Shown here: positions 1-64,000 of the stretch, piece after piece
Position numbering within the stretch: the first letter of the stretch is position 1
Layout: the number at the start of each line of letters is the position of its first letter
IMG/VR virus record: IMGVR_UViG_3300050336_000170
Coordinates: 1-64,000 of that record
Source: a virus
Lineage: Duplodnaviria > Caudoviricetes
Length of the DNA: 64,000 nt
Strand: one strand, 5' to 3'
Notes under the pieces: generated by a model
What the model was told of the DNA's origin: nothing
Database searches by the model: none
What the model saw: the letters and a program-made list of their open reading frames with translations, nothing else
Position numbers and translations under genes: made by a program

Positions 1-176
1 TAATTAATCACCTTCCTATAAAAGATATGTTTTATCGGTTTTGTTCACTTGATTCTAGCCTTGATTTTTCTGTTACCTTTTCTGCCCACACTTGATATTT
101 AACGCATTCTGTTTGCTCATTACTTTCAAAGCAATCATGATATTCTGGACAATCTGGACACGGATATTTCATATAT

Positions 177-3166
177 TTAATACAACTCCTTAGATAACTG
201 TTCTAAAGACTTCTTCGCTTGCAATAAATCATAATCTTCAATATCGCTTATGATATTATTTACTGCATTTTCAATATCAGTAAGCATATCACTCACTTCA
301 TCTTTATTTACAACTTCATATCCTAGTTCTTCTTCGGTAACAGTGTAACTATTAAACTTTCTATAACTACTCATATGTATCCTTTCTAAATAGATTTGTC
401 AGTTGGTTACTTTAATATATAAAATCAATTATTTCATATCCCGTAATATCAATAATATCTTTTATCTCTTCAATTTCTAAATCACCATTTTTCTTTTGAT
501 CTACTAATAATGTTGCTATACAATTCATTTTTACTTTAACTTTTCTTTTCATAATTTCCCTTTCTAAAATCATTATAAAAGGTTAATTTCATTGCTAAAA
601 TACATCGTATTGAATATCAATTGGTATTACAAATTTATTGATCCATTCTGTATAACACTTTTGACATACATTGAACCTATGTAGTTGCGTATCAAATTCG
701 CTATGATATCCCCAGAGTTGCTTCACATCAAAAGTTTCTTCTACTACTTTAAAGTCATCTGTGTATTCAATAGTTTTTACTGTCTTACCGCAACAATTAC
801 AAGTTATTTCATCAATCACTGTTTCAATAATCGTTTCTGTTTTTTGAACAACTTCTTCGTGTGACTTGATCATTTATAATCCTCGTAATCCTCATCATCA
901 AACTCGCCACGTGCTGCTCTGCATTCAGGACAATCGTACAAAGGCATATCTTCTTTTTCAGGCAGTACCTTAAAATCTTTCATAAGATTGACCAATGCTT
1001 TGTCAAGACACAATCTATGAAAATCAATAGTCATCATCTTCTGTTCATCATGCAATGGAATTGTAAGTGCATAGTATTCTGCGTTTTTCTTCTGTTGTAG
1101 AGTAATTTCCTTACCGCATTGATTACAAATAACTTTTGTCAATTATGTATCTCCTTATTTTTATTTAATTTGTTAATGAATTCTTGATTTCATTATGTTT
1201 ATATGCTGTAAGACTGATTTAAATCTATTGGTTTACCATCTGAGCATTTTTGAAATATACCATCTTCTATAAAATAATCGTCGCCAAAATAGTTAAATAT
1301 TGATTCAATATCTTTTAAATCAAAACTTTCATTAGCAATTTGATTTAATATTCTCTGTAGCTTTTTTTTACTTAATATCTTGATTAAAATCACCACCAAA
1401 TTCGAGTTTTATCAGTTATGAAACTTACTTCCTTTATATTTTCTATTCTGCATACTCTTCAAACGGTCTTGCTTTTTATCTTCTTCCATTTGTTTTTCTA
1501 CTTGCTTTTCTAACTCCATCATTTCTTGATAATATTCTTCACGTTCTTCTTCGGAACTAAATTCTCTAGGTTCTATTTTATTTCACCACCAAATTGAGTT
1601 TATTCACTTTTGTGAAACTATTACTGAATCATGATATATTGACTCTCCATCAAAACTTAGAGTAATATATAAATATTTGCTTACCACATCTTTATCAAGT
1701 ACATTTATAACTTCTAATTTACATTTTAGATATTTCTTTAATAGAGATGCTAAAATCTTTTTAATACTAATCTCTCCTCTTTTTAACTGATAGAACAATG
1801 ATTTTATTTACTTATGTACTCCTAAGTTGAAGTAATTACCGTATGATGTTATTTCTAACCCTGTCGGTTTTGCTGTTCCAATTTCATAAGGATTATCATT
1901 ATCGTATTCATAATCCCAAACATAAAAAGTAATTTCAGCGTCATCTTTTAAATCTTTAATAGTATTCATTAATTCTAGTTTTGTCATTATGTTTCCTTTC
2001 ATTAAAAATATCTCTTTTATCAGTTTTTGTTTTCTAAATATTTGTCATAGTATTTAGCGATTTCTTTTCTATTCTCCTGATAATCACTCACATTACATTC
2101 CCAATTCCATGTATCATAATAAGATTCTTTATATAATTTCATACCATTATCAAGAACAATATAACTATAAGGATTTTCCGAATCTCCAACATAAAAGAAA
2201 TCGATTTTACAATTATCAACTAAAAATTTAAATCTATGCTTTTTAGTTAAATATTCTAATTCATCATGTGCCTCTTTTTCAAATGCTGCCAAATATTTTT
2301 CTTCTACTTTTGGTGCTTTCCAATTAAGTAAAATTACTTCCATTTATATTCCTCTTTATAAAGTAAATCAAACGAGAATTTTATTAACTATAATAGTTAC
2401 TTATTTCTTTCCATGTTTCATCATATTTATCTTTTGGTATCATAAGATCACACGTAACATGACACCATGCTAAAGTCGTACTAGGTAATGGCATTACCGT
2501 TTCTCCGTCAACATAGCATATATTTGTAACTTCCTTATAATCATATTCAGTATCTTTATACTTACATGAACAATTCTTAGCGTTACAATATTTCATTTAA
2601 TTCCTCTTATAAAACGTATATTTGGTTTGTATTAGTAGAACACAATTTGTTCTCTAATGGGCAGAGTAGAATAACATAAACAAGGCTTAATTATTTCTTC
2701 GACAACATCGCGATCTAATCTCTCAGATATGTATGCCTTATCACACTTAATGCCCCTTACATTTTCTGATGCGGTTTTTAATTCATATACTGTACCGTTA
2801 AATAGTTCTGCGTATGCGTGATTTGGGTTCTTAGAAATCTTTTTAATATGTTTAGTGTTTATCTCTTGAATTAAATTATCAAAGAATGCCATACCGCCAA
2901 CCATCTTATCTGTAAATATTACATTGTTCATTTAATTTCTCCTTATCAAATTATGTTTTTGTCTGCTTTTCATATGTGCTTTTATATTGATCACAAACAC
3001 TAGGTGTTATCCCAATAGAACCTTCATTATTTTGCGCCGAGAATGTAAAATTAGGAAAACTTTTATCTTTTATTTCACAATACTGATTTGTACTAATATC
3101 TCCCAAGAAACAACTTGGTTTAGCGTAAATACAAGTAATGCAGCCTTTAATATAATATTTACTCAT
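177..3166 (-). CDS. Run of about 12 small hypothetical phage ORFs (50-110 aa, several with CxxC pairs)
   Basis: Consecutive minus-strand ORFs, most with a recognisable SD; no recognisable family. Confidence 0.7.
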
Positions 3167-4037
3167 TTCTCAACAAAACTCCACTTTCATCAGCTTTATA
3201 ATTTGTTATTAACACTTCAATATCTTTGCTGTTTTTATCTTTCTTTTGATAATTACAGTTGCTGTATGTATGATTTAAATAATATGTATTGTATTTTTTA
3301 GACCACTCTTTTAATATTTCGTTAGACCTGCCCTTGCCTTCCAAGATATTTGAGAGCGCAAAACAAATTTCATTATCATTAAGAGTGTCTAGTTTATGTA
3401 ATAAATCGCGTTCGTCTTTTTCAGTCCAACCACCATTTTCATTATAAGCAGCAATAGTTATCAGGTACGGAGGATCACAATATACAAAATCTTCTTTGTT
3501 TAGTTTTTCAATTTTTAAATCTCTAAAATCTTTATTACAAAAATTGCATTGTTTGTTTTGTAGTTGATTTATAAATGTTATAAATTTTTCTCTAAGAGAT
3601 GGATTGAATGAACTTCGGTCTTTGCCAAATGGCATATTGTATTCGCCTTTAGAATTAAACCGTATTTGATTGTTAAATGAGTAACATATTAGAGTATATA
3701 AAACCAATGGATTTTTGCACTTGTTATAGTAGTTTCTAAATTCTATGTATCCTTCTGAATTAGTCTTTGTTAGTTCATATAGCTTAATCCATTCATCAAT
3801 CTGATTAAGCATATCTTCTGTATTGTGAATTTTAAAATACTCCAACATATCTACAACTTGAGTCATTGCATCATTGTAATACACTTTTTTAGCATTTACA
3901 TTTATTCCTACATTGAAGCCTCCACCAAATAAATCTACAAATGTATTAATGTCTCTAGGGAACAATGGAATAATTTGAGGAAGTAATTTATATTTGCCGC
4001 CTATATAATTAAGTGGACTTTTTGTGTATGTTTCTAT
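3159..4037 (-). CDS. dam: Dam-family (D12 class) N6-adenine DNA methyltransferase
   Basis: Motifs FVDLFGGGFNV and VYCDPPY. The frame stays open upstream of the listed start through the conserved KSPLNYIGGKYKLLPQI to an ATA at 4037, behind SD AGAAAGGA and directly after an in-frame TAA. Confidence 0.9.
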   Translation of the reverse strand: METYTKSPLNYIGGKYKLLPQIIPLFPRDINTFVDLFGGGFNVGINVNAKKVYYNDAMTQVVDMLEYFKIHNTEDMLNQIDEWIKLYELTKTNSEGYIEFRNYYNKCKNPLVLYTLICYSFNNQIRFNSKGEYNMPFGKDRSSFNPSLREKFITFINQLQNKQCNFCNKDFRDLKIEKLNKEDFVYCDPPYLITIAAYNENGGWTEKDERDLLHKLDTLNDNEICFALSNILEGKGRSNEILKEWSKKYNTYYLNHTYSNCNYQKKDKNSKDIEVLITNYKADESGVLLRNE

Positions 4038-4089
4038 TTACATATATCCTTTCTGTATTATTTTATTTAACCATCAAATTGTTCTATTT

Positions 4090-4872
4090 TTACTCGCAGA
4101 AATAAGTTCCTGATTTTGTATGCCACCAAATCTTTCCCTGTATACCATTGCTTTGCCATACAACTGTATCTGGACAGTATTCACCTTCATCGTTTTTGCC
4201 ATGCTCTCCATTTAGAACACGCAACCCGATATAGAAACTTCTTTCAATAGCCTGTAGTTCAAGTAGCGTATCACCCCTATCAATCAGGAAAACACCTTTA
4301 TAGCAAAATCCAGAATATTGACCTTCTGCATCAAGCACTTCTCTAATCGTATTTGGGAATCGTGAATCTTTTGTTCTGTTTATAACCACATTGCCATAGC
4401 ACATAAGTTCATCATCACTGATAGATGATCCTGCGCCACCTTCTTTATAAATAACACACATTATGCAGAATGCGTCATCCCAAGTAAATGTCTGATATGT
4501 ATCTGATAAATTCAACGCAACAATTTTTTCATTCCTAAGATTTGTATAATGCTCTGCTGATTCAAAGTCCCTAATTAGAATTGACTCAACAATAAGTTCC
4601 ATATAATCTTCTGCATATTCTGTTTCAATGTTTTCAATTACTGTATCTGCTACTCCACTAACAATATGTAATTCAGTTGTTTCACAATATTCTAATGTAC
4701 TTATTTCTATCGTATCAACGGAGGCTACTACCCTCTCCACCACCTCAGTTGACGGTGTTTCTATGTCATTATTAGTATGTATAGCAGTTTTAATACTCTG
4801 TCCAAGTCCACATAGAACGAATACTATACATACTAACCATATACATAAATTACCTATTATCCTCATCTTCAC
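4090..4872 (-). CDS. Cell wall hydrolase, SleB/Hydrolase_2 family, with N-terminal membrane anchor
   Basis: Hydrophobic N-terminus; VIYKEGG (candidate catalytic Glu) and GNVVINRTKDSRFPNTIREVL...GQYS signature. Confidence 0.8.
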   Translation of the reverse strand: MKMRIIGNLCIWLVCIVFVLCGLGQSIKTAIHTNNDIETPSTEVVERVVASVDTIEISTLEYCETTELHIVSGVADTVIENIETEYAEDYMELIVESILIRDFESAEHYTNLRNEKIVALNLSDTYQTFTWDDAFCIMCVIYKEGGAGSSISDDELMCYGNVVINRTKDSRFPNTIREVLDAEGQYSGFCYKGVFLIDRGDTLLELQAIERSFYIGLRVLNGEHGKNDEGEYCPDTVVWQSNGIQGKIWWHTKSGTYFCE

Positions 4873-4900
4873 TTACCTTTCTTTAGTTGTTTTATTTAAG

Positions 4901-7900
4901 TTACTTATTTAGCTTTTTACTTATACTAATTTCAATTTCAGGAGTGATCCTTGAAGTGATATCACAAAATTTCAATATTTCATAAAATCGTTCAAGAAGT
5001 GTTTCTTTATCTGAATCAACACTAATATCTTCCAGCTTTGCTTTAATCATGTTAGCAATTACAACCTTACCACAACTGATGCCTTTATAGAATTCTCTCT
5101 GTGACAGTTCTTTTACGGTTTTATGTATCTGATCCTGCATCTCCTTCGGTAGTTCAGCCATTATTATTCTTTGCCTCTCTTCTTTCTTTTGACTCTTTAA
5201 TAATTTTGTCTATCTCATTTTTAGTATTTTCATCTGACATATTTGATAATTCTTTAAATAGATTAGTAATCTCCTGATAAAAACAGTTTATGCCAAATTT
5301 AAAACCAACAAGCAATCCATTCTGATAAGATATATTTGCCTTTTCATTATGCTTTTTCTCAAGCTGTTCTACTCTTTCTTCCAGTGTCATTTTATAAATC
5401 CTTTCTTTTAATTAAGTTCTTCATTGTCCTTATGTAATTTCATTGCACTTTCATTATTTATATCGATAATTGAGTATAAATATCTTTTCATATCTCTAAA
5501 GAATATTCGCATTACTGCTTCATTAGGATGAAAGTTTAGTTTCAGTAACTTCTGATTAACTATATTTGCTGTATTTCTATGTCCGAAAGCTACACCTTCA
5601 TAGAAAATATTCCATTCCCTATCTGTTATCTCACCGTATTTTTCTTTTAACATATAAGACACTCCTTCCTAATTAAGCATATTCCTATCCAGATCATAAA
5701 TCTATTATCTATCACCAAATCCAGCTAATTTTGGTTTATCTTCAGGTTTCTTTTCAATAAATAGTCTTGTATCATTGTCAAATTTGATATCAAGTGTGTA
5801 GCTTTTACAATCTACTGACTTTAGCTGTGTTTCAATATCTGCAATAATTTTAAAATCCATATGTACTCCTTCCTAACAAAATACGCTTTTCATTTATTCT
5901 TCTTTTTAATATCTGAAATGACAACTAGTGTAGCCAAGAAAGTACAGGCTAGATACATCACGCCAACGAACACTTTAATAAAACTGTCGTTATCAATAAC
6001 TAAAAAATTAATTGATACAATTAGTGTTAGAATACCAATAATGCTATAAATTATTTTTTCAAACATTGATATAATTTTCTCCTTTCTCAATGAAATATAA
6101 CTTTCATTGTACTTTATTAATCGCTATTTATTTTATTTAACCTATGTATAAGATCATTAAACCATGTTTTGTCATTAAAGTCAACAGCTATTTTCATTAA
6201 TGCGTAAATTCCGTCTATCTCAAGTTGTTTATTATGTATTGTTGTTTGCTTCACCTTGTCGGCTACATTTTCCCTATATGGTTTACAAGCATTATTCCAT
6301 GCTATAGGGTTTGATAAAATGAAGAACACTGGATCAAACTGCTCTTGCTTATTCCCTAGTATAGCAATATCATATGAGGCACACAGATACATATCTTCAT
6401 CGTTCCATGAATCTATAAGGTATTTCATGTTATTTTCGTAGTGTTCTATAAATTCAAATGATGTATCATAGCGATATACTATGAATTTATCTGTTCTATC
6501 TATTTCAGTCATAATGTTTTACCTTTTTTAAGTTTAAGATTTATCAAATTTTTTATCTAGTTCTTCAAGAGCTTTCATAAGAAAATATCCAACTAGACTT
6601 CCATTTAATTTATAACTTATTACTTCAATATTATCAGTATTACTTTTCGCCAATTCATTACAAGCTAAAGTCAATGCAGCATACACGACATCATAATGCT
6701 TTTGTTCAATCATATTTTCCATGCTATCACCGAACCAAATTCAAATTTCATTAACTTTAAAACTATCTTGATCTTCAAAATATTCAATATTACCTTTTAT
6801 AATCTCAGTCATAATCATATCTGAAAAAGTAAAATCATGAGTAAAATAAAAATCACCAACACTATACGCTTGATATAGTTTTTCAGCTTCTTTTAAGCAT
6901 ATTTTACCATTTGAATATTTTTTTAGTATTTCTAACATTTCTAATGATACTTCTAGTTTAGTCTTCATTATTTCCCCGATCAAATGTCAGTTTGGTTTGC
7001 TTACAGGTTCATAGTTATTTTCATAACCCTTAGAACACATATAACAAAAATCCTCTAATTCTTCATTTTCTAAATCTTCATCATGAACACAACTAGTACA
7101 ATCTTTTCCTGTCTCTTGATAAAAAGATTTATACATGGCTTCAACTAATTTTTCTGCTTTGTCTTGATCGTCAACAATAACATCAGATAATATTGCATTA
7201 GGTATTTCTAATTCATTACTTGCTTTTTCAAGTTTTCTCATATAATACCTAAACATAACATCATTATCTGGCTGCAATAAAGCTATCTTGTCTGAATATT
7301 CTCTTATTTGCTGGTCTATTTTATGTAACCACCAAAGAGTCTCTTCTTTTAATGGTATTATTTTCATTCTAACACCTTTCTAACACATTCTAACACCGAA
7401 TGAAATTGAGATTTCATTTTGAATTTTCTAATGGACACCATTCAGGAAACGTATAGTCTCTTAAATGTCGAAGTGATATCTGTTTTCCTTCATATCCTTC
7501 TGGATGTGGTTTTCTAATCTTGGGATGAAAACATTGAGAATTAAAATCATTATATCTAGGGCATTCTCTACAGTTTTGAATTTCTGCTAATTTCATATAT
7601 CTCCTTTTCTCAACCAAAGAATGATTTTATTAACTTGTAGCAACTGTTAAAACAGGTTTTGTTTCAAATGGCATTAGTTTGCAATTCCCCATCCCGCCAG
7701 CAGTATAAATTTTTGCTATTGAAGATTCTAATGTAATTACATTATTGTTAATATCTAATATCTTTAGTTTATCTCTAACATTATCGTCTTTTGATATTTC
7801 GTATATATTCACAGAATTTACTATTGGATTGTGAGATATGATAAGTTTATTATCATTGACGCACAAAATTTCTTGCTGACTCAATTTAGTATTTTCTATA

Positions 7901-8505
7901 TAATAATCATAAAAACATCTAACAAGTGTTGTATTTGGTGCTAGAAATTCGTATTTTTGCAACATTGTAAATATATTTTCTAATCTATTTAGTTGTTTTG
8001 CTTGAACTGGAAGATATGTACTATTGATATAGTTTACAGGGGTATATCCACGATTAGATTCGGTCAATAGATTATGCACCCATTCGATAAATCTTTGCCA
8101 CAATGATTTCTTATCAATATTATATATTCTCAAATCATCATTATTGATTTGATATTTATTCAGTAACTTTTCATATTCATGAATTAGAGGATCATATTTA
8201 TCACAGATTTCTTTTAGCTTCGGTTTAAAATAATTGTGTATGTTATCATCTATCCATGATAAATATTGAACTGCTTCTAATCCCATAACTACTCCTTTAA
8301 CTATAAAAGTAACACTTTATTGGCTTTTAGTAATATTTCTTTTAAGCTGCTCTAATAACATTAGTTTATCTTCAGTGTTCACAATAGCTTCTTGAATATT
8401 ACATATATCATTATCTTTTTTATATGTATCGTCTAACATACACCAAGCTTTATGGTCTGAAAAGAAATACTTTTTACATTTGTCTCCAATACATTTCATT
8501 TGCAA
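4901..8505 (-). CDS. Run of small hypothetical phage ORFs (incl. 7630..8286, 218 aa)
   Basis: Consecutive ORFs with SDs; no recognisable family. Confidence 0.65.
7367..7396. repeat. Three direct repeats of TTCTAACAC at 10-11 bp period
   Basis: Copies at 7367, 7378 and 7388, overlapping the SD and start of ORF 6987..7367. Confidence 0.8.
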
Positions 8506-8647
8506 TTCTCCTAATCAATACACTATTTTATTCACTTATTTTTACTTCTTATTGCTGAACATATTTCTTCAACAATTCCATATATGACAAGCAGGAATAA
8601 ACTTATAATTAAAAATGTATAAAACGGGTGAGCCATACACCAACCTA

Positions 8648-9934
8648 TCATGAATAACTCACCTCATCCTTGTCTAGCCTCATTTGAACGAAAATAGGAA
8701 ACTGAAGGCTCGGAAGCTTAGTTGTTTTGTCCATTGATTCTTCCTTATATTTAACTTCAATGATCTTACCAATCAAATCATCTCTCATGTTCCATAGTTG
8801 GCTTCTCAGCTCGTCAGAATAACCGCTACCGACATTAACAGGATTACCCTTGTAATCTACAACCAAAGCTCCAAGAGTGCCTGTGAGTCTACCAGATCCC
8901 TCTTCATAACCAATAATTTTCAAATCAATATTATAGAATCTCTTAACCTTTAAAATTCCACTATGACGCTTACATTTATATATAACATCCTTATTAAGCA
9001 TTAAACCCTCTTTGTCATTACTTACAGCAAAGTTCAACCATTTATCAATCTCACTCTGATCTGTTCCCTCATAATACATATCTACAATAGCGAGATTCTG
9101 TATCTCTTGAGACTTAATAGTTTTTCTTAATTGGTTTAGCTGTTCTTTACGTTTTTTATATGTAAGTTTGCTTTCTCCGTTTGCAAATTCATTTGCAGGG
9201 AATATATCAAATATTGTGAAGTATATTTCTGACTTATCTGATGAATCTGAATTTAATATACCAGTGCCAATGCGAAAGTTTTCATTATCAGAAATACCAT
9301 CAATATTTTTACGTTTTAACTCACCATCAACAAAGTAACCTTGTAAGTCTAGTGACTCTAAATCTGAAATAATATGATCTAATCTACTGTATTCTTGTCC
9401 TTGTCTGCTGATTAATTTACCGTCAACATAGCTACCCCTATTACCGTTCTGTTTCTCACTTAATGAAAACCATTCATTATTTTTCAGAGGATACTTATCA
9501 ATTGAATAAGCTTGCTGTACATCATATTCGGGTATAAAGTCTTTTCCATAGACTTTATTTGCAGTCTTACTATCTATTCCAAGACGCAAAGTTTTAGTGA
9601 TAATTGACTTTATAAATTCCTGCATCTCAGGATCGTAATTTGTGAATACACTCTCACAAATTGAGATATCAATATCTCTACCAGTATTATTTATCATTAA
9701 ATATTCAAGTAGATTGTGCATAGAACCAACGGATGAGTAATTCACATTTGGGATGATTCCGACTTTTTTATTAATCTTCTTTGTTGAAATGCCTGTAATA
9801 ATAAATGGGTTCAGCAAAAAATGAAGTACCTCTCTAAATGAGTTACCACCGTTATATTTTGCAAGAATATTCTCTTTGTCTTTCTTACCATTTGTTGCCT
9901 GAAGCTCTTCGCAAATTTTCTTTACTGTTTCTAT
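8648..9934 (-). CDS. ATP-dependent DNA ligase
   Basis: SEKQNGNR (KxxGxR adenylation motif), VDGEL, KEGLML, LKVK, NVGSG, LQFPIF. The frame is open upstream to an ATA at 9934 behind an SD-like GAAAGAGTGA. Confidence 0.92.
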   Translation of the reverse strand: METVKKICEELQATNGKKDKENILAKYNGGNSFREVLHFLLNPFIITGISTKKINKKVGIIPNVNYSSVGSMHNLLEYLMINNTGRDIDISICESVFTNYDPEMQEFIKSIITKTLRLGIDSKTANKVYGKDFIPEYDVQQAYSIDKYPLKNNEWFSLSEKQNGNRGSYVDGKLISRQGQEYSRLDHIISDLESLDLQGYFVDGELKRKNIDGISDNENFRIGTGILNSDSSDKSEIYFTIFDIFPANEFANGESKLTYKKRKEQLNQLRKTIKSQEIQNLAIVDMYYEGTDQSEIDKWLNFAVSNDKEGLMLNKDVIYKCKRHSGILKVKRFYNIDLKIIGYEEGSGRLTGTLGALVVDYKGNPVNVGSGYSDELRSQLWNMRDDLIGKIIEVKYKEESMDKTTKLPSLQFPIFVQMRLDKDEVSYS

Positions 9935-9988
9935 TTTAGTTCACTCTTTCTTTTAATTAATTAACTATAAACTAACGGATTGATCAGT

Positions 9989-12900
9989 TTATTTTACATC
10001 TTCTCTATCTATTTCAAAATATCCTCTAATAATCAACCCATTATCAAATTGAATATATCCTTTTTCTTTTCCATGACCACAGCAAGCATTTATTACTTTT
10101 CCTAAATTTGCTATACAATAATCATGTCCTTGTTCTGTTGGTATATGACCACATGTAATACATGGGCGTTCCTGTTCTACGTTTATTTTTTCTTTAGTGT
10201 CTGTATATTTCCAACTATCATCTAATTCGTCAAAATATATTGTATGCCCATTTAAGCTACATCGTCCACTCAATTGTTTTCTCCTTATAAATTGATTTAT
10301 TCGCTTATAATTTTTATAGACTCTTCAATGTCTGTTATAATATCTTCGAGTAAACCTATTTTACCTTGAACATAACCTTTTGAATAATCAAAAGATGTAT
10401 TCATACTTAAGGTACTAATTAATTCGCTTCTGTATTTATTCAAAATCATCGTTAAATAACTCAAATTTGATTTTTGCATAATTCTCCTTAATACTAGCGT
10501 TTTAGCGGTTTATTCTTCTGTTAAATCTAAATTTATTACTTTACTTGAGTATCCAATATCTCCAAGTTCAATAGTAAATTTTCTATACCAAAAAGCTCCA
10601 TATCCTGTTTTTGAGTCATCATATTCACACAAGGTTGCACTAACTTCAAAGTCTGGATGCTCTAACAATATTTTTGCTAATTCTGATGATTTCATATTTA
10701 CCTCGCTAACTTACTGTTTCAAGGGTCTATTCCTATCTATTATTGATGCAATTATATCTCTTGCTTTATCTGATTCTTTATTAAGATAAAGCGTATAAAC
10801 ATCTTTCTTCAGACATTTGTCAAGTCCACCTTTATAACATGAACGATCTGAAGGAATCCCATATAAACATGTATCACATACGCATTTAATATCCATTTTT
10901 AACCTCACCAATTTACTGTTTTGTAGTCTTTATATTTCTTAATTCTCTAATATCCTTTGATAATCCAATAATATATATAACTGTACCAATAGTTAATGCT
11001 ATAATACACGCAATTGTTAAGGCAGTATGTTCACTAGTTACAAATATATAAACTCCAAAACCTACGCACCAAATAAGCCAAAACACCTCAGACACCATTG
11101 ATAATATTTTTGTTAATTTCATTAATGTTCCTTTCAAAACACGATAAAGTGATTGTTTTATTGGGTTAAATATTTTTCTAACCAATCTAGTTCACCTTGT
11201 TCTTTTAATGCTATATATTCATTAATCCATCCTTGGGCAGATAAATAATTATATCTATTTTTTGTAATCTCTATATGTTCAATGCCAGCTATATTATTTA
11301 TTAAATTTTTAGTATTTATAGCATTTTGATTAGATAGTCTTCTTATATCGGGGTCTGCTGTATATGCTTCTGTCGGATCAAGTGGTGATCTTAAATCTGT
11401 TAAACTTCTATCATATATTTCTGTTTGGTAGTGATAAAAACAAAGTAGCTCAAACCACTTATCTTTAGCTGGTTTATTAATAATAAAGGGTTTTAATACT
11501 TCATCTATTACTTTATCATTTACACCACAATTTAAGTCTTGCCATTCATTAAAAATATGACTTTCTAAATCTGTTAATCTTCTGCCTCTGATTACATCGG
11601 TATCTTTATTATTTGCATTCGCTATTAAGCCACCATAAAATATACACTTAATTTGAGTTCCATCATTTCGTGATGCAATCTCATTGCAAGTTTTATAGGA
11701 AGAACACTTAGTACAATCATGATTATAAATATAGTCATTTATTTCTTGTAAAGCCACTCACCTGATCCTCCCAGACATACTAAATTTTTACGCCTAGAAA
11801 TTACTTCTGAAAATTTATCTTCAATCTGGCACATAATTTTGTTTCTTTGTTCATGATTTAAATTTTCATCAAACATTATCTTTGCTGATATAACCATACC
11901 GTTAATTTCTTTGTCCATATCTGAAATCCTTTCTTTTATTAAACTGACAAAATACCAATTTGCTCAGTTTAATTTCTCTTTTAGAATAGTATCAATTGTA
12001 TTCAAAATCCTATAAATTGTATTTGTGGTATAGCCTTCACTATCATATCCAAAATATTTTCTTTCACAGTCTCCTATAAACCTATCTAAAATACTGGATT
12101 TTCGTTTAGATTGTTCATACCATTCCTCATAATTTCCTTCCCAATACATAGAACTCATAGCTAACATTTTCCATAGTTCTTCATTAGTGGCTTCTTCAAT
12201 CGGTTTATGTCCTTTATCAATAGCATACTGAGGAATCTTGTCTTTTCTGAACCATTCCCATCCGTCACAAATACCAGTGTAAGTCATTCCATATGTTTTA
12301 AAAGTGTCATCTATATATTCCATTCCCAATTGAGGAACGCAATGTTTGACTACGAAATCACATAGTTTATCATTAAAAATATCTCCACCTACATAATATT
12401 TATAATTTATTTTACCATCCGATAACCCAGTAAATCGACCTTCTGAATTGGGTTTCATCTGAGAATATATCTTTTCTTTTTCCGACTGAGATATAATATT
12501 CTTATCTACCAGTTTGTCAAATTTGTCTTTATACATTATTTATCCTTTCTTGTATAAATCATATATATTTAATCTACTTTTTTATTTAACCTACATATTT
12601 TATAAGACGAATTTAATCTTCGTCTTTTTGTTTACTTCTCAGAAAGTCAGCAAATTTATCTAAAATATTACTTTTTCTTGATTTCAACTCACCGCCAATA
12701 TACACAAACATTTTTATATTTTTACTTTTCATGTCATTAAAGATGTTTTCAAATTTATCAGAGCCACCTTCATAGACTATCGCACTCCCAATTGATGGTT
12801 GAATATGAACTTCATAATGACGCTTTTTCTTGCATACATAAACCATTGCATCTTCTAACTCTGCAACAAATATTTCTCCCTGATCAATTCTAAATCGTGC

Positions 12901-14977
12901 TTGATAATAACTGGTTATTTCAATGAAATTATCTTCCATATGCTTTACTCCTTTTATTATAATATTACAAGTCTAGCATATTGGTTTAGATTTTTCTATA
13001 CACACTCAATGTGTATAGATCATAGGTTTATTGAGTCAATCATTATCGTTAGTAGCCACTGCTCCCCAACCATATTCTTCTATGTCATAATAATCTAAAT
13101 CAAGTTCGGTATAATAATCATGGTGGTTATTATTACTATCATTCCAACCTAATTCAATTTCAGTATCAACAAACATTATTGCTTGATCTTTATCTTCTGC
13201 CATTACCATAAAAGTTTCAGAACCATGTCCTTTGGGTCTAAATACGAACATATACATTTTAATTTCACCACCAAATATGATTTTTATCGTGTTTATGATT
13301 ATTGCCATTCAGAACAACCACCATTGTATTTCCAAACACAACGTTTACATTTCCCGTAACATTGTTTATGTGATTTAATTTTTATTTTCATTTTATATCC
13401 TCATAAAATGCGCCATTGATTGGCTTTTAAGTTCCATCAGCGGGAAGGTTAACTTTATATTTCTTCTCATTCCTGATTTCAACATACTTATAACCTTGGA
13501 ATTCGTCATCGTTTGTAATTTCAACTGCGTCAAGCCTCATCTTTAATGCCATGTAGGTGAAATAGGCAATGCCTATCATATTATAATAAATAGTATAATC
13601 GCTTGTTGTGCCTTCAACCTGTGACCAATAAACTAATGTGTTTGTTGTGGTGTTTAACACATTGATTACATAGTCATAAGCACTATTTCTAATCGCTCCA
13701 GAAATCTCGTCTGAGATATCTATATTCTCAGATTCTTCTTTAGTAAGATCATATCTTTCAAAGACGATTGTATTAAATGTTAGAGGGTCTACCCACACCT
13801 CATATTTCTGAAGGTTGTTTTCTACATTCTCCCATTCTTCACGCTCTTCATCATCAAGATCGTCAAGAAAATCATATGTCATTTCTTCAATACCATCATC
13901 AACTCTATAGAAGGTGTTATTGCAATTTCTAAATTCTATTGATTCAAAATTATTATACACTTATGTAATTCCTTTCTTTTAATTAATTAATATATTGACT
14001 GATGAAATTATACTTTTGTGGACTTTTCATCATAGTTTTTCCAGTAATCAGTTTCATTCTCTGATATAACTTTATAACTATGTTTCATATCATATTCATA
14101 ACACCCATAATACCAATCATAATCCTTTGAATACTCAAGCGTTATTTCTACTTGTAATTCTTTTTCACCACTATGGTTTTGTGCTATTTCTTTGCCAATA
14201 CTACTAGCTGTTTCAGATAAGTCTTCATATAAATAATCTTCTAAGTTATCTGGTAAAGATACATCAAAATCAGTATATTGATCATCGTTTATTATGTATA
14301 TAGTTATTATTCTTTTTTCTGTTCCTGTAGTCATGTTTCTCCTGACAAAATCACATTTTTATAGGTTTAATCAATTTCTTCTTCGTGTTCTATAACACAA
14401 TTGTCACAATCAAATTCACATTCAAATCCAAGATCACCGTAATAAACTAATCTTCTTTCAAACTCATTCATTTGTAACATTTTATGTGCGATTTCTAAGC
14501 AAAGATATTTATCAATTCTATCTTTATTCTCATCTCTGTTACAATACTCAATACACCAAAGTATATGTTCGTCTTCTAAATTACCATCATCCAAAATTAT
14601 GTGTAGCATTCCCCCGCAACATTCATCAAGATCATCATATAAAAGAGTTACAAGTTTACTAACATACTCTACATTCTTACTGTTATGTTTATAACACATA
14701 TTAATTTCTCCAAACCAAATCCTAGTTTGCTTGTCTATTCTGTAAATTGAATATCTGCAACACTTCTAATATAGTTTCTTATATTAGTCCACAGTGGGAA
14801 TATCCCTATTGTTGTAGTATTAATAACTTTAACACACTCAGGACAAAACTCATACACCAAATAACCAACATCATCTTCGTATTCATTATAACTGGCATAT
14901 TTATTTCCATTTAACATATTGGCTATTTTGTCTAACTCATTTTGCATAGCAATATCTGTTGTATCTTGTTCTACCAT
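9989..14977 (-). CDS. Run of about 15 small/medium hypothetical phage ORFs
   Basis: Consecutive minus-strand ORFs separated by the junction palindrome; many acidic or Cys-rich. Confidence 0.65.
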
Positions 14978-15017
14978 ATGTACTCCATCCTAACCAAACC
15001 TCTGTTTTATCGTGTTT

Positions 15018-15102
15018 AAAACTATTGACAATCTGTGCTGTTATGTACGATATCTTTATGTAATATCAGTATACCACGCTTTTCCAGATTGTCAATAGTT
15101 TT
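15018..15102. promoter_or_regulatory. Perfect 18-bp inverted repeat, each arm containing TTGACA; minus-strand sigma-A-like promoter
   Basis: AAAACTATTGACAATCTG (15018-15035) and CAGATTGTCAATAGTTTT (15085-15102). Minus strand reads TTGACA-16-TATACT with extended TG, pointing into array 1. Confidence 0.75.
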
Positions 15103-15123
15103 TCTATATTTATTTTAATTAAT

Positions 15124-17388
15124 TTATGTATCATTCTTTACAGTAAGTAATTCAAGCAAAAATGTATTTCTCAATAAATTCTCTTTTTTCTTAACAGCCG
15201 CATCAACAGCACCAGCGTCACCAATATGATAACATTTTTGTTTCATTCTAGTGAGTCCAACGTAAATTAAGTTTGAATTTAACATAAATGTGTGTGCTTT
15301 TGGAGTAAGCAAAATAACTACTTTGAAACTGCCACCTTGACTTTTGTGTATTGAAATGGCATAACCTAATCCACACATTTGCATATCTTCACGATAGTAT
15401 TTAACCTTAACGCCATCAAAATCGATAATAACATAAGAATTATAGATATCAATAATCTTACCAGTTTCACCATTGGCTATAAATGTTTCTGTTACATCAT
15501 CAGACCAAAAATTATCAACATAAAGTTCTGCATGATAATTATTAATGTTTTGTATTACAAGATCATCTTTATAATATACCGTTTCTCCTATCTTCATATA
15601 TTCGCTACTACCATAATTGGGATTTGCTATTACTTGAAGCTTATTATTGAGTGCTAATGAACCATATTCACCTTTTTTATACGCTGATAGTAACTGAATA
15701 TCTTCTACTGCATATCCACTGTTAATTAATTTTTCATATAATGCTATAGCATTTTTAACAGTAAAATCTGCCGTAGCATTAATAAAAGTATAGTCTTTGT
15801 TATCTCCAAATTGTGTTACTTTTTCACATATATCTTTTAGATATGGTTTACAACATCTAACGTCTGTTGCTATTTTCATCAAACCACCTTCACCATATCT
15901 AAATACCTTAGTTAATGTGACTGTTGGAATAATATCCGATTGCATAAAGTCATGAAGAAGATTACCACATGATACAGAAGGTAACTGAGCATTATCGCCT
16001 ATCATTAATAGTTTAGTTCTATTAAAATCAACAGCGTCAATAACGTGTGAAAAAAGAAAAATGTCTACCATCGAAAACTCATCAATAATTACTATATCTG
16101 TGTTTATCTTCATTTCAGAGTTATAACACCAACCATCAGGAGGCATATACCCTAACCCCCTATGGATTGTTGATGCTGATTCTTTAGTATTATCAGCCAG
16201 AATCTTAGCAGCCTTTCCAGTAGGAGAATATAATACAAAAGATTTTTTATTATCTTTTAACATTGAAATAATCGCTTGAGTTGAGTACGTTTTGCCTACA
16301 CCAGCACTTCCGTTGAGTATACATATATTGTTCTTACAAACTAATTCTAGTATTCTTGATTGTTCTTCAGACAATGTACATCCATTAACATTAGAATATT
16401 TGCCGTAATCAAAATCCCAAACCTTATTAACGGATAATCCAGATATAATACTATCAGCAATATATTTCTCCTTATTATATGTATATCGTAAAGCAATTAC
16501 CATTTCTTCTTTATCATAATAAATATCATCATGTTTTATACAAGTAACAAAATGATGACTACAAGCAGGACAAAGTTTAATTACCTGATTGCGTAAATCA
16601 GATATTCCCATTTTTGTGTGTCCTTCATTTTCGTTTTGTTCTAAAAGATAGAACACACACGCAAGACATCTGTTTTCGCTTGATCTTAAGTCGTATTCAA
16701 ACTTAATTGGTGGTTCTTCACCCTGCTTGATTTTATCATTCGATAATTGCTCAAGTTCTAATAATATACTGTCTGCGGTTTGGAATCCTATTCTTGATAA
16801 TCCACACAAGCATTTATATGGTTCTTCCATGAGTTTCTTTTTTATTATCTGAACAGAAGTATACTTTTCATATAGCTTTTTGAGCATTGCTAAACTTATT
16901 AAACCTTGAAATTCTACTACTAGTTCTGCAAGGCAAAAATTTTCTACTATCTTGTTTTTGATAAGGTTAAACGTAAATTCCTTTATGCCTTTTAACTTGT
17001 TAAGGTCTATATCATCTAATCTATTTTCAATCACACGCTGAACAATATCAGGATAAACTTCATAGAGTACATCTGCTTGATTTTGAGTAAGAATTTCTTG
17101 AAGAAATAAATACATATCATAAGAAGATTTAGGTTTATCTCTGGTAATATTAATTACCTTGTAGGATATACCATATTTTGTTTGTTGCTCAATAGCTTTG
17201 ATATTGTATTCTTGACCAATGCCTAAATCATGAATTTCACCAACTATTGAAGCGTTGCCGTACTTTGTAAACTTGATATTAGGATACTCATTTTTATTAA
17301 CATCAACTGCATAAACTTTATAGTCTTCACTGTTATATGTACATCGAATTATTGTGCCTTTAAAAATAATTTCCTTTTCTGTAGTCAG
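15124..17388 (-). CDS. RecD2-like SF1B helicase
   Basis: Walker A GSAGVGKT, IIDEFSMV, GDNAQLPSV, ANGETG, YAISIHKSQG, YVGLTR. The frame is open upstream to a CTG at 17388 behind SD GAGGTGG. Confidence 0.9.
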   Translation of the reverse strand: MTTEKEIIFKGTIIRCTYNSEDYKVYAVDVNKNEYPNIKFTKYGNASIVGEIHDLGIGQEYNIKAIEQQTKYGISYKVINITRDKPKSSYDMYLFLQEILTQNQADVLYEVYPDIVQRVIENRLDDIDLNKLKGIKEFTFNLIKNKIVENFCLAELVVEFQGLISLAMLKKLYEKYTSVQIIKKKLMEEPYKCLCGLSRIGFQTADSILLELEQLSNDKIKQGEEPPIKFEYDLRSSENRCLACVFYLLEQNENEGHTKMGISDLRNQVIKLCPACSHHFVTCIKHDDIYYDKEEMVIALRYTYNKEKYIADSIISGLSVNKVWDFDYGKYSNVNGCTLSEEQSRILELVCKNNICILNGSAGVGKTYSTQAIISMLKDNKKSFVLYSPTGKAAKILADNTKESASTIHRGLGYMPPDGWCYNSEMKINTDIVIIDEFSMVDIFLFSHVIDAVDFNRTKLLMIGDNAQLPSVSCGNLLHDFMQSDIIPTVTLTKVFRYGEGGLMKIATDVRCCKPYLKDICEKVTQFGDNKDYTFINATADFTVKNAIALYEKLINSGYAVEDIQLLSAYKKGEYGSLALNNKLQVIANPNYGSSEYMKIGETVYYKDDLVIQNINNYHAELYVDNFWSDDVTETFIANGETGKIIDIYNSYVIIDFDGVKVKYYREDMQMCGLGYAISIHKSQGGSFKVVILLTPKAHTFMLNSNLIYVGLTRMKQKCYHIGDAGAVDAAVKKKENLLRNTFLLELLTVKNDT

Positions 17389-17400
17389 ACTATTTCCACC

Positions 17401-20400
17401 TCACTTAATTACTTCGTAACTAGAAAGAATATATTCTAGTTCATCTGAAGCAACCCACTGTCCACCAATATTCTTTTTTTTGAAATCTTGATCAAAATCT
17501 TTAATATGCAAAACGCTATATAATCCAAATGGACGTTCTTTAAATATCTTTCCTTGTTTGATTCTTGACTTAATTTCCTCGCCTGTTTTTATGTTTCTTG
17601 CTGTGAAATATGGTTTTGTAATATCTTTATATGTCTTATAATCTATAATAATATAATAGTTTTCACTTGCCAAAGGATTTGTATATGTAACATATTCAAG
17701 ATATTCTTTTTCAAATTTTACTGATTCGATTATACCCATAGGTTTATTTTCTAATTTTTTACATAAGTCTGTAATTAAACCAATATTATCAATTTCTTTA
17801 TATAATGCGTTAGTTTCCTTAGATGAATGTTTCTTAATCAGATACTCAGATAATTCCAATTCATCAAGTTTGTTTTTATTGATTTGCTTGCACGTTGCAA
17901 ATTTGTCATATATATCTATAACATTAAGTAAATATTTATTCTCACCAAATTCTTTAAAAAAATTAAGACCAGTTAATATCTTTAAATTTCTTATATCCAA
18001 AGATGTTTTTGATTTTATATCCGATAATAATTCTATAAAATTAGTATATTTTTTTGTTTGAGCTAAGCCCATTAACTCATTTGCTATTTGAGAATTACAG
18101 TATTTTATTGAATAGATACCTTTATAAATTGCATTATTTTCTTTATCTATTGTGTATTCAGAAAGTGATTTACCAAAACAAATAGGATTAATTGATATAT
18201 TGTACTGTTTTGCTAACTCTATTCCGTTATTTGTATCTTTAGTATCTTCTGCTCTATTTAAATATGCAGCAATAAATTCAATCGGATAGTATGTTCTAAG
18301 CATAACACATTCATAACCGTTCATTGAATAAGCAGTACTATGATTATATCCAAACTGGTACTCTGAAGAGTCTTGAATTATCTGTACAAATTGTTTTGCT
18401 TCTTCTTCTGCTATTTCTCTTGATTGTAACGAATGCTTACAGTAACCATCTAATATTTTAGGTAATTGTTGTTTTAATAATTCTTTATCTTTTTTCCCGA
18501 TGGCGCGACGAGTTGTATCAGCAGATGAACCACTAAAATCACAAATATCAGTTAAGAATTTAATGGTGTCTTCTTGAAAAATAAGATATCCAGAATTATC
18601 TTTTAGTAATTCATCAATTTCTTTTGATGGGTTTTTATTTATTTCACCACTTATCATCCTATCTCTATAAGACTTACCTGATGGACGTAGCGCAGCATTG
18701 ACCATTGACATATGGTTAATTGTATTTGGTTTAAAATCCTTCAAAAGATTGAAAGCATAATCACCTTCAAATTGAAAAACACCTTGCTGAGAAGTGATCA
18801 TATTGCTCCATACTTTTTTATCTGACCAATTAATTTTTGATGCTTTGGGATATGGTATACCTATATACTTACAAGCATCTTTAATAACACCAACCGTTTT
18901 TAGTCCCAATATATCAAATTTTACGTAATTTAATGAATCAACAGCTTTCATAGCACATGTAGACATTGGTAAATCGACATCACCATCTTTATAATAAACA
19001 CCCATATTATCATCTAAAGTTATAGGTGATCCAATAATGCCACTGGCATGACTACCTTTAGAAATAATAGTTCCTTTTAATCCTTTAAAATAATAAAACA
19101 AGTCTTGATTATCATTTCTTAGTTGTTCATAATTATTTATTATTTTAATTGCTTTATTTTTTGCATCAAGGTTATTGATTCTTTCTACATAAATATCATG
19201 ATTACCAAATTGAATTGTTGTAGATTCTAATATTTTATCTTCTACTAGCTCTTCTAAGTTTACTTCTTCTTGGATTATTTTTGAATATTGCAGAAAATAA
19301 TCATCAAATTTATTCTTAATCTCTGCTACTTTATCAAGATCATGATAATTCAATCCTTTTGCTAGTACATCAATACAACCCCTATCTTGTAACGTACCAA
19401 ATGTAGTAATTCTCGCTGTTTTCTCTGGTGTAAATCTGTCAATTATATATTTATATACTTTTTCTCTATCTTCTGGTGCAAAATCAACATCAATGTCACC
19501 TAAAGAAACTCTGTCTTCATTACAAAAACGCGAAAATACTGTATTCCATACTAAAGGATCAACATCTGTAATATTGGTAATATAAGCAATTACACTACCA
19601 CAAACAGACCCCCTACCTGTTCCACAAGGAATATCATTAGCTTTACACCAACTAATAAGCTCGGACATGAATATCATAAAGCTTTCCATACCAAGCTTAC
19701 ACATTACATTAAACTCTTCAATAATCTTCTTTTTGTATATCTCTAGTTTATCTATGCTAATATCTTTGTTACATATTTTCATTTTTAAGTTATTAAAGAT
19801 TAATGTTTTCCATTGTTCTCCAACATTTTCACCATACAATGTAGGATATTTTAAACTCTTATCTAGTTTAAATTCCGAAATCATATCAGAGAATATATTT
19901 GTATTTTCAATAGCTTTTAAATAAACATTTTCAGGTAGAGTATTCTGTACTTTAAAACTTTCGACTAATTCATCGTATGTTTTCCATGTTAAATCAAATT
20001 CGTCTTCTTCACCGTAATAACTATCTTTTGAAATTTGTAGTATCTTTCTACATTCTGCTTTATAACTATTTGATGAATGTGTATCAGTTCCAGCAATTAA
20101 AGGAATACCATACTTAACAGACCAATTATATAATAGTTTATTATATTGTTTCTGATGATCATAATTATGATATTGAATTTCTAAAAAACATCTATCTTTG
20201 TTTATTGCTAACCATTCTAGTAATTCATCTCTATAAGCATTATTAGATTCTTCATTTGTCCATTTCCATAAAGGAGAAGCTAGGCAAGCTGTAGTAATGA
20301 GAATTTTGGATGATGTATTTTTTAGTTCCTGTAATGATATTCTTGGATTAAAATAAAAGTGTCTATCAGAATTATCTTCATTTTTACCTTTAGATGTAGA

Positions 20401-20721
20401 TATCGATATCAATTTATTAAGTTCTAATACACCTTCATAATCTTTAGCATAAAGACCTATATGACATCCTCTATCATTATCTGATAGTTCTTTGCAAACA
20501 TATAATTCTATACCATGAATATACTTAATTCCAGCTTTATCACAATCTTGTTTCTTCTTGATCCAATCATAAATTCCACCGTGGTTTGAAAACGCAATTG
20601 CTTTCATACCTTGCTTTTTTGCTAGTTTAATATACTCTTTATAGTTAGAACAAGAGTCTGCAAAACCATTACAATTACTTGTATCATCATGTAAATGATA
20701 CACAGTATAGTTCATATCCAT
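17401..20721 (-). CDS. dnaE: DNA polymerase III alpha subunit (phage DnaE)
   Basis: PHP domain (HLHDD, GTDTH), GRGSVCGS, DIDVDF, HASG, KFDILG, FGYNHSTAY. Confidence 0.95.
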   Translation of the reverse strand: MDMNYTVYHLHDDTSNCNGFADSCSNYKEYIKLAKKQGMKAIAFSNHGGIYDWIKKKQDCDKAGIKYIHGIELYVCKELSDNDRGCHIGLYAKDYEGVLELNKLISISTSKGKNEDNSDRHFYFNPRISLQELKNTSSKILITTACLASPLWKWTNEESNNAYRDELLEWLAINKDRCFLEIQYHNYDHQKQYNKLLYNWSVKYGIPLIAGTDTHSSNSYKAECRKILQISKDSYYGEEDEFDLTWKTYDELVESFKVQNTLPENVYLKAIENTNIFSDMISEFKLDKSLKYPTLYGENVGEQWKTLIFNNLKMKICNKDISIDKLEIYKKKIIEEFNVMCKLGMESFMIFMSELISWCKANDIPCGTGRGSVCGSVIAYITNITDVDPLVWNTVFSRFCNEDRVSLGDIDVDFAPEDREKVYKYIIDRFTPEKTARITTFGTLQDRGCIDVLAKGLNYHDLDKVAEIKNKFDDYFLQYSKIIQEEVNLEELVEDKILESTTIQFGNHDIYVERINNLDAKNKAIKIINNYEQLRNDNQDLFYYFKGLKGTIISKGSHASGIIGSPITLDDNMGVYYKDGDVDLPMSTCAMKAVDSLNYVKFDILGLKTVGVIKDACKYIGIPYPKASKINWSDKKVWSNMITSQQGVFQFEGDYAFNLLKDFKPNTINHMSMVNAALRPSGKSYRDRMISGEINKNPSKEIDELLKDNSGYLIFQEDTIKFLTDICDFSGSSADTTRRAIGKKDKELLKQQLPKILDGYCKHSLQSREIAEEEAKQFVQIIQDSSEYQFGYNHSTAYSMNGYECVMLRTYYPIEFIAAYLNRAEDTKDTNNGIELAKQYNISINPICFGKSLSEYTIDKENNAIYKGIYSIKYCNSQIANELMGLAQTKKYTNFIELLSDIKSKTSLDIRNLKILTGLNFFKEFGENKYLLNVIDIYDKFATCKQINKNKLDELELSEYLIKKHSSKETNALYKEIDNIGLITDLCKKLENKPMGIIESVKFEKEYLEYVTYTNPLASENYYIIIDYKTYKDITKPYFTARNIKTGEEIKSRIKQGKIFKERPFGLYSVLHIKDFDQDFKKKNIGGQWVASDELEYILSSYEVIK

Positions 20722-20729
20722 ATTTCTCC

Positions 20730-21884
20730 TTATAGATCATTAAGCCAAGATAAATCCTCTTCAGTCTCTACCCCTACCCCACTAAATACATTGCCGTTCT
20801 TTTGTTTTTCAAAATCTTCTAAGTATTTTTTGTAAGGTAAGTGCAAATTTGCTGAATATCCACATAATGTAGCAAAGTAATAACTTTGTTTGATAACTTC
20901 TTCTGGTGAATCCCACCACAATTTATCATTATTTGTTTTGTTATACTCAATTTCTTTTTGATTAATTTCATATATTGTATCGGTTATGTCTTTAATTAAG
21001 TTATTAACCAAATCTTCGGTTATCTCTATGTAAACGTAACAGTCACTGATTTCAAATTTTACTCTAACATCATCAGGTAGACATTCAGTACTATTTGTTT
21101 GTGCTAATGCATCAAGATATAACATTATATCATCGTCTGAATACTTAAATTTCTTTAACCACATCTTTGCATTACTTTGTAATTTTTCACCAATTTCAGA
21201 ACGCTCTATCTCTCTGTTTATTATTTTACCATTAGCTTGCTCACATTGAACATTCACGTACTTGAGAAAATTCCAACATATTCTGATTTTTTCAAACGGA
21301 ATACCTAGTTGATTTAAACCAATAGCATAAAGTAAAAGCTGCCCACACTCTTTAAGAGCTTTGTCTCCTTTATATATGGTACTTGTTTTAAAATCGAATA
21401 TTGTATAATAATCATCATCATCTTTATAACAGCCATCTAAATAGCCATTAAAAATATTGTTACCAATCTTAATAATTATATATTGTTCTGTTTGTACTTT
21501 ATATGGTATTGCATTATGATTTGCAAAAAAATGTTTTAAGTTTTTATAATACTTATTGGATATTTTCTTATTCTTTTCGCTATCATTTCTATCAAATTTT
21601 AAATCTGCTATTTCAGTTGTTAACCAAGCATCCTCAAACAACGAATCCATGTCTTCATACTTTATTTGATTTGTATATAACTGCTCTAATATATCATGAA
21701 CAAATCCACCCATTGCAGAATAAATATTGTTATCTCTATCTTCTTTTTTATGTAAGACATAACGTAAATAATATTCAAATGGACTTGTTTTGTATGTATT
21801 ATATCTACTCCAGCTCCACAATACTTCAGTTCCGTATCTTTTCTTAATCTCATTAAGTTCTTCCTTGGTTTTTCTCATCCTCAT
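20730..21884 (-). CDS. PD-(D/E)XK (RecB/Cas4-like) nuclease
   Basis: WSWSRYNTY, GGFVHDILE, GYLD...IFDFKTS, QLLLYA. Probable start at MRMRKT near 21884. Confidence 0.8.
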   Translation of the reverse strand: MRMRKTKEELNEIKKRYGTEVLWSWSRYNTYKTSPFEYYLRYVLHKKEDRDNNIYSAMGGFVHDILEQLYTNQIKYEDMDSLFEDAWLTTEIADLKFDRNDSEKNKKISNKYYKNLKHFFANHNAIPYKVQTEQYIIIKIGNNIFNGYLDGCYKDDDDYYTIFDFKTSTIYKGDKALKECGQLLLYAIGLNQLGIPFEKIRICWNFLKYVNVQCEQANGKIINREIERSEIGEKLQSNAKMWLKKFKYSDDDIMLYLDALAQTNSTECLPDDVRVKFEISDCYVYIEITEDLVNNLIKDITDTIYEINQKEIEYNKTNNDKLWWDSPEEVIKQSYYFATLCGYSANLHLPYKKYLEDFEKQKNGNVFSGVGVETEEDLSWLNDL

Positions 21885-22587
21885 ATTCCTTTTTAGAAAT
21901 TTCAAGTATTTTAAACTCACGAATATTTTTCTTTTTTTTAATTAAACGAATAATTCTTGAATGTGTTATGTTATATTTATTGGATATATCAATCATTAAC
22001 CCTATATCTATAAGTTTATTATCTTTGTATAATTTGATATATCTATTGCTTCTTCTGTTTCTTGCATTCTCTTTTTTAGTTACTATTCTAATATTATTAA
22101 ACTCATAATTACCATTATTATTTTTTCTATCAATATCATATAAATAGCTACTATTTATCAATAAATTATAGTTATCTATATTTACAATATCTTCTAAAAA
22201 TTCTTCAAAGCACAACCATTTTTCGCAAACTGTAATACCTCTTAAACCATAATTTTTATATGATATATTTTTAGAATCATAACATCTACATACCATAGTT
22301 TTCCAATGATTATATAAACTATTCTTTGAAGAAGCTCTGCCTAAACAAGCTACATTTAAAATAGACTTATAATATGGATTTTTTAATGTTCCATGTTTTA
22401 TATTTGTATGTCTTGATAGTATTTGTGTCCCATCTGAAAATTCAACTAAAAAAACATGATAATTTTTATGTTTTTCAACTAATCCAATGATTTTAACATT
22501 TCCATAATTAATAGTATTCCATATAGTACCATTCTTATAAACTGTTGATTTGTTGTCTATTAATTTTACATCTAATTTCTTCTTCAG
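21853..22587 (-). CDS. Free-standing HNH (homing-type) endonuclease
   Basis: WKTMVCRCY...YGLRGITVCEKW...DIDRKNNNGNYEFNNIRIVTKKENARN. The frame is open upstream to a CTG at 22587 behind SD AAGGAAG; very AT-rich; sits between primase and nuclease. Confidence 0.85.
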   Translation of the reverse strand: MKKKLDVKLIDNKSTVYKNGTIWNTINYGNVKIIGLVEKHKNYHVFLVEFSDGTQILSRHTNIKHGTLKNPYYKSILNVACLGRASSKNSLYNHWKTMVCRCYDSKNISYKNYGLRGITVCEKWLCFEEFLEDIVNIDNYNLLINSSYLYDIDRKNNNGNYEFNNIRIVTKKENARNRRSNRYIKLYKDNKLIDIGLMIDISNKYNITHSRIIRLIKKKKNIREFKILEISKKEYEDEKNQGRT

Positions 22588-22592
22588 ATTTT

Positions 22593-23678
22593 TTACTTCC
22601 TTTTTATACTTTTTAAATATTCTTTATGTTCATTTTCATTATATATTGTTCTATATTTTAATAGGAATTCAAATATTTGATTTTTACAATCTGCTGCACA
22701 TGATTTTTCTGGTATTAAACTCCATTTATCATAAATATATGATACCTTTCGTATTCTGTAAAATTTTTCACACATTGATCTTACTTCATTTATATCAACA
22801 TCATTATCCAGACATATAATTATTTCTACATCTAATCCAATAAGTATTCTTATTTGTTCATCTGATATTGAATGCCCTGATAGGGCTACCCCTGTTGCAT
22901 CGTTTAGTGAATCTCTCTTTAATACAGACTTTTCAGATTCATAAACACATGTATATCCAGCTTTTTGTATTGCTTCTTTATTTTCCCACAAACCGAATAA
23001 GTTAAGATGCTTTTTATAATTTGGAGTTATAAAATATTTTGTTATATCAAACAGATCATAATTCTTAACCGATGTTCTCATATTGAACCCAAGAAGTTTA
23101 CCATCAAGCCAATATCTTAAAGGAATAACATTCCTCTTATATTTATAGCTATATGCTAAACCAAATTTCTTTACTGTCCACGGTGCTATACCTTCCTTAT
23201 ACCAGTCTATATGAATATATGGAACAAAATCATTTATTGAATCTTCATCCAATAAGTTAAACTCTAGTACATTATTCTTATTTCTAATGTTCTTAACTTT
23301 TTTGAATATGTATAGTGGATCATCTTTTTCAGTTTTTTTGTTTTCTACCTTATTATATGTAAGTGGTAATTTAAATAATTTATGTAGATATTTTATCGCA
23401 TCATAAAAATTACATTTTTTGTTATATTGAACTAATGTTACTAAATCTTGGTTGTCATCATATTTTACATTTCTAGAATGACTTCTATAATTCAAGTAGC
23501 TATTATTCTTTATATTAATACCCTGTGGATTATCGCCATCAACATGTGAAGCAGAGTAATATTCTTTTTCAGAATGATATTTTATATGACTGCAACCAAT
23601 TTGTTCTAATACATATTCAATCTTATTTTCTTTGTAAATAAATTCTTTTAACTCAGTAACAGTCACACTAATTATCAC
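22593..23678 (-). CDS. DNA primase (TOPRIM)
   Basis: VIPLR...G..MR, VYESEKSV, ICLDND TOPRIM motifs; adjacent to helicase. Confidence 0.8.
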   Translation of the reverse strand: MIISVTVTELKEFIYKENKIEYVLEQIGCSHIKYHSEKEYYSASHVDGDNPQGINIKNNSYLNYRSHSRNVKYDDNQDLVTLVQYNKKCNFYDAIKYLHKLFKLPLTYNKVENKKTEKDDPLYIFKKVKNIRNKNNVLEFNLLDEDSINDFVPYIHIDWYKEGIAPWTVKKFGLAYSYKYKRNVIPLRYWLDGKLLGFNMRTSVKNYDLFDITKYFITPNYKKHLNLFGLWENKEAIQKAGYTCVYESEKSVLKRDSLNDATGVALSGHSISDEQIRILIGLDVEIIICLDNDVDINEVRSMCEKFYRIRKVSYIYDKWSLIPEKSCAADCKNQIFEFLLKYRTIYNENEHKEYLKSIKRK

Positions 23679-23684
23679 CTACAA

Positions 23685-25190
23685 TTAAAAATCAATCGGG
23701 ACATTTGTAATCCCAATTTCCTTCATTATATTTCTGCTCATATCATGTTCAATTACCACTTGATATTGATTAGCAGCACCTTCTCTATTCTTGATAATAA
23801 ATACTATTTGATAATGTTTATCTTTGCTTAATTTTACAGGTATCTTGCTTGAACCATTTTTACCTTCTAATTTATACACTTTAAGTTCACGTTTTTCACC
23901 AGTATATTCATCATCATATAAATCTCTTATCATCAAACATGTTGATGCTGTATCCACAATATTCTTACTAATGCCGATGCTTTCTTGTGTATAGTATCTT
24001 TGTTTTGCATTCCCCTTGGCTAGCTGAAATGTAATTAAAATATGTAGATTCTTAACCTCTGGTTTTACAACGTCATTTATATCAACCATAGCTTGTTGCA
24101 TCTGAAGCCAAGAATTGTCTGATACCTTACCAGAATCCATCTTGAATGTATCAAGTATATAATATTTAACATTCATACTTGAATATTTCTTTATTACTTT
24201 AATTGCATTTGATGTCTTATACTTTTCAAACGGGATTATTGTAATAATATGATTATCTGATTGTTCCTTAATCCAGTCCTTTGCTTTTAACAATAATAAT
24301 TTTACTTCAGATGAAAAATTGCCATCACGCACAATATGTTTTTGAATATCTTCTTTAAATACATTGTTGATTACCCATACTAATAATTCTCTCTGCCACT
24401 TTTTCTTACCATCTTCATTGATCATTATGACAATAGGTTCTTTGTATTTTAAAACACTTGGTATAGTAGCAGTTCTAGCAAATGTAGATTTACCAACATT
24501 ACTTAAGCCACCAACCAATGTTATTGATCCTAGATATTGTCCTCCAGTTTCTTTTGTAATTATTTTCATATCATGATATGGTAATCCTACAGCTTGACCT
24601 TTATCTAGTTCATCAATCAATTCGTCAATTCCATCTGATATATCATAACTTTTTATATCATTATCGATATGTAAAAAAGAATCATTTAGAAATGCATTAT
24701 ATTCGTCATAAATATCTTCAGCAGACATATCACAAAACTCACTTAATCTATCGTTAACAGGGAATCCTCTCTTAGCGATTTTTATAACTGCAATCCATTT
24801 TCTTAATTCTTTAACATATCCACTAAAATTATCTATATTGACATATGTACTGGCATTAACAATGGTTTCGTAACCACCATATTCATCATATTTTGATTTA
24901 AGTTTTGAATGCTTTTCAAGATATAATCCAACCGTAATTTCATCTAGTGCAGTTTTATTTTCTTTCAAAATCAGATCATCAGTTATTGTGAAATATACTT
25001 TCCATATATTATTTGAAAACTCATCTAGTTTTAACTTAGACTCATATATTAGCTCTGGATTTTTATATATACATGATACTATGTTTGCTTCGCAAGCCAA
25101 CTTATACTCATTGATTTTTTTAACTGTTTCAATTAGTTCTTTTTGAAATGGAGTTATTTTCTTATCCTTTTCTTTATTATCTGCTTGTAT
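23685..25190 (-). CDS. DnaB-like replicative helicase
   Basis: GGLSNVGKST Walker A, YILDTFK, ITFQL, IIKNREG. The frame is open upstream to an ATA at 25190 behind SD GGAGG. Confidence 0.85.
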   Translation of the reverse strand: MQADNKEKDKKITPFQKELIETVKKINEYKLACEANIVSCIYKNPELIYESKLKLDEFSNNIWKVYFTITDDLILKENKTALDEITVGLYLEKHSKLKSKYDEYGGYETIVNASTYVNIDNFSGYVKELRKWIAVIKIAKRGFPVNDRLSEFCDMSAEDIYDEYNAFLNDSFLHIDNDIKSYDISDGIDELIDELDKGQAVGLPYHDMKIITKETGGQYLGSITLVGGLSNVGKSTFARTATIPSVLKYKEPIVIMINEDGKKKWQRELLVWVINNVFKEDIQKHIVRDGNFSSEVKLLLLKAKDWIKEQSDNHIITIIPFEKYKTSNAIKVIKKYSSMNVKYYILDTFKMDSGKVSDNSWLQMQQAMVDINDVVKPEVKNLHILITFQLAKGNAKQRYYTQESIGISKNIVDTASTCLMIRDLYDDEYTGEKRELKVYKLEGKNGSSKIPVKLSKDKHYQIVFIIKNREGAANQYQVVIEHDMSRNIMKEIGITNVPIDF

Positions 25191-25206
25191 ACTATCGCCT
25201 CCATAT

Positions 25207-25671
25207 TCACCATAAACTATCTAGTTTTTTATTCTTTTTTGTTTCAGTTTTCGTATAATCTGCTCCATTATTAAAAATAATATCTGTTTTTATTTCTTCA
25301 GTTTTGCTTTTTGACTTTTCAGACGCTATTACTCTGTTATAAACATCATTAAGATTATTCTCTACGATTTTACATATGTAACTAAATTTCTGGCTCTCGT
25401 TTTTAAATTCTTTATTCTTAATTGAAGATAATATTACTTGCTTTTGTATCTGAAATGTATATAGGATTATTGTAAAAGAATAGCTTGCCTTGTCTGATAT
25501 GTTTTTATTTTCAATTAATTTACCCGTAGACAAACCTTTAAGTCTTAAAACAAGCGCAGGAGGAATTGATTGGTTTTTATCATACTGTAAAATTTCTTTT
25601 TTTACATACTGATACAACTCATCCCACTCCAGTTTTTCTTGTTGAGTAAGTTTTGTTACTGCCAATGTCAA
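25207..25671 (-). CDS. Conserved replication-cluster protein (possible helicase loader)
   Basis: Position between ATPase and helicase; function inferred only from synteny. Confidence 0.45.
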   Translation of the reverse strand: MTLAVTKLTQQEKLEWDELYQYVKKEILQYDKNQSIPPALVLRLKGLSTGKLIENKNISDKASYSFTIILYTFQIQKQVILSSIKNKEFKNESQKFSYICKIVENNLNDVYNRVIASEKSKSKTEEIKTDIIFNNGADYTKTETKKNKKLDSLW

Positions 25672-25690
25672 TTCCTCCGTATTATATTGA

Positions 25691-26830
25691 TCACTTAATC
25701 ATATTGATTATAATTTGAGCATCTTCTTGATTATCAATCAAGGTAGGATTATCGAATCCTAATTCTTTACTTTTTTCAATTAGTGGCTTAATTTTACTCA
25801 TATCTTTTTTGTTTTCTTTGAAGAAATTTGTAATCTCAGCAATCATAACTGATAACTCTTTGTTCTCTCGTTTTTTGTTTTCATCATCAGCAATCTTTTT
25901 CAATCTAATCGCTTCATTTTTTTCTTGATCTTTTTTTGTCTGGTCTAAGCTTTTACCACTTTTGCTTTGTTCAGCCAAAATAGCATCAGTTAATGCCTGA
26001 ATAAAAGCATCAACATTAAAAGGAATTTCAGGAATAATATCTGCGAATCTACTTTTTGAATCTATAGAATATGAATCGTCCCTAAAGGTTATTTTCCTAC
26101 TTTCGCTTGCAATAACACCCTTTGTTACATCCTTACCCTTTTGGTCTTTCTTACCTGTTTTTTCTTGAACAATTTCTCTATCAATAGATGCAACACCTAG
26201 AAAATGTAACTTAGTTTTAATGGCGTTAAAGTCTCTCATAGACATATTTGTAGTTAAGGTTGTGAATTTTTGACCAGTCACTACATCTTCTTGCTCTTTT
26301 TGTTTTACATGACCAATAACAATAAATGTCACACCAACATTTTTAAGACCCCATAATTTATCAAGCACAATTTCATTAGCTTTATCTTCACCAGCCATAT
26401 AACCACCAAATGCAGCTTTGATACTTTTAACTGGTTTTTCTGGATTTTCTCTATTGTGCATCCTAATAACTTCTGGTTTTGCTACTTCAAGAAGTTGGTC
26501 ATATGTATCAATAACAACAACTCTTAAATCTTTCCAATCAGTAGACTTATTATCGATTACATCATCAACAAAATCTTCGAAGCCAATTGCGTTATTTATT
26601 TCATCATAATCCATAGACCACTCTGGACAATTAAGATAATTAATGCCATGAATCGCATCAGCACCATCTTCTTTTCCACACTCAAGAAACATGTATCCAT
26701 TTTGACCTGTAAGTTTTTCACACAATTCCTTGATGATTGTAGTCTTGCCTATTCCACTTTCCCCAATCAGGCCAATATTATAAGCCAACGGATCAATGCG
26801 TACTTCATTTTTTTTACCGTATTTAGCCAT
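25691..26830 (-). CDS. AAA_24/Sak4-like ATPase
   Basis: GESGIGKTT, VVIDTYD, AFGGY, IVIGH, SKSRF motifs. Confidence 0.8.
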   Translation of the reverse strand: MAKYGKKNEVRIDPLAYNIGLIGESGIGKTTIIKELCEKLTGQNGYMFLECGKEDGADAIHGINYLNCPEWSMDYDEINNAIGFEDFVDDVIDNKSTDWKDLRVVVIDTYDQLLEVAKPEVIRMHNRENPEKPVKSIKAAFGGYMAGEDKANEIVLDKLWGLKNVGVTFIVIGHVKQKEQEDVVTGQKFTTLTTNMSMRDFNAIKTKLHFLGVASIDREIVQEKTGKKDQKGKDVTKGVIASESRKITFRDDSYSIDSKSRFADIIPEIPFNVDAFIQALTDAILAEQSKSGKSLDQTKKDQEKNEAIRLKKIADDENKKRENKELSVMIAEITNFFKENKKDMSKIKPLIEKSKELGFDNPTLIDNQEDAQIIINMIK

Positions 26831-26845
26831 TAAACTACCTCTCTT

Positions 26846-28021
26846 TTAAAGATTATCTAACCAAGAAGAATCATTGTCAGATTTGTCTGTATCAAACGGT
26901 GCTTTATCATCGTCTTTATCATCATTATCTTTATCTTCGCTGAACATAAAATCAAAAATCAAATCGTTTTCTGTATACTTGCTTTCAAACTTCTGGACAA
27001 CAGGAGTTTTTGTACCATCTTTTCCTTCTACCATTTTAATTGAAGGCTTACGAATGATCATTCGTTTCTCTCTGCCAGTGTTAACAGTACATTTTGTAAG
27101 AGCTTCTTCTAGCGTATAAACACCCATATCAATCAAAGCTTTAATATCTTCGGGGATATCTTCTTCGGTGACTGTAACCAACGCGCCACCCTCAATAAGA
27201 TCACCTTCAAAAGTAATTTCTGTAATATCCTTCTTAACCTTCAGCAGCTTAGAAACAATCTTTTCAACGGTTTCTCTATTTGTAAGGTCAACTTCAAACT
27301 CATAAGTTTTATTATAAGGAATGTTGCATTTTACTTCCTTACTCTTCCACTCCTTAATATAATCAACTACTTTAGCATAAATCGGAATAATACCCTTATC
27401 CTTATCTGGCTTACCAATGCTATCTTTATTTAAGAGCATTGTCTGAGTAAACCTAGCGCAATACTTACTTACATCATCTACTTTAGATAATACAACACTT
27501 GTAATTTCCTTCTTTACCTGTGTTTCATCATTATAAGTAGAATACTTGAGATTGCCCTTAACATTTACAACCATACCGTCTTCAAGATTCTCTTTGATAT
27601 ATGCAATCATGTCATACGGAGCAAGAAACTTCTTATAAAACACCTTGTCTTTTTTATCCTTTTCAAGTCCAACAGTCATAAAGCACATATCACCAATAGA
27701 CTCAAGAACCTCATCATCAAAACGGTCATCCCAATCAATAGTAAACCTATTTTCAAAATCGTCTGATCCATCATCATTCTTGCCGTGTACATAAACTACG
27801 TTGTCACGTTCTGCGCCGTACCCACCCATAAGTTCAGCATATACTGTTCCATGCGTTTCACCACAATATACACCTAGATTCAGTACATTATACACCCAAT
27901 CTGATTTTTCTGATTTCTCGTCAATCTTAAAGGTATAGTCATTAATCTTTGCTTCACCAATAAGCATAAATGATGAAACACCCTTTTTAAGCGGAGTCTT
28001 TTCTACTTTTTTTGCTGCCAT
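26846..28021 (-). CDS. Putative ssDNA-binding protein with acidic C-terminal tail
   Basis: OB-like VNVKGNLKYSTY segment; acidic tail ending DDDKAPF...SSWLDNL; first gene of the replication cluster. Confidence 0.55.
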   Translation of the reverse strand: MAAKKVEKTPLKKGVSSFMLIGEAKINDYTFKIDEKSEKSDWVYNVLNLGVYCGETHGTVYAELMGGYGAERDNVVYVHGKNDDGSDDFENRFTIDWDDRFDDEVLESIGDMCFMTVGLEKDKKDKVFYKKFLAPYDMIAYIKENLEDGMVVNVKGNLKYSTYNDETQVKKEITSVVLSKVDDVSKYCARFTQTMLLNKDSIGKPDKDKGIIPIYAKVVDYIKEWKSKEVKCNIPYNKTYEFEVDLTNRETVEKIVSKLLKVKKDITEITFEGDLIEGGALVTVTEEDIPEDIKALIDMGVYTLEEALTKCTVNTGREKRMIIRKPSIKMVEGKDGTKTPVVQKFESKYTENDLIFDFMFSEDKDNDDKDDDKAPFDTDKSDNDSSWLDNL

Positions 28022-28116
28022 AAATTTTCTCCTTTTTATGTATTATTTATATATATTAATTTTATTTGCTGACATTGTAACTAATTGTAAACCAACCAAT
28101 GTCTACTTTTATTGGT

Positions 28117-31100
28117 TTAACTGATTCCGATATGAAAACTATCTACATCTCCTAGATGTGTGATAATAGTCTTATACTTCTCTAGAAATTCTTCATGTTC
28201 TTTCCTGCCATTTTCGGTATAAAGCTTATCAATATCTACTTTCCAATGTCTTAGTGCATTATCGAAATATATAAACAAAATACTAAACATGTATTTTTGT
28301 TCTTCTGTTTTTGCATTTTTAAATAAATCTGTAGCATTGCAAAATTCATTTGCTAGTTTAGGGTATCCAGAGTAATCATTCTGAGTTATATAATATTTCT
28401 CAAGTCTTGCAAGCAATTCACAAAACTTATCATAATTCTTATATTCAACACCATTTACAATTGTCTGTGTAATTCCCATTAATCCTCCTTTCTAACCAGA
28501 TAAATTTCTATTTCTATTGGTTTCCCATTCTAGATATATCATATTCAAAACTAATTACTGTATCATTAGAAACGTCTGATGATTTTAAAATTCTCTTGAC
28601 AGATATAATTTCATATTTTGGGAAGAGGCTAAGAAATGTAGTTTTGGCTTCATTCTTAGATTTTGCATTGATATGATAGCATTTAGTTTTACCATCTTGA
28701 TTTACTTCTAAAAAATATCTATCCACATCGTTCTCCTTTCTAACAAGATAAAATACCAGATTTATTAGTTTATTAAACTTTCAATACTTACTTCTTTAAC
28801 ATCAACATCAATTCCATTTTCTTTATTTGCATTGCATTCATAAAAACTATAATATATTCTTTCTACTTTATACGGCTTATCATAAATCCAAACATAAGTT
28901 TGTAACTGAGGAATTGGTATGTCAGTGTATTTTTCTATAAATTCTTCATTTTCAAAAAATCTAACTAAATTTGTCAACTAAACACCTCCTATTCTACGAA
29001 ACTAAAATTACAATTAGGACACGATGACGGTAAAAACCAAGTTACCTCAAAATAAGGATATCCACAATGTTGACAGTATTTCAAAATAGGAACTGCATAT
29101 TTTATATAATCACATTTAGTACATTCGTATGTATGTGTTTCGTAATTAAAGTTAACCGATTCTTTATTACCACACTCAGGGCATTTAAACATCTGCTTCG
29201 TAGACCTCTAGCATAGCCCTACCTACCCTAGTCATATTGCTTGGATCAAGAACTACTATCTCAAAATCCTCATTGCCTTCTTCGTTAATCAGAATGCAGG
29301 GGTCATACCCAATTAGTCCTGTACTAATAAAAACTTCGATATTGCCTTCAGTTTCAATTACATCATAGGCTTTATATGTACTGCCATTTTTACAACATAC
29401 ACTTTCTTCTCCAACCAATTGTGTAATGCATTTTAGATATAGTTGACCATCATCACACCACTGCTTCAGGTCTTCGTACATATACTTATCATTGCTCATT
29501 TATATGCCTTTCTTTTATTTAAGTTATGTTTTGCTTGATTCATAATACGGAACTAACTTCCAACGATTATTCTTCTTCTGATAACCAAACTTCTCACCAT
29601 TGATATAAATAGGTGTCTTGCTCTGTACCCAATTCTTAATTGATGTTGCTCTACGATCTTTACTAATACTCAAACTTTTATTTCTCCTTATTGTTTATTT
29701 GAAACATCTATAAATTTGATAAGACCACATGCTAATTATGACAACAACTAAAACACATGCTACTATTATTATTCCAGTGCTTTGCAATAATCCTATAAGA
29801 ATAGTAATTAGATTTATAAATACAAATACAACACTTAATAAAATAATTGCTAGTATAATTGATAACAATATTTTTGATATTTTATTCATTTATCTCCTTT
29901 CTAAAAAGTCGAGCAAATCCTTATTTTATCGGTATTCGGTAAAACTAATTAAACTAAGTGGCGATATACCCTCATCAGTTTTAAATACCTCAATGAGCTT
30001 ACGATACACATCAACACCTAAATTTGACACTGTATCTAGCTGATATTGAGTACTAAAATCATCACCACACTCTTCAGAAGCATCAAGGATATATCCAAAA
30101 TACTTATGCCCACCACTTGCAGGATCATCAAAAATTTGAATCTTACCAACTGACTGATAGCATGTTAATTCTTCATAAAGTTTACTTTCGCAGAATTCTT
30201 CATTGCTCATTATCGGACAGTATGAAACATCATAACCGATAATGACATAATCGTGTTTGTACATTGACATTATTATTCACCACTTCTCTGACATATTGTA
30301 TTCTTCAGAATACATATCATTGCGCCCATATTCAAATAATTCACAAGTACCATCTTTATCTAATTTTATAAATTCGCTATTTATGTTTTTTATACAACAA
30401 TCTTCATAATAGCTTTTACATGCTGAATTTTTACACATTAATTTAATCAATATAAAACTCTCCTTTCATCGTGTTTTATAACAACACAAATATGGTATCC
30501 CGTTGCGTTCATAAATTGATGTGATTATTAGTTTATCTTCACTTGATAAGCATAATTGTTTTCTTTGGTATTCTGGTATTAGGTACTCTTCTCCAATGTT
30601 TAATATTTCTTTCATTTCATCAATGCAACTATTATTGATTGCAAATTGAAATGCAACCGAATCTGAATTATTTCTAGCTATATCAATTCCAGTAATCTCC
30701 ATGAAATTCCCCTTTTATTGGTTATTAAACCAATCTCTATATTAATTTGCATCAAGTTTCTCAAATAAGTTCTTAGCTGTAACTAGCCATGAGATATCCA
30801 ATTCATAAACTTCGGTAGTTACATCAGAACAATCCTTATAATTAATATCCCAATTGTAATTTTTAGATTCATCTTCAGACGATGACTAACCACAAAGTTT
30901 CGTTAACAGTTCCCATTCTTCGGTATATACGTCATATGCACTTTTATCTTCATCAGCATAAAAATAATGACTTTTTGTAATACACCAAGCATCTTCATAT
31001 TCTGGTTTTTTAAATAATTTTTTCTTTTTAATATTAAATCTTTGAATCTGACCAATATATCTAATTTTTTTCATATTTCACTTCTTTTCAATCGTCTGTC

Positions 31101-32380
31101 CACAATGAGGACATTGAAAATAATCCTTCTTCATCTCTGTATGATCTGATACAGTAACAGTGTAAGTGCCACCATACTTTGTACAAACTGTGTTTGTACA
31201 TCTACCTAATCTATTGGCTGTACAATAGAAATCATTACACATTGGAAACTTATCATTATATGTGTTCCAATTAATTGTTCCACTACTTATTTTAATTCAC
31301 TCCTTTGTCTATAGAACTACGGTTTTATCGGTTTTTACTTTTTTCCAATTGTATATTCATCAAGCTTGAGAACGCCGTTACCTGTTCCTTTGAGTTTTGT
31401 TACAAAGTAATCTTGAATATTATCAACAAAGAACTTATCAACTTCAAATACATTAAGATCAAACTTCTTTGCAATATCCATACTTAATTTTCCCCAATTG
31501 ATATCAACATTAATATCAATACCTTGAACTGACATTTTTATTTCTCCTTTCTAATCCTTATAAATCTGCTGTTTTATTGACCTAAAAGTGTACATTTTAA
31601 ATTTTCATATTGAGATTTCGCTGTATCATAATCTGTAGTTTTTATTTCTTCAAATTTACCATTTTTATAAGTGATAAATAAAGAGTGTATCCACTGGTTC
31701 CTATAATTAGTTCCATTATTATATTTGATTACTATTTTAGTGATTTCATCTATACAAATAACATTATCAAGAACTTGGCAATACTTTGTATTCATTATAT
31801 TTTCACCACCAAACTTCTATTTTGTTGCCATTCTCGCTCCACAATGTGGGCAATATGATGTTTTTGTATTAGACGTTGAAGGATGGGTACAGGCAGTACA
31901 CACAATATCTTGAAAGTATCCTGTAGTCCACTCTCCCTGATTTACAGGCATAGCATTAATTGTTGGTGATGTAACTACAAAGCAAATAGCTCCCATTAAA
32001 GCACCCGATATAGTTGATTGATTTTCATCCATTAGTTCATTAGAACGTTTTTGTAATACCTTTTCTAAGGCATCTGCGTCTATTAATCTCATTTTTTCCT
32101 TTCTTAGCCTACCAATCAGCTATTTTATTGTGTGTTTCTTTATTTGCTTTTTGTATATTAGAGGATAATTACTATCCTCTAATATTTATCGTTTTCTTTT
32201 ACTTTTCTTCTCATGTTCTTTTTGATAAGTTTCCCAATCTTTTTCTTCAACAATATCGTAATGGTTTTCAAATAGCATTTTTTTAATGGCTTCTTTGGCC
32301 TGTTCAGTAGTTTCATAAATTTCTCTTAAATACGATCTCAACGAAATACTCCATATTTTATACATTATTAACACCCCCAT
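28117..32380 (-). CDS. Run of small hypothetical phage ORFs, several zinc-ribbon-like
   Basis: E.g. 28989..29192 (two pairs of CxxC) and 31817..32092 (MRLIDADAL...CPHCGARM phage family). Confidence 0.65.
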
Positions 32381-32401
32381 GATTTTGTATTATATCAAAT
32401 A

Positions 32402-33760
32402 TTAGAACAACTTGCACCCACCTTCTCTATATTCAACCGATTTCTTTGAATATTCTTTTGATGTTATTTTATTTAATTCACAATAACATTTTTTACAAAG
32501 TAATTCTCTATTATCATGAGAGCAATCTTCATATCGTCCATATGTCTTATAAAACATAGCAAGTTCTGTTGGATTCATTTTCTTTCCACATTTACATCTT
32601 TTATTAAAGTATTTAGCAGCCATATTTTCAGATATTCCTTTAATATCTGCTAACTCTTTAATACGTTCTTTTGTTGGTGATTTATTTATCAATTCATACT
32701 CTTTGCTTATACCAGTTTTCCATTTTCCATTTATGTATTCTTGCAAAGTCCATTTAAGATTAATCAATATATGTTGTATTTCATAACTTTTTGTAAGAAT
32801 ATCAATCCATCGACTCCATAATGAAGGATAATATCTTTCAATTAGCAAATCAATATAATCTGATTGATATGGGCATATTAAGCATCCACAACGATTGAAT
32901 CCATAATTATATTGATTATTGTAAACTAATTGATTATATAATATATGTAGCCATATATCCTCGTCTTTCCATTCTACGGCAGGAGCAAATCGAGTCCAAT
33001 TTTCTGGCATATTATCGCTACCATATTGTTCTAATTGCCATTTATGATCCATTATATAATCAAAATTAGCCCTTTTAGCACTTTCGTATTTCCTAACTCC
33101 TAAAACCATCGTAAGATTTAGATTCTTATCATATACTTTATTTATTTGTCCTTCTTTATATGTTGAACAACAATTTCTCATCAATGCAGTTGGTACTAAA
33201 TAATTCTTTATTTTAATTATCCAAGGATAAAACCCAATTTTTGGATTAACTATTCTAAGATTTATATCATATGTATCGTTTAGAATACGCTTTAATGTTT
33301 TTATTAACTTGTAGGTTTCTGCTGTATCATTAGATGTATTACAAAAATATGATTCCCATTTTGGTTTTGTATCTAGTTTTTCTAGTGCTTTGAGCCATAA
33401 ATACAAAATTACTGTAGAATCCTTACCTCCAGAATGAGCAACAGCATAATATTGATCTGGATTATCTTTTATGTATCTTACAATTCTTTCTATTGAATTA
33501 TTTTCAAGGGTTTGAATTCTATTTAAATTTAAACTTATTAATTCTGATATCTTTTTTTGTTGATTAATGTCAAGTTTATTGAAGTTATTTTTAGTGATTT
33601 TAATTTCTTTATTTTCTACTTTAAACTGAAGTAAAGGTGTTGTTTGAGTAAAATCAAGATATATTTTTGAACCATTTCGCCAACATTCTGTAGGTAAATC
33701 TATTCCTGTTTTCTCTTTAAAAAACTGCCTCTCTTTTTCAAATATCGGCTTAAATCCTAT
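32402..33760 (-). CDS. PAPS-reductase-family (PP-loop, Fe-S) protein
   Basis: AHSGGKDS, RNCC, GVRKYESAKR, W...DIW, RCGCLICP, C-terminal Cys cluster. The best SD (AAGGAG) precedes an ATA at 33760. Confidence 0.85.
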   Translation of the reverse strand: MGFKPIFEKERQFFKEKTGIDLPTECWRNGSKIYLDFTQTTPLLQFKVENKEIKITKNNFNKLDINQQKKISELISLNLNRIQTLENNSIERIVRYIKDNPDQYYAVAHSGGKDSTVILYLWLKALEKLDTKPKWESYFCNTSNDTAETYKLIKTLKRILNDTYDINLRIVNPKIGFYPWIIKIKNYLVPTALMRNCCSTYKEGQINKVYDKNLNLTMVLGVRKYESAKRANFDYIMDHKWQLEQYGSDNMPENWTRFAPAVEWKDEDIWLHILYNQLVYNNQYNYGFNRCGCLICPYQSDYIDLLIERYYPSLWSRWIDILTKSYEIQHILINLKWTLQEYINGKWKTGISKEYELINKSPTKERIKELADIKGISENMAAKYFNKRCKCGKKMNPTELAMFYKTYGRYEDCSHDNRELLCKKCYCELNKITSKEYSKKSVEYREGGCKLF

Positions 33761-33954
33761 TTTTGTCTCCTTCTTTCTGTTATTTATTTCTCTTACAAGC
33801 TTCAAACCATTCGACAATACCAAAACGATATATAACGTCCGCTGTTCTAATGACATCATCAGTATCATATTTAGAAAATGTTTTCCTGGCTTCTAACTCA
33901 TCAATTTCGTATTCTCTCTATGACTTATAATTTATACCCAATGAAAATACTATT

Positions 33955-36900
33955 TTATTCACTTATATCTAGCGAATAACTATCATAATACTTCGACCAA
34001 TTTCTAAACTTAGTTAAACCACGCTGTCCTGTACTACCTCCGTTCTTATCGCTTACCATAATTAAAATATATTTAGGGTCTACTGGCAACCATCCATTAG
34101 GAATTAATGATAATAAAAAATCTTCATTTATGTTGTCTTCTGCTAGATATACATTTTCTATATTTTCGTTCATTTCGATTTCTTTAATAAGTTCGTGAAC
34201 ACCATAATGCCTATGCCTTAGTTGTATTTTCATAATTTCTTCCTCTCTTTCACCTGATAGAAACAGCATTTGATCTTGTTTAGCCCATATCATCTTCATC
34301 TACTTCAACAGCAAACTCATCGGCAAGTTCATATCCGTCAAAAATAAGACCAAACATCTTGTCAAACGCTTCAGTTAAATATGTGTCACCGTTTTCTTGA
34401 TTGCATTCCTCAACAATATGCTTTGCACAGAATTCCGCAAATTGCTTACTTCTACCACGCAGAATTTTCATATTGTAATTATCAGGACAGTTATTAAAAG
34501 CAAAAACAAGATTCTTAATAGGTATTTCAATTTTAAGCTTTTCGTTTGTTAAGATGCTGGTAAAACCAGAGTTTTCAAACTTATTCATTATCTTCCCCAT
34601 CGTCATCTGTGTCTTCTGGATCTTCACCTTCTTCATATTCATACATTGATTCTTCGTCACCTGTATAAACCTTAGTGCCACAGTTTTCACAAATGAATTC
34701 ATGGCACGAAAACAACGACAAATCTACAACTGGAATTCCGTTCTTTGGCTCAACAGAATAATCGGACACAAAACCATCATCAATAATTGTCTCTCCACAA
34801 AGAGGACATGTAACTGCCATAATAAAATTTACCATAATTAAAAATCCTTTCAATATGTTGTTATTATAATTTGTTTAATATACTATATGTAGTTGCTAAA
34901 TCACCATAGAATTGTTGATTTATTGGTTTTCAAAATAGTATTTTGCCAATACTTTAATTGCATCATTAATTTTTGATCTTTTGTCTTGACTATATGTATA
35001 ATGAAAGCCAGTTGTAAATTCTCCAATACTGATTTCTGTTGAACCATACGCAAAATGTTCACTATATAAAGTGCAATCATCGCACTGGTACAAAGATTCT
35101 TCTGTTCCATAACTACTTGCACTACGATATTTTTCTACTAAAGTTGCACCGCAAACAGGACAATTCATTTAATCACCTCTTTTATTTAAACCAATGAAAT
35201 CGGTCTTCTATCTGCTTTCAAATTCTCTACATAAATTATTAAATATAGTTTGGTCAAAAGCCTTGTTTTTATTTTTCTTAGTACAAGTCCATTCTTTATT
35301 GAACTGAGCATATGTAAGTTTTAAATATTTACATTTCCTACAAGTGTGATTAAATTCGCTCATGTTGTCTTATTACCTTTTTGTAATACTGGCGATCTTT
35401 CACACCAGTCAGCATCACATTTTTCACACGGTATATAGCCTCTCCTGATCTGAAAATCGACAATTGGATATTCAATACTCAAAGTAATTAGATACCATAG
35501 TGCTTTAAATACATTATTTGTCTGCCTATCAAATTCGTAGTCGCATGTTCCATTACGCATAAATCGAATTATATATTTACATCCCATAATTAATTTCCTT
35601 TCACTATGAAATAGTTCTTTTATTTGCTTACAATATTATTTCCTTAAACTCTGGTAATTCTTCATGCACAACTATACCTCTTACGATAGGTGTTTCAGAT
35701 AAATATATTTTTCTTAATGCGGCATTTTCAACTGATTCCTTTGCAATTTTCAAAGCATTCTTAATTGTAGTTGTACTTCCCCATGTTGACCAACAATAAC
35801 CAGTATCATCACTATAAAGCCATCCTAATTTATAATCATCTTTACAAAACTTTGCATCCTTTTGTTTTGCAATAAGTAATGGAGCATATCCTCTCATTTA
35901 AAAGTTCTCCTTATAAATATTTATATCTAGTATCAATAAAAAGTTCTTCTTTAGGATATGGGATAGGTAAATTGTACATTTGTATATAACTTCCATAAGC
36001 ACCACTCCAACTTCCTGTTCCCCATAAATAAGGACTTCCATACCCGTTAAAATGTGTGATATGATATGCTGGTTTTTCACAACATTGCCAATGTGGAATT
36101 TTAAAACAATTATCTTTTGTAATATTTTTATGAATGTCTTTTAGACTCCAATGAAAATCACAAGCATTATTAATATCTTCCAATGTTTTTCCTTCATTAA
36201 GCAATTTGTTTGCAAGTTTTTCTCGATTATGTATTCTTTCACAATCCAATGCTAAATTTTCGATAGTAAACGCTTCTCCGCAATATTCACATATATACAT
36301 TTCTTTTTTTATCATATAATTCTCCTAATAAAATGGCTCTTTCATTTTGTATTATCAATATTCATTATAAATTCCAAAAGTGTACTTTGAGTTTGCTGAA
36401 TAACGTCAGCACAATTTTTTAATGCTTCATATAGTTCTTTTGTAGTGACTTGATGATTTGAAGGTATTTTATGTATTTCACTGATCCACTCTTCAGCCAA
36501 TCTTCGCTCGTCTGTACTAAGCCACTTCTGCCAAGCACCACAATCAGAACAATATAATCCTACCTGAGAACCATTTTCTTTTATAAAAAGTTCTGCACTT
36601 CCACATTTTCTACACGCAAATGTTTTTATTTTAATTCACCACCAGTAATAATTTTTATGTATGATAAATCATATCAGCTAATTTCTTTTTACAACTAGGA
36701 CATAGATTAACTTTACATTTGTCCAAGCTAACTTTAGGCATTAGAACATAACTCCCTAATCCACCTCTTGCATCTAACCACATAGGAAAGTCATATGTTT
36801 CTTCCGTTGCGTCATCACTTTTACAAATATTACATCTAAATATAATCATTTTTCACCATCAAATTTCACTTTCATCTGTTTTTATACTTCTTTGAGTGGA

Positions 36901-37085
36901 CACCAGCTAGGTCTAACATATGCTTTATTTCCACTTTCAACTTTTTGCATTTCAAGTACTTTGTTTGTTATAGAGCAAATTCTATTATAGCTATATTGAC
37001 CTTCTAAATAACTCAATTTACATTTTGCACAGTTATCTGGAATTCTCTTTAATTTCGTTTCTGCAATAATCATATTCCTCACCAA
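33955..37085 (-). CDS. Run of small hypothetical ORFs, many CxxC zinc ribbons
   Basis: 34280..34588, 34581..34853, 34920..35168, 35360..35587, 35628..35897, 35911..36315, 36655..36849, 36882..37085. Confidence 0.65.
34851..34892. promoter_or_regulatory. Tandem NrdR-box-like motifs
   Basis: CAATATGTTG (34851) and CTATATGTAG (34883), 32 bp apart, upstream of a zinc-ribbon ORF with acidic tail (34581..34853). Confidence 0.5.
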
Positions 37086-37094
37086 ATCTTACTT

Positions 37095-37976
37095 TTATCG
37101 ATTGTGTTCTTTCATCCATTGCTGAACATACCATAGCTGTCCACAACCACCACCTATGTCATCTTGACCATCAGGGTTAAATACCCTTGTATTGTATCCA
37201 TGCTCAATAAAGTACTGCGTGAACTTATTTATCTCGTCTAAATTCTTATATCCTGCATCCTTCATGGTTTCATCAGCACTACAGACTACGCTAAAAGTAA
37301 AATTAAAAACAGCAGGAGAAAACATCATATATAATTTCAAGAAGTCTCCATGTTTATTGTTTATTCCATCAATACAATAGTTAAGGTAAGGTTTACGTCC
37401 AGTCTCTTTCCACCACATCATACCTGCGTCTCTCAACTTGTATAAACTCATTTTGTTTTTAAATGGAATAAGCTTATCTCTATCAAAATCATTTGATTTA
37501 TGTATTGAGAACTGTAATCCGACCTTATCTATATCTTTTGATAATTGAATTATTCCTCTGTATGCCACATCATCATCAACACCAATTGTTGATAGTAGAA
37601 GCTCTGCATTAGGGTACAAAGTATGTAATCTTCTAACAGCCTCTTCAACATTGTCCCAATTAAGCATAGGTTCTCCCATGCTCATGAACATGATCTGGAA
37701 TCGCTTCCCTCTTGAATTGACATTTTCGATATCTTTATCGTATAGGACTGTTTTGATTTGATCCACAATTTCTTCATCAGTCAAATTTCTAATGAATCGT
37801 TTTCCTGTACCACAAAAACTACATCCTACAGGGCAACCGCTCTGTGTAGAACAACAGATAACTGTTCTTTCATAGTAATCGCCGTATTTATATAATACTG
37901 TCTCAGCAACATAATCATTTTCTGCGAACACATACTTAGATACATTACCTTCGATACTTTCAAATACTTTAAACAT
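37095..37976 (-). CDS. RlmN/Cfr-family radical SAM RNA methyltransferase (lacks the N-terminal domain)
   Basis: ICCSTQSGCPVGCSFCGTG (CxxxCxxC), RNLTDEEIVDQI, MSMGEPMLN, SIH, DIGGGCGQL (resolving Cys). Confidence 0.88.
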   Translation of the reverse strand: MFKVFESIEGNVSKYVFAENDYVAETVLYKYGDYYERTVICCSTQSGCPVGCSFCGTGKRFIRNLTDEEIVDQIKTVLYDKDIENVNSRGKRFQIMFMSMGEPMLNWDNVEEAVRRLHTLYPNAELLLSTIGVDDDVAYRGIIQLSKDIDKVGLQFSIHKSNDFDRDKLIPFKNKMSLYKLRDAGMMWWKETGRKPYLNYCIDGINNKHGDFLKLYMMFSPAVFNFTFSVVCSADETMKDAGYKNLDEINKFTQYFIEHGYNTRVFNPDGQDDIGGGCGQLWYVQQWMKEHNR

Positions 37977-39817
37977 TATTACTCCTTATAAAATAGCCAT
38001 TCTATCAATTACACTCTTCATTTTCTTCAAGCATCTTTGTGTATTTATCAATTGCGATTTTTAATTGTGATCTATGAATTTCAACATACTGTCTATAATA
38101 TTGAGTGTCCTCTTTTAATAATCTTTCTTCTGCATATTTTAGATTTCGTTTTAAATTTCTAATTTCATCAATAATATAGTTTTCCAAAGGCTTAGTATTA
38201 AACTCTATTGTATAATTTGTTTGCCTAACAAAATGTCTTTCACAATTTCCGCAATAATCTTCCTGCCAATCATCCTGACCTCCGTAATCTTCAGCTTCTA
38301 CGTAATTTTTATGTCCACAATACGGACATACAGCTTCAGACTCATAGGAACAAGCTAAATCATCGTATTCTTTTGGTTTAAGCTTTTCTAAATCTATTGC
38401 CATTTTCTATTTTCCTTTCTTAATTCACTATGAAATAATCTTTCTATCGGTTTTTTATCTTGTCAATAATTTTTAATATTGCAATCAAATCTGCTTCATA
38501 TTCTGATATAGTTTCTGCACATGCTTCAATATAAAACTCTTTACTATTTATGTTGTGAGTCTTATACCAAAGCAAATCTTCTCTTTGTTCGTTTATTTTC
38601 TCTTGTATATAATTCTTTTCCTTAGTCAAACTTGCATGAATATATCTTAATTCTTCGTTATCAAATTCCATATAGATTATTCCTTTCATATATATTTCCA
38701 ATCCTTAAACAGATTATTGATTTTGCCCATACACTCTTTTCTTCTGTTCCATTCCTTTTTACCATGTAGTAATATTCCTAATTCATTTACAGCTTCTTTA
38801 TCATTACTATAACCTACCATATCTAGATGTCTTTGTAATTCTATTATCCTACTATATTTGTTTTGTTTTCGATTAGATAATGAAGCAATAATAGCAACTA
38901 ATAGACAACCTATACCGATTCCTACTATACTACTAACTATTTGTAATATAATGTGATTCACAATATCACTTCCTTATAAAATATCATTTTCATTGCCACC
39001 ACAATGTATAGCTATACTTCGCACCTACTAGACCACCAGTGAATTGAATATCGTTATCTTTCAACCAGCTCCAGACATCTCCTGAATTAAAAATTATAGG
39101 ATAATCGTTCTTAAAATCGCAGATGTCTACAATATCCTTACCATTAAAAGCTGTCTCATATAACAATTTTTGTAGTTTGTTATATTCCAGTCTTGTTTTT
39201 ACTGTTTTTGTTATGTTTTTTAACTCTTCTCCTAGTTTCAATTTTATACCTCCTAATGAAATGCAAGATTGGTTTATTAAATTTCTACTTCAAAATCTTC
39301 TACTTCTTCTGTACTAACCAGATCAGATTCTCCGTATGCAAAATCATCATCTTGCCATTTTTGTTCTGCTTCTTCTTCATTATCAGCCTCTACATAGTAG
39401 AACGAATTTACTGTGAGCTTATATTTTTTCATTTATATATTTCCTTTCATACAATAAAATATTTATTACTTTCTTTTGCCTTCACTACAATATTTCATAA
39501 TACGGTTTACTGAGTATCCACTATCAGTCCAATCTGATTTTAAAGCGCATGGACAATTTTTATCATATTGGTATTGACACTCAACACAATATACAATATT
39601 TTGTGCTTTTATGATTAATTCTTCGATATCTTCAAATTCACCTAATGATTTATATTGAGCTAATTCTAGTATATTAACAAATCTTTCTGCATCTTCAATA
39701 ACAACTGGTTCAGTCCATCCGCATTGTCTACATATGTTACTATGAAAGTATGGATCATATGAAGCTGTTCTGTGGCATATTGGACAAGTCATATTTTGCA
39801 TCTCCTTAAATCTGTAT

Positions 39818-39846
39818 TTGACATATGTATAAAATAAATCTATAAT
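39818..39846 (+). promoter_or_regulatory. Consensus sigma-A promoter
   Basis: TTGACA-17-TATAAT. Confidence 0.85.
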
Positions 39847-39906
39847 GTGTATACTTCTAATATTCTCAATGATATAACTTACTTAACGAAAGGAATGAAT
39901 AATAAT

Positions 39907-40191
39907 ATGGCAAAAGGTAAAACTCCGTCAACCAAAGACACTATTGTAGAAAAAGTAGGTAGAAAATTTAGACCCCTCCCAGAGCGTCTTGCTGAAATAG
40001 ATAAGAAGATTAAATTTCATCAAGACACAATTGATCGTCTTAACACCAAAAAAGCAAAAATGATTAAAAATGCTACTAATGAAAAAGAGCAAATCAAAAC
40101 GCTGAAAGAGAAGCTTGAGGCAAAAGGCATGAGCATAGAAGACTTGCTCAAGAAGATTGATGAAACGCCTGTTACAATAGTATCCGAATAA
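39907..40191 (+). CDS. Small basic coiled-coil protein, the only convincing plus-strand gene
   Basis: Own promoter, SD GAAAGGAA, ATG at 39907 and terminator; Lys-rich heptad pattern. Confidence 0.8.
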   Translation: MAKGKTPSTKDTIVEKVGRKFRPLPERLAEIDKKIKFHQDTIDRLNTKKAKMIKNATNEKEQIKTLKEKLEAKGMSIEDLLKKIDETPVTIVSE

Positions 40192-40200
40192 TATGTATTT

Positions 40201-40232
40201 GAGCTTGTGGCAACACAGGCTCTTTACTTTTT
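40201..40232 (+). terminator. Intrinsic terminator
   Basis: GAGCTTGTG-GCAA-CACAGGCTC followed by a T-rich tail. Confidence 0.8.
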
Positions 40233-41589
40233 ATTTCCGAAATAAGTACCAACAGCACATCCAATTGGTGCAACCATGATAAATACAACTAGACAGGATA
40301 CATCCATGTATACTATGCTACTTTTATCAAAGTACATCCAGAATGCACCTACAATTGCGCCACTAAACAATGCTATATACGAACTGCTTAATATATTCTT
40401 TTTAAGTGCTTGAAAGTATTTTTTCATAATCTTTACTCCTTTCCTGATGAATCTCACAATTGGTTGTGAAATATTGCAATCCTACGGTCATTTAAATAAA
40501 ACCAACAACCGTCATATTTCATTCCTTTTTCGTCTACATAATAAGCAGCACCATTTGGGTGTAATCCAAACTTATCTTTCAAACCACGTATAATTGCAAT
40601 AAATTTAGTGTGTTTCGATCCTCGTTGTTCTAATTCAACGAATAACTTCCAAACTTCTTCTAAAACCTGATTTACTAAAAAATAATATTCTGTTCTCATC
40701 AATTCCCCTAATCAAAATAATCTTTTATTTGTTAATCAAAATCATCAGACGCAGTACATCTAACGGCTTTGCACTTGTTACATCTGTATATTTTGCTTAC
40801 ATATGTAATTTCAATTGATTCATTTATAAATTCCCACTCATGGTCACATTGATTATATATAATTGCTTCTTCGAAACCTTGCATAATCTCGTCATAATGT
40901 TTACTCATATTAAATTCCTCATTATATCTATTGATTTATTACCTTTTAATCACAGAAATCGTCTTCATCAAACACTATATTTATTTTAATTCCAGTGTTT
41001 TCATCGTGTTCATCTTCATTATCTATACGATCATAGATGTCGTTTATATTTTCAATAAGAAATATGTTATCTAATTGTATAACCAGATATTCATCACTAA
41101 ACCAATGTTTCATTTTCACAAATAGGTTCTTCCTCACCAAACGCGCAATTTATCGACATAACAAGCTTTTAAGTTTTGGGATTTCTTTAAGTTCCCAAGA
41201 ACAATTTCGGTGCTCTATTGCTTCTATCTCTTTTAAGACGTATTCTTTTGCTTTCTCTACAGTCTGTTTCCATGTATAAGGATAATTTAATATTTGGATT
41301 CCGTATTCACAGACTGGCAGTTTTCTTAAAATTGCACTCGCTACTCTCAAAGCCGTTTGATAATCATATGTATATTTTGTGTCACCATAATACTCAACTA
41401 ATCTAGTAGGTACATAATCAACACCATCGTTAATACAATATGAATACTCAAGGTTATCCACAGCTTGCATATGCAATACTCTATATTGATCTTTAAACTT
41501 CATAATATATACGCCGTTATCTGCACTCATGGAATTAAGCCTCCTTATCAAATCTACATTTGCTTGTGATTTGTTTTATATATTTTATA

Positions 41590-41810
41590 TATGTCAGTCC
41601 AACCACCACGTACCGACACGCCTACTCCTGAATATTATGTAGGATACCTCTTGCCTTTTAACCATGCAGACAAATCGTAGTGTTTATTAATAAGACAATC
41701 ATATTTATCACTCAATTTATGATTGAATTTACCGCTATTCCCCACTGTTATTCACGATATGCCCCAACATGTAGTTGCCTTTCGGCATTAAATGTAGTGT
41801 GGTAAGGCAA
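41590..41810 (-). ncRNA. Putative structured non-coding RNA
   Basis: No ORF of 60 aa or more; GC-richer; closing stem TTGCCTT...AAGGCAA (41651-41810) and a GCC-GAAA-GGC tetraloop hairpin on the minus strand. Confidence 0.4.
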
Positions 41811-42124
41811 ATGAAATTAGATATTTATTTACTTAATGATAATCCATATTCGGAAAAATCTCGTATTTCTTTTATGTAAGTATATAATATTGTATCTGAT
41901 TCAAGCCCATCACAACTATCGGCTATGCTTAATATAAACTCCAACACATCTTGCTTTGTTTGCAACTGATCTTTAACTTCTTTACATATGTTCATATCTT
42001 TATTTCTCCTGTTTATTATTAAATGGTAGCCACCTGTTCATGACCAACTACCGCTTCGTGTACTTAGAAGCATATTTATACAGGATTGTCTGGGACACAT
42101 TGTAAAGAGGTGCGACAGGTCTAT

Positions 42125-42211
42125 TGGTGTCGGTGATGCGACTCCAACGCATAAGATCATTTGATCACGGTATTTTAAGTACCGATTGTCTAGCAGTTCC
42201 AACACACCGAC
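42125..42211 (-). tRNA. tRNA-Leu(UAA)
   Basis: Acceptor GTCGGTG/CACCGAC, anticodon arm CGGTA-CTTAAAA-TACCG, long variable arm GATCA-AA-TGATC, T arm ATGCG-TTGGAGT-CGCAT, encoded CCA. Confidence 0.9.
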
Positions 42212-42285
42212 TGGCAGCGATATACTTAGTTGAAAAGTATCCTTGAGAGTCAAATTCTCACATGCTTCCGTTACACCATATCGCC
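42212..42285 (-). tRNA. tRNA-Gln(UUG), non-canonical
   Basis: Acceptor GGCGATA/TATCGCT, anticodon arm TGAGA-ATTTGAC-TCTCA, T arm TACTT-TTCAACT-AAGTA, G discriminator, encoded CCA abutting tRNA-Leu. Confidence 0.85.
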
Positions 42286-42289
42286 ATAT

Positions 42290-42363
42290 TGGTGACTCAT
42301 GAAGGTTACGCTCCTTCGTCTACTGATTAAAAGTCAGTTGCTTTACTATTAAGCTAATGAGCC
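42290..42363 (-). tRNA. tRNA-Lys(UUU), non-canonical T loop
   Basis: Acceptor GGCTCAT/ATGAGTC, D arm GCTT/AAGC, anticodon arm ACTGA-CTTTTAA-TCAGT, T arm GAAGG-AGCGTAA-CCTTC, encoded CCA. Confidence 0.9.
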
Positions 42364-42950
42364 ATATGTAATTAGCCTATACCCTACCCTCCCTATTCTC
42401 TTTCCCCTGAGTTATTACAAGCAGTCCATCCCAGACCTTCAGCGTCCTTGCTTGCCCCTTATGTAAATGAAATATTGAATCTATCTACCGTTACAAAAGC
42501 TACACCTACTAATAACTTCTCCATTATCATAAAATTCTACTAGTTTTCCGAAAAATATCTCAGGATGATTCCAATTATAATCATGATATTTTTGGTTCCC
42601 CTCTTGTGTATAATAAAATTCCTGTTCATATTCTCCATCTGGATCACGTTTAAGTTCAATCATTAACTTTATAATACCGTTTTCAAGCGGAAGCCATTTT
42701 GTCATTTCCTATACCTCCAGATAAAAGCTAGATTTTATCATTATTTTTACTGTTACTTTTATTTAAGTTATGTATATAGTTTTCCAATTGCTCACACTTG
42801 TCTTTGCCACAACATTCTTTTTTGCTACACATTGGACATATAACTAACATAGCTAATCTTAAAGCATTCTTATGTGTCATGTATTTTCTATCCCGTTTTC
42901 TTTTCAAACAATTCATTAAGTATTCTAGGAGCATATTGTTGATTTTCAAC

Positions 42951-43511
42951 TCACATAACCCTACTCATAACTCTACCATTTACAAAATCCTCAATCTTTG
43001 ATTCTAAGAATATGTTGACCATTATAGAATCATTTTTTAATTGTCTCCTATGCACCCTACAATCATGATACTGTTTAGCCATTTTATAACCCTCACTACC
43101 TCCAAACTTATCAGTAAACTCAATGTAGTGTTCTAGATCACATTTTTCCTTTTCTACTCTATCTAGTAATTGTGGTAATTTGTTTTTATACTTTATAAGA
43201 TTAGTATAGAATATTTCAAATTCCTTACACATTAAAATCCAATCATAATCACCATTATCAAATACTGTTTCTGATTCAGTATCGGGAGTATCCTGTGCTT
43301 TGATTTCAATAACTTTCATTACTATGTATTTTTCTAATTTCAGATTCGTTCTATCTCTTGGTGATATCGAATTATTAATAATATTCTGTCCACCATCATA
43401 AGAAAATTTATCTGCCTTAATCTTATCATTAGTCTTAGACCATCTACCTACTTTATCTTTATACAAATATGTGTTACCATCAGTAATCACATAGCTATCT
43501 TCGTCAGTCAT
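42951..43511 (-). CDS. Hypothetical coiled-coil phage protein, first gene after a strong promoter
   Basis: ORF with SD; CDLEHYIEF...GYK...RRQLKN segment; frame continues past the TGA to a TAG at 42888. Confidence 0.7.
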   Translation of the reverse strand: MTDEDSYVITDGNTYLYKDKVGRWSKTNDKIKADKFSYDGGQNIINNSISPRDRTNLKLEKYIVMKVIEIKAQDTPDTESETVFDNGDYDWILMCKEFEIFYTNLIKYKNKLPQLLDRVEKEKCDLEHYIEFTDKFGGSEGYKMAKQYHDCRVHRRQLKNDSIMVNIFLESKIEDFVNGRVMSRVM

Positions 43512-43591
43512 TAATTCACCACCAGTTTATTTATAATAGCATTAATCAATTAAATACTCAATGTTTTTATTTTATTTAACTTATTAATGAT

Positions 43592-43620
43592 ATTATACAA
43601 GACATTTCCAATAATGTCAA
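43592..43620 (-). promoter_or_regulatory. Consensus sigma-A promoter driving the tRNA / array 2 operon
   Basis: TTGACA-17-TATAAT on the minus strand. Confidence 0.85.
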
Positions 43621-43658
43621 CACTTTTTTAATTATTTTATTTGATTAGTAATTATGTA

Positions 43659-43692
43659 TTTCAAAGGACAACGCTATCTTGCCCCTTGAAAT
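43659..43692 (-). terminator. Hairpin after the integrase-fold gene
   Basis: TTTCAAGGGGCA-loop-TGTCCTTTGAAA on the minus strand; weak U tract. Confidence 0.55.
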
Positions 43693-43697
43693 TTGTT

Positions 43698-44654
43698 TTA
43701 ATACCCAAAAGCTTTCTTCCACATGTTATATGCTAATTCAATGTCTTTTGCCTTTTGAGTAGCAACATATTCTTTTTTCAGTGCATACTCTTTATTTTCA
43801 ATATCCATTTCTACATATTCACTAAACGATATTGATATATTCTCTTTTTCGAGTTGATACCACCTATAAAACAGTCCAGATTCATATACTCTAATTGGAC
43901 TCAGTTTTATATATTGTCCTGTTTCTTCTTTATACTTTTTGTTAAACGTAGTAATCTTTGCTCCAAATTGTTTTGCTCTTAATACATTTGTCTCTTTTAA
44001 TAATCTTAATAAATATGGTGAATCGCACAGATCAAAAAATAGCTTTTCTTTTTTAGTTCTCTTCATTAATTGATTTGATGGCACTGTTATCTGTAATAAA
44101 TACTTAAAGATTGGACTAGGGGTTATAGTTTTGTTGCTTGTTTTAATAATATTATCTTCTAAATTTACTTCATCACGCCTTAAAATAACAGCCTCTTCAT
44201 TTGTAAATCCCTCATATAGTAACCAAAAATAAATCCTGTACATATTCATAAAATGTAATTCCTCAACTGGAGGATATACAACATCTAATACGTCTGCTAG
44301 ATGTTCAGGACTTTTCAACATTTCTCGTTCAAATACATATGAGTTATCTATCTCTGATGCAGATATTAATGCTAAATGATTTTCTAGTATATTCGTTTTA
44401 CCGTTAATAATACACCAATCTACGTATTGTTTTAGTCTGCTTATATTCCATGCAATACTTTTTATATCACGGCTACCAAGTGAAGCTATACTAATTTTAA
44501 GTTCATCATAATTCATCTCTGAAATGTCTTTATCAAAATCACTTTCAGCTTTATTATATAGTTTTTTAAATAATATTTTGTAACTCTCTTTGCCTTTTTC
44601 ATCCTCATTTAAACTATTAATAAACTGAAGTTTTTGATTTTCATTATACATCAT
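43698..44654 (-). CDS. Integrase-fold DNA-binding protein, catalytic residues degenerate (SPbeta YopR/MrpR/SroF-like repressor)
   Basis: Core-binding domain (LKQYVDWC); box I reads LYEGFTNEE with no catalytic Arg and box II reads LSPIRVYESG with no HxxR; directly downstream of a DGxHR gene, as in SPbeta yopQ-yopR. Confidence 0.7.
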   Translation of the reverse strand: MMYNENQKLQFINSLNEDEKGKESYKILFKKLYNKAESDFDKDISEMNYDELKISIASLGSRDIKSIAWNISRLKQYVDWCIINGKTNILENHLALISASEIDNSYVFEREMLKSPEHLADVLDVVYPPVEELHFMNMYRIYFWLLYEGFTNEEAVILRRDEVNLEDNIIKTSNKTITPSPIFKYLLQITVPSNQLMKRTKKEKLFFDLCDSPYLLRLLKETNVLRAKQFGAKITTFNKKYKEETGQYIKLSPIRVYESGLFYRWYQLEKENISISFSEYVEMDIENKEYALKKEYVATQKAKDIELAYNMWKKAFGY

Positions 44655-45982
44655 AATTGCTCACCCCACTTTGAGATGAAGTATTTTTCAATTTTTACCT
44701 CATCTGTTGCCTTTCTCTCTATAGGTGATACCGTCTTTCTCCAATTAATAGATTTTAATAATGATTCAAGTTTATTGCGCCAGTTTAGATCATTCTCTAG
44801 TTGCTTTGATAAATAGGTGTATCCAACCCATGTCACAGCTTCAGTTGACCATTTAGTTTTTCTAGCTAGCTCATAGTCTTTAAAATCATCTATCATCACT
44901 TCGGATAGATAGTTATAAAATTCAACTAACCAATCCTTGACTTTTTGTGCCTGTGAATTTAATGAAAAACTATTAACATTATAATATTTCTGTATTGCGT
45001 TAGCTAAAGTAATTTGAACAATAAACCCTCTCTCTATCCCTGTTGTTGTTATATTTCGCTTATATACATCTTCTGCATTAGGATCAATTTTAATCCACTC
45101 AACTATTCTATTTGCATAATTACGTTCCATTGTTTCTTTGTGTCTAGTATTTGGCGGTGTAGCTTTCCATTCCTGAGATATCATATCTTTAACTGTATCA
45201 ATATCATAGAAAGTAAAAGCTATCTCAAAATATCTATTAGCAAACAAATCTCTAAGTTCTGGATAGTTTGAATATGCATATTCTGCACCTAAAGACCTAT
45301 GATTACCGTCTGGTATAATTATATCTCCATCTTTTGGCAAATAAATGCATTTGTTTTCTTCATCATAGGTATAACTTGATAACCCATCATTGATTAAATT
45401 AAGTCTTATCATGTTGTAATGATATCTATCGTTTGCAATTTTTTCTTCAATTTCTCTTACTTTTTTCTTATTAATCTCTATTTGTTTTAATATTTCTGTG
45501 CCTTCGGAATTTTTAATTGATTTGCTTTCCCTTTGTAACTCTGGTGTTACTCTAATAATACCTTTTCTTTTTGACTCTGCCAACTGTTGAACAGACATAA
45601 TACATGAATATTGATTACTTGATAACTGCACAACGTTGTGTAGCACATAAAGATCGTCTATCTTAATATCATCTCGACTAAAGAACTTGGAATTTTTTAT
45701 TTCTACTGGAGTAAAATAATCAGATACTTTACAAACATAAACTTTTTGTTCTACTTGATTACCAATTAATTCCATTGCATAGGCAAACCAATATAACTCA
45801 AAATCTTTAAGACTATCAAGTTCAACAGATTTCATAACTAATTTCTTATAATCAGCTATTGTAAATCTTCCTTCTTGAGTCATAAAATCTTGAACTTTAC
45901 TTTTAAATTCTTCATTAGAAGAGTTAAATAGCTTTTTCTTTATTAGACTAATTAACTCTTCTCGGCTGTTTTCATTCTTCAT
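44651..45982 (-). CDS. DndB/ParB-like DGxHR-domain protein (YopQ/SroE-like)
   Basis: ELQRE..., IIIPDGNHRS motif; ATG at 45982 behind AAGGATG; stop overlaps the next start. Confidence 0.7.
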   Translation of the reverse strand: MKNENSREELISLIKKKLFNSSNEEFKSKVQDFMTQEGRFTIADYKKLVMKSVELDSLKDFELYWFAYAMELIGNQVEQKVYVCKVSDYFTPVEIKNSKFFSRDDIKIDDLYVLHNVVQLSSNQYSCIMSVQQLAESKRKGIIRVTPELQRESKSIKNSEGTEILKQIEINKKKVREIEEKIANDRYHYNMIRLNLINDGLSSYTYDEENKCIYLPKDGDIIIPDGNHRSLGAEYAYSNYPELRDLFANRYFEIAFTFYDIDTVKDMISQEWKATPPNTRHKETMERNYANRIVEWIKIDPNAEDVYKRNITTTGIERGFIVQITLANAIQKYYNVNSFSLNSQAQKVKDWLVEFYNYLSEVMIDDFKDYELARKTKWSTEAVTWVGYTYLSKQLENDLNWRNKLESLLKSINWRKTVSPIERKATDEVKIEKYFISKWGEQL

Positions 45983-46001
45983 AAATACACATCCTTTTGT
46001 A

Positions 46002-46451
46002 CTAAGCTGTGGCAAGTACTCGCTCTTCGACATTAATATACTTCTTACGCAATCTTTCTACCATCGCAATTATAGATTCATTATCCATATGAATCAAAAG
46101 TGGCGTTTCCTCTGTACATGCTTCTGCGATCTTTACTATATATTCTCTTGGAAGAGTTGTGATATACTCACCTATATCGTCTTTAGACCTGAGTTGTTCT
46201 TGCTCACATAAAGCAATGCTATCCTTAGCCAATCCACATTTTTTAGCATCTAAGAAAACGTGTGTTGGCATATAAGCTTTGTTATGTTCAGCCCCTGTAA
46301 GCGGAACTGCATGGATAATAGGACTATAACGATTTCCTATATCATTTTGTGTTATGATAGCAGGCCGCCATCCAGCTTGAGAGTGCTTGTTATGTTTATC
46401 TCTTTCAAAATAAACCATATATACACTATTCATCTTGGGAATAAAGTTCAA
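46002..46451 (-). CDS. mazF: PemK/MazF-family endoribonuclease
   Basis: HSQAGWRPAIITQNDIGNRYSPIIHAVPLT...PTHV...GLAKDSIALCEQ closely resembles Firmicutes MazF (QGGxRPxxxxQNDIGNxxSP). Confidence 0.88.
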   Translation of the reverse strand: MNFIPKMNSVYMVYFERDKHNKHSQAGWRPAIITQNDIGNRYSPIIHAVPLTGAEHNKAYMPTHVFLDAKKCGLAKDSIALCEQEQLRSKDDIGEYITTLPREYIVKIAEACTEETPLLIHMDNESIIAMVERLRKKYINVEERVLATA

Positions 46452-46501
46452 TAAATCACTTCCCTTCCTTCCTTAATTATAGAATTCATAAGTACAATAA
46501 C

Positions 46502-46530
46502 ATACTACCACAATGATTATTTGTTGTCAA
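46502..46530 (-). promoter_or_regulatory. Sigma-A promoter for mazF, DGxHR and integrase-fold operon
   Basis: TTGACA-17-TAGTAT with extended TG, about 50 nt before the mazF start. Confidence 0.7.
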
Positions 46531-46575
46531 CAGTTATTTTAAATAATTATTAAATAATATTTGACAGTTTATCAC

Positions 46576-46893
46576 TTATTCGCCCAAAGTAAGGGCGAAT
46601 AAGTGTGTGATTACGTACATTGCTTTTCTTTCTTTGTCTTCAATTATTATATCATAAGTAAAATCAGGTTTTTCATCGAAATAAAGAATTAAGTAACAAT
46701 TCCCATACTCACCTACATTATAACATTCTCTAAAACATTTAATTGTACCATTTTCTGCTTCACTTGATAACTTTTGCAAATCTTCTATCTTTATATTGTG
46801 TTTTACGCTAATTATATCTTTATTGCTATATTCAAAATCTAACTCCCATTTAGCAGGAATCTTAATTTTCTTTTCGTCACTTACTAATATCAT
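46576..46893 (-). CDS. Hypothetical protein
   Basis: ORF with SD AAGGAG. Confidence 0.65.
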   Translation of the reverse strand: MILVSDEKKIKIPAKWELDFEYSNKDIISVKHNIKIEDLQKLSSEAENGTIKCFRECYNVGEYGNCYLILYFDEKPDFTYDIIIEDKERKAMYVITHLFALTLGE

Positions 46894-46969
46894 ATAATCT
46901 CCTTCATATTATAAATTTAATGAAAATATATAATATCACGACCTTCCAATATGATATTGACTTGTCATT

Positions 46970-47512
46970 TTATACTGATCCTATTGTTGCTGCAATCACA
47001 ACAGATGTCAAAATATTTCTTAGCCAATTGTCTTTAAGTACTATGAATATATCTTGATCATAAGTACCAGACAGCCTATCCCTATCCCCTATAACAGCGC
47101 ATGGGTGAGTATTTATATGTCTGATAAAAGCATTATACAATATTTCAATTGATTTTTCTTTATTAATTCTACATGTTTCTGCAAAATTTGTTGCCTTATC
47201 AAAAAACCAATCAAGAAATTTATTTGAAGTATAGGCTCTTACTACATAAGATTTATTAATATCTTTTTTTATTTCTTCAACACGAAAAACAGAATTATAT
47301 ATACTATTATCCTCTTCTAATCCTTGGCATACTTCTTCCGATATTGTAATGTATGTAGGATTAAGACGCTTGTTAATATATTTTGCTTTGCATCTTCTTT
47401 GGACATTTTTCAACCATATACTATAAACATTTTTGCCTGTGATAGTATATATCCTATTGAGTCTTGACATTACATTTGCCAATCTCATTTCCATTGTGTA
47501 ATTAATTTGCAT
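46970..47512 (-). CDS. Hypothetical basic protein downstream of antisense-RNA module
   Basis: SD GAAAGGAAG followed by ATG (MQINY). Confidence 0.65.
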   Translation of the reverse strand: MQINYTMEMRLANVMSRLNRIYTITGKNVYSIWLKNVQRRCKAKYINKRLNPTYITISEEVCQGLEEDNSIYNSVFRVEEIKKDINKSYVVRAYTSNKFLDWFFDKATNFAETCRINKEKSIEILYNAFIRHINTHPCAVIGDRDRLSGTYDQDIFIVLKDNWLRNILTSVVIAATIGSV

Positions 47513-47555
47513 TAATATGATACTTCCTTTCAAAAACTTTAGTATAAATTTTTAC

Positions 47556-47688
47556 TTGAAAAGAAGTCTTAGATATATTATAATCAAAAACTGATATTGA
47601 TATCTGAGGCTTCAAATCAGATTAAATGTCCCTAGTAAGACAGACTGTAACTTTGGACGGTGGCAGTCTGTTTTACTTTCTTACTTTT
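47556..47688 (+). ncRNA. Antisense small RNA A (promoter plus two hairpins)
   Basis: TTGAAA-17-TATAAT (47556-47584); hairpin 47591-47620; terminator AGTAAGACAGACTG-loop with CTTTGGACGG-CAGTCTGTTTTACT followed by Ts. Confidence 0.65.
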
Positions 47689-47706
47689 GTTGAAAAAGAC
47701 TATCAA
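47632..47706 (-). CDS. Putative 24-aa leader peptide MIVFFNKSKKVKQTATVQSYSLSY
   Basis: SD AGGAGAGG then TTG; runs across the complement of the RNA A terminator. Confidence 0.4.
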   Translation of the reverse strand: MIVFFNKSKKVKQTATVQSYSLSY

Positions 47707-47724
47707 AAAACCCTCTCCTATATG

Positions 47725-47832
47725 TTTACAAATTTTTACTAATGATGTATAATAATAGCAATTCAGGTGTTGGCTAGACACTTGGAGGCTGGCATGGGCT
47801 ATCTATATTTTTATAGGTAGCTCATGTTTTTT
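47725..47832 (+). ncRNA. Antisense small RNA B
   Basis: TTTACA-17-TATAAT (47725-47753); hairpin CAGGTGT..GACACTTG; terminator GCATGGGCTATCTATA-TTTT-TATAGGTAGCTCATGT followed by a T run. Confidence 0.65.
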
Positions 47833-48049
47833 AAATTGAAAATTCCTTGATAAACTCCTCCCTTGTCATCGTATTTGTTTTTCGGATCACCAATGCGTAA
47901 TATTCCTTTTGCTTTATTCCTGTGTCAATACACCACTTCTTAAAATTCTTATAGTCCTCATCGGGGATTCTGACCGTAAATCCTGTCTCAATAGATGTTT
48001 CGGTATTTCTCTCTATATTACCTTTTTTATCAATATTTGACACCCCCAT
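47831..48049 (-). CDS. Ribbon-helix-helix (CopG/Arc-like) regulator, probably leaderless
   Basis: FTVRIPDEDYKNFKKWC...GIKQKEYY RHH pattern; ATG lies about 6 nt after the -10 of TTGACA-16-GATAAT (48056-48083) with no SD. Confidence 0.6.
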   Translation of the reverse strand: MGVSNIDKKGNIERNTETSIETGFTVRIPDEDYKNFKKWCIDTGIKQKEYYALVIRKTNTMTREEFIKEFSI

Positions 48050-48059
48050 AAAAATATTA

Positions 48060-48421
48060 TCACCAAATCACCATTTTTGTCAATTTTATCTAAACATAAT
48101 AATAGCAAAAATTATTATGTGATTTTTGTAATATATTATGCTTTTGGTATTTATCTCTTATGGGGAAGGAACAGCCAGATCAGACCTCCAATCACTGATA
48201 ATAGTATTGTCCACAGTGGAGAAATAACAGCCATAACAGGGATTACGATAAATAGTAGAGGACTTACACCACTTGTCTTTTCTGTATTCTGCTTCATGTA
48301 TACACCTATCCTTCACTAATACGAATGATAATTGGATATCCTTGCATAATTAATAGATTATTTTTAGAATTTTGTAGATTTTTTGTATTATATAAATAAA
48401 CTACGAGTCACCAAATCACCA
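48060..48421. repeat. Two copies of TCACCAAATCACCA (candidate RHH operator)
   Basis: 48060-48073 (inside the RHH promoter) and 48408-48421. Confidence 0.7.
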
Positions 48422-48942
48422 AGTAAGTATCATTTTGGTCTCATTTTTATCATTTGTCCAGATAATTGTCGTAGAGTGCAAAAAATGTAGCGTAGTTTAC
48501 ATGTTTGACGCTCTAGCTGTAACCTACATATATAGTATATCAAATTGCTTAATTAGTAAAATCTGATATTCGTTCAAATTTGATGTTTTTATTTTTTGAA
48601 TTTGAAATTTTGTACTAGTTAATACCATTCCGTTCTATTCTATACTATAATTCGCATGTTAAGTTTTAGCTTATCTTTGTTTTTCTTATATTTGCTCTTG
48701 ATTGCTTTGTTTTTCTTGAATTTATAAGTGAAATAACAAGTTTATTATACCATCATATCAATATCTGAAAAGTCTCGATAACGCTCATAATATCTATTTT
48801 TCACTGGTACTAGTTTTTATGTTAATCAACATACATTAATGAAAATTTATATACGTTTAAATTATTCTAATATACATTGAAATTAAATTGTAATACAGTT
48901 GATTTTTGTAAGATTATTTTTAAAACACGATCTCTTATTTTC

Positions 48943-49377
48943 TTAGATTTCTTTAATTTTAATTATGATTGATGCTATAATACCCGCAATAAGAGAAGGA
49001 ATTACTGAGAATACAAGGAAAATAAACAGAGAACCAAGAATAAGCCATATTGTCAATTGTTCTTGAAAGAATATCATTCCAATAATTATTGTTACTATAC
49101 TACCTATTACCGTCACTGAAAACATAGAAATAAAAATATTGAATGGTGCTTTGATTTCTTTTATTACAGAATAAATTAAGCTTGAAATAGTTAAAACTCC
49201 TATAGTAATAAATGATATTATATATTGGCTTCTTACTGTATCGGTATTAGCATTTTGGAAATCTTTTATAGCTATTGGATATATAAGAATTGACAAACCT
49301 GCGGCAATAAATGGTATAAGTGAAGTGAGACAATCAGCGTCTTCATCGAATCCGATAATCGCAAGAATGAACCTCAT
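48943..49377 (-). CDS. Integral membrane protein (about 4 TM)
   Basis: Hydrophobic segments; ATG MRFILAII behind AGGAGG. Confidence 0.7.
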   Translation of the reverse strand: MRFILAIIGFDEDADCLTSLIPFIAAGLSILIYPIAIKDFQNANTDTVRSQYIISFITIGVLTISSLIYSVIKEIKAPFNIFISMFSVTVIGSIVTIIIGMIFFQEQLTIWLILGSLFIFLVFSVIPSLIAGIIASIIIKIKEI

Positions 49378-49411
49378 ATAATATCCTCCTTTAAATTTTT
49401 CGGAACCAAAT

Positions 49412-49670
49412 CTAGGTTTCATTAAGTATTTTTTCTATGTCTGATTTACTATACATAACATGCTTGTATATTACATAGTCACCATCTAACTGACATAACA
49501 CATCTGATAATACTTCTGTAGCTTCAAATAAATCAATCCATCCCTGATCCTCTTGGCAGACTAAACTTCCATCCCTACTATCAATCCAAACATGACTACC
49601 AGTTTTAAGAGTATGATTCCCATTTACTACTTTATAAACTTTGTCTGGAATTAAATCAAAAATATAACAT
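49412..49670 (-). pseudogene. Frameshifted small gene (ATG TTA TAT TTT TGA; +1 frame open for about 80 codons)
   Basis: Strong SD AAGGAG and ATG, stop after 4 codons; +1 frame DLIPDKVYKVV...KILNET ends within the junction palindrome at 49405. Confidence 0.5.
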
Positions 49671-50252
49671 TTTAATTCTCCTTATAAAATTATAGGTTTA
49701 TTGCCATTCTAATTTCTGACCACAATACGGGCATCGTTCTAAAGAGTATGCCCTACTTATATATCCATCATCATTCTCTTCATATTCATAAAATAGAGCC
49801 TTACATCTTGGACATTTAGAATTAGTCCACGCTTCTTGAATAACTGTCTGAGGTTTATTTATATCTATTAACGCCTGTTCATAACCCATATCATAATCTT
49901 TTTTACTCATCGTTCACCTCACAAAAACCTGATTTCATTGTTTTTCAGTAAAATCACTTTGAACATCGCCCAAATGATTAATCATGTTATCAAGTTCAAC
50001 ATAAATTTCACCACTTATTGAATTTATTATTTCTTCTGCTGTTTCACCTTCAAAATAGATACATATTGTCTGATTACCATATGGCAAGAGTGTGTCAATA
50101 TATCGTTTGTTCCAATGAATTTTCTTAATATAAACTTCACCATTATCTAAATAAGGTGCAAAATGGCTTAATACTTCTTCATTTATTTCTCTTTTCATGC
50201 TTTCCTTTCCTGACCAAATCCCGAATTTATCGGGTTACAAAATTGTAACCTT

Positions 50253-51458
50253 TTATGCTACTCGCGTAGACAACGGATGTAAACCTACACCCTCTACCCC
50301 TTCCGCAAAAGCGTTAGGGAATACCTTCATCATTATTTGATAACTACCATTTACGTCAGCGTTAATAATGTGGTCTATTGATTTGAACAAGCCTCTTGTT
50401 ATTCTTCTTGACTTGTCATAGTTTTCTTTACACGGCACTTCACCACTTAAAAAATCTGTACCACTTGTGTACGATTCTTCAGTTGTTATAAACCTAATTC
50501 CGACATTCTGACATTTATACTCTAGCTGCTTTATAAACATTTCATACGGAATAGAAACAAACTTCTGATTAGTTTTCTTACTCATTGCAGATTCTTGTTT
50601 CCATCCCGAATTATAACCGCATACTAAAGTATCTATATCGCTTTCTAAACACAACCTTACTATAAATTTACTTGCTTTATGCATCCAATCTTTAATCTTA
50701 TTATTACGTTTTGTGGTTAACTGCTGTAGTTTGTTACTCCAATGTTTACTGTTCTTTAACATGAGTTCTGACTGTATCTTTGCTTTCTGCTTATTGTAAT
50801 ACTGATTATAAGACTTGATTACGTTACCCTTAATAGCAATAGGCTGTATACCTATGTTATTTGTAATAGTTGCAAAGTTATCAATGCCCAAATCAATACT
50901 TGCTATATTATGAGATTCTGTCGGCTGCTCCGGTATATCGATTTCATAAACGATCTCCATGATATAGTTACTTCCATTCGGTATAAAACGACACTGCATG
51001 AGTTTACCTTGTACTTTTGTTGGAACACTATATCCTTTAAATGGTTTAAAACTTATACGGAATACTTTATCATTGATTGAACATTGAATATTTTTTAGAA
51101 TAAATACCTGTCTACCATCCTTTGCTTTGTATTTAGGCAGTTTTGGTTTGCCTAAGTAACTATCTTTGTGTTTTGACCAATCTTTGATTGCTTTAAAATA
51201 TGAGTTCCATGCTCTATCTAGAAATTTCAAAATATTTTGTGATGCCTGTGACCCTAATTCTTTATAACAATCGGCATTTTGGCACATGTGATCAAGTTTA
51301 TTGTATCTAATCCATTTTTTATTATTAATAAATTCTTGCCTGATCAAATAGTTAGCATAATTATATACGTTCTTTGATCTAAAACAGTATTCATCAACAA
51401 TTTTCCATATTGGATTAGATTCTTTTATTAAATGTCTCTCTGTTCTATTTACTTTCAT
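50253..51458 (-). mobile_element. tnpB: IS200/IS605-family TnpB without tnpA (IS1341-like)
   Basis: SKNVYNYANY, KLPKYK, RuvC-I SIDLGIDN, GYNSGWKQ, EESYTS, RuvC-III INADVNGS, tail AEGVEGVGLHP; hairpin GGTTACA-AAAT-TGTAACC at 50232-50250 just downstream. Confidence 0.92.
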
Positions 51459-51465
51459 GAATTAC

Positions 51466-51578
51466 TTGCAATAAATAAGTCTATACTATAAAATACAAGT
51501 GATAAGACCTACCCAAAAGAAGTCTTGTCTTGTAAAACAGTTGCAATCTTTGGACGGAGGGCGACTGTTTTACTTTTT
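51466..51578 (+). ncRNA. Antisense small RNA C upstream of tnpB
   Basis: TTGCAA-17-TAAAAT (51466-51494); hairpin GATAAGAC..GTCTTGTC; terminator GTAAAACAGTTGC-loop with CTTTGGACGG-GCGACTGTTTTAC followed by T5. Confidence 0.65.
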
Positions 51579-51707
51579 CTGTTCTTCCTTCTGAAGATAC
51601 TCGCTACAAGCAAGTTTAATCAAGGCAGCGGGGGTTATCCCTTTTATCTTAGCCATATCAATAAGACGCTTGTAGAGATCATCAGGAATATCAAGACTCC
51701 TTTTCAT
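51570..51707 (-). CDS. 45-aa CopG-like ribbon-helix-helix protein (not in ORF track)
   Basis: MKRSLDIPDDLYKRLIDMAKIKGITPAALIKLACSEYLQKEEQKK; SD AAGGAGG; promoter TTAACA-17-TATATT with GTTACA/TGTAAC boxes. Confidence 0.8.
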   Translation of the reverse strand: MKRSLDIPDDLYKRLIDMAKIKGITPAALIKLACSEYLQKEEQKK

Positions 51708-51821
51708 GCACCCTCCTTTCTGTAACCTAATATATACCTTTTTTGTTACATTGTTAATAGTTTCCTTAAATTATTGTCCAGATATTTGACGATCAAATTC
51801 CGTTTTTATTGCCTATTTACT

Positions 51822-54800
51822 TCATAACATATGTGATATATATTTCTTTTCAGCATATGTCAAATTTTCAAATAGTGGTCTGTATTTTTCATCTAATCTT
51901 ATAATTTTTTCAATTTGTTCATCTACTTGTGATACAACTTCATTTTTATAAGAATCATCGAAATATTTTGACATAAGTAGACATTCTCTCCTATCCTTAA
52001 TATCGTAAACATTTCTATATTCATTCCCATTAAATACTATTTCACGTACCATATCTTTTACGTCTTTTTTCGTATTATGAAAATGTCTTGAAAAATTTTC
52101 TACGTGATCTATATTTCCACCAGCATAATATTTTGAATAAAATTCTTTACCACATGAATCACATTTCATTGTAACACTCATAACCTTTTCTCCATTCAAA
52201 TCAAACATTTATCGTTATTTAAACTGAATAATATCATCATACACTTTCTTATCATATGTTATAAATTCTACATCTCGCTTACCTAGTGCCGTAAACCATA
52301 CGTGAAACCCCTCTGGTGCATCTATATGATACTGCATTTGCCAGATACGATAATTATTGTCAATCAATTTTTGTTTAATTTCATACCATTCTGCTACTGA
52401 TTTAAGGTCTTTCAGTAATACCACCACTTCCAAAATTGTTTTCTTTAAGACTATTGTACTTGTGGGCATTTGTTTTTTCAATATCAAGTTGAAAATTCTA
52501 CTTGCACACAAAAAGCGAAGTTTGTGAAGTTGTAGATAGTATACTGCTACACATTTATTACGTCAACCCGTTTTATTGGACAGTGATTTTTAATCGCTAA
52601 TTATCTGTATATCGTTTATGATTTTTTCACTAAATCCAACATCTTTTAAAAATTCTTTGAATTTATCTAGTAATATAGGCATTGTGCATTGTTGATTGTC
52701 ATCGATTATTGAGAATAACTTTTCATATTTAGCACCATTGTTGAGTTCACCTTTGAAATAAAAACATACTGTATACATTTTATCACACTCCTAGCAATAC
52801 AAATGCTTTTATCATTTGTAATAATTTTAAATGTTCAGGTTTTTCATCTCGCATTAACTCAGAATTAATTTGCATTTCCAAATCAACAAGTTCTTCAAGA
52901 TCATCAATGCATAACTTCAATTTATCTCTTGCATTATACTTTAATTCATCAATTTTACATGATGATGATAATATCGGAACGTAAAACATTTATATTCTCC
53001 TATATCATTAAGTATCTTTCTTCTCGATAATAAGCAATATCCTTGTAGAATTGTCTATCTGCTTTAGATTCACTATATTGACTGCAAGGATAAAAATAAG
53101 CACAACCATCATAAACATCTCGCCAATATTCTGTTACAATACCGTCTGGTGTAGTATGTTTAACCTTTGTCATATTCTTGACCTAGCCTCCATTACAATT
53201 TGTCTTGCTCTTCCCTCAGAGCATTTCATAGTCTTAGCCAATCCTGCTATTTTACGGTCTTCACTATAATAGCTTTTATCTAAATAACATATTGAACAGT
53301 ATTTGTTACCGTTTTCATCAATGTATTTTACTGTATGACCACATTTACATTTAACACCTTTTCTCATGCTAGGAGGAATAATGTCCATCATATCACCTTT
53401 CATATCTATTACTAATTTATTTTAATTGGCTTATACTCTATGTATACAAGCCTTTTGGCTTGTATTTCTAATACCCCTTTCTATATACTTTCTTGAGGTA
53501 TTTATAAAGTTTATTTACAAAGTGATAGACTGTATAGCCCATACACATATACGCAATAGCATTATATAAATCAAGCGAATTGAAGTATATATATCTTAAA
53601 AGTAATGTTACGTAAATCCAAACACTAAGAGATAGGATTCTCGCCTTTTTCATGAGTATCAACTCCAAAATATATTGTTTACTCTTTTATCATTCCCCAT
53701 TTCTTTTAAATAATTCACTCAATTTAGATTATCGCTTTCAATTAAATAGTAACTATAATGATCATCATCAAAAAACTTCATTATATCGTAACCTTTTTCT
53801 TGCAAGTTTGTTTTACTGTCACTTACATATACTTTATCAATATCTTGACCATTCTTTTGTAAATCTTCAATTACTGATTCATCAAAACCCCATTTTCGTA
53901 AAGTAACTTCAATATCTTCTTGTATAGAGTCAGTTAATTCAATAGTTGGCTCTGCTACAATATCTGCAAATTCATGTAATACTCCATACCCAAGCAATGC
54001 AGTTGCTATTAAACCTGCTGTTGTTATACACCCTGCAACTCGATAAGCTTTCAATTCCTCTCTAGGATTTGTGCATTGCCTCATTGTACCTAATGCAGAA
54101 CAACTTATTACTGTTTCTCCATTACCGTCTAATCCTCTTGATCTACATAACATACAACGTTTACATTCTGGTTTATCATAAAAAGAACATTTATATACAT
54201 AAACCATTACTATACACCTCTTAAATATTCATTCTAATTATACTGCCTTTTCTATCTTTAGTCTACCACAAACTTACAAAATATTCAATTGTGAGTGTCT
54301 ACACTTTTATTATACTTATCTTATGCAATTTTATGCGCTCGCTCTTCAAACCAATCTAGTAAATTCTCATATGCCTCTCCCTCTGTATCACCAGACACTA
54401 TAAAATTACCAAGACTATCATAGTATTCATAATGATCCATTACATGACGCAAAATATAATGCACTATATCACAGTTATATACACTCATACGGTTACTATC
54501 TCCTTTTCTTTTGTTTGATATGGTCTTACCTCTATAAATCTTAATCCATGCTGGTTACATTGATTCTCAGCCTTACAAGCGGCATTATAGATATCATAGC
54601 CATCTATCATAAAGTTATCATACCGGCCTGTACCATCCTGCCTACAAGCAGAATAATAAAACAACAATCCATTTTTAATTAACTGATTTATATTTATAAT
54701 ATTATTCATACGTATTATCCTTCCCGTAAATTTTTCAATGCTTCATTACAAATGCTAACAATTACGTCTTCTGCTTCTTGTGTCGTGATATTATCACTAT

Positions 54801-57314
54801 ACATTAACTCAAATTTGGCTGCTTCACGTGGTGTCATAAGATAAATAGCTATCCCATTGTAATATGTCTTTCTCATAATATATACTCCTTTTATTGTTAT
54901 CATTATATATTGTTTTATTATTTTGTCTTTAGTATATATTATGTTTTAGCTATGTATATGTGACTATTCTCTCTTAATACTTTTTATTATTTTAATCATA
55001 TCATTTTTATTGCCACAGGTTTGTAATACTCTAAACAATTGCATTGGTTTAATGTTTACCGGATATTCACTATTTATAATATTTTCTTTTGTTAAAAGCA
55101 TAATCAATCTCCTTCCAACAAGATAAAATATCTTTTCTATTTACTTTCTCTTCTTTTTTTGAGATCATATAGATGAGCCTTAAATGGTACTAATTCTTCT
55201 TCAGACGCTAATCTTATATTAATGTCAATTCCATTTGTCAAATCAATTTCAAGTTTTCCAATATCGTATCGTTCTCCATTTTCAGTATAATAAGAACTCA
55301 TACATGTGCCACTTTCCCAATAAAAATCTCTACCAATATATAGTATATTCTTTGTTATTATTTTATTTCCTTTCTCAATAAAACTGTTTTTCTATTGGGT
55401 TACTCCAAGAAAAGAACATAATTCATCATGAAATACATTCCCAGAATAATCATCCATACCCATTTCTCCTTTTGTAAAACGAAATTCTAATGCATCTAAT
55501 CTCGTCTCTTCAGGTTCCCATTGACCTTCAAGACCATAGCATGAACAATGTGATCCATTTACTTCATATAGCTTTCCGTCTTGCTCAAATAATACAAAAG
55601 CATCTCCTGAATAATTATCAGTGCCATATGCGGCAAATAGAACATTAATGTTGTCATATTTTTTAATTGCTTCAGTCATTTGTTTTTTCTTTTTGATCCA
55701 ATACGATTCATTTGTAAACGGTGCTTTATCTGCAAAATACTCTTCTTCTGTTAAATAGATATCTTCAAAATCACCAATCATATCTATTTTTGAATTCCAG
55801 TTATGTAAATATACTGACTCTTGATTAATAATTTCATTTAATGTTTTCATTCAATAACCTCCACAATATTTTTATTCATAATTAATATACTATCACAATC
55901 CCAACCATATAAGGCATAATATAACGAGTTTTCCCATTCGCTATTATCTTCACTTATGTGAATTTCAATTGCATCAACACCAGAAGCCAATATGCTTTCA
56001 AAATCAAGCCAATATTTATTTATTGAATCAAACCCAACAAGACTTTTATTTCTCGGCAACCCGCGCAAATCATCAACACTTCTTAAATGCAATACATTGG
56101 CATTATCTGAAAGTTTAAACTTAAAACTACATTCATCTTTACATTCTCCAAATTCTTCTGACTTACACCAATCTTTCCACCCATATTCCGCATCGATTGA
56201 TGAAGCCCATAATCCACCTCTTGGTTTTACAAAAGGTTTGTTTTCTATTTTATTAAACAAGGATTCATCAAAATGTGTATGCCCATAATGTATGTATTCC
56301 AAATTAATCACGCTCCCGCTTTAATTTTACCATAATTGTCAACCAAACTATTCTTTGGTTGTGTTATTAAATCGATCTTCACTGAATTGATATTGTTCAC
56401 AGTCATAAAGTTCATGTTTAATGTTTCTCTTATCACACTCTTGCATACAATTAGCGCAACAACAACAAACTAATTTGTTTTGGTAACGAATTGTCATTGT
56501 AATTTCTCCTTGTTTAATTCTAATATTCTTTCACATATTTTTCTTATACCAGTGTTATAACCACTGTCCCATTCATCGACTAACTTCTGTTCTTCTAATG
56601 TTAGTTCATCACGCCATTCCTGCGTCCATTCATCATTGGTTTCATCTGACCAATATTCATACATTTCATCTTCTCTTTGAGTTGAAATCATTTTAATTCA
56701 CCTTATTTAACCATTCTTGAAATTCATATCTATCAGGTTCAAATGCTCTATCTATATCTCTTTGTGATGCAACCATTTCATAACAACCAAATTGATTATA
56801 TTGAACATACAATTTTTCATCGATTTTTAAAAAACTTGATCCACAATCAGTTATAAATCTATCAGACAAACAACTATTACAAACGGATATGCCGTAACAA
56901 CTTGAACTAAATCCATTATCTTCGGATAGTCTAATGTTTTTATCGTTTGATGTTTCTGTGTTGCATATTTTACAATTATACATTTTATAATTCTCCTTAC
57001 CAAATTTAGCTTTTATCTGTTATTACACTTTTTAATAATTTGTTAATAAGTTTTCTAGTTTCTTTCTTATTAACTATCTTATCTATATGATCAATGGTTT
57101 TGTATCCTTTACTAAATTCCCATTCAAAATCTTCATTTGACATTGCTCTAATATCTCCTGTTTCATCTTCATTCCAAACGACATATTTGTTTAGATCAAA
57201 CATTGATAAAAAACATTGCTCTGACATTAATTCTGGTTTCGATTCAATTGTTTGTGCTAAAATTTTGTGTATGACTATCGCTATAGAACAACCAAGTATT
57301 GTAATAATAATCAT
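51822..57314 (-). CDS. Run of small hypothetical phage ORFs (incl. 55392..55850 and 55847..56311)
   Basis: Consecutive ORFs with SDs; GSHCSCYGLEGQW and KPRGGLWAS...GWDCDS segments resemble conserved phage proteins of unknown function. Confidence 0.6.
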
Positions 57315-57340
57315 TTTTTATATAACCTCCAATACTTTAT

Positions 57341-57892
57341 TTAATTAATATCTTCGGTAATTGATAATGCAGTTTTGCTTATCCACACTGGCACATCACG
57401 CTTAGTCCACTTAAATAAATGCTGTTTATCGCCTTTGTAGTAGTTTCTGTATGCTGTTACAGCATCCCTGTCATAATATTGTATTGGCATTGCTTGAACG
57501 AATGGTGTTAAGCCGATAGATGGTAAACTAATATCAATACGTCCATCAATAAATTTAAAATAGCTGCCATGATCCTGCGTGTGACCGCCTCTGTATTTCC
57601 ACTCATCGTTAAGAGTTTCTAACATTGAAAATAGATAATCATAATTCTGTTGTGATTCTCTTACCCACTTATTGCAAGGATGATTAACATGTGTCGGCTT
57701 TATAGTTGGTGTGCATTTTGAATATAGTGTTTTAAACTTTTCAATATCTCTTACCGTAACTATATATCCTGTCTGTATATAGATTGCGGTTGATAACATC
57801 TGAGCATATTCACTTATCATTTTATTAACGTGTTTATCCGTATAATATTGAGCATTTTTATTTAAGTCATAATCAAGTACAAATATATTCAT
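57341..57892 (-). CDS. Pyrimidine-dimer DNA glycosylase-like protein
   Basis: MNIFVLD...DKHVNKMISEYAQMLSTA...PTHVNHPCNKWVRES...QAMP...AVTAYRNYY. Confidence 0.7.
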   Translation of the reverse strand: MNIFVLDYDLNKNAQYYTDKHVNKMISEYAQMLSTAIYIQTGYIVTVRDIEKFKTLYSKCTPTIKPTHVNHPCNKWVRESQQNYDYLFSMLETLNDEWKYRGGHTQDHGSYFKFIDGRIDISLPSIGLTPFVQAMPIQYYDRDAVTAYRNYYKGDKQHLFKWTKRDVPVWISKTALSITEDIN

Positions 57893-58039
57893 GGCTTTGC
57901 TCTTGTTCCTGTATATCCGTACATATCACAGTATGTTGGTATGTTTAGATAAGCAATTTTAAATAGCCATTTTGGTACAGATATGAACTTCCCGAATAAT
58001 TCAACTTGATATATTTGTGCTTTCATTTTATTTCACCTT

Positions 58040-58267
58040 TCAATAAATGGATAAAAGAGTTATTTCATCTTGTTTTAATTTCGTTAATCCTATTGGGCAA
58101 ACATCCGCAGGATAATCATGTTTGTAACAAACCATAGGTCTTTCAGACTTATAATATATAGAACATAAATTTTTATCTGTTAAATATTGACATCTAACAC
58201 CTGCTCTTTTATTTATTTCTGGAATTTCAAATCTAATACAACAATCTCCGCAATGTAAACATTTCAT
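58040..58267 (-). CDS. YkgJ-like cysteine-cluster protein
   Basis: CxxCGDCC...CxxL...CSIY...RPxVC pattern. Confidence 0.7.
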   Translation of the reverse strand: MKCLHCGDCCIRFEIPEINKRAGVRCQYLTDKNLCSIYYKSERPMVCYKHDYPADVCPIGLTKLKQDEITLLSIY

Positions 58268-60958
58268 AGTTTTTATCTACTCTGTACTGAATTATTAAAA
58301 ACTCTTTCAACACATCCAGCGGCATTTACTAAGTCCTCAAACCAACAATTAGCTTTTGAACTAAAACAAACATCATCATATTTATCTTCCGCTTTTAAAA
58401 TAATATCATGTACAATTGCTAAATGACTAGCTATACGTTCTGTGTCCTTTTTACTTAATTCTTTCATAATCTGTTCTCCTAATCTATTGACACACAATAA
58501 TGACCTGTCAACTCGTCAACTTCTTCGCTTCTTTCATCTTCTGCTGGATCATAATATCCAGTCATAACATCACTAAAATCCATTGATTCAAACAAATCTG
58601 CCAATACATTGATTGCATTTTCATCTTTAGAAAGTATTTCATAGCCTGTAGCGAAAAACTTTTTACCTTCTGTTGGGTGTTTAGGTAAAGTGTTGGTTAT
58701 TTCTGTCCATAAATTATTCATCATTTCTTTTATTTCCTTTCTTAATAAGTAGATGAAATAGTTGTTTGATCAGTCTTCAATATCTGTTATCACTGTTACA
58801 AGTTTCGGTACTAAATTTTCACACTCTTTGGAAAACATTTGTTTATACGCTCCGTTGCTTTCTCCCCCATTGTAAAGTTTCTCAATTTCTTCTAAGTTCT
58901 TAAAATGTTCACAGTTATTAAAATCATTGCTAAACCACGGATAACCACCGCTATATTTATCAATTCCAAAATACTTTCTTGTTATTTTATCCTGTAAAAC
59001 ATAATATCCTGTTATTGTTCTCAATGTTTATTTTCCTTTCTATATAGAATTATTACTCACAATAATTCCTCTCATCAAATAATAGATTTATCTGCTACCA
59101 CGCGCATACATTTTTGTTAATACAACAAAAGTTCCAAGGACTAATGCCGCTGTTAAACCAATTTGTAAAAGCAAAGTATTCCATGTCCAAATAAAAGCTA
59201 TAATAAATCCTAAAAATAATGTAAGTAATACCGCAAAAATTAATCCTATAACAAAAGTTGAAAAATCATCATTCATAAATGCACCACCAAATATCTGTTT
59301 TATAGACTATTCAAAATTAAACTGTTTAAGCAATTGACCTCTTGCCCATCGTTTCGCATATTCTCTTGCTATTATACTTGTATATTCATCTCTTGTTATA
59401 AGTCCTTTAATATAAGAGTCTGTTACTCTTTTAATAAATTCTTCCATTTTAATTCTCCTTACCAAATATGTATTTTATCAACCAATATTTTTTATTAATT
59501 CTAAATATTCATTTCTACTTAATATATCAACTGGTTTATCCCAATATTCAATTCTAACATTTCCATTATGTGAAAATCCGATAAGTTTTATTTTGTTATC
59601 GTTCATTAATTTGTTTGATAATATATCAACACTTTCAACTTTATTATTCAATCAGATTCAATCCTTTCATATTTCTCTGTGTTTTCAATCCATTTATATG
59701 CTTGATTATCAGTATCAAATAATGGCATATTCATATTTAATTCATATGGTTTTTCGCCAAAAAGACTTGTTTCAAAAGCATATTTCCCAATGCCAAGTAA
59801 GCGCAATCTTGCTGTTTGTATACATTTATCATCAACTGATCGTCTGTAAATGATATTATTCAAAATAATTCCTCCAAACCAAATGTGTTTTTCATTGTAC
59901 TATGATGAATCTTTGCATTTCTTCATTTAATTCAAAGTATTTAATTAGGTCATCCCATTTAACCCACGCAAGCGAAGAATTAGATATTTCATAAGATACA
60001 GCACCCCATATGTCATATGCTTTATCATGAATTCTATAAGTTTCTCCTGCCTTATAATGTGCGATAAAAAATGTACAATCTTTTTTACAAGTAATAAACC
60101 ATTCCCCAAAATATTTTGGATTGTTAATTCTGGTACCTTCATACTCTTGCTGTATAGCTTCCGAAAGATTATTACTATATTTCATTTCAAAATCTCCTTA
60201 GAATATCATGTTTACTCATATGAGATTGTATTATCACTAAAATTCAACACAATACCATTAGCTAGATGAAAATTCTGTTTATTCTTTTTGCAAACTGTAA
60301 GAGTATAAAGTAATTTTTTATACTTGTTCATTAATTTCCGTTTAATAAGATTCATTTTTAATTCTCCCTCTGCCTGTTAGGTCAACCAAATTTAGATTTT
60401 GTCTTGTTTAATTTTATTTAATCAACATTTTCGTTTAGGAAGAATAAACTATTACTCTTCCTTTTCTATATTACCAATCTGCATTTCAACATCCATTTTT
60501 ATGGAGTCAAGAATTAAAGTAAGCATTGTAATTCTTATTTGTTTAAATATATGTTTATACCAATCTTTACAATCAAACAATTCTTGAACATATTTTTCAT
60601 GATCTGGATATGTTTCATCTTGATATGGAGATAATGCAATTTCCCAATCTCCACCTAAATCATGTTCAATTTTTTCATCATCTCCATACCAAGAGTGTAA
60701 AACTACCTCTTTATTTCCATACCAGTTGCATTCTAATACATCTCCCAATTCAGATGTATAAACATAAATTCCGTCATCATCTTCATTTTCAAAATTGTAT
60801 TTGTTATTTAGTTCGTTAAAAACTTCTTCATAACAAATAAAACTATCATATTCTTCGCTGTATGCCAATCCTTGTTCATTGCTTAATATCTCTTTGCTGT
60901 TTTCATCCTCTGGCATAATATACATTAATTTTTTCATTGTTGTTTATCCTTTCTTAAA

Positions 60959-61510
60959 TTAAACTGTTTTCTTTGCCCTGTTACTAATACACCAGATTAA
61001 AACATCTTTACTTACTTTTGCTTTGGCATCGTTGATATCATTTGCCACAATATAAACCATAAGCGATCTTAAATGTGCTGCTCTGTTATCCTTACCCTGT
61101 ATATAGTCCTCTGCCATGTCAACATCAATTGTTGCAAAATCAATATCTTTAAGTGATTCAAGAAAATTACCAATAGTAGCTTTGTATGTTGCCCACGATG
61201 CAGGATTGATTGATTTTTCAAAAGCGTCATAATATTTCTGATTGTTTTCATTAAGATTGAATGACTTTACATGACGCTCAATCATTGCAGTATATTTTTC
61301 TGTATGCTCAATATTAAACTTACGATCAAAATGCGTAGTATCAAGCTGAAGAGCGTTAATGTGTTCTCTGATTAACTTCCGTGTTGTGCCTACTGTAGCA
61401 TTAAAATCTAATGCTTTGCATACTCCATCAAGATTCTTACTGTTCTGTACTGCATTTATAAAGTTATCTTTATTGACTGTTCTGCGTCCGATAGATAATA
61501 ATTCATTCAT
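60959..61510 (-). CDS. DNA-binding protein: N-terminal HTH-like plus integrase core-binding (SAM-like) domain, no catalytic domain
   Basis: FINAVQNSKNLDGVCKAL; SWATYKATIGNFLESL..IDFATIDVDMAEDYI...NRAAHLRSLMVYI resembles the tyrosine-recombinase CB domain. Confidence 0.45.
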   Translation of the reverse strand: MNELLSIGRRTVNKDNFINAVQNSKNLDGVCKALDFNATVGTTRKLIREHINALQLDTTHFDRKFNIEHTEKYTAMIERHVKSFNLNENNQKYYDAFEKSINPASWATYKATIGNFLESLKDIDFATIDVDMAEDYIQGKDNRAAHLRSLMVYIVANDINDAKAKVSKDVLIWCISNRAKKTV

Positions 61511-61838
61511 GGTAATAACTCCTTTATATTATATATTATACCGCCTTGGAACGGATCACACAATACCATAGTGTGAGGGCATTATGGGGAACTATTGCTC
61601 CCCATCCTCTGCATTAGTCTCTAGTACAAAATACTTTCCTGACAGAATAATGTCTAACTTTATTTCAGTATCGATATTGATATTTGTACCCAATTTCCAT
61701 ATTTCATCAATATCAATTTCATTTGTATGACAGCTTACTAATACTTTGTTTCCTTCCTGTAGTGCCTTGAATGCTTTATCAATTTTTACAGGCTTCAACC
61801 GTTCACCCCCTTACCCTATGTATCCTGTTTACATTACT

Positions 61839-61867
61839 ATTATATGCTGATTGTTTTGTTTTGTCTA
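61839..61867 (-). promoter_or_regulatory. Sigma-A promoter
   Basis: TAGACA-17-TATAAT on the minus strand. Confidence 0.65.
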
Positions 61868-61896
61868 GTTTATTTTATTTAATTTGTATATAAAGT

Positions 61897-63180
61897 TTAA
61901 GCGGTTTTATTGGTTACTATGCTACCTGTTTGCTTAATAGCATTGCGAATATTAAATACAATGTCATATACTTTTTGACTTCCTGTACCATTTTTGCTTT
62001 TCCAATAACGATAACTTACACCACCGTATTCTGTTATGGTACATTCAGCCAATGTGTTTAGTATCCAACCTCTTGTGCGAATTGGAATATTTATATTATA
62101 TTTGTCTGCTAGTTTTACAATCAAATTACCTCCGTTAATTGTTCCACCATTTAATATGATATTTTCTGTTGATTTAATCATTTCATTCTCTTGTCTTGCC
62201 TGTTCGTCTGCTTCTATTTTCTTTTTCTTTTCACGTTCTTCTTTTTTAATGGCTTCTTCCTGCTGTTTAATTGCTTTAATTTTTGCACTAATTTCAACGC
62301 ATTTATCTAATTCTTTTAAGAAAGCTGCACCGTGAAAATCTGCAAACTTCCCATTGTTGTCTCTTGCATCAATATATTGTGCTATACAACGATCAATGCC
62401 TAATTTAAGAAATTCAGCCTGTAACTGTTCGTTATTACCGTGTTCAGAAATAAATGCTTCTTCTTTTGCTGTTTGTTCTTCTACTAATGGTTTATATTCC
62501 TCATAGTTTTTACCTTTATAAATGTCATGAAATATTTTCTCACGATTTTCAGAACCATGATAGAATTCTTGAATTAAATATTCATAATTACTTCTCTGTT
62601 TTAAATCATATTCTGTATAACCAAAAGACACAAGATAATCATTTGTTTCAATCATATAATAATACTTGTCATCATCATTTTTTGCGTATTCTTTATCGGG
62701 TTTTCCTGCACTAATCCACAACGGATAGTCTATACCGTCACAAGAAAGTGTTTTTACATATTTTGCCCTGATCCGTTTTCCATCGCGGTTAAACATACCA
62801 TTAATAAAAAGAGGCTTCATAAGTTTTGCATGTTCCTCTATTTCTTTTTCATCAGTATGAAACACTTCATTTTTTGTTTCTTCTGGTTTTGTATAACGTG
62901 GAGATAGTCCATATTTTTCTACAGCACTTTCAATCATTGCATGAAATTTTTCAATACCATAATTTTTAAATGCTTCTTCAAATTTATTAGTATCACATAC
63001 GCCCAAACCGCTTTTGCCTTCTGTTAGTTTCCCATCAATTTCAAATAAATCTAGTCCATATGAATTATGAAATATTTTTGCATTTTGTACTGGTTCAAAC
63101 TTATGCATCGTTTTACCGTTTTCATCTTTTCCAATGTTCTTTAATATGTAACAAACATTACTATGTTTCTGTTCAGTCAT
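61897..63180 (-). CDS. Hypothetical 427-aa phage protein
   Basis: Long ORF with a charged coiled-coil segment near the C-terminus; no family recognised. Confidence 0.75.
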   Translation of the reverse strand: MTEQKHSNVCYILKNIGKDENGKTMHKFEPVQNAKIFHNSYGLDLFEIDGKLTEGKSGLGVCDTNKFEEAFKNYGIEKFHAMIESAVEKYGLSPRYTKPEETKNEVFHTDEKEIEEHAKLMKPLFINGMFNRDGKRIRAKYVKTLSCDGIDYPLWISAGKPDKEYAKNDDDKYYYMIETNDYLVSFGYTEYDLKQRSNYEYLIQEFYHGSENREKIFHDIYKGKNYEEYKPLVEEQTAKEEAFISEHGNNEQLQAEFLKLGIDRCIAQYIDARDNNGKFADFHGAAFLKELDKCVEISAKIKAIKQQEEAIKKEEREKKKKIEADEQARQENEMIKSTENIILNGGTINGGNLIVKLADKYNINIPIRTRGWILNTLAECTITEYGGVSYRYWKSKNGTGSQKVYDIVFNIRNAIKQTGSIVTNKTA

Positions 63181-63187
63181 TTTAATA

Positions 63188-63463
63188 TTACCTTCCTACT
63201 CCAATAAATAGTTTATGCTTGCCCCATTTTATAATTTTAAAATCTACCTTGTCTAATGTTTGTACTAAATCTTTTATATTCCGTCTAACTTCAGATATTG
63301 ACGGAGCAATGCAGCAATCAACTAAAATTTTAGGTAAGAATCTTTCATTTGTGAATACCGTCATGTCCTTTTCTGTTTGTTTCCAATCATCCATATCAAA
63401 AGCAAACAATACAGAGGGATGAACGAGTAAATCACCTATAACAACATTTTCTATATGCTTCAT
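63188..63463 (-). CDS. Stand-alone S4-like domain resembling the TyrRS C-terminus
   Basis: LPKILVDCCIAPSISEVRRNI...IIKWGKHKLFI resembles TyrRS LxxxLVxxxLAxSxSEARRxI...LRxGKKxF. Confidence 0.55.
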   Translation of the reverse strand: MKHIENVVIGDLLVHPSVLFAFDMDDWKQTEKDMTVFTNERFLPKILVDCCIAPSISEVRRNIKDLVQTLDKVDFKIIKWGKHKLFIGVGR

Positions 63464-64000
63464 GTTAACCTCATTTTTCTATTAAATCATTAATTCCATT
63501 AAATATTTTCGACATAATTGATTGATACTTGATATTGGCTTTTTCTTTTGCTTCTTCCATAGTGCAAAGAATAAAGTCGGCTTGTAATTGATCATTAATG
63601 TAATATGAATAATAATATTTATCATCATAGTTTATGGCAGGAATAGAAATAGTAAAAGATATTGATTTAACAAAAGGTATATTGATTATCGCTTCATAAC
63701 CACTCAATTCTCCTTTAAAGTATTTTTCATACCAATTCAAGTTTTTGAAAATCATTTTGTGTTTACTCCTTATCAATATATTGTATTCTTTCGCTGTTTA
63801 TATACTACATCTTGACGCAAAATCACCATAAAATTGCCGTTTTATCGTGGTATCTTTATACAATCAGGATGACAACCATAATATTCTATTCCATATGCAA
63901 TTACATCATATCTCTCAAAATCTTCGTCATGATATCCTGCACGTTTACCAATTACTTCACCATAAATCCATTCACTTTCTTTGATTTTTGAATTATATAC

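Follow-up and report, generated by a model that had tools for sequence, protein, structure and literature searches.

A palindromic junction box with unique six-base-pair centres in SPbeta-like phages, a candidate address-specific joint between early genes

Many of the small early genes of a large, SPbeta-like phage (whole record 131,585 bp, or 131.6 kb) are separated by copies of one palindrome, in which two conserved arms flank a centre of exactly 6 bp that differs from site to site. The same box is present in SPbeta. On sequence grounds we tentatively regard it as a family-wide junction box of SPbeta-like phages whose unique centre may make each copy an address-specific joint, a reading that is quite possible but short of probable. 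The window referred to below is the whole stretch of DNA that was analysed, 64,000 nucleotides in length.

The strict form of the motif, AYVAAA-N6-TTTBRT, occurs 41 times in the window compared with 1.74 +/- 1.29 times in dinucleotide shuffles (shuffle maximum 6), and 50 times in the full 131,585-bp record, with 46 of these matches lying within 1-77 kb. An iterated weight matrix covering positions -3 to +22, used at a threshold of at least 12 bits, finds 84 sites in the whole genome versus about 2.5-2.8 in shuffled sequence, and 70 of the sites are in the window. A preliminary description of this DNA had counted about 38 strict and about 35 degenerate copies, had put the chance expectation at 1-2 strict copies per window and had proposed the genome-wide comparison with shuffled sequence; these figures bear out its count. 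Its claim that the spacer is fixed at 6 bp but free in sequence also holds, as the 41 strict matches at N6 compare with 0-4 at N2-N5 and N7-N11 in the window. Near-invariant arm positions are A1, AAA4-6, TTT13-15 and T18. The dyad continues into the flanks as CCR...YGG, often as AAACCR...YGGTTT, giving arms of 9-12 bp and a total length of 18-30 bp; the site at 28095, which heads the replication operon, is a 30-bp dyad.

The minus-strand early arm holds 77 sites. Gene junctions account for about 70 of them (about 90%), and of the 155 called junctions 64 bear a site. In 24 cases the upstream stop codon (TAA, TGA or TAG) forms positions 2-4 of the left arm. The Shine-Dalgarno (SD) sequence and start codon follow within 8-30 nt of the site, much as the preliminary description had placed the copies at or over one stop and just before the next SD. 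Sites extend to about 76 kb, and the plus-strand late arm is sparse. The clusters in the window, taken from the weight-matrix list and junction placement, and the features between them are as follows.

18..15010, no strand assigned: junction-box cluster A, 24 18-bp sites scoring at least 12 bits, with start positions 18, 575, 1395, 1790, 2367, 2609, 2945, 3173, 5876, 6090, 6734, 6979, 7400, 7613, 8514, 10907, 11144, 11947, 13270, 13403, 14002, 14345, 14714 and 14993
15068..15096, minus strand: promoter heading cluster A, TTGACA-17-TATACT, with the box at 14993-15010 about 50 nt downstream, just before the SD
15124..28021, minus strand: replication operon (helicase/exonuclease V-like, DnaE, exonuclease, primase, DnaB-like, Sak4-like), internal junctions without a box
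25691-26830, within the replication operon span: Sak4-like annealing protein
28095..42738, no strand assigned: junction-box cluster B, 28 sites with start positions 28095, 28500, 28748, 29912, 30452, 30701, 31311, 31560, 31808, 32111, 33941, 34257, 34906, 35194, 35606, 36328, 36858, 37081, 37988, 38430, 38976, 39256, 40447, 40711, 41096, 41136, 41547 and 42721
43592..43620, minus strand: promoter heading cluster B, consensus sigma-70-type TTGACA-17-TATAAT, no box on the promoter
49405..63845, no strand assigned: junction-box cluster C, 17 sites with start positions 49405, 49684, 49921, 50213, 51792, 55123, 55378, 56342, 56999, 58051, 58753, 59074, 59286, 59461, 59878, 60385 and 63828

Both array-head promoters named previously do exist (43620-43592 with TATAAT, 15096-15068 with TATACT). 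Similarly, the reported lack of junction sites in the control block and replication core stands: motif searching found zero sites in the lysogeny operon region (42739-49404), and in 15011-28094 it found two matches, one lying within coding sequence (26405) and the other weak (15174).

The two arms do not covary. Arm positions 3 and 16 can pair in 35 of 77 sites (35.9 in shuffles) and positions 2 and 17 in 66 of 77 (66.5 in shuffles), and the mean hairpin folding energy is -2.25 kcal/mol versus -2.5 kcal/mol for arm-swapped chimeras. The stable stem maintained by compensatory changes that characterizes intrinsic terminators and structured intercistronic RNAs is therefore not seen. Because covariation is lacking and the hairpins are no more stable than chimeras, the site is probably recognized on double-stranded DNA, by a protein with two-fold symmetry, and not as an RNA fold, in agreement with the earlier preference for a dimeric DNA-binding protein. 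The boxes resemble sites at which a paired DNA-binding protein docks.

The centres bear on a role as joints. All 77 early-arm spacers of this phage differ from one another, and spacers are likewise unique or nearly so in five relatives (57/57, 90/90, 60/60, 57/59 and 53/53). Two relatives, G002 and G008, share 8 identical spacers versus 2.1 expected, 7 of which are collinear (order permutation P = 0.005). In the regions concerned, only 2 of about 60 genes are detectably homologous, the flanks are not conserved, the arms of the matching sites differ and continuous identity spans only about 9-12 bp. One spacer, CTGGTA (site 28748), is common to four genomes. When this genome is compared with the five relatives, shared spacers are at chance level and show no collinearity.

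Further evidence comes from cultured phages. In SPbeta, TAAAA-N6-TTTTA occurs 34 times at a spacer of 6 and 0-3 times at other spacings, and the palindrome is not described in the SPbeta-family literature that was examined. Among SPbeta, phi3T, Goe11, Goe12 and Goe14, whose pairings are not independent of one another, one-sided homology breakpoints fall at 82 of 298 palindrome junctions versus 133 of 702 other junctions (odds ratio 1.6), a modest enrichment. At those 82 breakpoints the partner genome carries the same spacer in 70, lacks the palindrome in 12 and has a different spacer in 0, a count that pools both flank sides, such that part of it may reflect descent with a conserved flank. Most breakpoints in this family (133 of 215) occur at junctions without the palindrome.

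The preliminary description had proposed that cassettes are inserted, excised or shuffled at the sites. The unique spacers, the collinearity between G002 and G008 and the SPbeta-family breakpoints lend partial and indirect support to the boxes as joints between exchangeable genes, but signs of insertion or excision were not found in this phage. Its gene arrays do not align to any relative, 186 of its 238 genes have no homologue in five relatives, no duplicated cassettes or units were found and contigs of the one metagenome run containing this DNA yielded no valid joints. Conservation is lowest among genes adjoining a box: homologues in ten relatives were detected for 9 of 80 of these and for 15 of 67 genes without a box, which speaks for a role as joints.

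If the boxes are joints, a protein with two-fold symmetry would bind, on double-stranded DNA, a dyad of degenerate half-sites, (AAAC)CR-AYVAAA, separated by exactly 6 bp. The boxes would fill the short gaps between accessory early genes, often with the stop codon in the left arm and with the ribosome-binding site right after the right arm. Related phages would recombine in register at boxes with a matching centre, and single genes or short gene runs would be exchanged without scrambling gene order or causing deletions within a genome. Recombinases of the tyrosine class require identity of the overlap region. Private overlaps at each site could therefore permit a phage recombinase to swap accessory genes at matching addresses between co-infecting relatives or resident prophages, and would leave it unable to delete or invert DNA within one genome. 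It is possible, albeit rather unlikely, that SPbeta-like phages naturally carry out such in-register cassette exchange, with the boxes as recombinase core sites that have common arms and private 6-bp overlaps.

Core sites of tyrosine recombinases have inverted arms and an overlap of 6-8 bp, and the boxes, with arms of 9-12 bp and a strict 6-bp spacer, fit the earlier comparison with this architecture fairly. The suggested search for intact tyrosine recombinases elsewhere in the genome revealed two canonical PF00589 genes, at 76367-77224 (285 aa) and 108905-109912. The latter encodes a full-length YomM homologue (28% identity to SPbeta YomM, E 3e-41) whose alignment displays the R..K..H-x-x-R..H..Y residues. 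The likeliest enzyme would be a conserved orphan tyrosine recombinase, either this YomM homologue or the 285-aa protein. The freedom of the replication operon (called co-adapted) and the lysogeny operon from boxes agrees with a role as joints. On the other side, canonical recombinases are also present in relatives without boxes, recombinase core sites would be expected to have longer and less degenerate arms, and box density tracks the yopQ-yopR module in 11 genomes, which fits a regulatory binder better.

That module is part of an SPbeta-type lysogeny operon encoded in the window.

46002..46451, minus strand: MazF/PemK-like toxin gene, heading the lysogeny operon (Pfam PF02452, E 1.5e-16)
44651..46033, minus strand: YopQ/SroE homologue, 460 aa, weak DGQHR/DndB-type similarity, candidate box binder
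43698..44654, minus strand: MrpR/SroF (YopR) homologue, 318 aa, tyrosine-recombinase fold without catalytic Arg and His

The same order of MazF, YopQ/SroE and catalytically dead MrpR/SroF genes recurs on the contig of a 62%-identical MrpR relative, and the placement of the YopQ homologue directly upstream of the MrpR homologue is the yopQ-yopR arrangement of SPbeta. The YopQ homologue is 25% identical over 324 aa to SPbeta YopQ (E 4e-19), with DGQHR and DndB matches below their cut-offs.

Although somewhat doubtful, it is possible that the boxes form a purely regulatory array, in line with the genome-wide repressor site that the preliminary description gave as its alternative. They would then be operators of a lysogeny-module protein, most plausibly the DGQHR/DndB-type YopQ/SroE homologue or 'second repressor', that silences or roadblocks accessory early genes in the lysogen, as mycobacteriophage stoperators or the KorB OB sites of RK2 do, and their link to mosaic boundaries would be a by-product. 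Boxes occur only in the early arm, immediately ahead of each SD, and the operon whose expression a lysogen requires has none. DnaE-clade genomes with an MrpR-family gene carry 61-97 sites and those without carry 14-34, near the same-pipeline null, and over 11 genomes site density tracks the yopQ-yopR lysogeny module. By tblastn, the YopQ-like gene gave the best presence/absence fit to box occurrence and was alone in being found in several box-rich and zero box-poor relatives. SroE is reported to be a second repressor with unknown targets (bioRxiv 10.1101/2025.11.27.690993). There is also precedent for repressor sites across intergenic gaps in the stoperators, dozens of protein-binding sites in short gaps of a temperate phage genome (PMC9283540). 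However, stoperators are 13-bp asymmetric, orientation-dependent sites of a monomeric HTH repressor and have no variable centre (PMC9283540), whereas the boxes are dyad-symmetric and are not asymmetric sites all oriented with transcription. The 6-bp centres, which such a protein would not read, are identical and collinear in G002 and G008 around unrelated genes, which operators leave unexplained. Furthermore, the strongest array promoter (43620-43592) has no box. Phylogeny confounds the genome comparison, G001 and G009 sharing 97.6% identity, and the association weakens in a training-free count, where G010, with no MrpR match, has a 1.8-fold excess of sites, whereas phage c-st, with YopQ and YopR homologues, has only a 1.5-fold excess. 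A regulatory role as roadblock or silencer could coexist with a role as joint.

The reading considered first, in which the MrpR/SroF-type master repressor (43698-44654) would use the boxes as its operators and these would be a palindromic, multiplied version of the SPBRE element, was dropped and is unlikely. Membership of the protein in this family is clear. It matches Pfam PF22822 (E 7.6e-16, above the cut-off) and not PF00589, its family profile matches YopR/MrpR/SroF structures 8bj6, 8a0a and 9rd5 (E about 1e-22), and its AF2 model (pLDDT 95.7) has phi3T SroF bound to DNA (9rd5) as the top Foldseek match. As in other family members, a core-binding domain is joined to a degenerate catalytic domain without the Arg-His-Arg set (Arg I is E148, His II is I254 and Arg II is E258), with the Tyr retained as Y309. 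The classical sites of this fold consist of inverted arms with 6-8 bp between them, the phi3T box and SPBRE contain A-tract hexamers similar to the half-site AYVAAA, and across 11 genomes the presence of MrpR goes with box density. SPBRE/Phi3TRE is moreover a repeated element of the same phage family in intergenic gaps directly upstream of SDs (PMC10516654; bioRxiv 10.1101/2025.11.27.690993), and the window encodes a homologous repressor operon. Nevertheless, the comparison with SPBRE (ACAAATACAAAWAATATGTATA) that had been suggested went against an identity of the two elements, because SPBRE is a different, asymmetric word of about 10 copies with a monomer binder and the SPbeta palindrome is separate from it. 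ChAP-seq of MrpR in SPbeta gave ten peaks, all ascribed to SPBRE (PMC10516654), and SroF binds an asymmetric 26-bp box as a monomer (bioRxiv 10.1101/2025.11.27.690993). The reading fails because SPbeta carries 34 palindromes in addition to SPBRE, yet only the ten SPBRE peaks are published. The main early promoter also lacks a box. MrpR itself probably does not bind the boxes.

In lambdoid phages boundary sequences, and in T4-type phages PeSL elements, have been proposed to supply microhomology for recombination. It is improbable that the boxes are similarly passive, with no dedicated protein and with arms that serve general or phage (Sak4-type) homologous recombination. The enrichment at mosaic breakpoints and the Sak4-like annealing protein would suit such a role, but the roughly 9-12 bp of identity at shared-spacer sites in G002 and G008 is insufficient for homologous exchange, and the strict dyad with its fixed gap and near-invariant positions points to protein recognition. 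Least probable is an intercistronic RNA hairpin for processing, termination or translational coupling, a reading largely refuted already: although the element is transcribed between stop codon and SD and some copies form long perfect dyads, the folding results above oppose it, the sites match no Rfam family and single-stranded recognition needs no symmetric sequence.

Several known systems resemble address-specific joints in part. Integron attC sites are imperfect palindromes of 57-141 bp that an adjacent IntI recombines, in folded single-stranded form, at attI. Like them, the boxes mark cassette boundaries in arrays of mostly promoterless genes. The integron-like label given previously is not supported, however, as neither the folded-strand substrate nor the IntI/attI platform of attC is seen at the boxes. 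These are 18-30 bp long with no sign of folding selection, and in place of IntI beside attI and a common promoter at one array head the genome has three or more arrays with separate promoters, and its PF00589 genes lie at 76367-77224 and 108905-109912, one of them YomM-like. The pdif modules of Acinetobacter plasmids are mobile gene modules flanked by Xer-type 11-6-11 sites, for which exchange of gene units between replicons has been deduced from comparative genomics. In both cases many recombinase-type dyads with a variable 6-bp centre bracket small gene units on one replicon, but in pdif the XerC and XerD arms are different, their orientation alternates and the enzyme is host Xer, whereas both arms of the box are the same degenerate word, about 80 sites lie on the phage, all centres differ and the enzymes are candidates only. 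Heterospecific lox and FRT sites, a laboratory technique for cassette exchange, have identical arms and different spacers, and only sites with the same spacer recombine. The same logic would explain why centres are unique within genomes and conserved between them, although lox and FRT variants are engineered and the boxes are known from sequence. We know of no natural phage example, and in-register exchange at the boxes, if real, would be a counterpart of this technique in nature.

As address-specific crossover points, the boxes would explain how large temperate phages can replace their small early genes so extensively and yet in an orderly way. In that case the long-standing question of how gene order survives phage mosaicism could be tested directly in SPbeta and phi3T, two genetically tractable phages with the same box. 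If instead the boxes are SroE/YopQ operators, the targets of the second repressor would be identified, along with a silencing array new to phage biology. In either case the palindrome is distinct from SPBRE and is present in cultured model phages.

The palindromic boxes of this phage (18-bp dyads of the form AYVAAA-N6-TTTBRT) are real and are spread across the SPbeta-like family, and to our knowledge they lack any prior description in the literature. The record that carries them, whose first 64 kb make up the window, is 131,585 bp long, has a GC content of 0.30 and is classed by IMG/VR as a provirus. Its genes occupy the minus strand to about 76 kb and switch to the plus strand beyond. The preliminary description had counted about 70 copies by eye, and this estimate proved accurate. 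The strict motif occurs 41 times in the window compared to 1.74 expected, and scoring with an iterated weight matrix yields 84 sites genome-wide, 70 of them inside the window, compared to 2.8 in shuffled sequence. In an unbiased dyad count of the regions upstream of genes, AAA-6/7-TTT ranks first, and the 7-nt form may originate in overlapping AAAA runs. The spacer (the six central base pairs) is indeed fixed in length, with 41 full-motif matches at 6 bp and 0 to 4 at each other spacing. With its flanks the dyad reaches CCR...YGG and, where room allows, AAACCR...YGGTTT, as in the following example:

28092-28121: 30-bp dyad with extended flanks

When read in gene orientation, a typical box starts at, or overlaps, the preceding gene's stop codon and ends just ahead of the Shine-Dalgarno sequence of the next. 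Boxes mark 64 of the 155 junctions called, and 24 of the 77 boxes in the early, minus-strand arm carry a stop codon at arm positions 2-4, which makes ATAAAA, ATGAAA and ATAGAA arm variants that are disguised stop codons. The placement described earlier is therefore borne out, as is the absence of junction boxes from the replication core and control block. Boxes are missing from the junctions within the replication operon (helicases, DnaE, primase, DnaB-like and Sak4-like genes; 15-28 kb), from 42739-49404, which is home to the lysogeny operon, and from most of the late arm.

An IS605 OrfB/TnpB-type gene (PF01385 plus a Cas12f-like TNB domain; 50253-51458, minus strand) sits exactly between boxes 50213 and 51792, and two tRNA genes (42215-42363, minus strand) lie in the early arm between boxes 41811 and 42721. 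A radical-SAM protein (37095-37976) and a PAPS-reductase-like protein (32402-33868), both on the minus strand, are encoded by single box-flanked genes of the accessory array. A 48-nt repeat containing a hairpin is present at 47632-47679 and 51529-51576, with 75% identity between the copies. Inside the minus-strand array, a 114-codon ORF on the other strand (39847-40191, plus) is driven by a perfect TTGACA-17-TATAAT promoter (39818-39846, plus) and could be a moron expressed in the lysogen.

Every genome compared uses each spacer only once, and in the early arm of this phage all 77 are different. Two relatives, G002 and G008, share eight identical spacers compared to 2.1 expected, and seven of the eight are collinear (P = 0.005 by permutation). 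Of about 60 genes in these regions only 2 show detectable homology, and conservation does not extend to the sequence immediately flanking the boxes. The center CTGGTA is common to four otherwise very divergent genomes (window 28748-28765; 32956, 27930 and 33361 in the relatives G002, G004 and G005, respectively), and CAACTA (window 58753) is common to three. Overall spacer sharing between this genome and its relatives is at chance level only. When SPbeta, phi3T, Goe11, Goe12 and Goe14 are compared over their right arms, one-sided homology breakpoints fall at 82 of 298 palindrome junctions compared to 133 of 702 others (odds ratio 1.6; nominal P 0.003, with non-independent pairs). At these 82 breakpoints the partner has the same spacer in 70 cases, no palindrome in 12 and a different spacer in none.

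We tentatively favor a function of the boxes as joints or addresses over a purely regulatory array, a reading that is possible rather than probable; its evidence is indirect, drawn mostly from relatives, with a modest effect size. The center would serve as the overlap at which a tyrosine recombinase exchanges strands, and recombination would occur solely between boxes with equal centers, in which case conserved, collinear centers would be natural. Two tyrosine recombinases of plausible catalytic competence, encoded elsewhere in the genome, are candidate catalysts:

76367-77224, plus strand: canonical tyrosine recombinase, 285 aa and Xer-sized, outside the window where the two arms diverge
108905-109912, plus strand: canonical tyrosine recombinase in the late arm, likewise outside the window, a full-length YomM homolog (E 3e-41) with catalytic residues in place

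SPbeta YomM is an orphan recombinase. Canonical tyrosine recombinases are found in box-less relatives too. Box-like words occur upstream of the gene at 76367-77224 (75734 and nearby).

The proposal that the boxes join cassettes gains indirectly from the collinear centers of G002 and G008 and from the SPbeta-family breakpoints; this phage itself gives no direct trace of recombination. The genome contains no duplicated units. The one sequencing run found to contain this DNA, an anaerobic digester metagenome available as contigs and perhaps its source, yielded no valid joints, the sole candidate having a 21-letter side and coming from another contig; no RNA run containing it is listed. The nearest relatives are alike in DNA over the replication core only, and the small-gene arrays align with no relative. 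Genes touching boxes are the least conserved, with a homolog in any of ten relatives for 9 of 80 compared to 15 of 67 other genes. Two further contigs that encode the identical MrpR protein match the window at 100% identity, and the closer MrpR relatives lie on contigs of 1.7-3.1 kb. The label "integron-like" should be dropped. Integrons have folded attC sites and an attI/IntI platform, whereas the boxes have neither.

A purely regulatory array, the alternative already raised as a genome-wide repressor site, is somewhat less likely. Its centers would presumably be unread by any protein, which is hard to square with their conservation and collinearity around unrelated genes. Joint and regulatory functions could also exist side by side. 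That near-invariant bases are arranged as a strict dyad indicates recognition of duplex DNA by a two-fold symmetric protein. The candidates considered for this predicted binder are encoded in the lysogeny operon (46451-43698, minus strand), whose three genes specify a MazF-like toxin, a YopQ/SroE homolog and an MrpR/YopR/SroF homolog. The MazF/PemK-like toxin heads this SPbeta-type operon with no antitoxin gene visible, and the same gene order recurs on the contig of a 62%-identical MrpR relative (L099).

The YopQ/SroE homolog (44651-46033; 460 aa; 25% identity to SPbeta YopQ, E 4e-19; weak DGQHR similarity) is still a candidate binder and gives the best presence/absence match to boxes by tblastn. 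A second-repressor role, with targets yet to be identified, has been reported for SroE (bioRxiv 10.1101/2025.11.27.690993).

The MrpR homolog was downgraded as the binder, a role suggested by its family, its fold and an association across 11 genomes. Membership of the 318-aa protein (43698-44654) in the MrpR family is well supported. Its PF22822 score exceeds the Pfam cut-off, its family profile matches solved YopR/MrpR/SroF structures (E about 1e-22), and its AF2 model (pLDDT 95.7) has DNA-bound phi3T SroF as the top fold match. Alignment against the catalytic residues tabulated in PMC10516654 shows that Arg I, His II and Arg II are missing from it and that the tyrosine is retained. In the DnaE clade, six genomes with an MrpR-family gene carry 61-97 boxes, compared to 14-34 in five without, a number close to the null obtained from that pipeline. 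A training-free count loosens this association, since the spacer-6 excess is 1.8-fold in G010, a genome without an MrpR match, and only 1.5-fold in phage c-st, which bears YopQ and YopR homologs. Furthermore, SPbeta has 34 copies of TAAAA-N6-TTTTA at spacer 6 compared to 0-3 at other spacings, located at gene junctions ahead of Shine-Dalgarno sequences, but the ten prominent MrpR ChAP-seq peaks are all assigned to the SPbeta repeated element (PMC10516654), and SroF binds an asymmetric 26-bp box as a monomer (bioRxiv 10.1101/2025.11.27.690993). MrpR is therefore unlikely to bind the boxes. The suggested comparison with the repeated element likewise separates the two: as derived from the SPbeta sequence it reads ACAAATACAAAWAATATGTATA, a different word from the palindrome, and SPbeta carries both.

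An RNA hairpin or terminator, which the preliminary description had already disfavored, is rejected: the 77 boxes show no covariation at variable arm positions relative to shuffles (positions 3/16 are pairable in 35 compared to 35.9, with an A.G mismatch the commonest combination), predicted hairpins average -2.25 kcal/mol compared to -2.5 +/- 0.2 for chimeras with the right arm of another box, and no Rfam family matches at the boxes. A promoter reading is rejected as well: no conserved -35/-10 elements surround the boxes, and their symmetry speaks against one.

Other candidate operators were also noted. LexA (Cheo) boxes, GAAC-N4-GTTC, number 0 in the window. Both array-head promoters (43620-43592 and 15096-15068, minus strand) hold TTGACA-N3/4-TGGAAA (15081-15095 and 43605-43620, minus strand), which may be the real operator of a repressor but is a post-hoc pair only. 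The box-free relative G001 (IMGVR_UViG_3300045988_142724) has about 13 copies of the word TAAC-tatTAAG-GTTATACAT (e.g., 54285-118989) preceding genes of its plus-strand arm, and this word could serve the G001 lineage as an operator or promoter of its own.

Follow-up and report, generated by a model that had tools for sequence, protein, structure and literature searches.

The window analysed here, 64,000 nucleotides forming positions 1 to 64,000 of the IMG/VR virus record IMGVR_UViG_3300050336_000170, carries on its minus strand a gene (37095..37976; ATG start, TAA stop at 37095-37097) for P0001, a short radical SAM protein of 293 amino acids that resembles RlmN and Cfr. A Shine-Dalgarno (SD) sequence, AAGGAG (37982..37987, minus strand), lies 5 nt ahead of the ATG. 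As a first-pass annotation of this DNA had described, the gene sits between two sites, its stop codon falling within one and its SD following the other directly. Both sites are copies of the motif AYVAAA-N6-TTTBRT (no strand assigned): an exact copy at 37081..37098, which contains the TAA and precedes the SD of the next small ORF, and a copy with one mismatch at 37988..38005, which, read on the coding strand, begins with the final base of the upstream gene's TGA. No gene-specific sigma-70 promoter or terminator was found, the counts of both equalling those in shuffles, and the gene takes an unremarkable place in a long leftward polycistronic arm. Its GC content is 34.7% against 30.6 ± 2.7, a deviation too mild for composition to indicate a recent foreign origin. 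Genes for tRNA-Leu(UAA), tRNA-Gln(UUG) and tRNA-Lys(UUU) (42125..42363, minus strand) lie 4.1 kb away, in agreement with the roughly 4 kb originally noted; all three tRNAs have A at position 37, and we regard them as context rather than as demonstrated substrates.

The motif that flanks the gene is a real junction motif. The window holds 41 exact copies compared with 1.74 in shuffles, and when the spacing between the arms was varied from 0 to 15, 41 were found at a spacing of 6 and only 0-5 at each of the others. Copies with one mismatch are likewise enriched within junction zones (26 seen, about 3.5 expected by chance), and the mismatched site at 37988-38005 is therefore probably genuine. Sites occur at 57 of 144 gene junctions (about 40%), just 5' of the SD, and their phase is locked to the SD downstream. 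The arms are conserved in sequence without covariation, their variable positions showing no excess of pairing on either strand, both in the studied phage and in G001, and the spacers all differ; for want of covariation, we rejected a hairpin reading in RNA or DNA. Most likely, the motif is an expression signal recognised by a protein, a putative operator acting on DNA or mRNA, and the two sites beside the gene are most likely copies of this genome-wide signal and not the borders of a cassette. Many short, conserved sites in one orientation at gene junctions are also found in the SAS/ESAS elements of Cluster K mycobacteriophages and the stoperators of Cluster A mycobacteriophages. An ESAS consists of inverted repeats around a spacer that varies, sits shortly before a translation start and is of no known function (PMC3203893); stoperators are repressor sites that stop transcription (PMC9283540). 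The present motif differs from both in sequence, host phylum and size, being an 18-bp, 6-6-6 element with about 60-70 copies in 64 kb.

Translation of the gene and alignment to RlmN bear out the earlier statement that the CxxxCxxC, MGEP and CGQL motifs are intact in P0001. Codons 48-55 (37812..37835, minus strand) encode Cys48-x3-Cys52-x2-Cys55, the CxxxCxxC motif that binds a [4Fe-4S] cluster. On the same strand, the MGEP of codons 100-103 (37668..37679) is placed by both sequence and alignment inside an invariant FMSMGEP, with MSMGEP at residues 98-103; Cys278 (codon at 37143..37145), within the GGGCGQL of residues 275-281, aligns with the methyl-carrying Cys355 of RlmN; and Cys41 (37854..37856) aligns with the resolving Cys118 of E. 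coli RlmN. Cysteines 41, 48, 52, 55 and 278 and the MGEP motif are invariant across 35 homologues, the most distant of which are 45% identical. P0001 lacks the N-terminal domain, again as first proposed: the alignment to TIGR00048 begins at profile position 81, alignments to PDB chains begin at RlmN residue 91-93, and Pfam found no match to PF21016 (RlmN_N) in P0001, while the full-length relative P0248, used as a control, does match. The missing domain amounts to roughly 80-100 amino acids in RlmN. Two further possibilities were considered and set aside, namely a split gene with a detached N-terminal domain, as the upstream ORF has no RlmN_N, and an N-terminal extension suggested by a six-frame match, which runs through two stop codons and raises the score by only some 5 bits.

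The features by which class A radical SAM enzymes are recognised, CxxxCxxC together with equivalents of Cys118 and Cys355, are thus present in P0001, and the RlmN/Cfr fold is its best structural match. In a predicted structure with a pLDDT of 89, the top 11 PDB matches found by Foldseek were RlmN and Cfr (E from 1e-19 or 8e-19 to 4e-13), led by RlmN 6fz6, 3rfa and 5hr7 and Cfr 9p0p, and the next radical SAM family followed at 8e-7; sequence matches in the PDB were likewise confined to RlmN and Cfr chains. From its sequence, P0001 is an intact class A radical SAM methyl-synthase and is probably active. Of the first-pass description as an RlmN/Cfr-like methyltransferase, the assignment to class A accordingly stands on sequence, mechanistic residues and predicted fold, but membership in either family does not, since every score falls below the curated cut-off. 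The RlmN model TIGR00048 gave 114.9 bits (E 4e-33), or 119.7 bits in a six-frame search, where the cut-off is 290. The Cfr models gave 82.8 bits (TIGR04432) and 89.7 bits (NF000424), with E-values of about 1e-23 to 1e-25, where the cut-offs are 550 and 530 bits, respectively. Phylogeny, which the same annotation had put forward as a check against the RlmN and Cfr clades, places P0001 outside both. It falls in a clade apart from RlmN with an SH-aLRT support of 100 in two trees; Cfr, Cfr(C) and Cfr(D) form a clade of their own (support 99-100) that is nested among full-length RlmN-like proteins and lies on the opposite side of the main split of the tree. Judged by its sequence, P0001 is neither RlmN nor Cfr, and because it lies below all cut-offs and outside both clades, neither methylation of A2503 or A37 nor a resistance phenotype can be read off from its homology.

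RlmN, the methyl-synthase that forms m2A2503 in 23S rRNA and m2A37 in tRNA (TIGR00048; PDB 3RFA, 5HR7, 6FZ6), remains the best match of P0001 by HMM, sequence and structure, and the two have the fold, CxxxCxxC, MGEP and both mechanistic cysteines in common. P0001 differs from it in lacking the RlmN_N domain, in belonging to a separate clade with its own invariant residues, including Cys201 and Cys232, and in being more acidic; the median pI of the clade is 5.6 and its net charge -6, compared with 6.9 and -0.5 in the cores of RlmN and Cfr. Cfr, the methyltransferase that forms m8A2503 in 23S rRNA (TIGR04432/NF000424; PDB 9P0P), has a class A radical SAM chemistry and a fold that P0001 is predicted to share. 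It is a clinically important resistance enzyme, but the low scores of P0001 against its models and the distance between the clades give no basis for predicting resistance.

The closest counterparts of P0001 are uncharacterised short RlmN-like proteins of phages (phrog_24834), which have the same length and architecture, reside in phage accessory regions and differ from it in no respect of kind. Examples are XMQ95057.1 of Stenotrophomonas phage ANB28, gp133c of Salmonella phage Arash, P0168 of Vibrio phage 496E54-1 and the BFVD entry A0A6J5RTK8. Homologues were found in 13 isolated phages, at 46-59% identity, and at 70 viral loci in IMG/VR; among 185,579 species genomes, by contrast, just about 17 have one, after which a gap in identity separates true RlmN. 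As far as these sequence collections indicate, the short clade is large, uncharacterised and almost restricted to phages. In databases, its genes go under several labels (RlmN, radical SAM protein, prohibitin, hypothetical), and our search of the literature on phage RlmN/Cfr-like enzymes returned nothing on the short clade, biochemical or otherwise experimental. The homologue of locus L024 contains an intein located exactly ahead of the third cluster cysteine; inteins mostly sit at conserved functional sites. Rare C-terminal fusions, each seen in one or two sequences, join the protein to a NUDIX domain (P0127) or to an HD/dNTPase-like domain (P0192), and a form with an N-terminal cold-shock domain recurs in one lineage. 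The latter and other N-terminal "fusions" retain a Met at the usual start and may be readthrough of an upstream ORF, which makes them weak evidence of a true fusion. The studied phage itself has no close relative among those searched: a 9.5-kb segment surrounding the gene had no megablast match in 50,697 phage records, and two neighbouring proteins compared with IMG/VR gave three weak partial matches for one and none for the other. Among sequencing runs, one DNA run contains the sequence, an anaerobic digester metagenome from which it may originate, and no RNA run is listed with it.

Of 69 lineages of homologues, 10 have a tRNA gene within 2 kb and nine a NAMPT-family gene within that distance. 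Within 6 kb, a NAMPT-family gene is found at 11 of 91 loci, often directly adjacent, accompanied by Prs-like, NMNAT-NUDIX and NADAR genes, the complement of the NARP1 and NARP2 pathways. It is possible that tRNA arrays and accessory genes merely occupy the same variable region.

Taken together, we favour, with somewhat more confidence than doubt, the reading that P0001 is an active methyl-synthase of the phage short branch, with an adenine of RNA as the preferred substrate, and that the flanking motif is an expression signal. By homology, the [4Fe-4S] cluster bound by CxxxCxxC would cleave SAM, and a methyl group would first be placed on Cys278; radical chemistry would then move this methyl to an sp2 carbon of the adenine ring, and Cys41 would resolve the covalent enzyme-substrate intermediate. 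The favoured substrate would be a position in a tRNA anticodon loop rather than 23S rRNA, and the role a phage accessory or counter-defence function. In favour of RNA count the tRNA genes near homologues and, weakly, the recurrent cold-shock-domain form.

The loss of the RNA-binding N-terminal domain and a clade more acidic than the RlmN and Cfr cores speak against an RNA methylase, and the NAMPT-family neighbours and the rare NUDIX and HD fusions point to nucleotides instead of RNA. The short clade could have moved off RNA to serve phage counter-defence by methylating adenine in a free nucleotide or in a molecule derived from NAD (NAD+, ADP-ribose or an immune signal based on adenine), a possibility that we regard as unlikely. 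In its favour, the NARP1 and NARP2 pathways whose genes recur beside the homologues are known from no more than 5.4% of sequenced phages (10.1101/2024.02.11.579819). However, the record of the studied phage has no NAMPT-family gene, the fusions are few, the adjacency may reflect no more than common accessory islands, and the NARP papers examined name no radical SAM partner. We know of no class A radical SAM methylase that acts on a free nucleotide. If true, this alternative would add a third lineage of class A methyl-synthases, one no longer acting on A2503 or A37, and would explain both the repeated placement beside NARP1 and NARP2 genes and the NUDIX and HD fusions.

It is decidedly improbable that P0001 acts as RlmN or Cfr do, methylating C2 or C8 of A2503 in host 23S rRNA with altered translation or drug sensitivity as the outcome. 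To our knowledge, no class A radical SAM methylases other than RlmN and Cfr have been characterised, and P0001 has all the catalytic residues of these two. Nevertheless, its scores (115 versus 290 bits for RlmN, 83-90 versus 530-550 for Cfr), its position outside both clades and its missing N-terminal domain all argue otherwise. Hosts, moreover, are expected to have RlmN already; it was present in all 10 of 10 bacterial control genomes, and a phage copy of the same specificity would therefore be redundant.

The first-pass annotation had also held that the gene is packaged exactly as one cassette, so that it would be the cargo of an integron-like system in which the two 6-6-6 sites serve as recombination sites for its excision or insertion as a unit. 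The analogy is understandable, as integron cassettes are single promoterless ORFs in one orientation divided by short palindromic elements, and here two copies of a strongly enriched junction motif bracket the gene precisely. A tyrosine-recombinase-like gene, whose product is an MrpR-like core-binding domain protein, is also present at 43698-44654, the sole candidate seen for an IntI-type integrase with attI and a Pc promoter at the head of an array. The gene studied here is the only one within 6 kb in common with any of the 70 homologous loci, which suggests inheritance or exchange of this one gene as a unit. Nonetheless, the cassette reading is not supported. Sites occupy 57 of 144 junctions, single genes with a site on both sides number 26 of 143, near the 16% expected from independent placement, and the motif keeps a fixed phase to the SD. 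An attC site owes its identity to its folded structure and moves with its cassette; here the arms lack covariation, which implies that no attC-type hairpin has been selected, and the sites remain part of the resident genome and do not follow the gene. Tyrosine recombinases normally require matching overlap regions, whereas the spacers all differ. In addition, an exact site is missing from most of the 70 viral loci with a homologue, the nearest ones included. Between L001 and L024, nucleotide similarity of 83-85% is confined to the ORF; the upstream site occurs in just one of the two, and so does the downstream site. Finally, G001 has the same motif yet only 4 of 144 genes in common with the studied phage. 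We therefore consider a mobile cassette very unlikely, and the junction motif merits separate study as a regulatory signal.

It is extremely unlikely that P0001 protects phage DNA from restriction by C-methylating its adenine. Phages often hypermodify their own DNA, and genes resembling Dam, DndB and PAPS reductase are also present in the window. Yet the 70 clustered viral loci revealed neither a conserved partner nor a neighbour for DNA modification, nothing in the sequence indicates DNA, and we know of no precedent.

In summary, the studied gene is one further member of a phage enzyme family, and it shows that the automatic labels "RlmN" or "Cfr-like" should not be taken as evidence of function or resistance. 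The family to which it belongs would be a large third branch, nearly confined to phages, that has kept the two-cysteine machinery and dropped the RNA-binding N-terminal domain. Its recurrent neighbours, tRNA arrays and genes for NAD reconstitution, suggest that it takes part in the arms race between phage and host.

The gene at 37095-37976 on the minus strand is an ATG-started open reading frame of 293 aa (P0001), with the ATG five bases after a Shine-Dalgarno sequence, AAGGAG; the record contains no other radical SAM gene. The first-pass annotation described an RlmN/Cfr-like gene with intact CxxxCxxC, MGEP and CGQL motifs and no N-terminal domain, and the domain, residue and model evidence shows that this description is correct. 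The only Pfam match of P0001 is Radical_SAM. The best NCBIfam model is RlmN TIGR00048 (114.9 bits against a cut-off of 290) and the Cfr models reach 83-90 bits against cut-offs of 530-550, the alignments to RlmN and Cfr each starting at about profile position 70-90; the sequence matches in the PDB are RlmN and Cfr chains only, from their residues 75-93 on. In the alignment with E. coli RlmN, Cys41 takes the place of the resolving Cys118, and Cys278, within GGGCGQL, that of the methyl-carrying Cys355; the cluster motif is made up of Cys48/52/55. Searched against PDB structures, the AlphaFold2 model (pLDDT 89) matched RlmN and Cfr in its first eleven places (E 8e-19 to 4e-13), and another radical SAM family came next at 8e-7.

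Neither the five key cysteines nor MGEP vary among 35 homologues. In addition, a homologue on a 148.7-kb phage contig (L024:4801-6729), with exteins 71% identical, is interrupted by a LAGLIDADG intein (about 340 aa) exactly after Phe54, so that the third cluster cysteine follows it as the +1 residue. Both observations argue for a functional active site. Two further cysteines, C201 and C232, are specific to the clade, being invariant in 35 phage-clade members and absent from RlmN and Cfr; their two codons, in ascending order along the window, occupy positions 37281-37283 and 37374-37376.

The family is large and consists of proteins of about 290-300 aa: 5,327 from metagenomes match at E <= 1e-3, the best 120 being 68-76% identical, and at E <= 1e-30 there are 75 representative clusters. 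Thirteen isolated phages (Stenotrophomonas, Xanthomonas, Vibrio, Aeromonas, Salmonella) carry a homologue at 46-59% identity. Among 185,579 species genomes the short clade (at least 46% identity) was found at only about 17 loci, mostly on MAG contigs, and was separated by an identity gap from true RlmN (at most 35%); on these searches the short clade appears to be almost confined to phages. In a tree of 34 phage proteins with five RlmN and three Cfr references, the phage proteins formed one clade (SH-aLRT 100), and in a tree enlarged by 46 further representatives a split with a support of 100 likewise set the short clade (32 rows) apart from RlmN and Cfr as well as from some other short forms. 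The P0001 clade is homologous to RlmN and Cfr yet neither of them. The P0001 gene is genuine and intact, and it belongs to a phage branch of the superfamily that has already been sequenced but is uncharacterised. Given this separate clade and scores below the curated cut-offs, identity with RlmN or Cfr was not borne out, and there is no ground for either label or for a resistance forecast.

From family priors, an RNA adenine is the preferred candidate substrate of P0001, with tRNA ahead of rRNA, an assignment we hold tentatively and at a little below even confidence. Once the homologues were dereplicated at 80% identity, a tRNA gene lay within 2 kb of the gene in 10 of 69 lineages; among these are phage ANB28, an Actinomyces genome and a lineage whose RlmN-like gene is embedded in a tRNA array. 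Each of the three tRNAs of this phage has A37, so this base does not single out any one of them. In the tRNA arrays beside the homologue in several phages, ARAGORN called tRNA-like genes whose anticodons have four bases (gacg, gata, tgaa, ttca; L009:7472-7544, L010:6923-6998, L059:4469-4544 and L067:7491-7564), which could be real quadruplet-type loops or artefacts. A nucleotide or NAD-derived molecule is a less likely substrate, to which we give perhaps half that weight. Rare fusions in the short clade carry a C-terminal NUDIX domain (P0127) or a C-terminal HD/dNTPase-like domain (P0192), the clade is more acidic than the RlmN/Cfr cores, and RlmN was already present in 10 of 10 bacterial control genomes; these features point away from the classical targets. 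In 9 of the 69 lineages a NAMPT-family gene is present within 2 kb, together with Prs-like, NMNAT-NUDIX and NADAR genes that correspond to the NARP1 and NARP2 gene sets, pathways present in 5.4% of sequenced phages (10.1101/2024.02.11.579819); no NAMPT-family gene was found in this phage record. Flanks with such genes were seen at loci L024, L025, L030, L042, L043, L053, L055, L060, L065 and L084. Another variant (P0032; one lineage, more than 15 contigs) has an N-terminal cold-shock domain but keeps a Met at the usual start. Across the viral loci clustered, no conserved partner gene was found.

The window, of about 29% G+C and with nearly all genes on the minus strand, covers the initial 64 kb of a 131.6-kb record classed by IMG/VR as a provirus, and a single sequencing run, from an anaerobic digester metagenome, is listed as containing it. 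P0001 is listed on a contig of 179,671 bases against 131,585 for the virus record, leaving about 48 kb of possible host flank. A lone plus-strand ORF at 39847-40191 (114 aa, coiled-coil-like) lies within the minus-strand arm; it is preceded at 39818-39846 by a perfect promoter, TTGACA-17-TATAAT, and followed at 40201-40222 by a hairpin resembling a terminator. Genes for a PAPS-reductase-like protein of 488 aa (32402-33868), a protein with an MrpR-like recombinase core-binding domain (43698-44654), a weakly matched DndB-like protein (44651-46033) and a Dam-class methylase (3159-3965) might together be a DNA-modification set. In another phage record (G001), a PAPS-reductase-like gene lies 0.7 kb from the RlmN-like gene.

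The sites reported to flank the gene were confirmed: the one at 37081-37098, on the 3' side, is an exact copy of AYVAAA-N6-TTTBRT and includes the TAA of the gene, and the one at 37988-38005, on the 5' side, carries one mismatch, overlaps with its first base the final base of the TGA of the upstream gene and immediately precedes the Shine-Dalgarno sequence. The window holds 41 exact copies against 1.74 expected from shuffles (94 against 32 with one mismatch allowed); in a scan of spacings 0-15, spacing 6 gives these 41 and each other spacing 0-5. The genome as a whole has 50 copies, 41 of them in these first 64 kb. Read on the coding strand, the motif is ATRAAA-N6-TTTKRT, placed after a gene's stop and before the Shine-Dalgarno sequence of the following gene. 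Junction zones make up 11.5% of the window sequence yet hold 31 of the 41 exact copies, and in 29 of these 41 an SD-like word begins between -3 and +8 relative to the end of the site, compared with 16% at random positions.

It had been proposed that the enzyme is packaged exactly as a single cassette between its two sites. This interpretation is not supported. A copy lies at 57 of 144 gene 3' ends, and the arrangement is not distinctive, since 26 of 143 single genes have a site at both ends, close to the 16% that independent placement would give. An exact copy was absent from 55 of 70 viral homologue loci (12 kb each), including the nearest relatives (71% identity), and most others have no more than one. 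Between two loci whose gene copies are 83-85% identical in nucleotides (L001 and L024), similarity runs from the start codon to about 16-19 nt before the stop, and the flanking sites are not shared, the upstream site being present in L024 only and the downstream site in L001 only; in G001, a one-mismatch site lies at the stop and the nearest upstream site is 200 nt distant. None of the 70 viral loci had, within 6 kb of its copy, a homologue of any gene that neighbours P0001 (within 6 kb) in the window. Comparisons of 9.5 kb around the gene with 50,697 phage records, and of neighbouring proteins with IMG/VR, found no close relative of the phage. The sites belong to the junction grammar of the resident genome and not to the P0001 gene.

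Covariation, sought on either strand at the two variable arm positions and in the flanks, was not found, so no hairpin is under selection; the spacers are all different. The motif is also enriched in other phage records. G001 shares only 4 of the 144 window genes in 60 kb compared and has 59 copies against 2 for a reversed-pattern control, and there the spacing peak and the placement 5' of ribosome-binding sites are as in the window; enrichment was seen in G002 and G003 too. The motif is common to very distant large phages and, in the leftward arm, always lies immediately 5' of ribosome-binding sites. Its layout is comparable to that of start-associated sequences in Cluster K mycobacteriophages (PMC3203893) or of stoperators (PMC9283540). 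We read the motif as a lineage-conserved expression signal recognised, on DNA or mRNA, by a candidate protein.

Follow-up and report, generated by a model that had tools for sequence, protein, structure and literature searches.

A MazF-family RNase gene at the head of a putative SPbeta-type repressor operon

What does a MazF-type endoribonuclease do at the head of an operon that looks like the repressor operon of a phage? The window analyzed here, a stretch of 64,000 nucleotides of viral DNA (positions 1 to 64,000 of IMG/VR record IMGVR_UViG_3300050336_000170), most likely belongs to a temperate SPbeta-like phage with a genome of ~130 kb and an anaerobic host of Clostridia type, and the operon is most likely its repressor (lysogeny-control) operon. 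The phage may come from an anaerobic digester metagenome, the one data set listed as containing it, with no RNA data set listed; a DNA-level similarity search against known phages returned no match. A sequence-only reading of the locus had described an orphan mazF ahead of SroE- and SroF-like genes, and had suggested a self-contained version of the MazF-dependent lysis-lysogeny switch or a superinfection defence. The observation was confirmed, while the interpretation was supported in part, namely in the gene identities, their coupling, the lack of an adjacent antitoxin, and the outcomes of the proposed motif and synteny checks. We give about an even chance to the reading that the phage-borne MazF cleaves lytic transcripts while leaving the repressor message intact, as a phage-internal version of the host-MazEF step of phi3T/SPbeta.

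The mazF-yopQ-mrpR unit

The unit lies on the minus strand (46530-43650) and consists of a promoter-like site, mazF, a YopQ/SroE homologue, and a gene for a MrpR/SroF-type repressor, with hairpins at both ends. In the direction of transcription, the features of the region are as follows.

46531..64000, minus strand: upstream accessory region, on the same strand as the operon and running on to ~75.5 kb of the provirus
46576..46893, minus strand: 105-aa ORFan, in the position of the U-family gene of relatives (see below)
46573..46605, minus strand: upstream hairpin, 13-bp perfect stem, spanning the stop codon of the 105-aa ORF (-22.6 kcal/mol, z -9.0)
46502..46530, minus strand: sigma-A-type promoter-like site (TTGACA, 17 nt, TAGTAT, extended -10 TG), a consensus match only
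46002..46451, minus strand: mazF (MazF/PemK-family endoribonuclease), 149 aa from a TTG start, with a MazF core followed by a C-terminal helical extension of ~30 residues
44651..45982, minus strand: YopQ/SroE homologue of DndB/ParB-like type, 443 aa when read from the likely start, carrying QR and DGNHR motifs
43698..44654, minus strand: MrpR/YopR/SroF-type integrase-fold repressor homologue, 318 aa, its start overlapping the yopQ stop (ATGA)
43658..43692, minus strand: terminal hairpin, 14 bp, directly 3' of the mrpR stop (-16.9 kcal/mol, z -5.7)
43653..43658, minus strand: first coding-strand UACAUA past the operon, immediately adjoining the terminal hairpin at its 3' foot
43592..43620, minus strand: next promoter, perfect consensus (TTGACA, 17 nt, TATAAT; 12/12 matches)
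1..43652, minus strand: early/replication module (Pfam: Pol III alpha, RecD-like helicase, DnaB-like, primase-like, ligase, and others)

All three genes were found on the minus strand where the earlier reading had placed them. The first gene was identified as mazF by its matches to PF02452 (E 1.5e-16, 61 bits against a cut-off of 23.1), to phrog_1936 ('MazF-like growth inhibitor'), and to PDB MazFs (phmmer, E 2e-16), in agreement with the earlier assignment. Its AF2 model (pLDDT 91.6) has helices at 117-121 and 124-148 and matches 4mdx_A in Foldseek (E 5e-13, TM 0.91, rmsd 1.6 A, ~36% identity). The protein-database version of this MazF has 143 aa and starts at an ATG at 46433. When the protein was aligned to B. 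subtilis EndoA (4mdx), Arg25 and Thr48 corresponded to R29 and T52, and both residues are kept; Simanshu et al. 2013 reportedly found Arg25 and Thr48 of B. subtilis MazF to be catalytic. Of 31 members of the MazF subfamily, all have T52 and at least 90% have R29; like the catalytic Arg/Thr, the QN-xGN, PTHV, and DS motifs are kept across the subfamily. Judged by its residues, the active site of the window MazF is intact.

The longest ORF of the second gene spans 44651-46033. Its start is likely the ATG at 45982, 19 nt past the mazF stop, because an AAGGA ribosome-binding site and the N-termini of other YopQ proteins agree on it. The product matched SPbeta yopQ in tblastn (24.7% identity, E 2e-12), SPbeta YopQ in phmmer (E 1.9e-18), and phrog_5732 (E 9e-46), and the match to PF14072 DndB was weak and under the cut-off. 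QR and DG-HR motifs were invariant in a four-sequence YopQ alignment. The full-length homology, these motifs, and the place of the gene directly upstream of the repressor bear out the earlier view of this DGxHR gene as YopQ/SroE-like.

The third gene was thought to encode a catalytically dead integrase fold of the MrpR/SroF kind, and this view holds as well. The protein matched PF22822 MrpR_N_CB (E 7.6e-16, 59 bits against a cut-off of 27), and a profile of its clade, built with no Bacillus sequence, matched the YopR/MrpR/SroF structures 9rd5, 8bj6, 8bjv, and 8a0a in the PDB over positions 1-274 (E 5e-7 to 3e-4). No Phage_integrase Pfam match was found. In the alignment to YopR, in which single residue positions are approximate at ~20% identity, the recombinase Arg-His-Arg is replaced by E148/gap, I254, and Y257/E258, and Tyr309 is kept. 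MrpR likewise lacks Arg-His-Arg and keeps the Tyr (Table 3 of PMC10516654).

The tight coupling of the genes was confirmed, with 19 nt from the mazF stop to the yopQ start and an ATGA overlap between yopQ and mrpR. None of 200 shuffles folded as well as the upstream hairpin (46605-46573), which is followed by no U-tract; it probably shields the operon from upstream transcription, acting, we infer, as a terminator. The terminal hairpin (43692-43658) is likely the 3' end of the operon transcript, and the perfect consensus promoter behind it would serve gene 42951-43511 and the early region. The promoter that had been placed ahead of mazF stands as a consensus match (TTGACA-17-TAGTAT) and shows no enrichment over shuffles: promoter-like matches in this AT-rich region are as frequent in shuffled sequence (39) as in the real one (42), and thus the site at 46530-46502 is a consensus match and not proof. 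A search for repeated operators (SPBRE-like) around the operon and the mazF promoter gave AT-rich low-complexity repeats only and nothing convincing. No LexA (Cheo) box was present within 31.3-49.9 kb, a span that includes the operon, and matches in the window were at chance level.

Linkage of the extended MazF to MrpR in relatives

The relatives are uncultured large phages and prophages from gut, rumen, and digester Clostridia (IMG/VR and GTDB loci L004-L089, L105-L146, and L188-L267). Like the window, the Clostridia relatives have a MazF of the same subfamily (34-47% identity, with the C-terminal helix), a repressor of the same MrpR clade (22-29%), and the UACAUA pattern; unlike the window, they have no YopQ. 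In most of them a ~105-aa gene, the U-family gene, also lies immediately upstream, and an acidic protein of 76 aa ('PENLQ') is encoded 0.6-2.3 kb upstream; the window phage has neither.

In species-representative genomes of Clostridia, the extended MazF was directly upstream of a MrpR-like gene in 37 of 39 loci, compared with 2 of 32 for MazFs without the C-terminal helix (Fisher P 2e-15). Starting from MrpR, MazF was upstream in 76 of 79 viral loci. Seventy-one viral MazF loci have MrpR just downstream on the same strand, mostly at -43 to +37 nt, and in one viral group (L058) a ~113-aa gene lies between the two, with a gap of ~434 nt. An extended MazF almost never occurs without MrpR, and MrpR without MazF was seen in L239 and 12 Bacillus SPbeta-like loci. 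Since the linkage is kept in well over 100 loci, the arrangement is not due to chance. The C-terminal helix is the mark of a dedicated, repressor-linked subfamily that includes the window MazF. The synteny check proposed earlier shows a conserved MazF-MrpR pair: the subfamily keeps MrpR as its partner and not YopQ, which most relatives lack. A literature search found no published description of the MazF-MrpR arrangement.

The lack of a cognate antitoxin gene immediately upstream of mazF was confirmed: the 124-bp spacer between mazF and the next upstream gene is free of ORFs and carries a hairpin and the promoter-like site. Across the extended subfamily, the gap to the upstream gene has a median of 98 nt, versus -9.5 nt for the non-extended MazFs, which form canonical MazE-MazF-like pairs. 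The 105-aa upstream ORF had been put forward as a candidate neutralizer, and we rejected it as an antitoxin. It matched only itself among 5.8 billion proteins, had no Pfam/PHROG, MazE, AbrB, or RHH match, and showed no detectable homology to the U-family (hhalign probability 0.65%). The U-family protein itself was modeled with pLDDT 93; its PDB matches were weak (PH-like, YojF, and ChuX-like, Z up to 5.9), with no MazE or YopT/Sar among the matches listed. U-family genes have an exact LexA (Cheo) box nearby in 5 of 29 cases. No neutralizer was identified in the window phage.

These data could also be read as a toxin-first TA-like pair, in which the MrpR-type repressor (or YopQ) would bind and neutralize the extended MazF, perhaps via the C-terminal helix. 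Once curing or an antirepressor had removed or inactivated the repressor, the RNase would be released, and prophage addiction or an induction-coupled shut-off would follow. The almost perfect co-occurrence of the extension with MrpR, the near absence of extended MazFs without MrpR while MrpR does occur without MazF, and the wide upstream gap all count for such a pair, and type II antitoxins are typically DNA-binding autorepressors. However, other genes can separate mazF from mrpR (YopQ here, two genes in c-st, and the 113-aa gene in L058 and its group), and thus strict translational coupling is not required. A search for fused MazF forms found none, which is weak evidence against the pair, and a complex prediction for the MazF dimer with MrpR scored 0.02, which speaks neither for nor against binding. 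Moreover, a TA-like pair alone does not account for the excess of UACAUA in the early genes of the phage itself (below), and MrpR is reported to be a DNA-wrapping monomer (PMC10516654), which also counts against it. We regard this arrangement as unlikely. Slightly less likely is its specific form in which the master repressor is the neutralizer and acts via the C-terminal helix, so that antirepression or prophage loss frees the nuclease as the lytic promoters open. If true, such a repressor-toxin switch would form a class of its own, one pair of proteins coupling transcriptional repression with an RNase.

Distribution of UACAUA and the proposed role of MazF

The MazFs of B. subtilis, Listeria, and S. 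aureus all cut UACAUA (bioRxiv 10.64898/2026.08.06.743204). From the ~36% identity and the motif statistics below, the window MazF probably shares this site with B. subtilis MazF. The strict Bacillota hexamer was used as the test motif and counted as coding-strand TACATA. In the provirus, 67 sites lie downstream of the operon (1.53/kb), none in the operon, and 10 in the 29 kb upstream (0.35/kb; binomial P 3e-8). The downstream/upstream contrast ranked first among 60 same-composition permutations (ratio 4.4; next 2.7, median 0.9), and the opposite-strand control was flat (0.69 versus 0.52/kb). When synonymous codons were shuffled, the downstream ORFs had 42 sites against 23.3 +/- 3.8 expected (z 5.0), and the upstream region had 4 against 7.9 (P 0.07). 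The zero in the operon is not significant alone, as the expectation is 1.6-1.9 sites and 13.6% of windows of that size likewise lack the hexamer.

The same pattern was seen in 36 relatives, where UACAUA occurs at 0.09 per kb in mrpR, 2.6 in flanking intergenic DNA, and 0.99 in downstream genes. Their downstream/mrpR ratio of 9.3 was the first of 60 permutations (next 2.5), and 32 of 35 loci had a greater density downstream than within the operon (P 4e-7). A site lies at most 150 nt past mrpR in 13 of the 36. The mazF coding sequences of the relatives are not depleted (0.31/kb, ratio 0.84).

Depletion of the cut motif in lysogenic genes relative to lytic genes had been proposed as a check, and with the strict UACAUA the early genes are enriched and the operon has none. 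The pentamer UACAU occurs once in the window operon against ~5 expected (8% of equal-sized windows have one or fewer; codon-shuffle P 0.05), and it is not depleted in the operons of the 36 relatives (87 against 76 expected, shuffle z 0.2). Taken alone, the pentamer would argue against self-sparing, and the hexamer test reverses that reading.

In the reading that we prefer, MazF would cut U^ACAUA like other Bacillota MazFs, and the operon would be on during the establishment and maintenance of lysogeny, when the repressor would shut the lytic promoters. MazF would destroy the early and replication transcripts that escape repression, which are enriched in UACAUA at the level of synonymous codons. 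The operon message would escape, as it contains no UACAUA and would end in the hairpin, the first site lying just past it. Lytic growth would need a neutralizer from another transcription unit. An active MazF made constitutively in a lysogen needs explaining.

The poverty of the operon and the upstream accessory region in UACAUA would also fit superinfection exclusion or anti-phage defence, in which the MazF of the lysogen destroys UACAUA-rich transcripts of incoming phages and the prophage needs only its lysogenic genes free of the site. Host MazEF does restrict phi3T/SPbeta mutants without MazF inhibitors, the cell not being killed (bioRxiv 10.1101/2023.04.27.537455), and PHROGs class the MazF family as moron. 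Defence is nevertheless quite improbable, as it accounts neither for a site enrichment in the early genes of the phage itself that exceeds codon usage (z 5.0) nor for the tie of the MazF subfamily to a repressor gene instead of to defence islands. A MazF fold co-opted as a non-catalytic regulatory subunit, such as a co-repressor or repressor adaptor, would suit the strict linkage to a transcription factor and the family-specific helix, and a MazF-like domain without toxin function has been described in CRISPR-Lon CalpT, but it is highly improbable given the conservation of the catalytic Arg/Thr and the QN-xGN, PTHV, and DS motifs across the subfamily and a UACAUA distribution that points to RNA cleavage.

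If cleavage of lytic transcripts by a phage-borne MazF is true, RNase-assisted repression would be ancestral or recurrent in SPbeta-type switches and not a Bacillus peculiarity, and the phage would offer a simple test system of one gene and one six-letter site.

Comparison with known systems

In Bacillus arbitrium phages, host MazF is central to the lysis-lysogeny decision. In phi3T, MazF degrades most phage mRNAs and the sro operon is spared, which favours lysogeny (bioRxiv 10.1101/2025.11.27.690993; PMC10769878). The sro operon of SPbeta/phi3T (yopMNOPQR = sroA-F) resembles the window in having YopQ/SroE followed by MrpR/YopR/SroF, with matching order and strand, upstream of the early replication genes. 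As in our preferred reading of the window, MazF activity there is tied to the lysis-lysogeny decision and the repressor operon is spared, and the sro operon acts with host MazEF and phage AimX/YosL. In the window, by contrast, MazF is phage-encoded and at the head of the operon, and protein identity is only 20-25%. The Bacillus SPbeta-like relatives, unlike the window, have no MazF within 5 kb upstream. Together with the cut-site distribution, the position of mazF suggests that the phage may have built in a tool that Bacillus SPbeta phages borrow from the host.

The window has no detectable homologue of SPbeta AimR, AimP, YopM, YopN, YopO, YopP, YopS, or YopT. An arbitrium system had been proposed as a check, and neither aimR nor aimP is detectable. 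There was no SPbeta AimR match at E <= 1, nor in phmmer at E <= 0.1, in a provirus that is an estimated 80% complete and where divergent types are possible; ORFs of AimR size (387-427 aa) had no Pfam family among the large-ORF scans. The window MazF shares with B. subtilis MazF (EndoA/NdoA; 4MDX, 4ME7) the fold and the catalytic Arg and Thr. It differs from B. subtilis MazEF in that it has no upstream MazE, carries a ~30-residue C-terminal helix, and is linked to a phage repressor. The window phage and a whole clade of large phages from anaerobic Clostridia encode their own MazF together with an SPbeta-type repressor, and the arrangement of their genomes follows the MazF hexamer.

Clostridium phage c-st (AP008983 / NC_007581, 22835-27135) is the only named phage found with the architecture of the window: a MazF-like protein, a YopQ homologue, and a MrpR-like protein encoded on one strand. 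The c-st records annotate these only as 'PemK family' or 'MazF-like growth inhibitor', 'hypothetical', and 'integrase'. Unlike the window, c-st has an extra 218-aa gene between MazF and YopQ, and its MazF, at 220 aa, ends in a longer tail of another kind. Because c-st-like phages carry the MazF-MrpR pair, it also bears on how the unstable lysogeny of toxin-converting clostridial phages is kept up. YopQ sits between MazF and MrpR in the window as it does in c-st, and because both keep YopQ/SroE, they bridge the MazF-MrpR layout of the Clostridia relatives and the YopQ-YopR layout of SPbeta.

Genome setting and genes of the mazF operon

The IMG/VR provirus whose first 64 kb form the window is 131,585 bp long with an estimated completeness of 80%, and the sole sequencing run found to contain window DNA is an anaerobic digester metagenome. 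The window has a G+C content of ~29% and all of its genes are on the minus strand. An SPbeta-style early module occupies the region downstream of the operon, and the structural genes are in the other arm of the provirus. The early region also encodes a 488-aa PAPS-reductase-domain protein (32402-33868, minus strand) and a 293-aa radical-SAM protein (37095-37976, minus strand), which may function in nucleic-acid modification. Beyond the window, a true tyrosine integrase is encoded at 76367-77224 of the provirus (plus strand).

Features of the operon and the region downstream, in order of transcription
46605-46573, minus: 13-bp hairpin that spans the upstream ORF's stop codon (-22.6 kcal/mol, z -9.0)
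46530-46502, minus: promoter-like TTGACA-17-TAGTAT with extended TG (consensus match only)
46451-46002, minus: mazF (PF02452 match)
45982-44651, minus: YopQ-like gene, beginning 19 nt past mazF
44654-43698, minus: MrpR-like gene, its start overlapping the stop of the YopQ-like gene
43692-43658, minus: 14-bp hairpin 3' of the MrpR-like gene (-16.9 kcal/mol, z -5.7)
Beyond the 14-bp hairpin, minus: perfect consensus promoter for the next gene (consensus match only)
Downstream of the operon, minus: Pol III alpha, RecD-like helicase, DnaB-like and primase-like proteins
Downstream of the operon, minus: PD-(D/E)XK nuclease, AAA_24 protein, SSB-like protein, ATP-dependent ligase

The sequence-only reading had described a promoter followed by mazF, a DGxHR gene, and a catalytically dead integrase-fold gene, all tightly coupled. 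Element by element, the order of the unit on the minus strand shows that this anatomy is correct, with the 19-nt gap, the start/stop overlap, and the bracketing hairpins, although promoter consensus matches are no less frequent in shuffled sequence than in this region. MazF matched PF02452 (61 bits) and, when aligned to B. subtilis EndoA, keeps both catalytic residues (Arg25 as R29 and Thr48 as T52). Its model (pLDDT 91.6) superposed on the MazF-RNA complex 4MDX with a TM of 0.91 and an rmsd of 1.6 Å, and a short helix (117-121) and a long helix (124-148) are predicted past the core. The identity of mazF is thus upheld. The middle protein is homologous to YopQ/SroE over its full length and the QR and DG-HR motifs are invariant, in agreement with its reading as SroE/YopQ-like. 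The last protein has an N-terminal core-binding domain of the MrpR type, and the profile of its clade, which includes no Bacillus sequence, matched the solved YopR/MrpR/SroF structures. At the positions of the recombinase Arg-His-Arg residues (Table 3 of PMC10516654, mapped by an alignment at ~20% identity, so that single positions are approximate), it has E148/gap, I254, and Y257/E258; the recombinase tyrosine is kept, as in MrpR. This protein is SroF/MrpR-like and lacks the recombinase Arg-His-Arg residues, in agreement with the sequence-only reading.

Linkage of MazF to MrpR and the search for an antitoxin

The conserved linkage is between MazF and MrpR. All relatives of the window MazF (34-47% identity) carry the C-terminal extension. 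An MrpR-like gene lies 3' of MazF on the same strand in 71 of the viral MazF loci, mostly with a gap of -43 to +37 nt; in one viral group, a ~113-aa gene separates the two (gap ~434 nt). Searching from the MrpR side, MazF was directly upstream in 76 of 79 viral loci. Among species-representative genomes, from gut, rumen, and digester Clostridia including Oscillospiraceae, Ruminococcus, Acutalibacteraceae, and Roseburia, MrpR is directly downstream of 37/39 extended MazFs versus 2/32 non-extended ones (Fisher P 2e-15). The synteny check suggested by the sequence-only reading thus shows a conserved MazF-MrpR pair; YopQ is not near this pair in any of these relatives. No MazF was found within 5 kb upstream of 12 Bacillus SPbeta-like YopQ-YopR loci, and the three genes occur together in only two architectures, those of the window and Clostridium phage c-st. 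The SPbeta-sized Psychrobacillus phage Perkons (MT325768.1) has a PemK/MazF gene (15268-15567) and a YopQ homologue (27149-28126) 12 kb apart.

No antitoxin gene is adjacent to the window mazF. In the species-representative set, non-extended MazFs are usually abutted by a small gene (median gap to the upstream gene -9.5 nt, versus 98 nt for extended MazFs). In 29 of 36 representative operons (e.g. L014:5551-5874), the gene that immediately precedes MazF encodes a ~105-aa protein of the 'U-family'. It has no Pfam family, and its confident AF2 model (pLDDT 93) gave weak PDB matches, PH-like or YojF-like. The 105-aa ORF upstream of the window mazF is an ORFan with no detectable relation to the U-family. 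In one relative (L239:3536-3889), a U-family gene directly precedes MrpR and MazF is absent. This occurrence of MrpR without MazF, the rarity of extended MazF without MrpR, and the exclusive pairing of the C-terminal helix with MrpR are in favor of a toxin-first pair, in which the repressor (or YopQ) would neutralise MazF; we consider this unlikely.

A candidate MazF inhibitor is a 76-aa family of acidic helical proteins that share the conserved motif D-N-x-P-E-N-L-Q and match no Pfam entry. In four genomes (L161:4741-4968, L162:467-697, L164:4701-4928, L168:1898-2125), its gene stands in the antitoxin position, 12-32 nt before a non-extended MazF gene; in 62 of 80 viral loci, it is found 0.6-2.3 kb 5' of the MazF-MrpR pair; a further example is L014:3575-3805. 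The family is absent from the window's provirus. A 72-aa ORF 1.4 kb upstream of the window mazF (47831-48049, minus strand) resembles ribbon-helix-helix proteins in its sequence pattern, ends in a short C-terminal tail, and matched no family. As for arbitrium, single-sequence searches of the whole provirus with SPbeta queries found neither AimR nor AimP, nor YopM, YopN, YopO, YopP, YopS, or YopT.

Distribution of UACAUA sites

MazFs of B. subtilis, Listeria, and S. aureus cleave strictly at U^ACAUA (2026 preprint, bioRxiv 10.64898/2026.08.06.743204). No coding-strand UACAUA falls within the operon; there are 67 across the 43.7 kb that follow it (1.53/kb) and 10 across the 29 kb that precede it (0.35/kb; binomial P 3e-8). 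The first site (43658-43653) is at the 3' foot of the terminal hairpin. Among 60 permutations of the same letters, TACATA ranked first by downstream/upstream ratio (4.4; next 2.7, median 0.9), and the opposite-strand motif showed no step (0.69 versus 0.52/kb). Compared with synonymous-codon shuffles, downstream ORFs had 42 sites versus 23.3 +/- 3.8 (z 5.0), upstream ORFs 4 versus 7.9 (P 0.07), and the operon 0 versus 1.6 (P 0.14). In the suggested comparison of lysogenic and lytic genes, the early-gene enrichment is firm, and the absence from the window operon taken alone is not significant. Tests with the pentamer UACAU were negative or marginal.

In 36 non-redundant relatives, UACAUA per kb was 0.09 in mrpR, 0.31 in mazF, 0.99 in downstream genes, 0.47 in upstream genes, and 2.6 within 150 nt either side of the operon. 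TACATA again ranked first of 60 (downstream/mrpR ratio 9.3, next 2.5), and density was higher downstream than in the operon in 32 of 35 loci (P 4e-7). In these 36 mazF-mrpR operons plus the window's three genes, GGACC (0 versus ~13 in codon shuffles) and GGTCC (2 versus ~15) are nearly missing, and CTAGC and GATCG are also low, a pattern that looks like restriction-site avoidance. The UACAUA-poor upstream region contains a 401-aa TnpB/OrfB_IS605 gene with a Cas12f-like TNB domain (50253-51458, minus strand) and, beyond the window, genes for a GmrSD_N (DUF262) protein (provirus 68360-69421, minus strand), a DUF4942/Dam-like methyltransferase, and an LPD29 polyvalent protein.

Possible role of MazF and comparison with phages c-st and phi3T

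The intact MazF, its conserved linkage to a repressor, the strand- and motif-specific UACAUA loading of early genes, and the few sites in repressor genes suggest, with about an even chance of being right, that the operon would co-produce the repressor and the RNase. Lytic transcripts made despite the repressor would be cleaved by MazF, which would leave the operon mRNA intact; this mRNA would end in a hairpin, and lytic growth would require an inhibitor from a separate transcription unit. That MazF is instead a defence against superinfecting phages, as the sequence-only reading also allowed, is quite doubtful, and a co-opted, non-catalytic MazF fold is very improbable.

The literature searched contained no account of a phage-encoded MazF with linkage to repressors of the MrpR/SroF type, and the survey in the SroF preprint was limited to Bacillus phages. 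The window contributes a YopQ/SroE-containing bridge architecture, the statistic relating the MazF extension to MrpR linkage, and independent permutation and codon-shuffle controls for the hexamer pattern. The bridge architecture is common to phage c-st, in which the order is MazF, a 218-aa gene, YopQ, and MrpR-like, annotated only as PemK/MazF-like, hypothetical, and integrase. The c-st MazF is closely preceded by a gene (L103:1655-2572) whose 305-aa product carries the N-terminal domain of P22 antirepressor (PF10547). In the phi3T model, MazF degrades phage mRNAs except the sro operon (bioRxiv 10.1101/2025.11.27.690993; PMC10769878), and AimX and YosL block it (bioRxiv 10.1101/2025.11.27.690993; bioRxiv 10.1101/2023.04.27.537455; PMC10769878). 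Joint production of repressor and RNase from the window operon would mirror this model, except that in phi3T the MazF is that of the host.

Follow-up and report, generated by a model that had tools for sequence, protein, structure and literature searches.

How does a phage keep an RNA-guided nuclease in check when the gene for it has no transposase gene at its side? The question is raised by a locus of a large phage from an anaerobic digester (genome of 131.6 kb, low G+C content), in which tnpB and the scaffold of its guide RNA, the omegaRNA, sit behind an Arc/CopG-type repressor gene and a predicted antisense RNA. On the minus strand a 45-aa ribbon-helix-helix (RHH) gene is followed by a 111-nt spacer and a 401-aa tnpB, and in this spacer, on the plus strand, a promoter match is followed by two hairpins and a U-tract. 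An earlier note on this DNA had listed the features of the locus and all of them were found, positions included; the order of RHH gene, counter-transcript and tnpB is real, and the counter-transcript is backed by a paralogue and by homologues with a common loop and covarying stems. Pairs of RHH and TnpB genes have already been published; antisense control of tnpB would be new, and is so far predicted at this locus only.

The RHH gene, its promoter and its boxes

The control region lies within the window (the whole 64,000-nt stretch of DNA that was analysed) and consists of the following features.

51570 to 51707, minus strand: RHH gene (Arc/CopG-type), 45 aa, open reading frame behind AGGAGG
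50253 to 51458, minus strand: tnpB, 401 aa, without zinc finger, of a clade whose RuvC-II glutamate is rearranged; from Pfam and PDB sequence matches
51729 to 51757, minus strand: promoter match for the RHH-tnpB transcript, TTAACA-17-TATATT, 10/12, top score within 49900-52300
51721 to 51750, no strand: inverted boxes TGTAAC-N18-GTTACA, candidate RHH operator, directly after the -35 and directly after the -10
51466 to 51494, plus strand: antisense promoter match TTGCAA-17-TAAAAT, its -35 8 nt from the tnpB ATG, directed away from tnpB
51500 to 51590, plus strand: predicted counter-transcript C, ~90 nt, two hairpins and a U-tract

The RHH protein misses the family cut-off of Pfam RHH_5 (E 7e-4), and RHH_5/RHH_1 domains are present in seven of its homologues (73-89% identity). 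The protein weakly matches a repressor of Clostridium phage phiMMP01 that is annotated as Arc-like, and likewise the CopG proteins of small Lactiplantibacillus plasmids, in the plasmid case with 42% identity over 38 residues (E 0.04). The inverted boxes overlap the promoter, and locus L083, whose RHH protein is 75% identical, has the same promoter geometry (-35, 17-nt spacer, -10, one nt, GGTTACA). GTTACA/TGTAAC boxes had been reported both in this promoter and after the tnpB stop codon, and they are present at both places, each arrangement of the pair occurring once in the window: TGTAAC-N18-GTTACA at 51721-51750 (0.09 expected) and GTTACA-N4-TGTAAC at 50234-50249 (0.22 expected). A preprint on IS605 elements shows that their Arc proteins repress the transposon promoter (bioRxiv 10.64898/2026.09.24.754181). 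Additionally, in three other sub-lineages of the TnpB family tnpB has an RHH-like gene directly upstream and on the other strand, and one of these sub-lineages has it within the mobile unit. In the TnpB relatives L007/L079, L033/L037 and L034 arc and tnpB are divergent, and the promoter region that they share contains inverted repeats.

The absence of an adjacent tnpA from the unit, and of a Shine-Dalgarno sequence before the tnpB ATG, was borne out. As tnpB has no promoter match of its own either, and no junction dyad separates it from the RHH gene, its expression probably depends on the RHH promoter. The RHH gene and the antisense RNA might, instead, be a self-contained phage regulatory unit behind which tnpB had landed without being meaningfully regulated. 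The combination is unique among all loci examined: the RHH of this locus, or its hairpin, is absent from ~80 loci with TnpB relatives, tnpB is absent from all other hairpin-bearing loci examined, and L083, the locus of the closest retrievable RHH homologue, has no tnpB behind its RHH gene. A combination unique so far could be a recent accident of cassette shuffling. We nevertheless consider such a landing distinctly unlikely, given the missing expression signals and dyad before tnpB and the fact that an RHH homologue (77% identity) and a TnpB homologue (71% identity) each have an ENA contig of 2090 nt as their longest, the shared contig size suggesting a second instance. A blastn search of phages and plasmids with the RHH-leader DNA gave no match; the genes flanking the unit (128 aa and 87 aa) have no relatives among viral contigs, and an empty site was not found. 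Contigs aligned over the stretch showed no alternative joint, and a search of sequencing runs with the locus stretch matched only the source DNA run, no RNA run being listed.

The predicted counter-transcript and a family of hairpins with a common loop

Counter-transcript C is predicted to fold into a first hairpin (51501-51529) and a terminator hairpin (51532-51573) with apical UCUUUGGACGGAGG, followed by the U-tract (-29.3 kcal/mol, z -3.6 to -3.7), and it is complementary to the RHH-tnpB spacer and the final RHH codons. With a predicted start near 51500 and the tnpB ATG at 51458, complementarity ends ~43 nt before the start codon, so that occlusion of the ribosome site as in P22 or pMV158 does not apply. 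Inspection of the sense leader for an attenuator terminator found none that was convincing. We also rejected the idea that the spacer is a degenerate omegaRNA scaffold, as the covariance model of that scaffold (R1, see below) scores at most 6.5 bits there.

The earlier note had called the control module plasmid-style. The Rfam family ctRNA_pT181 (RF00242) matches counter-transcript C at 40.7 bits against a gathering score of 56, and the paralogue and five homologue-bearing loci gave no RF00242 match; membership in that family was rejected on both counts. With this sub-threshold score, no Rep gene and weak similarity to CopG, the plasmid likeness is reduced to an analogy.

A paralogue of counter-transcript C lies in the same window.

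47556 to 47840, plus strand: paralogous control module upstream of a 187-aa gene, with two antisense units, A and B
47556 to 47584 (promoter) and 47639 to 47673 (terminator), plus strand: antisense unit A, loop CTTTGGACGG as in counter-transcript C
47725 to 47753 (promoter) and 47791 to 47828 (terminator), plus strand: antisense unit B, from promoter match and fold

The loop (A/U)CUUUGGACGG(U/A)GG is common to counter-transcript C, this paralogue 3.9 kb away and at least 10 hairpins of other phage contigs, a family with covarying stems and U-tails. The promoters of the paralogous module match at 11/12 and its folds have z scores of -5.6 and -6.2; between paralogue and counter-transcript C the 10-nt loop core is identical, and the stems differ by three double compensatory changes. 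In an alignment of five members all 12 pairs form and 10 of the 12 covary, the paired fraction being inflated by the hairpin filter with which members were chosen. A hairpin with U-tail stands at 22 of 119 matches to the loop motif, against 0 of 116 on the other strand, and in the seven family members checked a promoter match with 17-nt spacer lies 28-75 nt upstream of the motif. A search of the window with model R2 found only two copies, counter-transcript C and the paralogue. The 72-aa protein of the paralogous module has no RHH by Pfam, and its similarity to the RHH protein of the locus covers only 12 residues. In the viral contig L095 the gene behind a homologous module encodes an antirepressor of the P22 type, with ANT and P22_AR_N domains. 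The hairpins have small regulator genes as neighbours in many phage contigs, and Rfam has no match to the family, which may thus represent a class of regulatory RNA not yet described.

TnpB, its omegaRNA and the junction dyads

The TnpB protein matches OrfB_IS605 (PF01385, 73.1 bits) and Cas12f1-like TNB (PF07282, 36.5 bits), both above the Pfam cut-offs, and its PDB sequence matches are the ISDra2 TnpB structures 8EXA and 8H1J; of its more than 7500 homologues two are named as from Bacilli. D189, E328 and D368 are invariant in 45-118 homologues. N283 stands at the canonical glutamate position, and E328, within TEESYTS, takes the alternative position that is known from rearranged clades of TnpB and from Fanzor (PMC10691335 section 8; PMC13565253). 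The C4 zinc finger that would lie between RuvC-II and RuvC-III is missing: there are no cysteine pairs, and TSGTDFLSG stands in place of TSxxCxxCG. Large TnpB branches are documented to have lost the finger (PMC10691335), and its absence therefore does not exclude membership among the TnpBs. We rejected a TldR identity (nuclease-dead TnpB repressor) because D189, E328 and D368 are invariant.

The RNA and the borders of the unit are made up as follows.

50213 to 50325, minus strand: omegaRNA scaffold, modelled part, from covariance model R1; P1-P4, then tail
51792 to 51809, no strand: left junction dyad, on the gene strand ATAAAA-ACGGAA-TTTGAT, one mismatch to ATAAAA-N6-TTTTAT
50213 to 50230, no strand: right junction dyad, on the gene strand ATAAAT-TCGGGA-TTTGGT, 3 mismatches, of the recurring ACCAAA...TTTAT form
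50193 to 50224, minus strand: candidate guide, starting at 50224 (in the dyad spacer) or 50212 (after the dyad), a 12-nt uncertainty

The scaffold has hairpins P1 (50320-50297), P2 (50292-50275), P3 (50269-50258, with a GNRA loop, in the last tnpB codons) and P4 (50250-50233). Model R1 scores 139.8 bits here and finds 59 places in the relatives' loci; in the model-fitted alignment pairing holds in 90.6% of cells, and both sides have changed at 24 of 26 pairs, against 0 of 500 shuffles. P4 closes the structured scaffold at 50233, so that the junction site and the next gene's ribosome-binding site very probably either form part of the guide or come immediately before it, much as the earlier note had supposed for the junction and the next cassette; both the Shine-Dalgarno sequence and the ATG of the 87-aa gene fall within the candidate guide. 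The same note had suggested a search for guide matches, and in the phage genome this returned the guide's own flank only, with no second match (at least 4 mismatches in 16 nt for the first reading of the start, 3 for the second).

The unit is bracketed by junction sites, as had been proposed, with two members of a dyad family at its flanks. The left dyad lies 13 nt past the stop codon of the upstream 128-aa gene and overlaps a palindrome, ATTTGA-tcg-TCAAAT, at 51784-51798; the right dyad follows P4 directly, and 14 nt separate it from the next gene's ATG. The RHH gene falls between the dyads that bracket tnpB. The whole genome has just two copies of CGGRATTTGRTC, one at each flank of the unit. 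ATAAAA-N6-TTTTAT is enriched in the window (89 matches against 51 ± 6.6 in shuffles), where the same dyads bracket many non-transposon genes. In 17 of 51 relatives a dyad (at most 2 mismatches) lies within 60 nt downstream of the stop codon, as against 7.8% of shuffles, and judged by eye these downstream dyads come right after P4. A comparison of flanks in relatives, also suggested beforehand, placed the breaks of similarity within or just after the dyad (at the border of first arm and spacer between L007 and L036, after the second arm between L007 and L079). The two flanks of the unit agree at 20 of 28 nt, marginally above chance by estimate. This 28-nt repeat was rejected as a target duplication (chance ~0.02-0.06; relatives without matching spacers), as was 'CGG..TTTGG' as the family's left end, which is present in only 1 of ~55 upstream regions.

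Could the unit be an ordinary Arc-carrying, non-autonomous IS605 insertion sequence, moved in trans by a resident Y1 TnpA, its hairpins being mere terminators or left-end structures? Arc-tnpB elements are published (bioRxiv 10.64898/2026.09.24.754181), a mobile unit in the relatives L007 and L079 includes an RHH gene, the AT-rich flanking motif agrees with IS605 target and TAM preferences (PMC13565253), and the same genome holds two copies of Y1 tnpA, at 85.8 and 106.7 kb, beside two distant tnpB genes. However, the TnpBs that these tnpA genes accompany are only 24-29% identical to the one studied here. As measured against an autonomous IS605 element, the unit contains no tnpA and has the right-end hairpin, P4, but no left-end hairpin resembling it was found. 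The conserved-loop hairpin recurs beside unrelated cargo in this and other phages, which argues that it is not an IS end, and the dyads are not confined to transposon genes. We therefore regard this explanation as unlikely.

The earlier note had also described the TnpB as domesticated, and under such a model it would be a phage weapon or regulator against other DNA, with a guide set by the cassette that follows. Tight control in two layers would suit a dangerous effector; repressors derived from TnpB are known, as are TnpBs linked to CRISPR (PMC10705468; TranC, PMC13565253), and the relatives L004 and L026 have a mini-array of 37-nt repeats directly upstream of tnpB. At the present locus there is no array; the catalytic triad is intact in its rearranged form, hence no TldR-type repressor, the omegaRNA is canonical, and the guide corresponds to the gene's own flank, with no match elsewhere in the genome. 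The relatives have been mobile recently, as illustrated by a 1671-nt unit of one of them that is 99.6% identical in two different contexts. Judged from its sequence the TnpB looks active and not domesticated, and since homing would account for the same facts, we hold domestication to be very unlikely.

Finally, the pair could resemble a toxin-antitoxin system, in which TnpB is the toxin and the RHH protein the antitoxin that binds TnpB or its RNA complex. The order of a small RHH gene and then a nuclease is typical of such systems, as is autoregulation, and the model has been proposed for archaeal RHH/MazE-TnpB pairs (PMC10691335) and is mentioned in PMC13565253. The archaeal clade, however, has a histidine for the RuvC-III aspartate, which is kept here as D368; the predicted guide is without a target in the phage genome, which is what the search covered, and a structured 111-nt spacer that has an antisense promoter of its own does not belong to the features of toxin-antitoxin pairs. 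This makes the model highly improbable.

A proposed mechanism and its counterparts in known systems

The reading that we favour, and to which we give close to an even chance, is that of a transposase-less TnpB-omegaRNA cassette between two junction dyads, expressed as cargo of a phage immunity-type control module. It starts from what was computed here, namely the genes, the conserved omegaRNA structure, the antisense hairpin family, the dyads and the catalytic residues. The promoter at 51757-51729 would give a single transcript of RHH gene, 111-nt leader, tnpB and omegaRNA, and the RHH protein would shut it by binding the TGTAAC/GTTACA boxes. The ~90-nt counter-transcript would begin beside the tnpB start codon and terminate in the hairpin at the RHH stop codon, and its pairing with the leader would lower tnpB expression; as it does not cover the start codon, we would expect it to act by kissing-loop pairing and then cleavage or attenuation, or by polymerase collision, and not by hiding the ribosome site. 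TnpB, as an active nuclease with rearranged glutamate, would carry an omegaRNA in which P4 and the first dyad arm form the end of the scaffold. If the guide is the adjoining junction plus the next gene's ribosome site, then its natural target would be the same junction without the cassette, in a sibling phage or an excised copy, and a cut there may lead to the cassette being copied in by recombination, that is, to homing.

A more far-reaching version, which we consider doubtful, makes the locus a regulated RNA-guided homing element for SPbeta-like junction dyads with a portable counter-transcript/Arc safety switch. Here the first dyad arm would be both TAM and scaffold end, and the guide would run from a 6-nt 'address' spacer through the second arm to the ribosome site of the next gene, so that in a co-infecting sibling phage without the cassette TnpB would cut exactly this slot. 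Counter-transcripts of the common-loop family together with an Arc-type repressor would restrain hazardous cargo (antirepressor, integrase or nuclease), limiting TnpB to a short time after infection.

The study of how TnpB is restrained is just beginning, Arc repression having been first reported in 2026. If the antisense RNA is real, it adds an RNA layer to TnpB control and suggests that phages can plug an RNA-guided nuclease into an antirepressor-type switch. The link between omegaRNA tail and junction dyad offers a concrete model of how TnpB could spread among phages by homing without a transposase.

Several known systems share parts of this arrangement. In the virus-enriched RIIr branches of TnpB (Altae-Tran et al. 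2023, PMC10691335) the canonical glutamate is likewise replaced, with an alternative glutamate a few residues before the lost zinc finger, and the gene is viral as it is here; control by RHH protein and antisense RNA is not reported there. The archaeal RHH/MazE-TnpB pairs of the same study differ in the RuvC-III position already discussed and in context, which here is that of a phage.

As in the Arc-IS605 elements (Moon, Zedaveinyte, Wiegand and Sternberg, bioRxiv 2026), a small RHH gene adjoins tnpB, and the predicted boxes here overlap the promoter driving tnpB; the published divergent arrangement is shared by L007/L079, L033/L037 and L034. At the present locus, in contrast, arc and tnpB are co-directional in one operon without tnpA, and a counter-transcript is predicted between the genes, an antisense RNA layer not being mentioned in the available part of the preprint.

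The copG-RNAII-repB layout of pMV158 and the control region of pT181 share with the locus a 45-aa CopG-like protein, a two-hairpin counter-transcript with U-tail and a downstream gene lacking a good ribosome site, and the match to the pT181 family (RF00242) spans the family's full length and includes a similar apical sequence. The locus differs in having neither a rep gene nor an attenuator, and in the RF00242 score given above.

On our analysis the arc-sar-ant region of P22 appears to fit better than a plasmid replicon. P22 sar covers the ant ribosome site, whereas the RNA predicted here ends its complementarity ~43 nt upstream of the ATG. The locus further differs in its cargo, which is tnpB, an antirepressor being the cargo only in L095; its RNA does not resemble the Rfam sar family in sequence, and a second repressor of the Mnt kind is absent. 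The P22 immI region is ordered Pant-arc-(sar)-ant (PMC2629481 and its references 62-64), and as in that region an Arc-type RHH gene, here predicted to be autoregulated, comes first, an antisense promoter lies in the gap before a cargo needing tight control, the RNA ends at the end of the RHH gene (here by prediction), and in L095 the homologous module controls a P22-type antirepressor itself.

The RHH–tnpB unit and its control region

The window covers the opening 64 kb of an IMG/VR 'provirus' record that is 131.6 kb long and originates from an anaerobic digester metagenome; the window's G+C content is ~30% and its minus strand carries nearly all genes. We confirmed the unit described in an earlier note, a ribbon-helix-helix (RHH) gene, a spacer and tnpB, flanked by two copies of an ATAAAA-N6-TTTTAT dyad:

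51822, minus: stop of the upstream neighbour, a 128-aa gene
51792–51809: left dyad, a one-mismatch member
51707–51570, minus: 45-aa ORF (RHH gene)
111 nt, minus: spacer between the 45-aa ORF and tnpB
51466–51494, plus: antisense promoter match TTGCAA-17-TAAAAT
51458–50253, minus: 401-aa ORF (tnpB)
50213–50230: right dyad, the recurring ACCAAA...TTTAT variant
50198: ATG of the downstream neighbour, an 87-aa gene

The 45-aa protein matches Pfam RHH_5 below the cut-off; RHH_5/RHH_1 is present in seven homologues (73–89% identity), with which it shares an invariant N-terminal strand, KRSLDIPD. Its gene has the top promoter match of the region, flanked by TGTAAC and GTTACA, and in an Acidaminococcales MAG (L083, RHH 75% identical) the promoter geometry is equal and GGTTACA lies one base past the –10, which supports these boxes as a candidate RHH operator. 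As the heptamer GGTTACA occurs both at the RHH promoter start site (51721–51727) and in both arms of P4 (50233–50250), a hairpin immediately past the tnpB stop codon, the cassette's right end might be a further binding site for the RHH protein.

tnpB lacks both a Shine-Dalgarno sequence and its own promoter match, and the stretch between it and the RHH gene contains no dyad; it would therefore depend on the RHH promoter. In L021 (L021:150–197; 74% identity), the nearest relative among the loci compared, tnpB likewise has no Shine-Dalgarno sequence and starts 3 nt past the stop of the preceding ORF, suggesting translational coupling instead of its own ribosome site. Downstream of the plus-strand TTGCAA-17-TAAAAT match come two hairpins and then a U-tract, and the predicted antisense RNA stops short of the tnpB start codon, which would leave pairing with the leader or interference with the promoter as its mechanism, if it has any. 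Tight regulation of tnpB, as the earlier note inferred, is a well-motivated hypothesis.

The TnpB nuclease, its omegaRNA scaffold and candidate guide

The 401-aa protein contains OrfB_IS605 and Cas12f1-like TNB domains, both over Pfam cut-offs, belongs to a very large family (>7500 matches) and can be aligned to ISDra2 TnpB structures. In this alignment the zinc-finger cysteines are missing and the canonical RuvC-II glutamate position is N283 (GYNSGWKQ); 45–118 homologues all retain D189, E328 (in TEESYTS) and D368 (in NADVNG). Such a 'rearranged' catalytic site has been described in Fanzor and in a number of TnpB branches, of which some are enriched in viruses (PMC10691335 section 8; PMC13565253). 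With these residues invariant and the site rearranged, we read the protein as an active nuclease, and its description as 'domesticated' finds no support. Two tnpA (Y1) + tnpB pairs, complete IS605-type elements, lie in the same genome beyond the window (85759–86969 and 106704–108001), and their TnpBs share just 24–29% identity with the 401-aa TnpB.

Folding gave the same four hairpins (P1–P4) in every relative, in the final 75 nt of the tnpB ORF and the 40 nt beyond, P3 being a GNRA hairpin formed by the final codons of tnpB. A covariance model of this scaffold (R1), built from the window and the compared locus L024, found it at the tnpB 3′ end in the relatives' loci (59 matches in total, a few elsewhere in those loci). 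In the R1 alignment, whose fitting to the model biases it in favour of structure, 90.6% of cells are paired and 24 of 26 pairs have both-side changes; this pairing was reached by 0/500 shuffles, and slid controls were much lower.

Past P4 follow A(A/T)NAAT, six variable bases and TTTNNT. Similarity between L007 and L036 (94% identical) is lost at the first arm/spacer border, and L007 and L079, whose surroundings differ, are 99.6% identical across 1671 nt and diverge only past the second arm; the candidate guide would therefore start at 50224 or 50212, and the end of the mobile or variable part, judged from these comparisons, is not sharp. From either start the candidate guide spans the ribosome site of the 87-aa gene, which makes plausible the conjecture that the guide covers the junction site and the next cassette. 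No second match to it was found elsewhere in the genome.

The dyad (≤2 mismatches) has 89 matches in the window versus 51 ± 6.6 in shuffles, and CGGRATTTGRTC occurs genome-wide only at the unit's two flanking sites. A dyad at this threshold lies at the end in 17 of 51 TnpB relatives, more than by chance (7.8% of shuffles), and many relatives have, by eye, a further one 24–32 nt ahead of the tnpB start codon; dyads thus bracket the tnpB cassettes of this clade.

A candidate family of loop-sharing hairpins

The window contains a second control module:

46970–48100: 72-aa gene, two antisense units and a 187-aa gene of unknown function
48083–48056: strong promoter match of the 72-aa gene, TTGACA-16-GATAAT, ending a few nt ahead of the ATG

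Its stretch at 47.5–48.1 kb contains two units on the plus strand, in each of which an 11/12 promoter match precedes two hairpins and a U-tail; a Pfam search of the 72-aa protein gave no RHH call. One of its terminators has a CTTTGGACGG loop identical to that of the predicted antisense RNA in the RHH–tnpB spacer, the two stems being three double compensatory changes apart, and these are the only two copies of the CTTTGGACGG hairpin in the genome. Scanning viral contigs with the loop gave more hairpins (L095, L114, L128, L181, L219, L298, L309, L328, L329, L333), with a near-invariant loop, (A/U)CUUUGGACGG(U/A)GG, fully paired stems of 8–16 bp wholly different in sequence, and U-tails in all. 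The hairpin-plus-tail filter was passed by 22 of 119 motif matches on the hairpin strand versus 0 of 116 on the other; in five aligned members all 12 positions are paired, 10 pairs covarying, and in the seven members checked a promoter match with a 17-nt spacer lies 28–75 nt upstream of the loop motif. The hairpins lie opposite the 3′ ends of small regulator genes; judged by eye, the gene that ends there on the other strand resembles an RHH gene in L095 (weak Pfam support), L114 and L219, and an HTH gene in L298 and L309. Module cargo includes a P22-type antirepressor (L095) and an integrase (L181). Rfam gave no RF00242 or other small-RNA match for the second-module copy, L095, L114, L128, L181 or L219. 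We regard these terminator hairpins as a candidate undescribed phage small-RNA family.

Comparison with known RHH systems

RHH genes recur in the TnpB family, a divergent RHH-like gene adjoining tnpB in L034, L007/L079 and L033/L037. The 1671-nt mobile unit shared by L007 (2566–4235) and L079 (1565–3235) contains both genes, and behind its RHH-like gene lies a second omegaRNA scaffold in inverted orientation; the scaffolds at both ends point outwards, and the unit may carry two guides. Such loci match the Arc-IS605 elements of a bioRxiv report (10.64898/2026.09.24.754181), which showed repression of the transposon promoter by Arc, and RHH/MazE–TnpB pairing has already been described in archaea (PMC10691335). 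In L004 (2816–2985) and L026 (1772–1942), and also in L017 and L029, three 37-nt repeats with 29–31-nt spacers lie directly upstream of TnpB, which in L004/L026 has 409–420 aa and is 59% identical to the window's; L004 has an additional omegaRNA-like scaffold ending at the first repeat (R1 match L004:2715–2822). The repeats and TnpB of L004/L026 look like the published TranC type of transposon–CRISPR intermediate.

No other locus examined joins this predicted antisense RNA or this RHH to a tnpB, and one 2090-nt contig may contain close homologues of both RHH and TnpB; the combination may thus represent a small lineage or an isolated case. Its parts are arranged as in P22 immI (PMC2629481), with tnpB in the position that ant, under the control of Arc and the antisense RNA sar, has there. 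'Plasmid-style' control is unsupported, as the predicted antisense RNA matches Rfam ctRNA_pT181 (RF00242) over its full length at 40.7 bits, under the threshold of 56, and the second-module copy and the five other family members scanned have no RF00242 match. The sar RNA of P22 reaches the ant start codon, whereas the predicted antisense RNA does not reach that of tnpB. The unit is a fresh version of the known RHH–TnpB theme, and attached to it is a possibly new phage small-RNA family.
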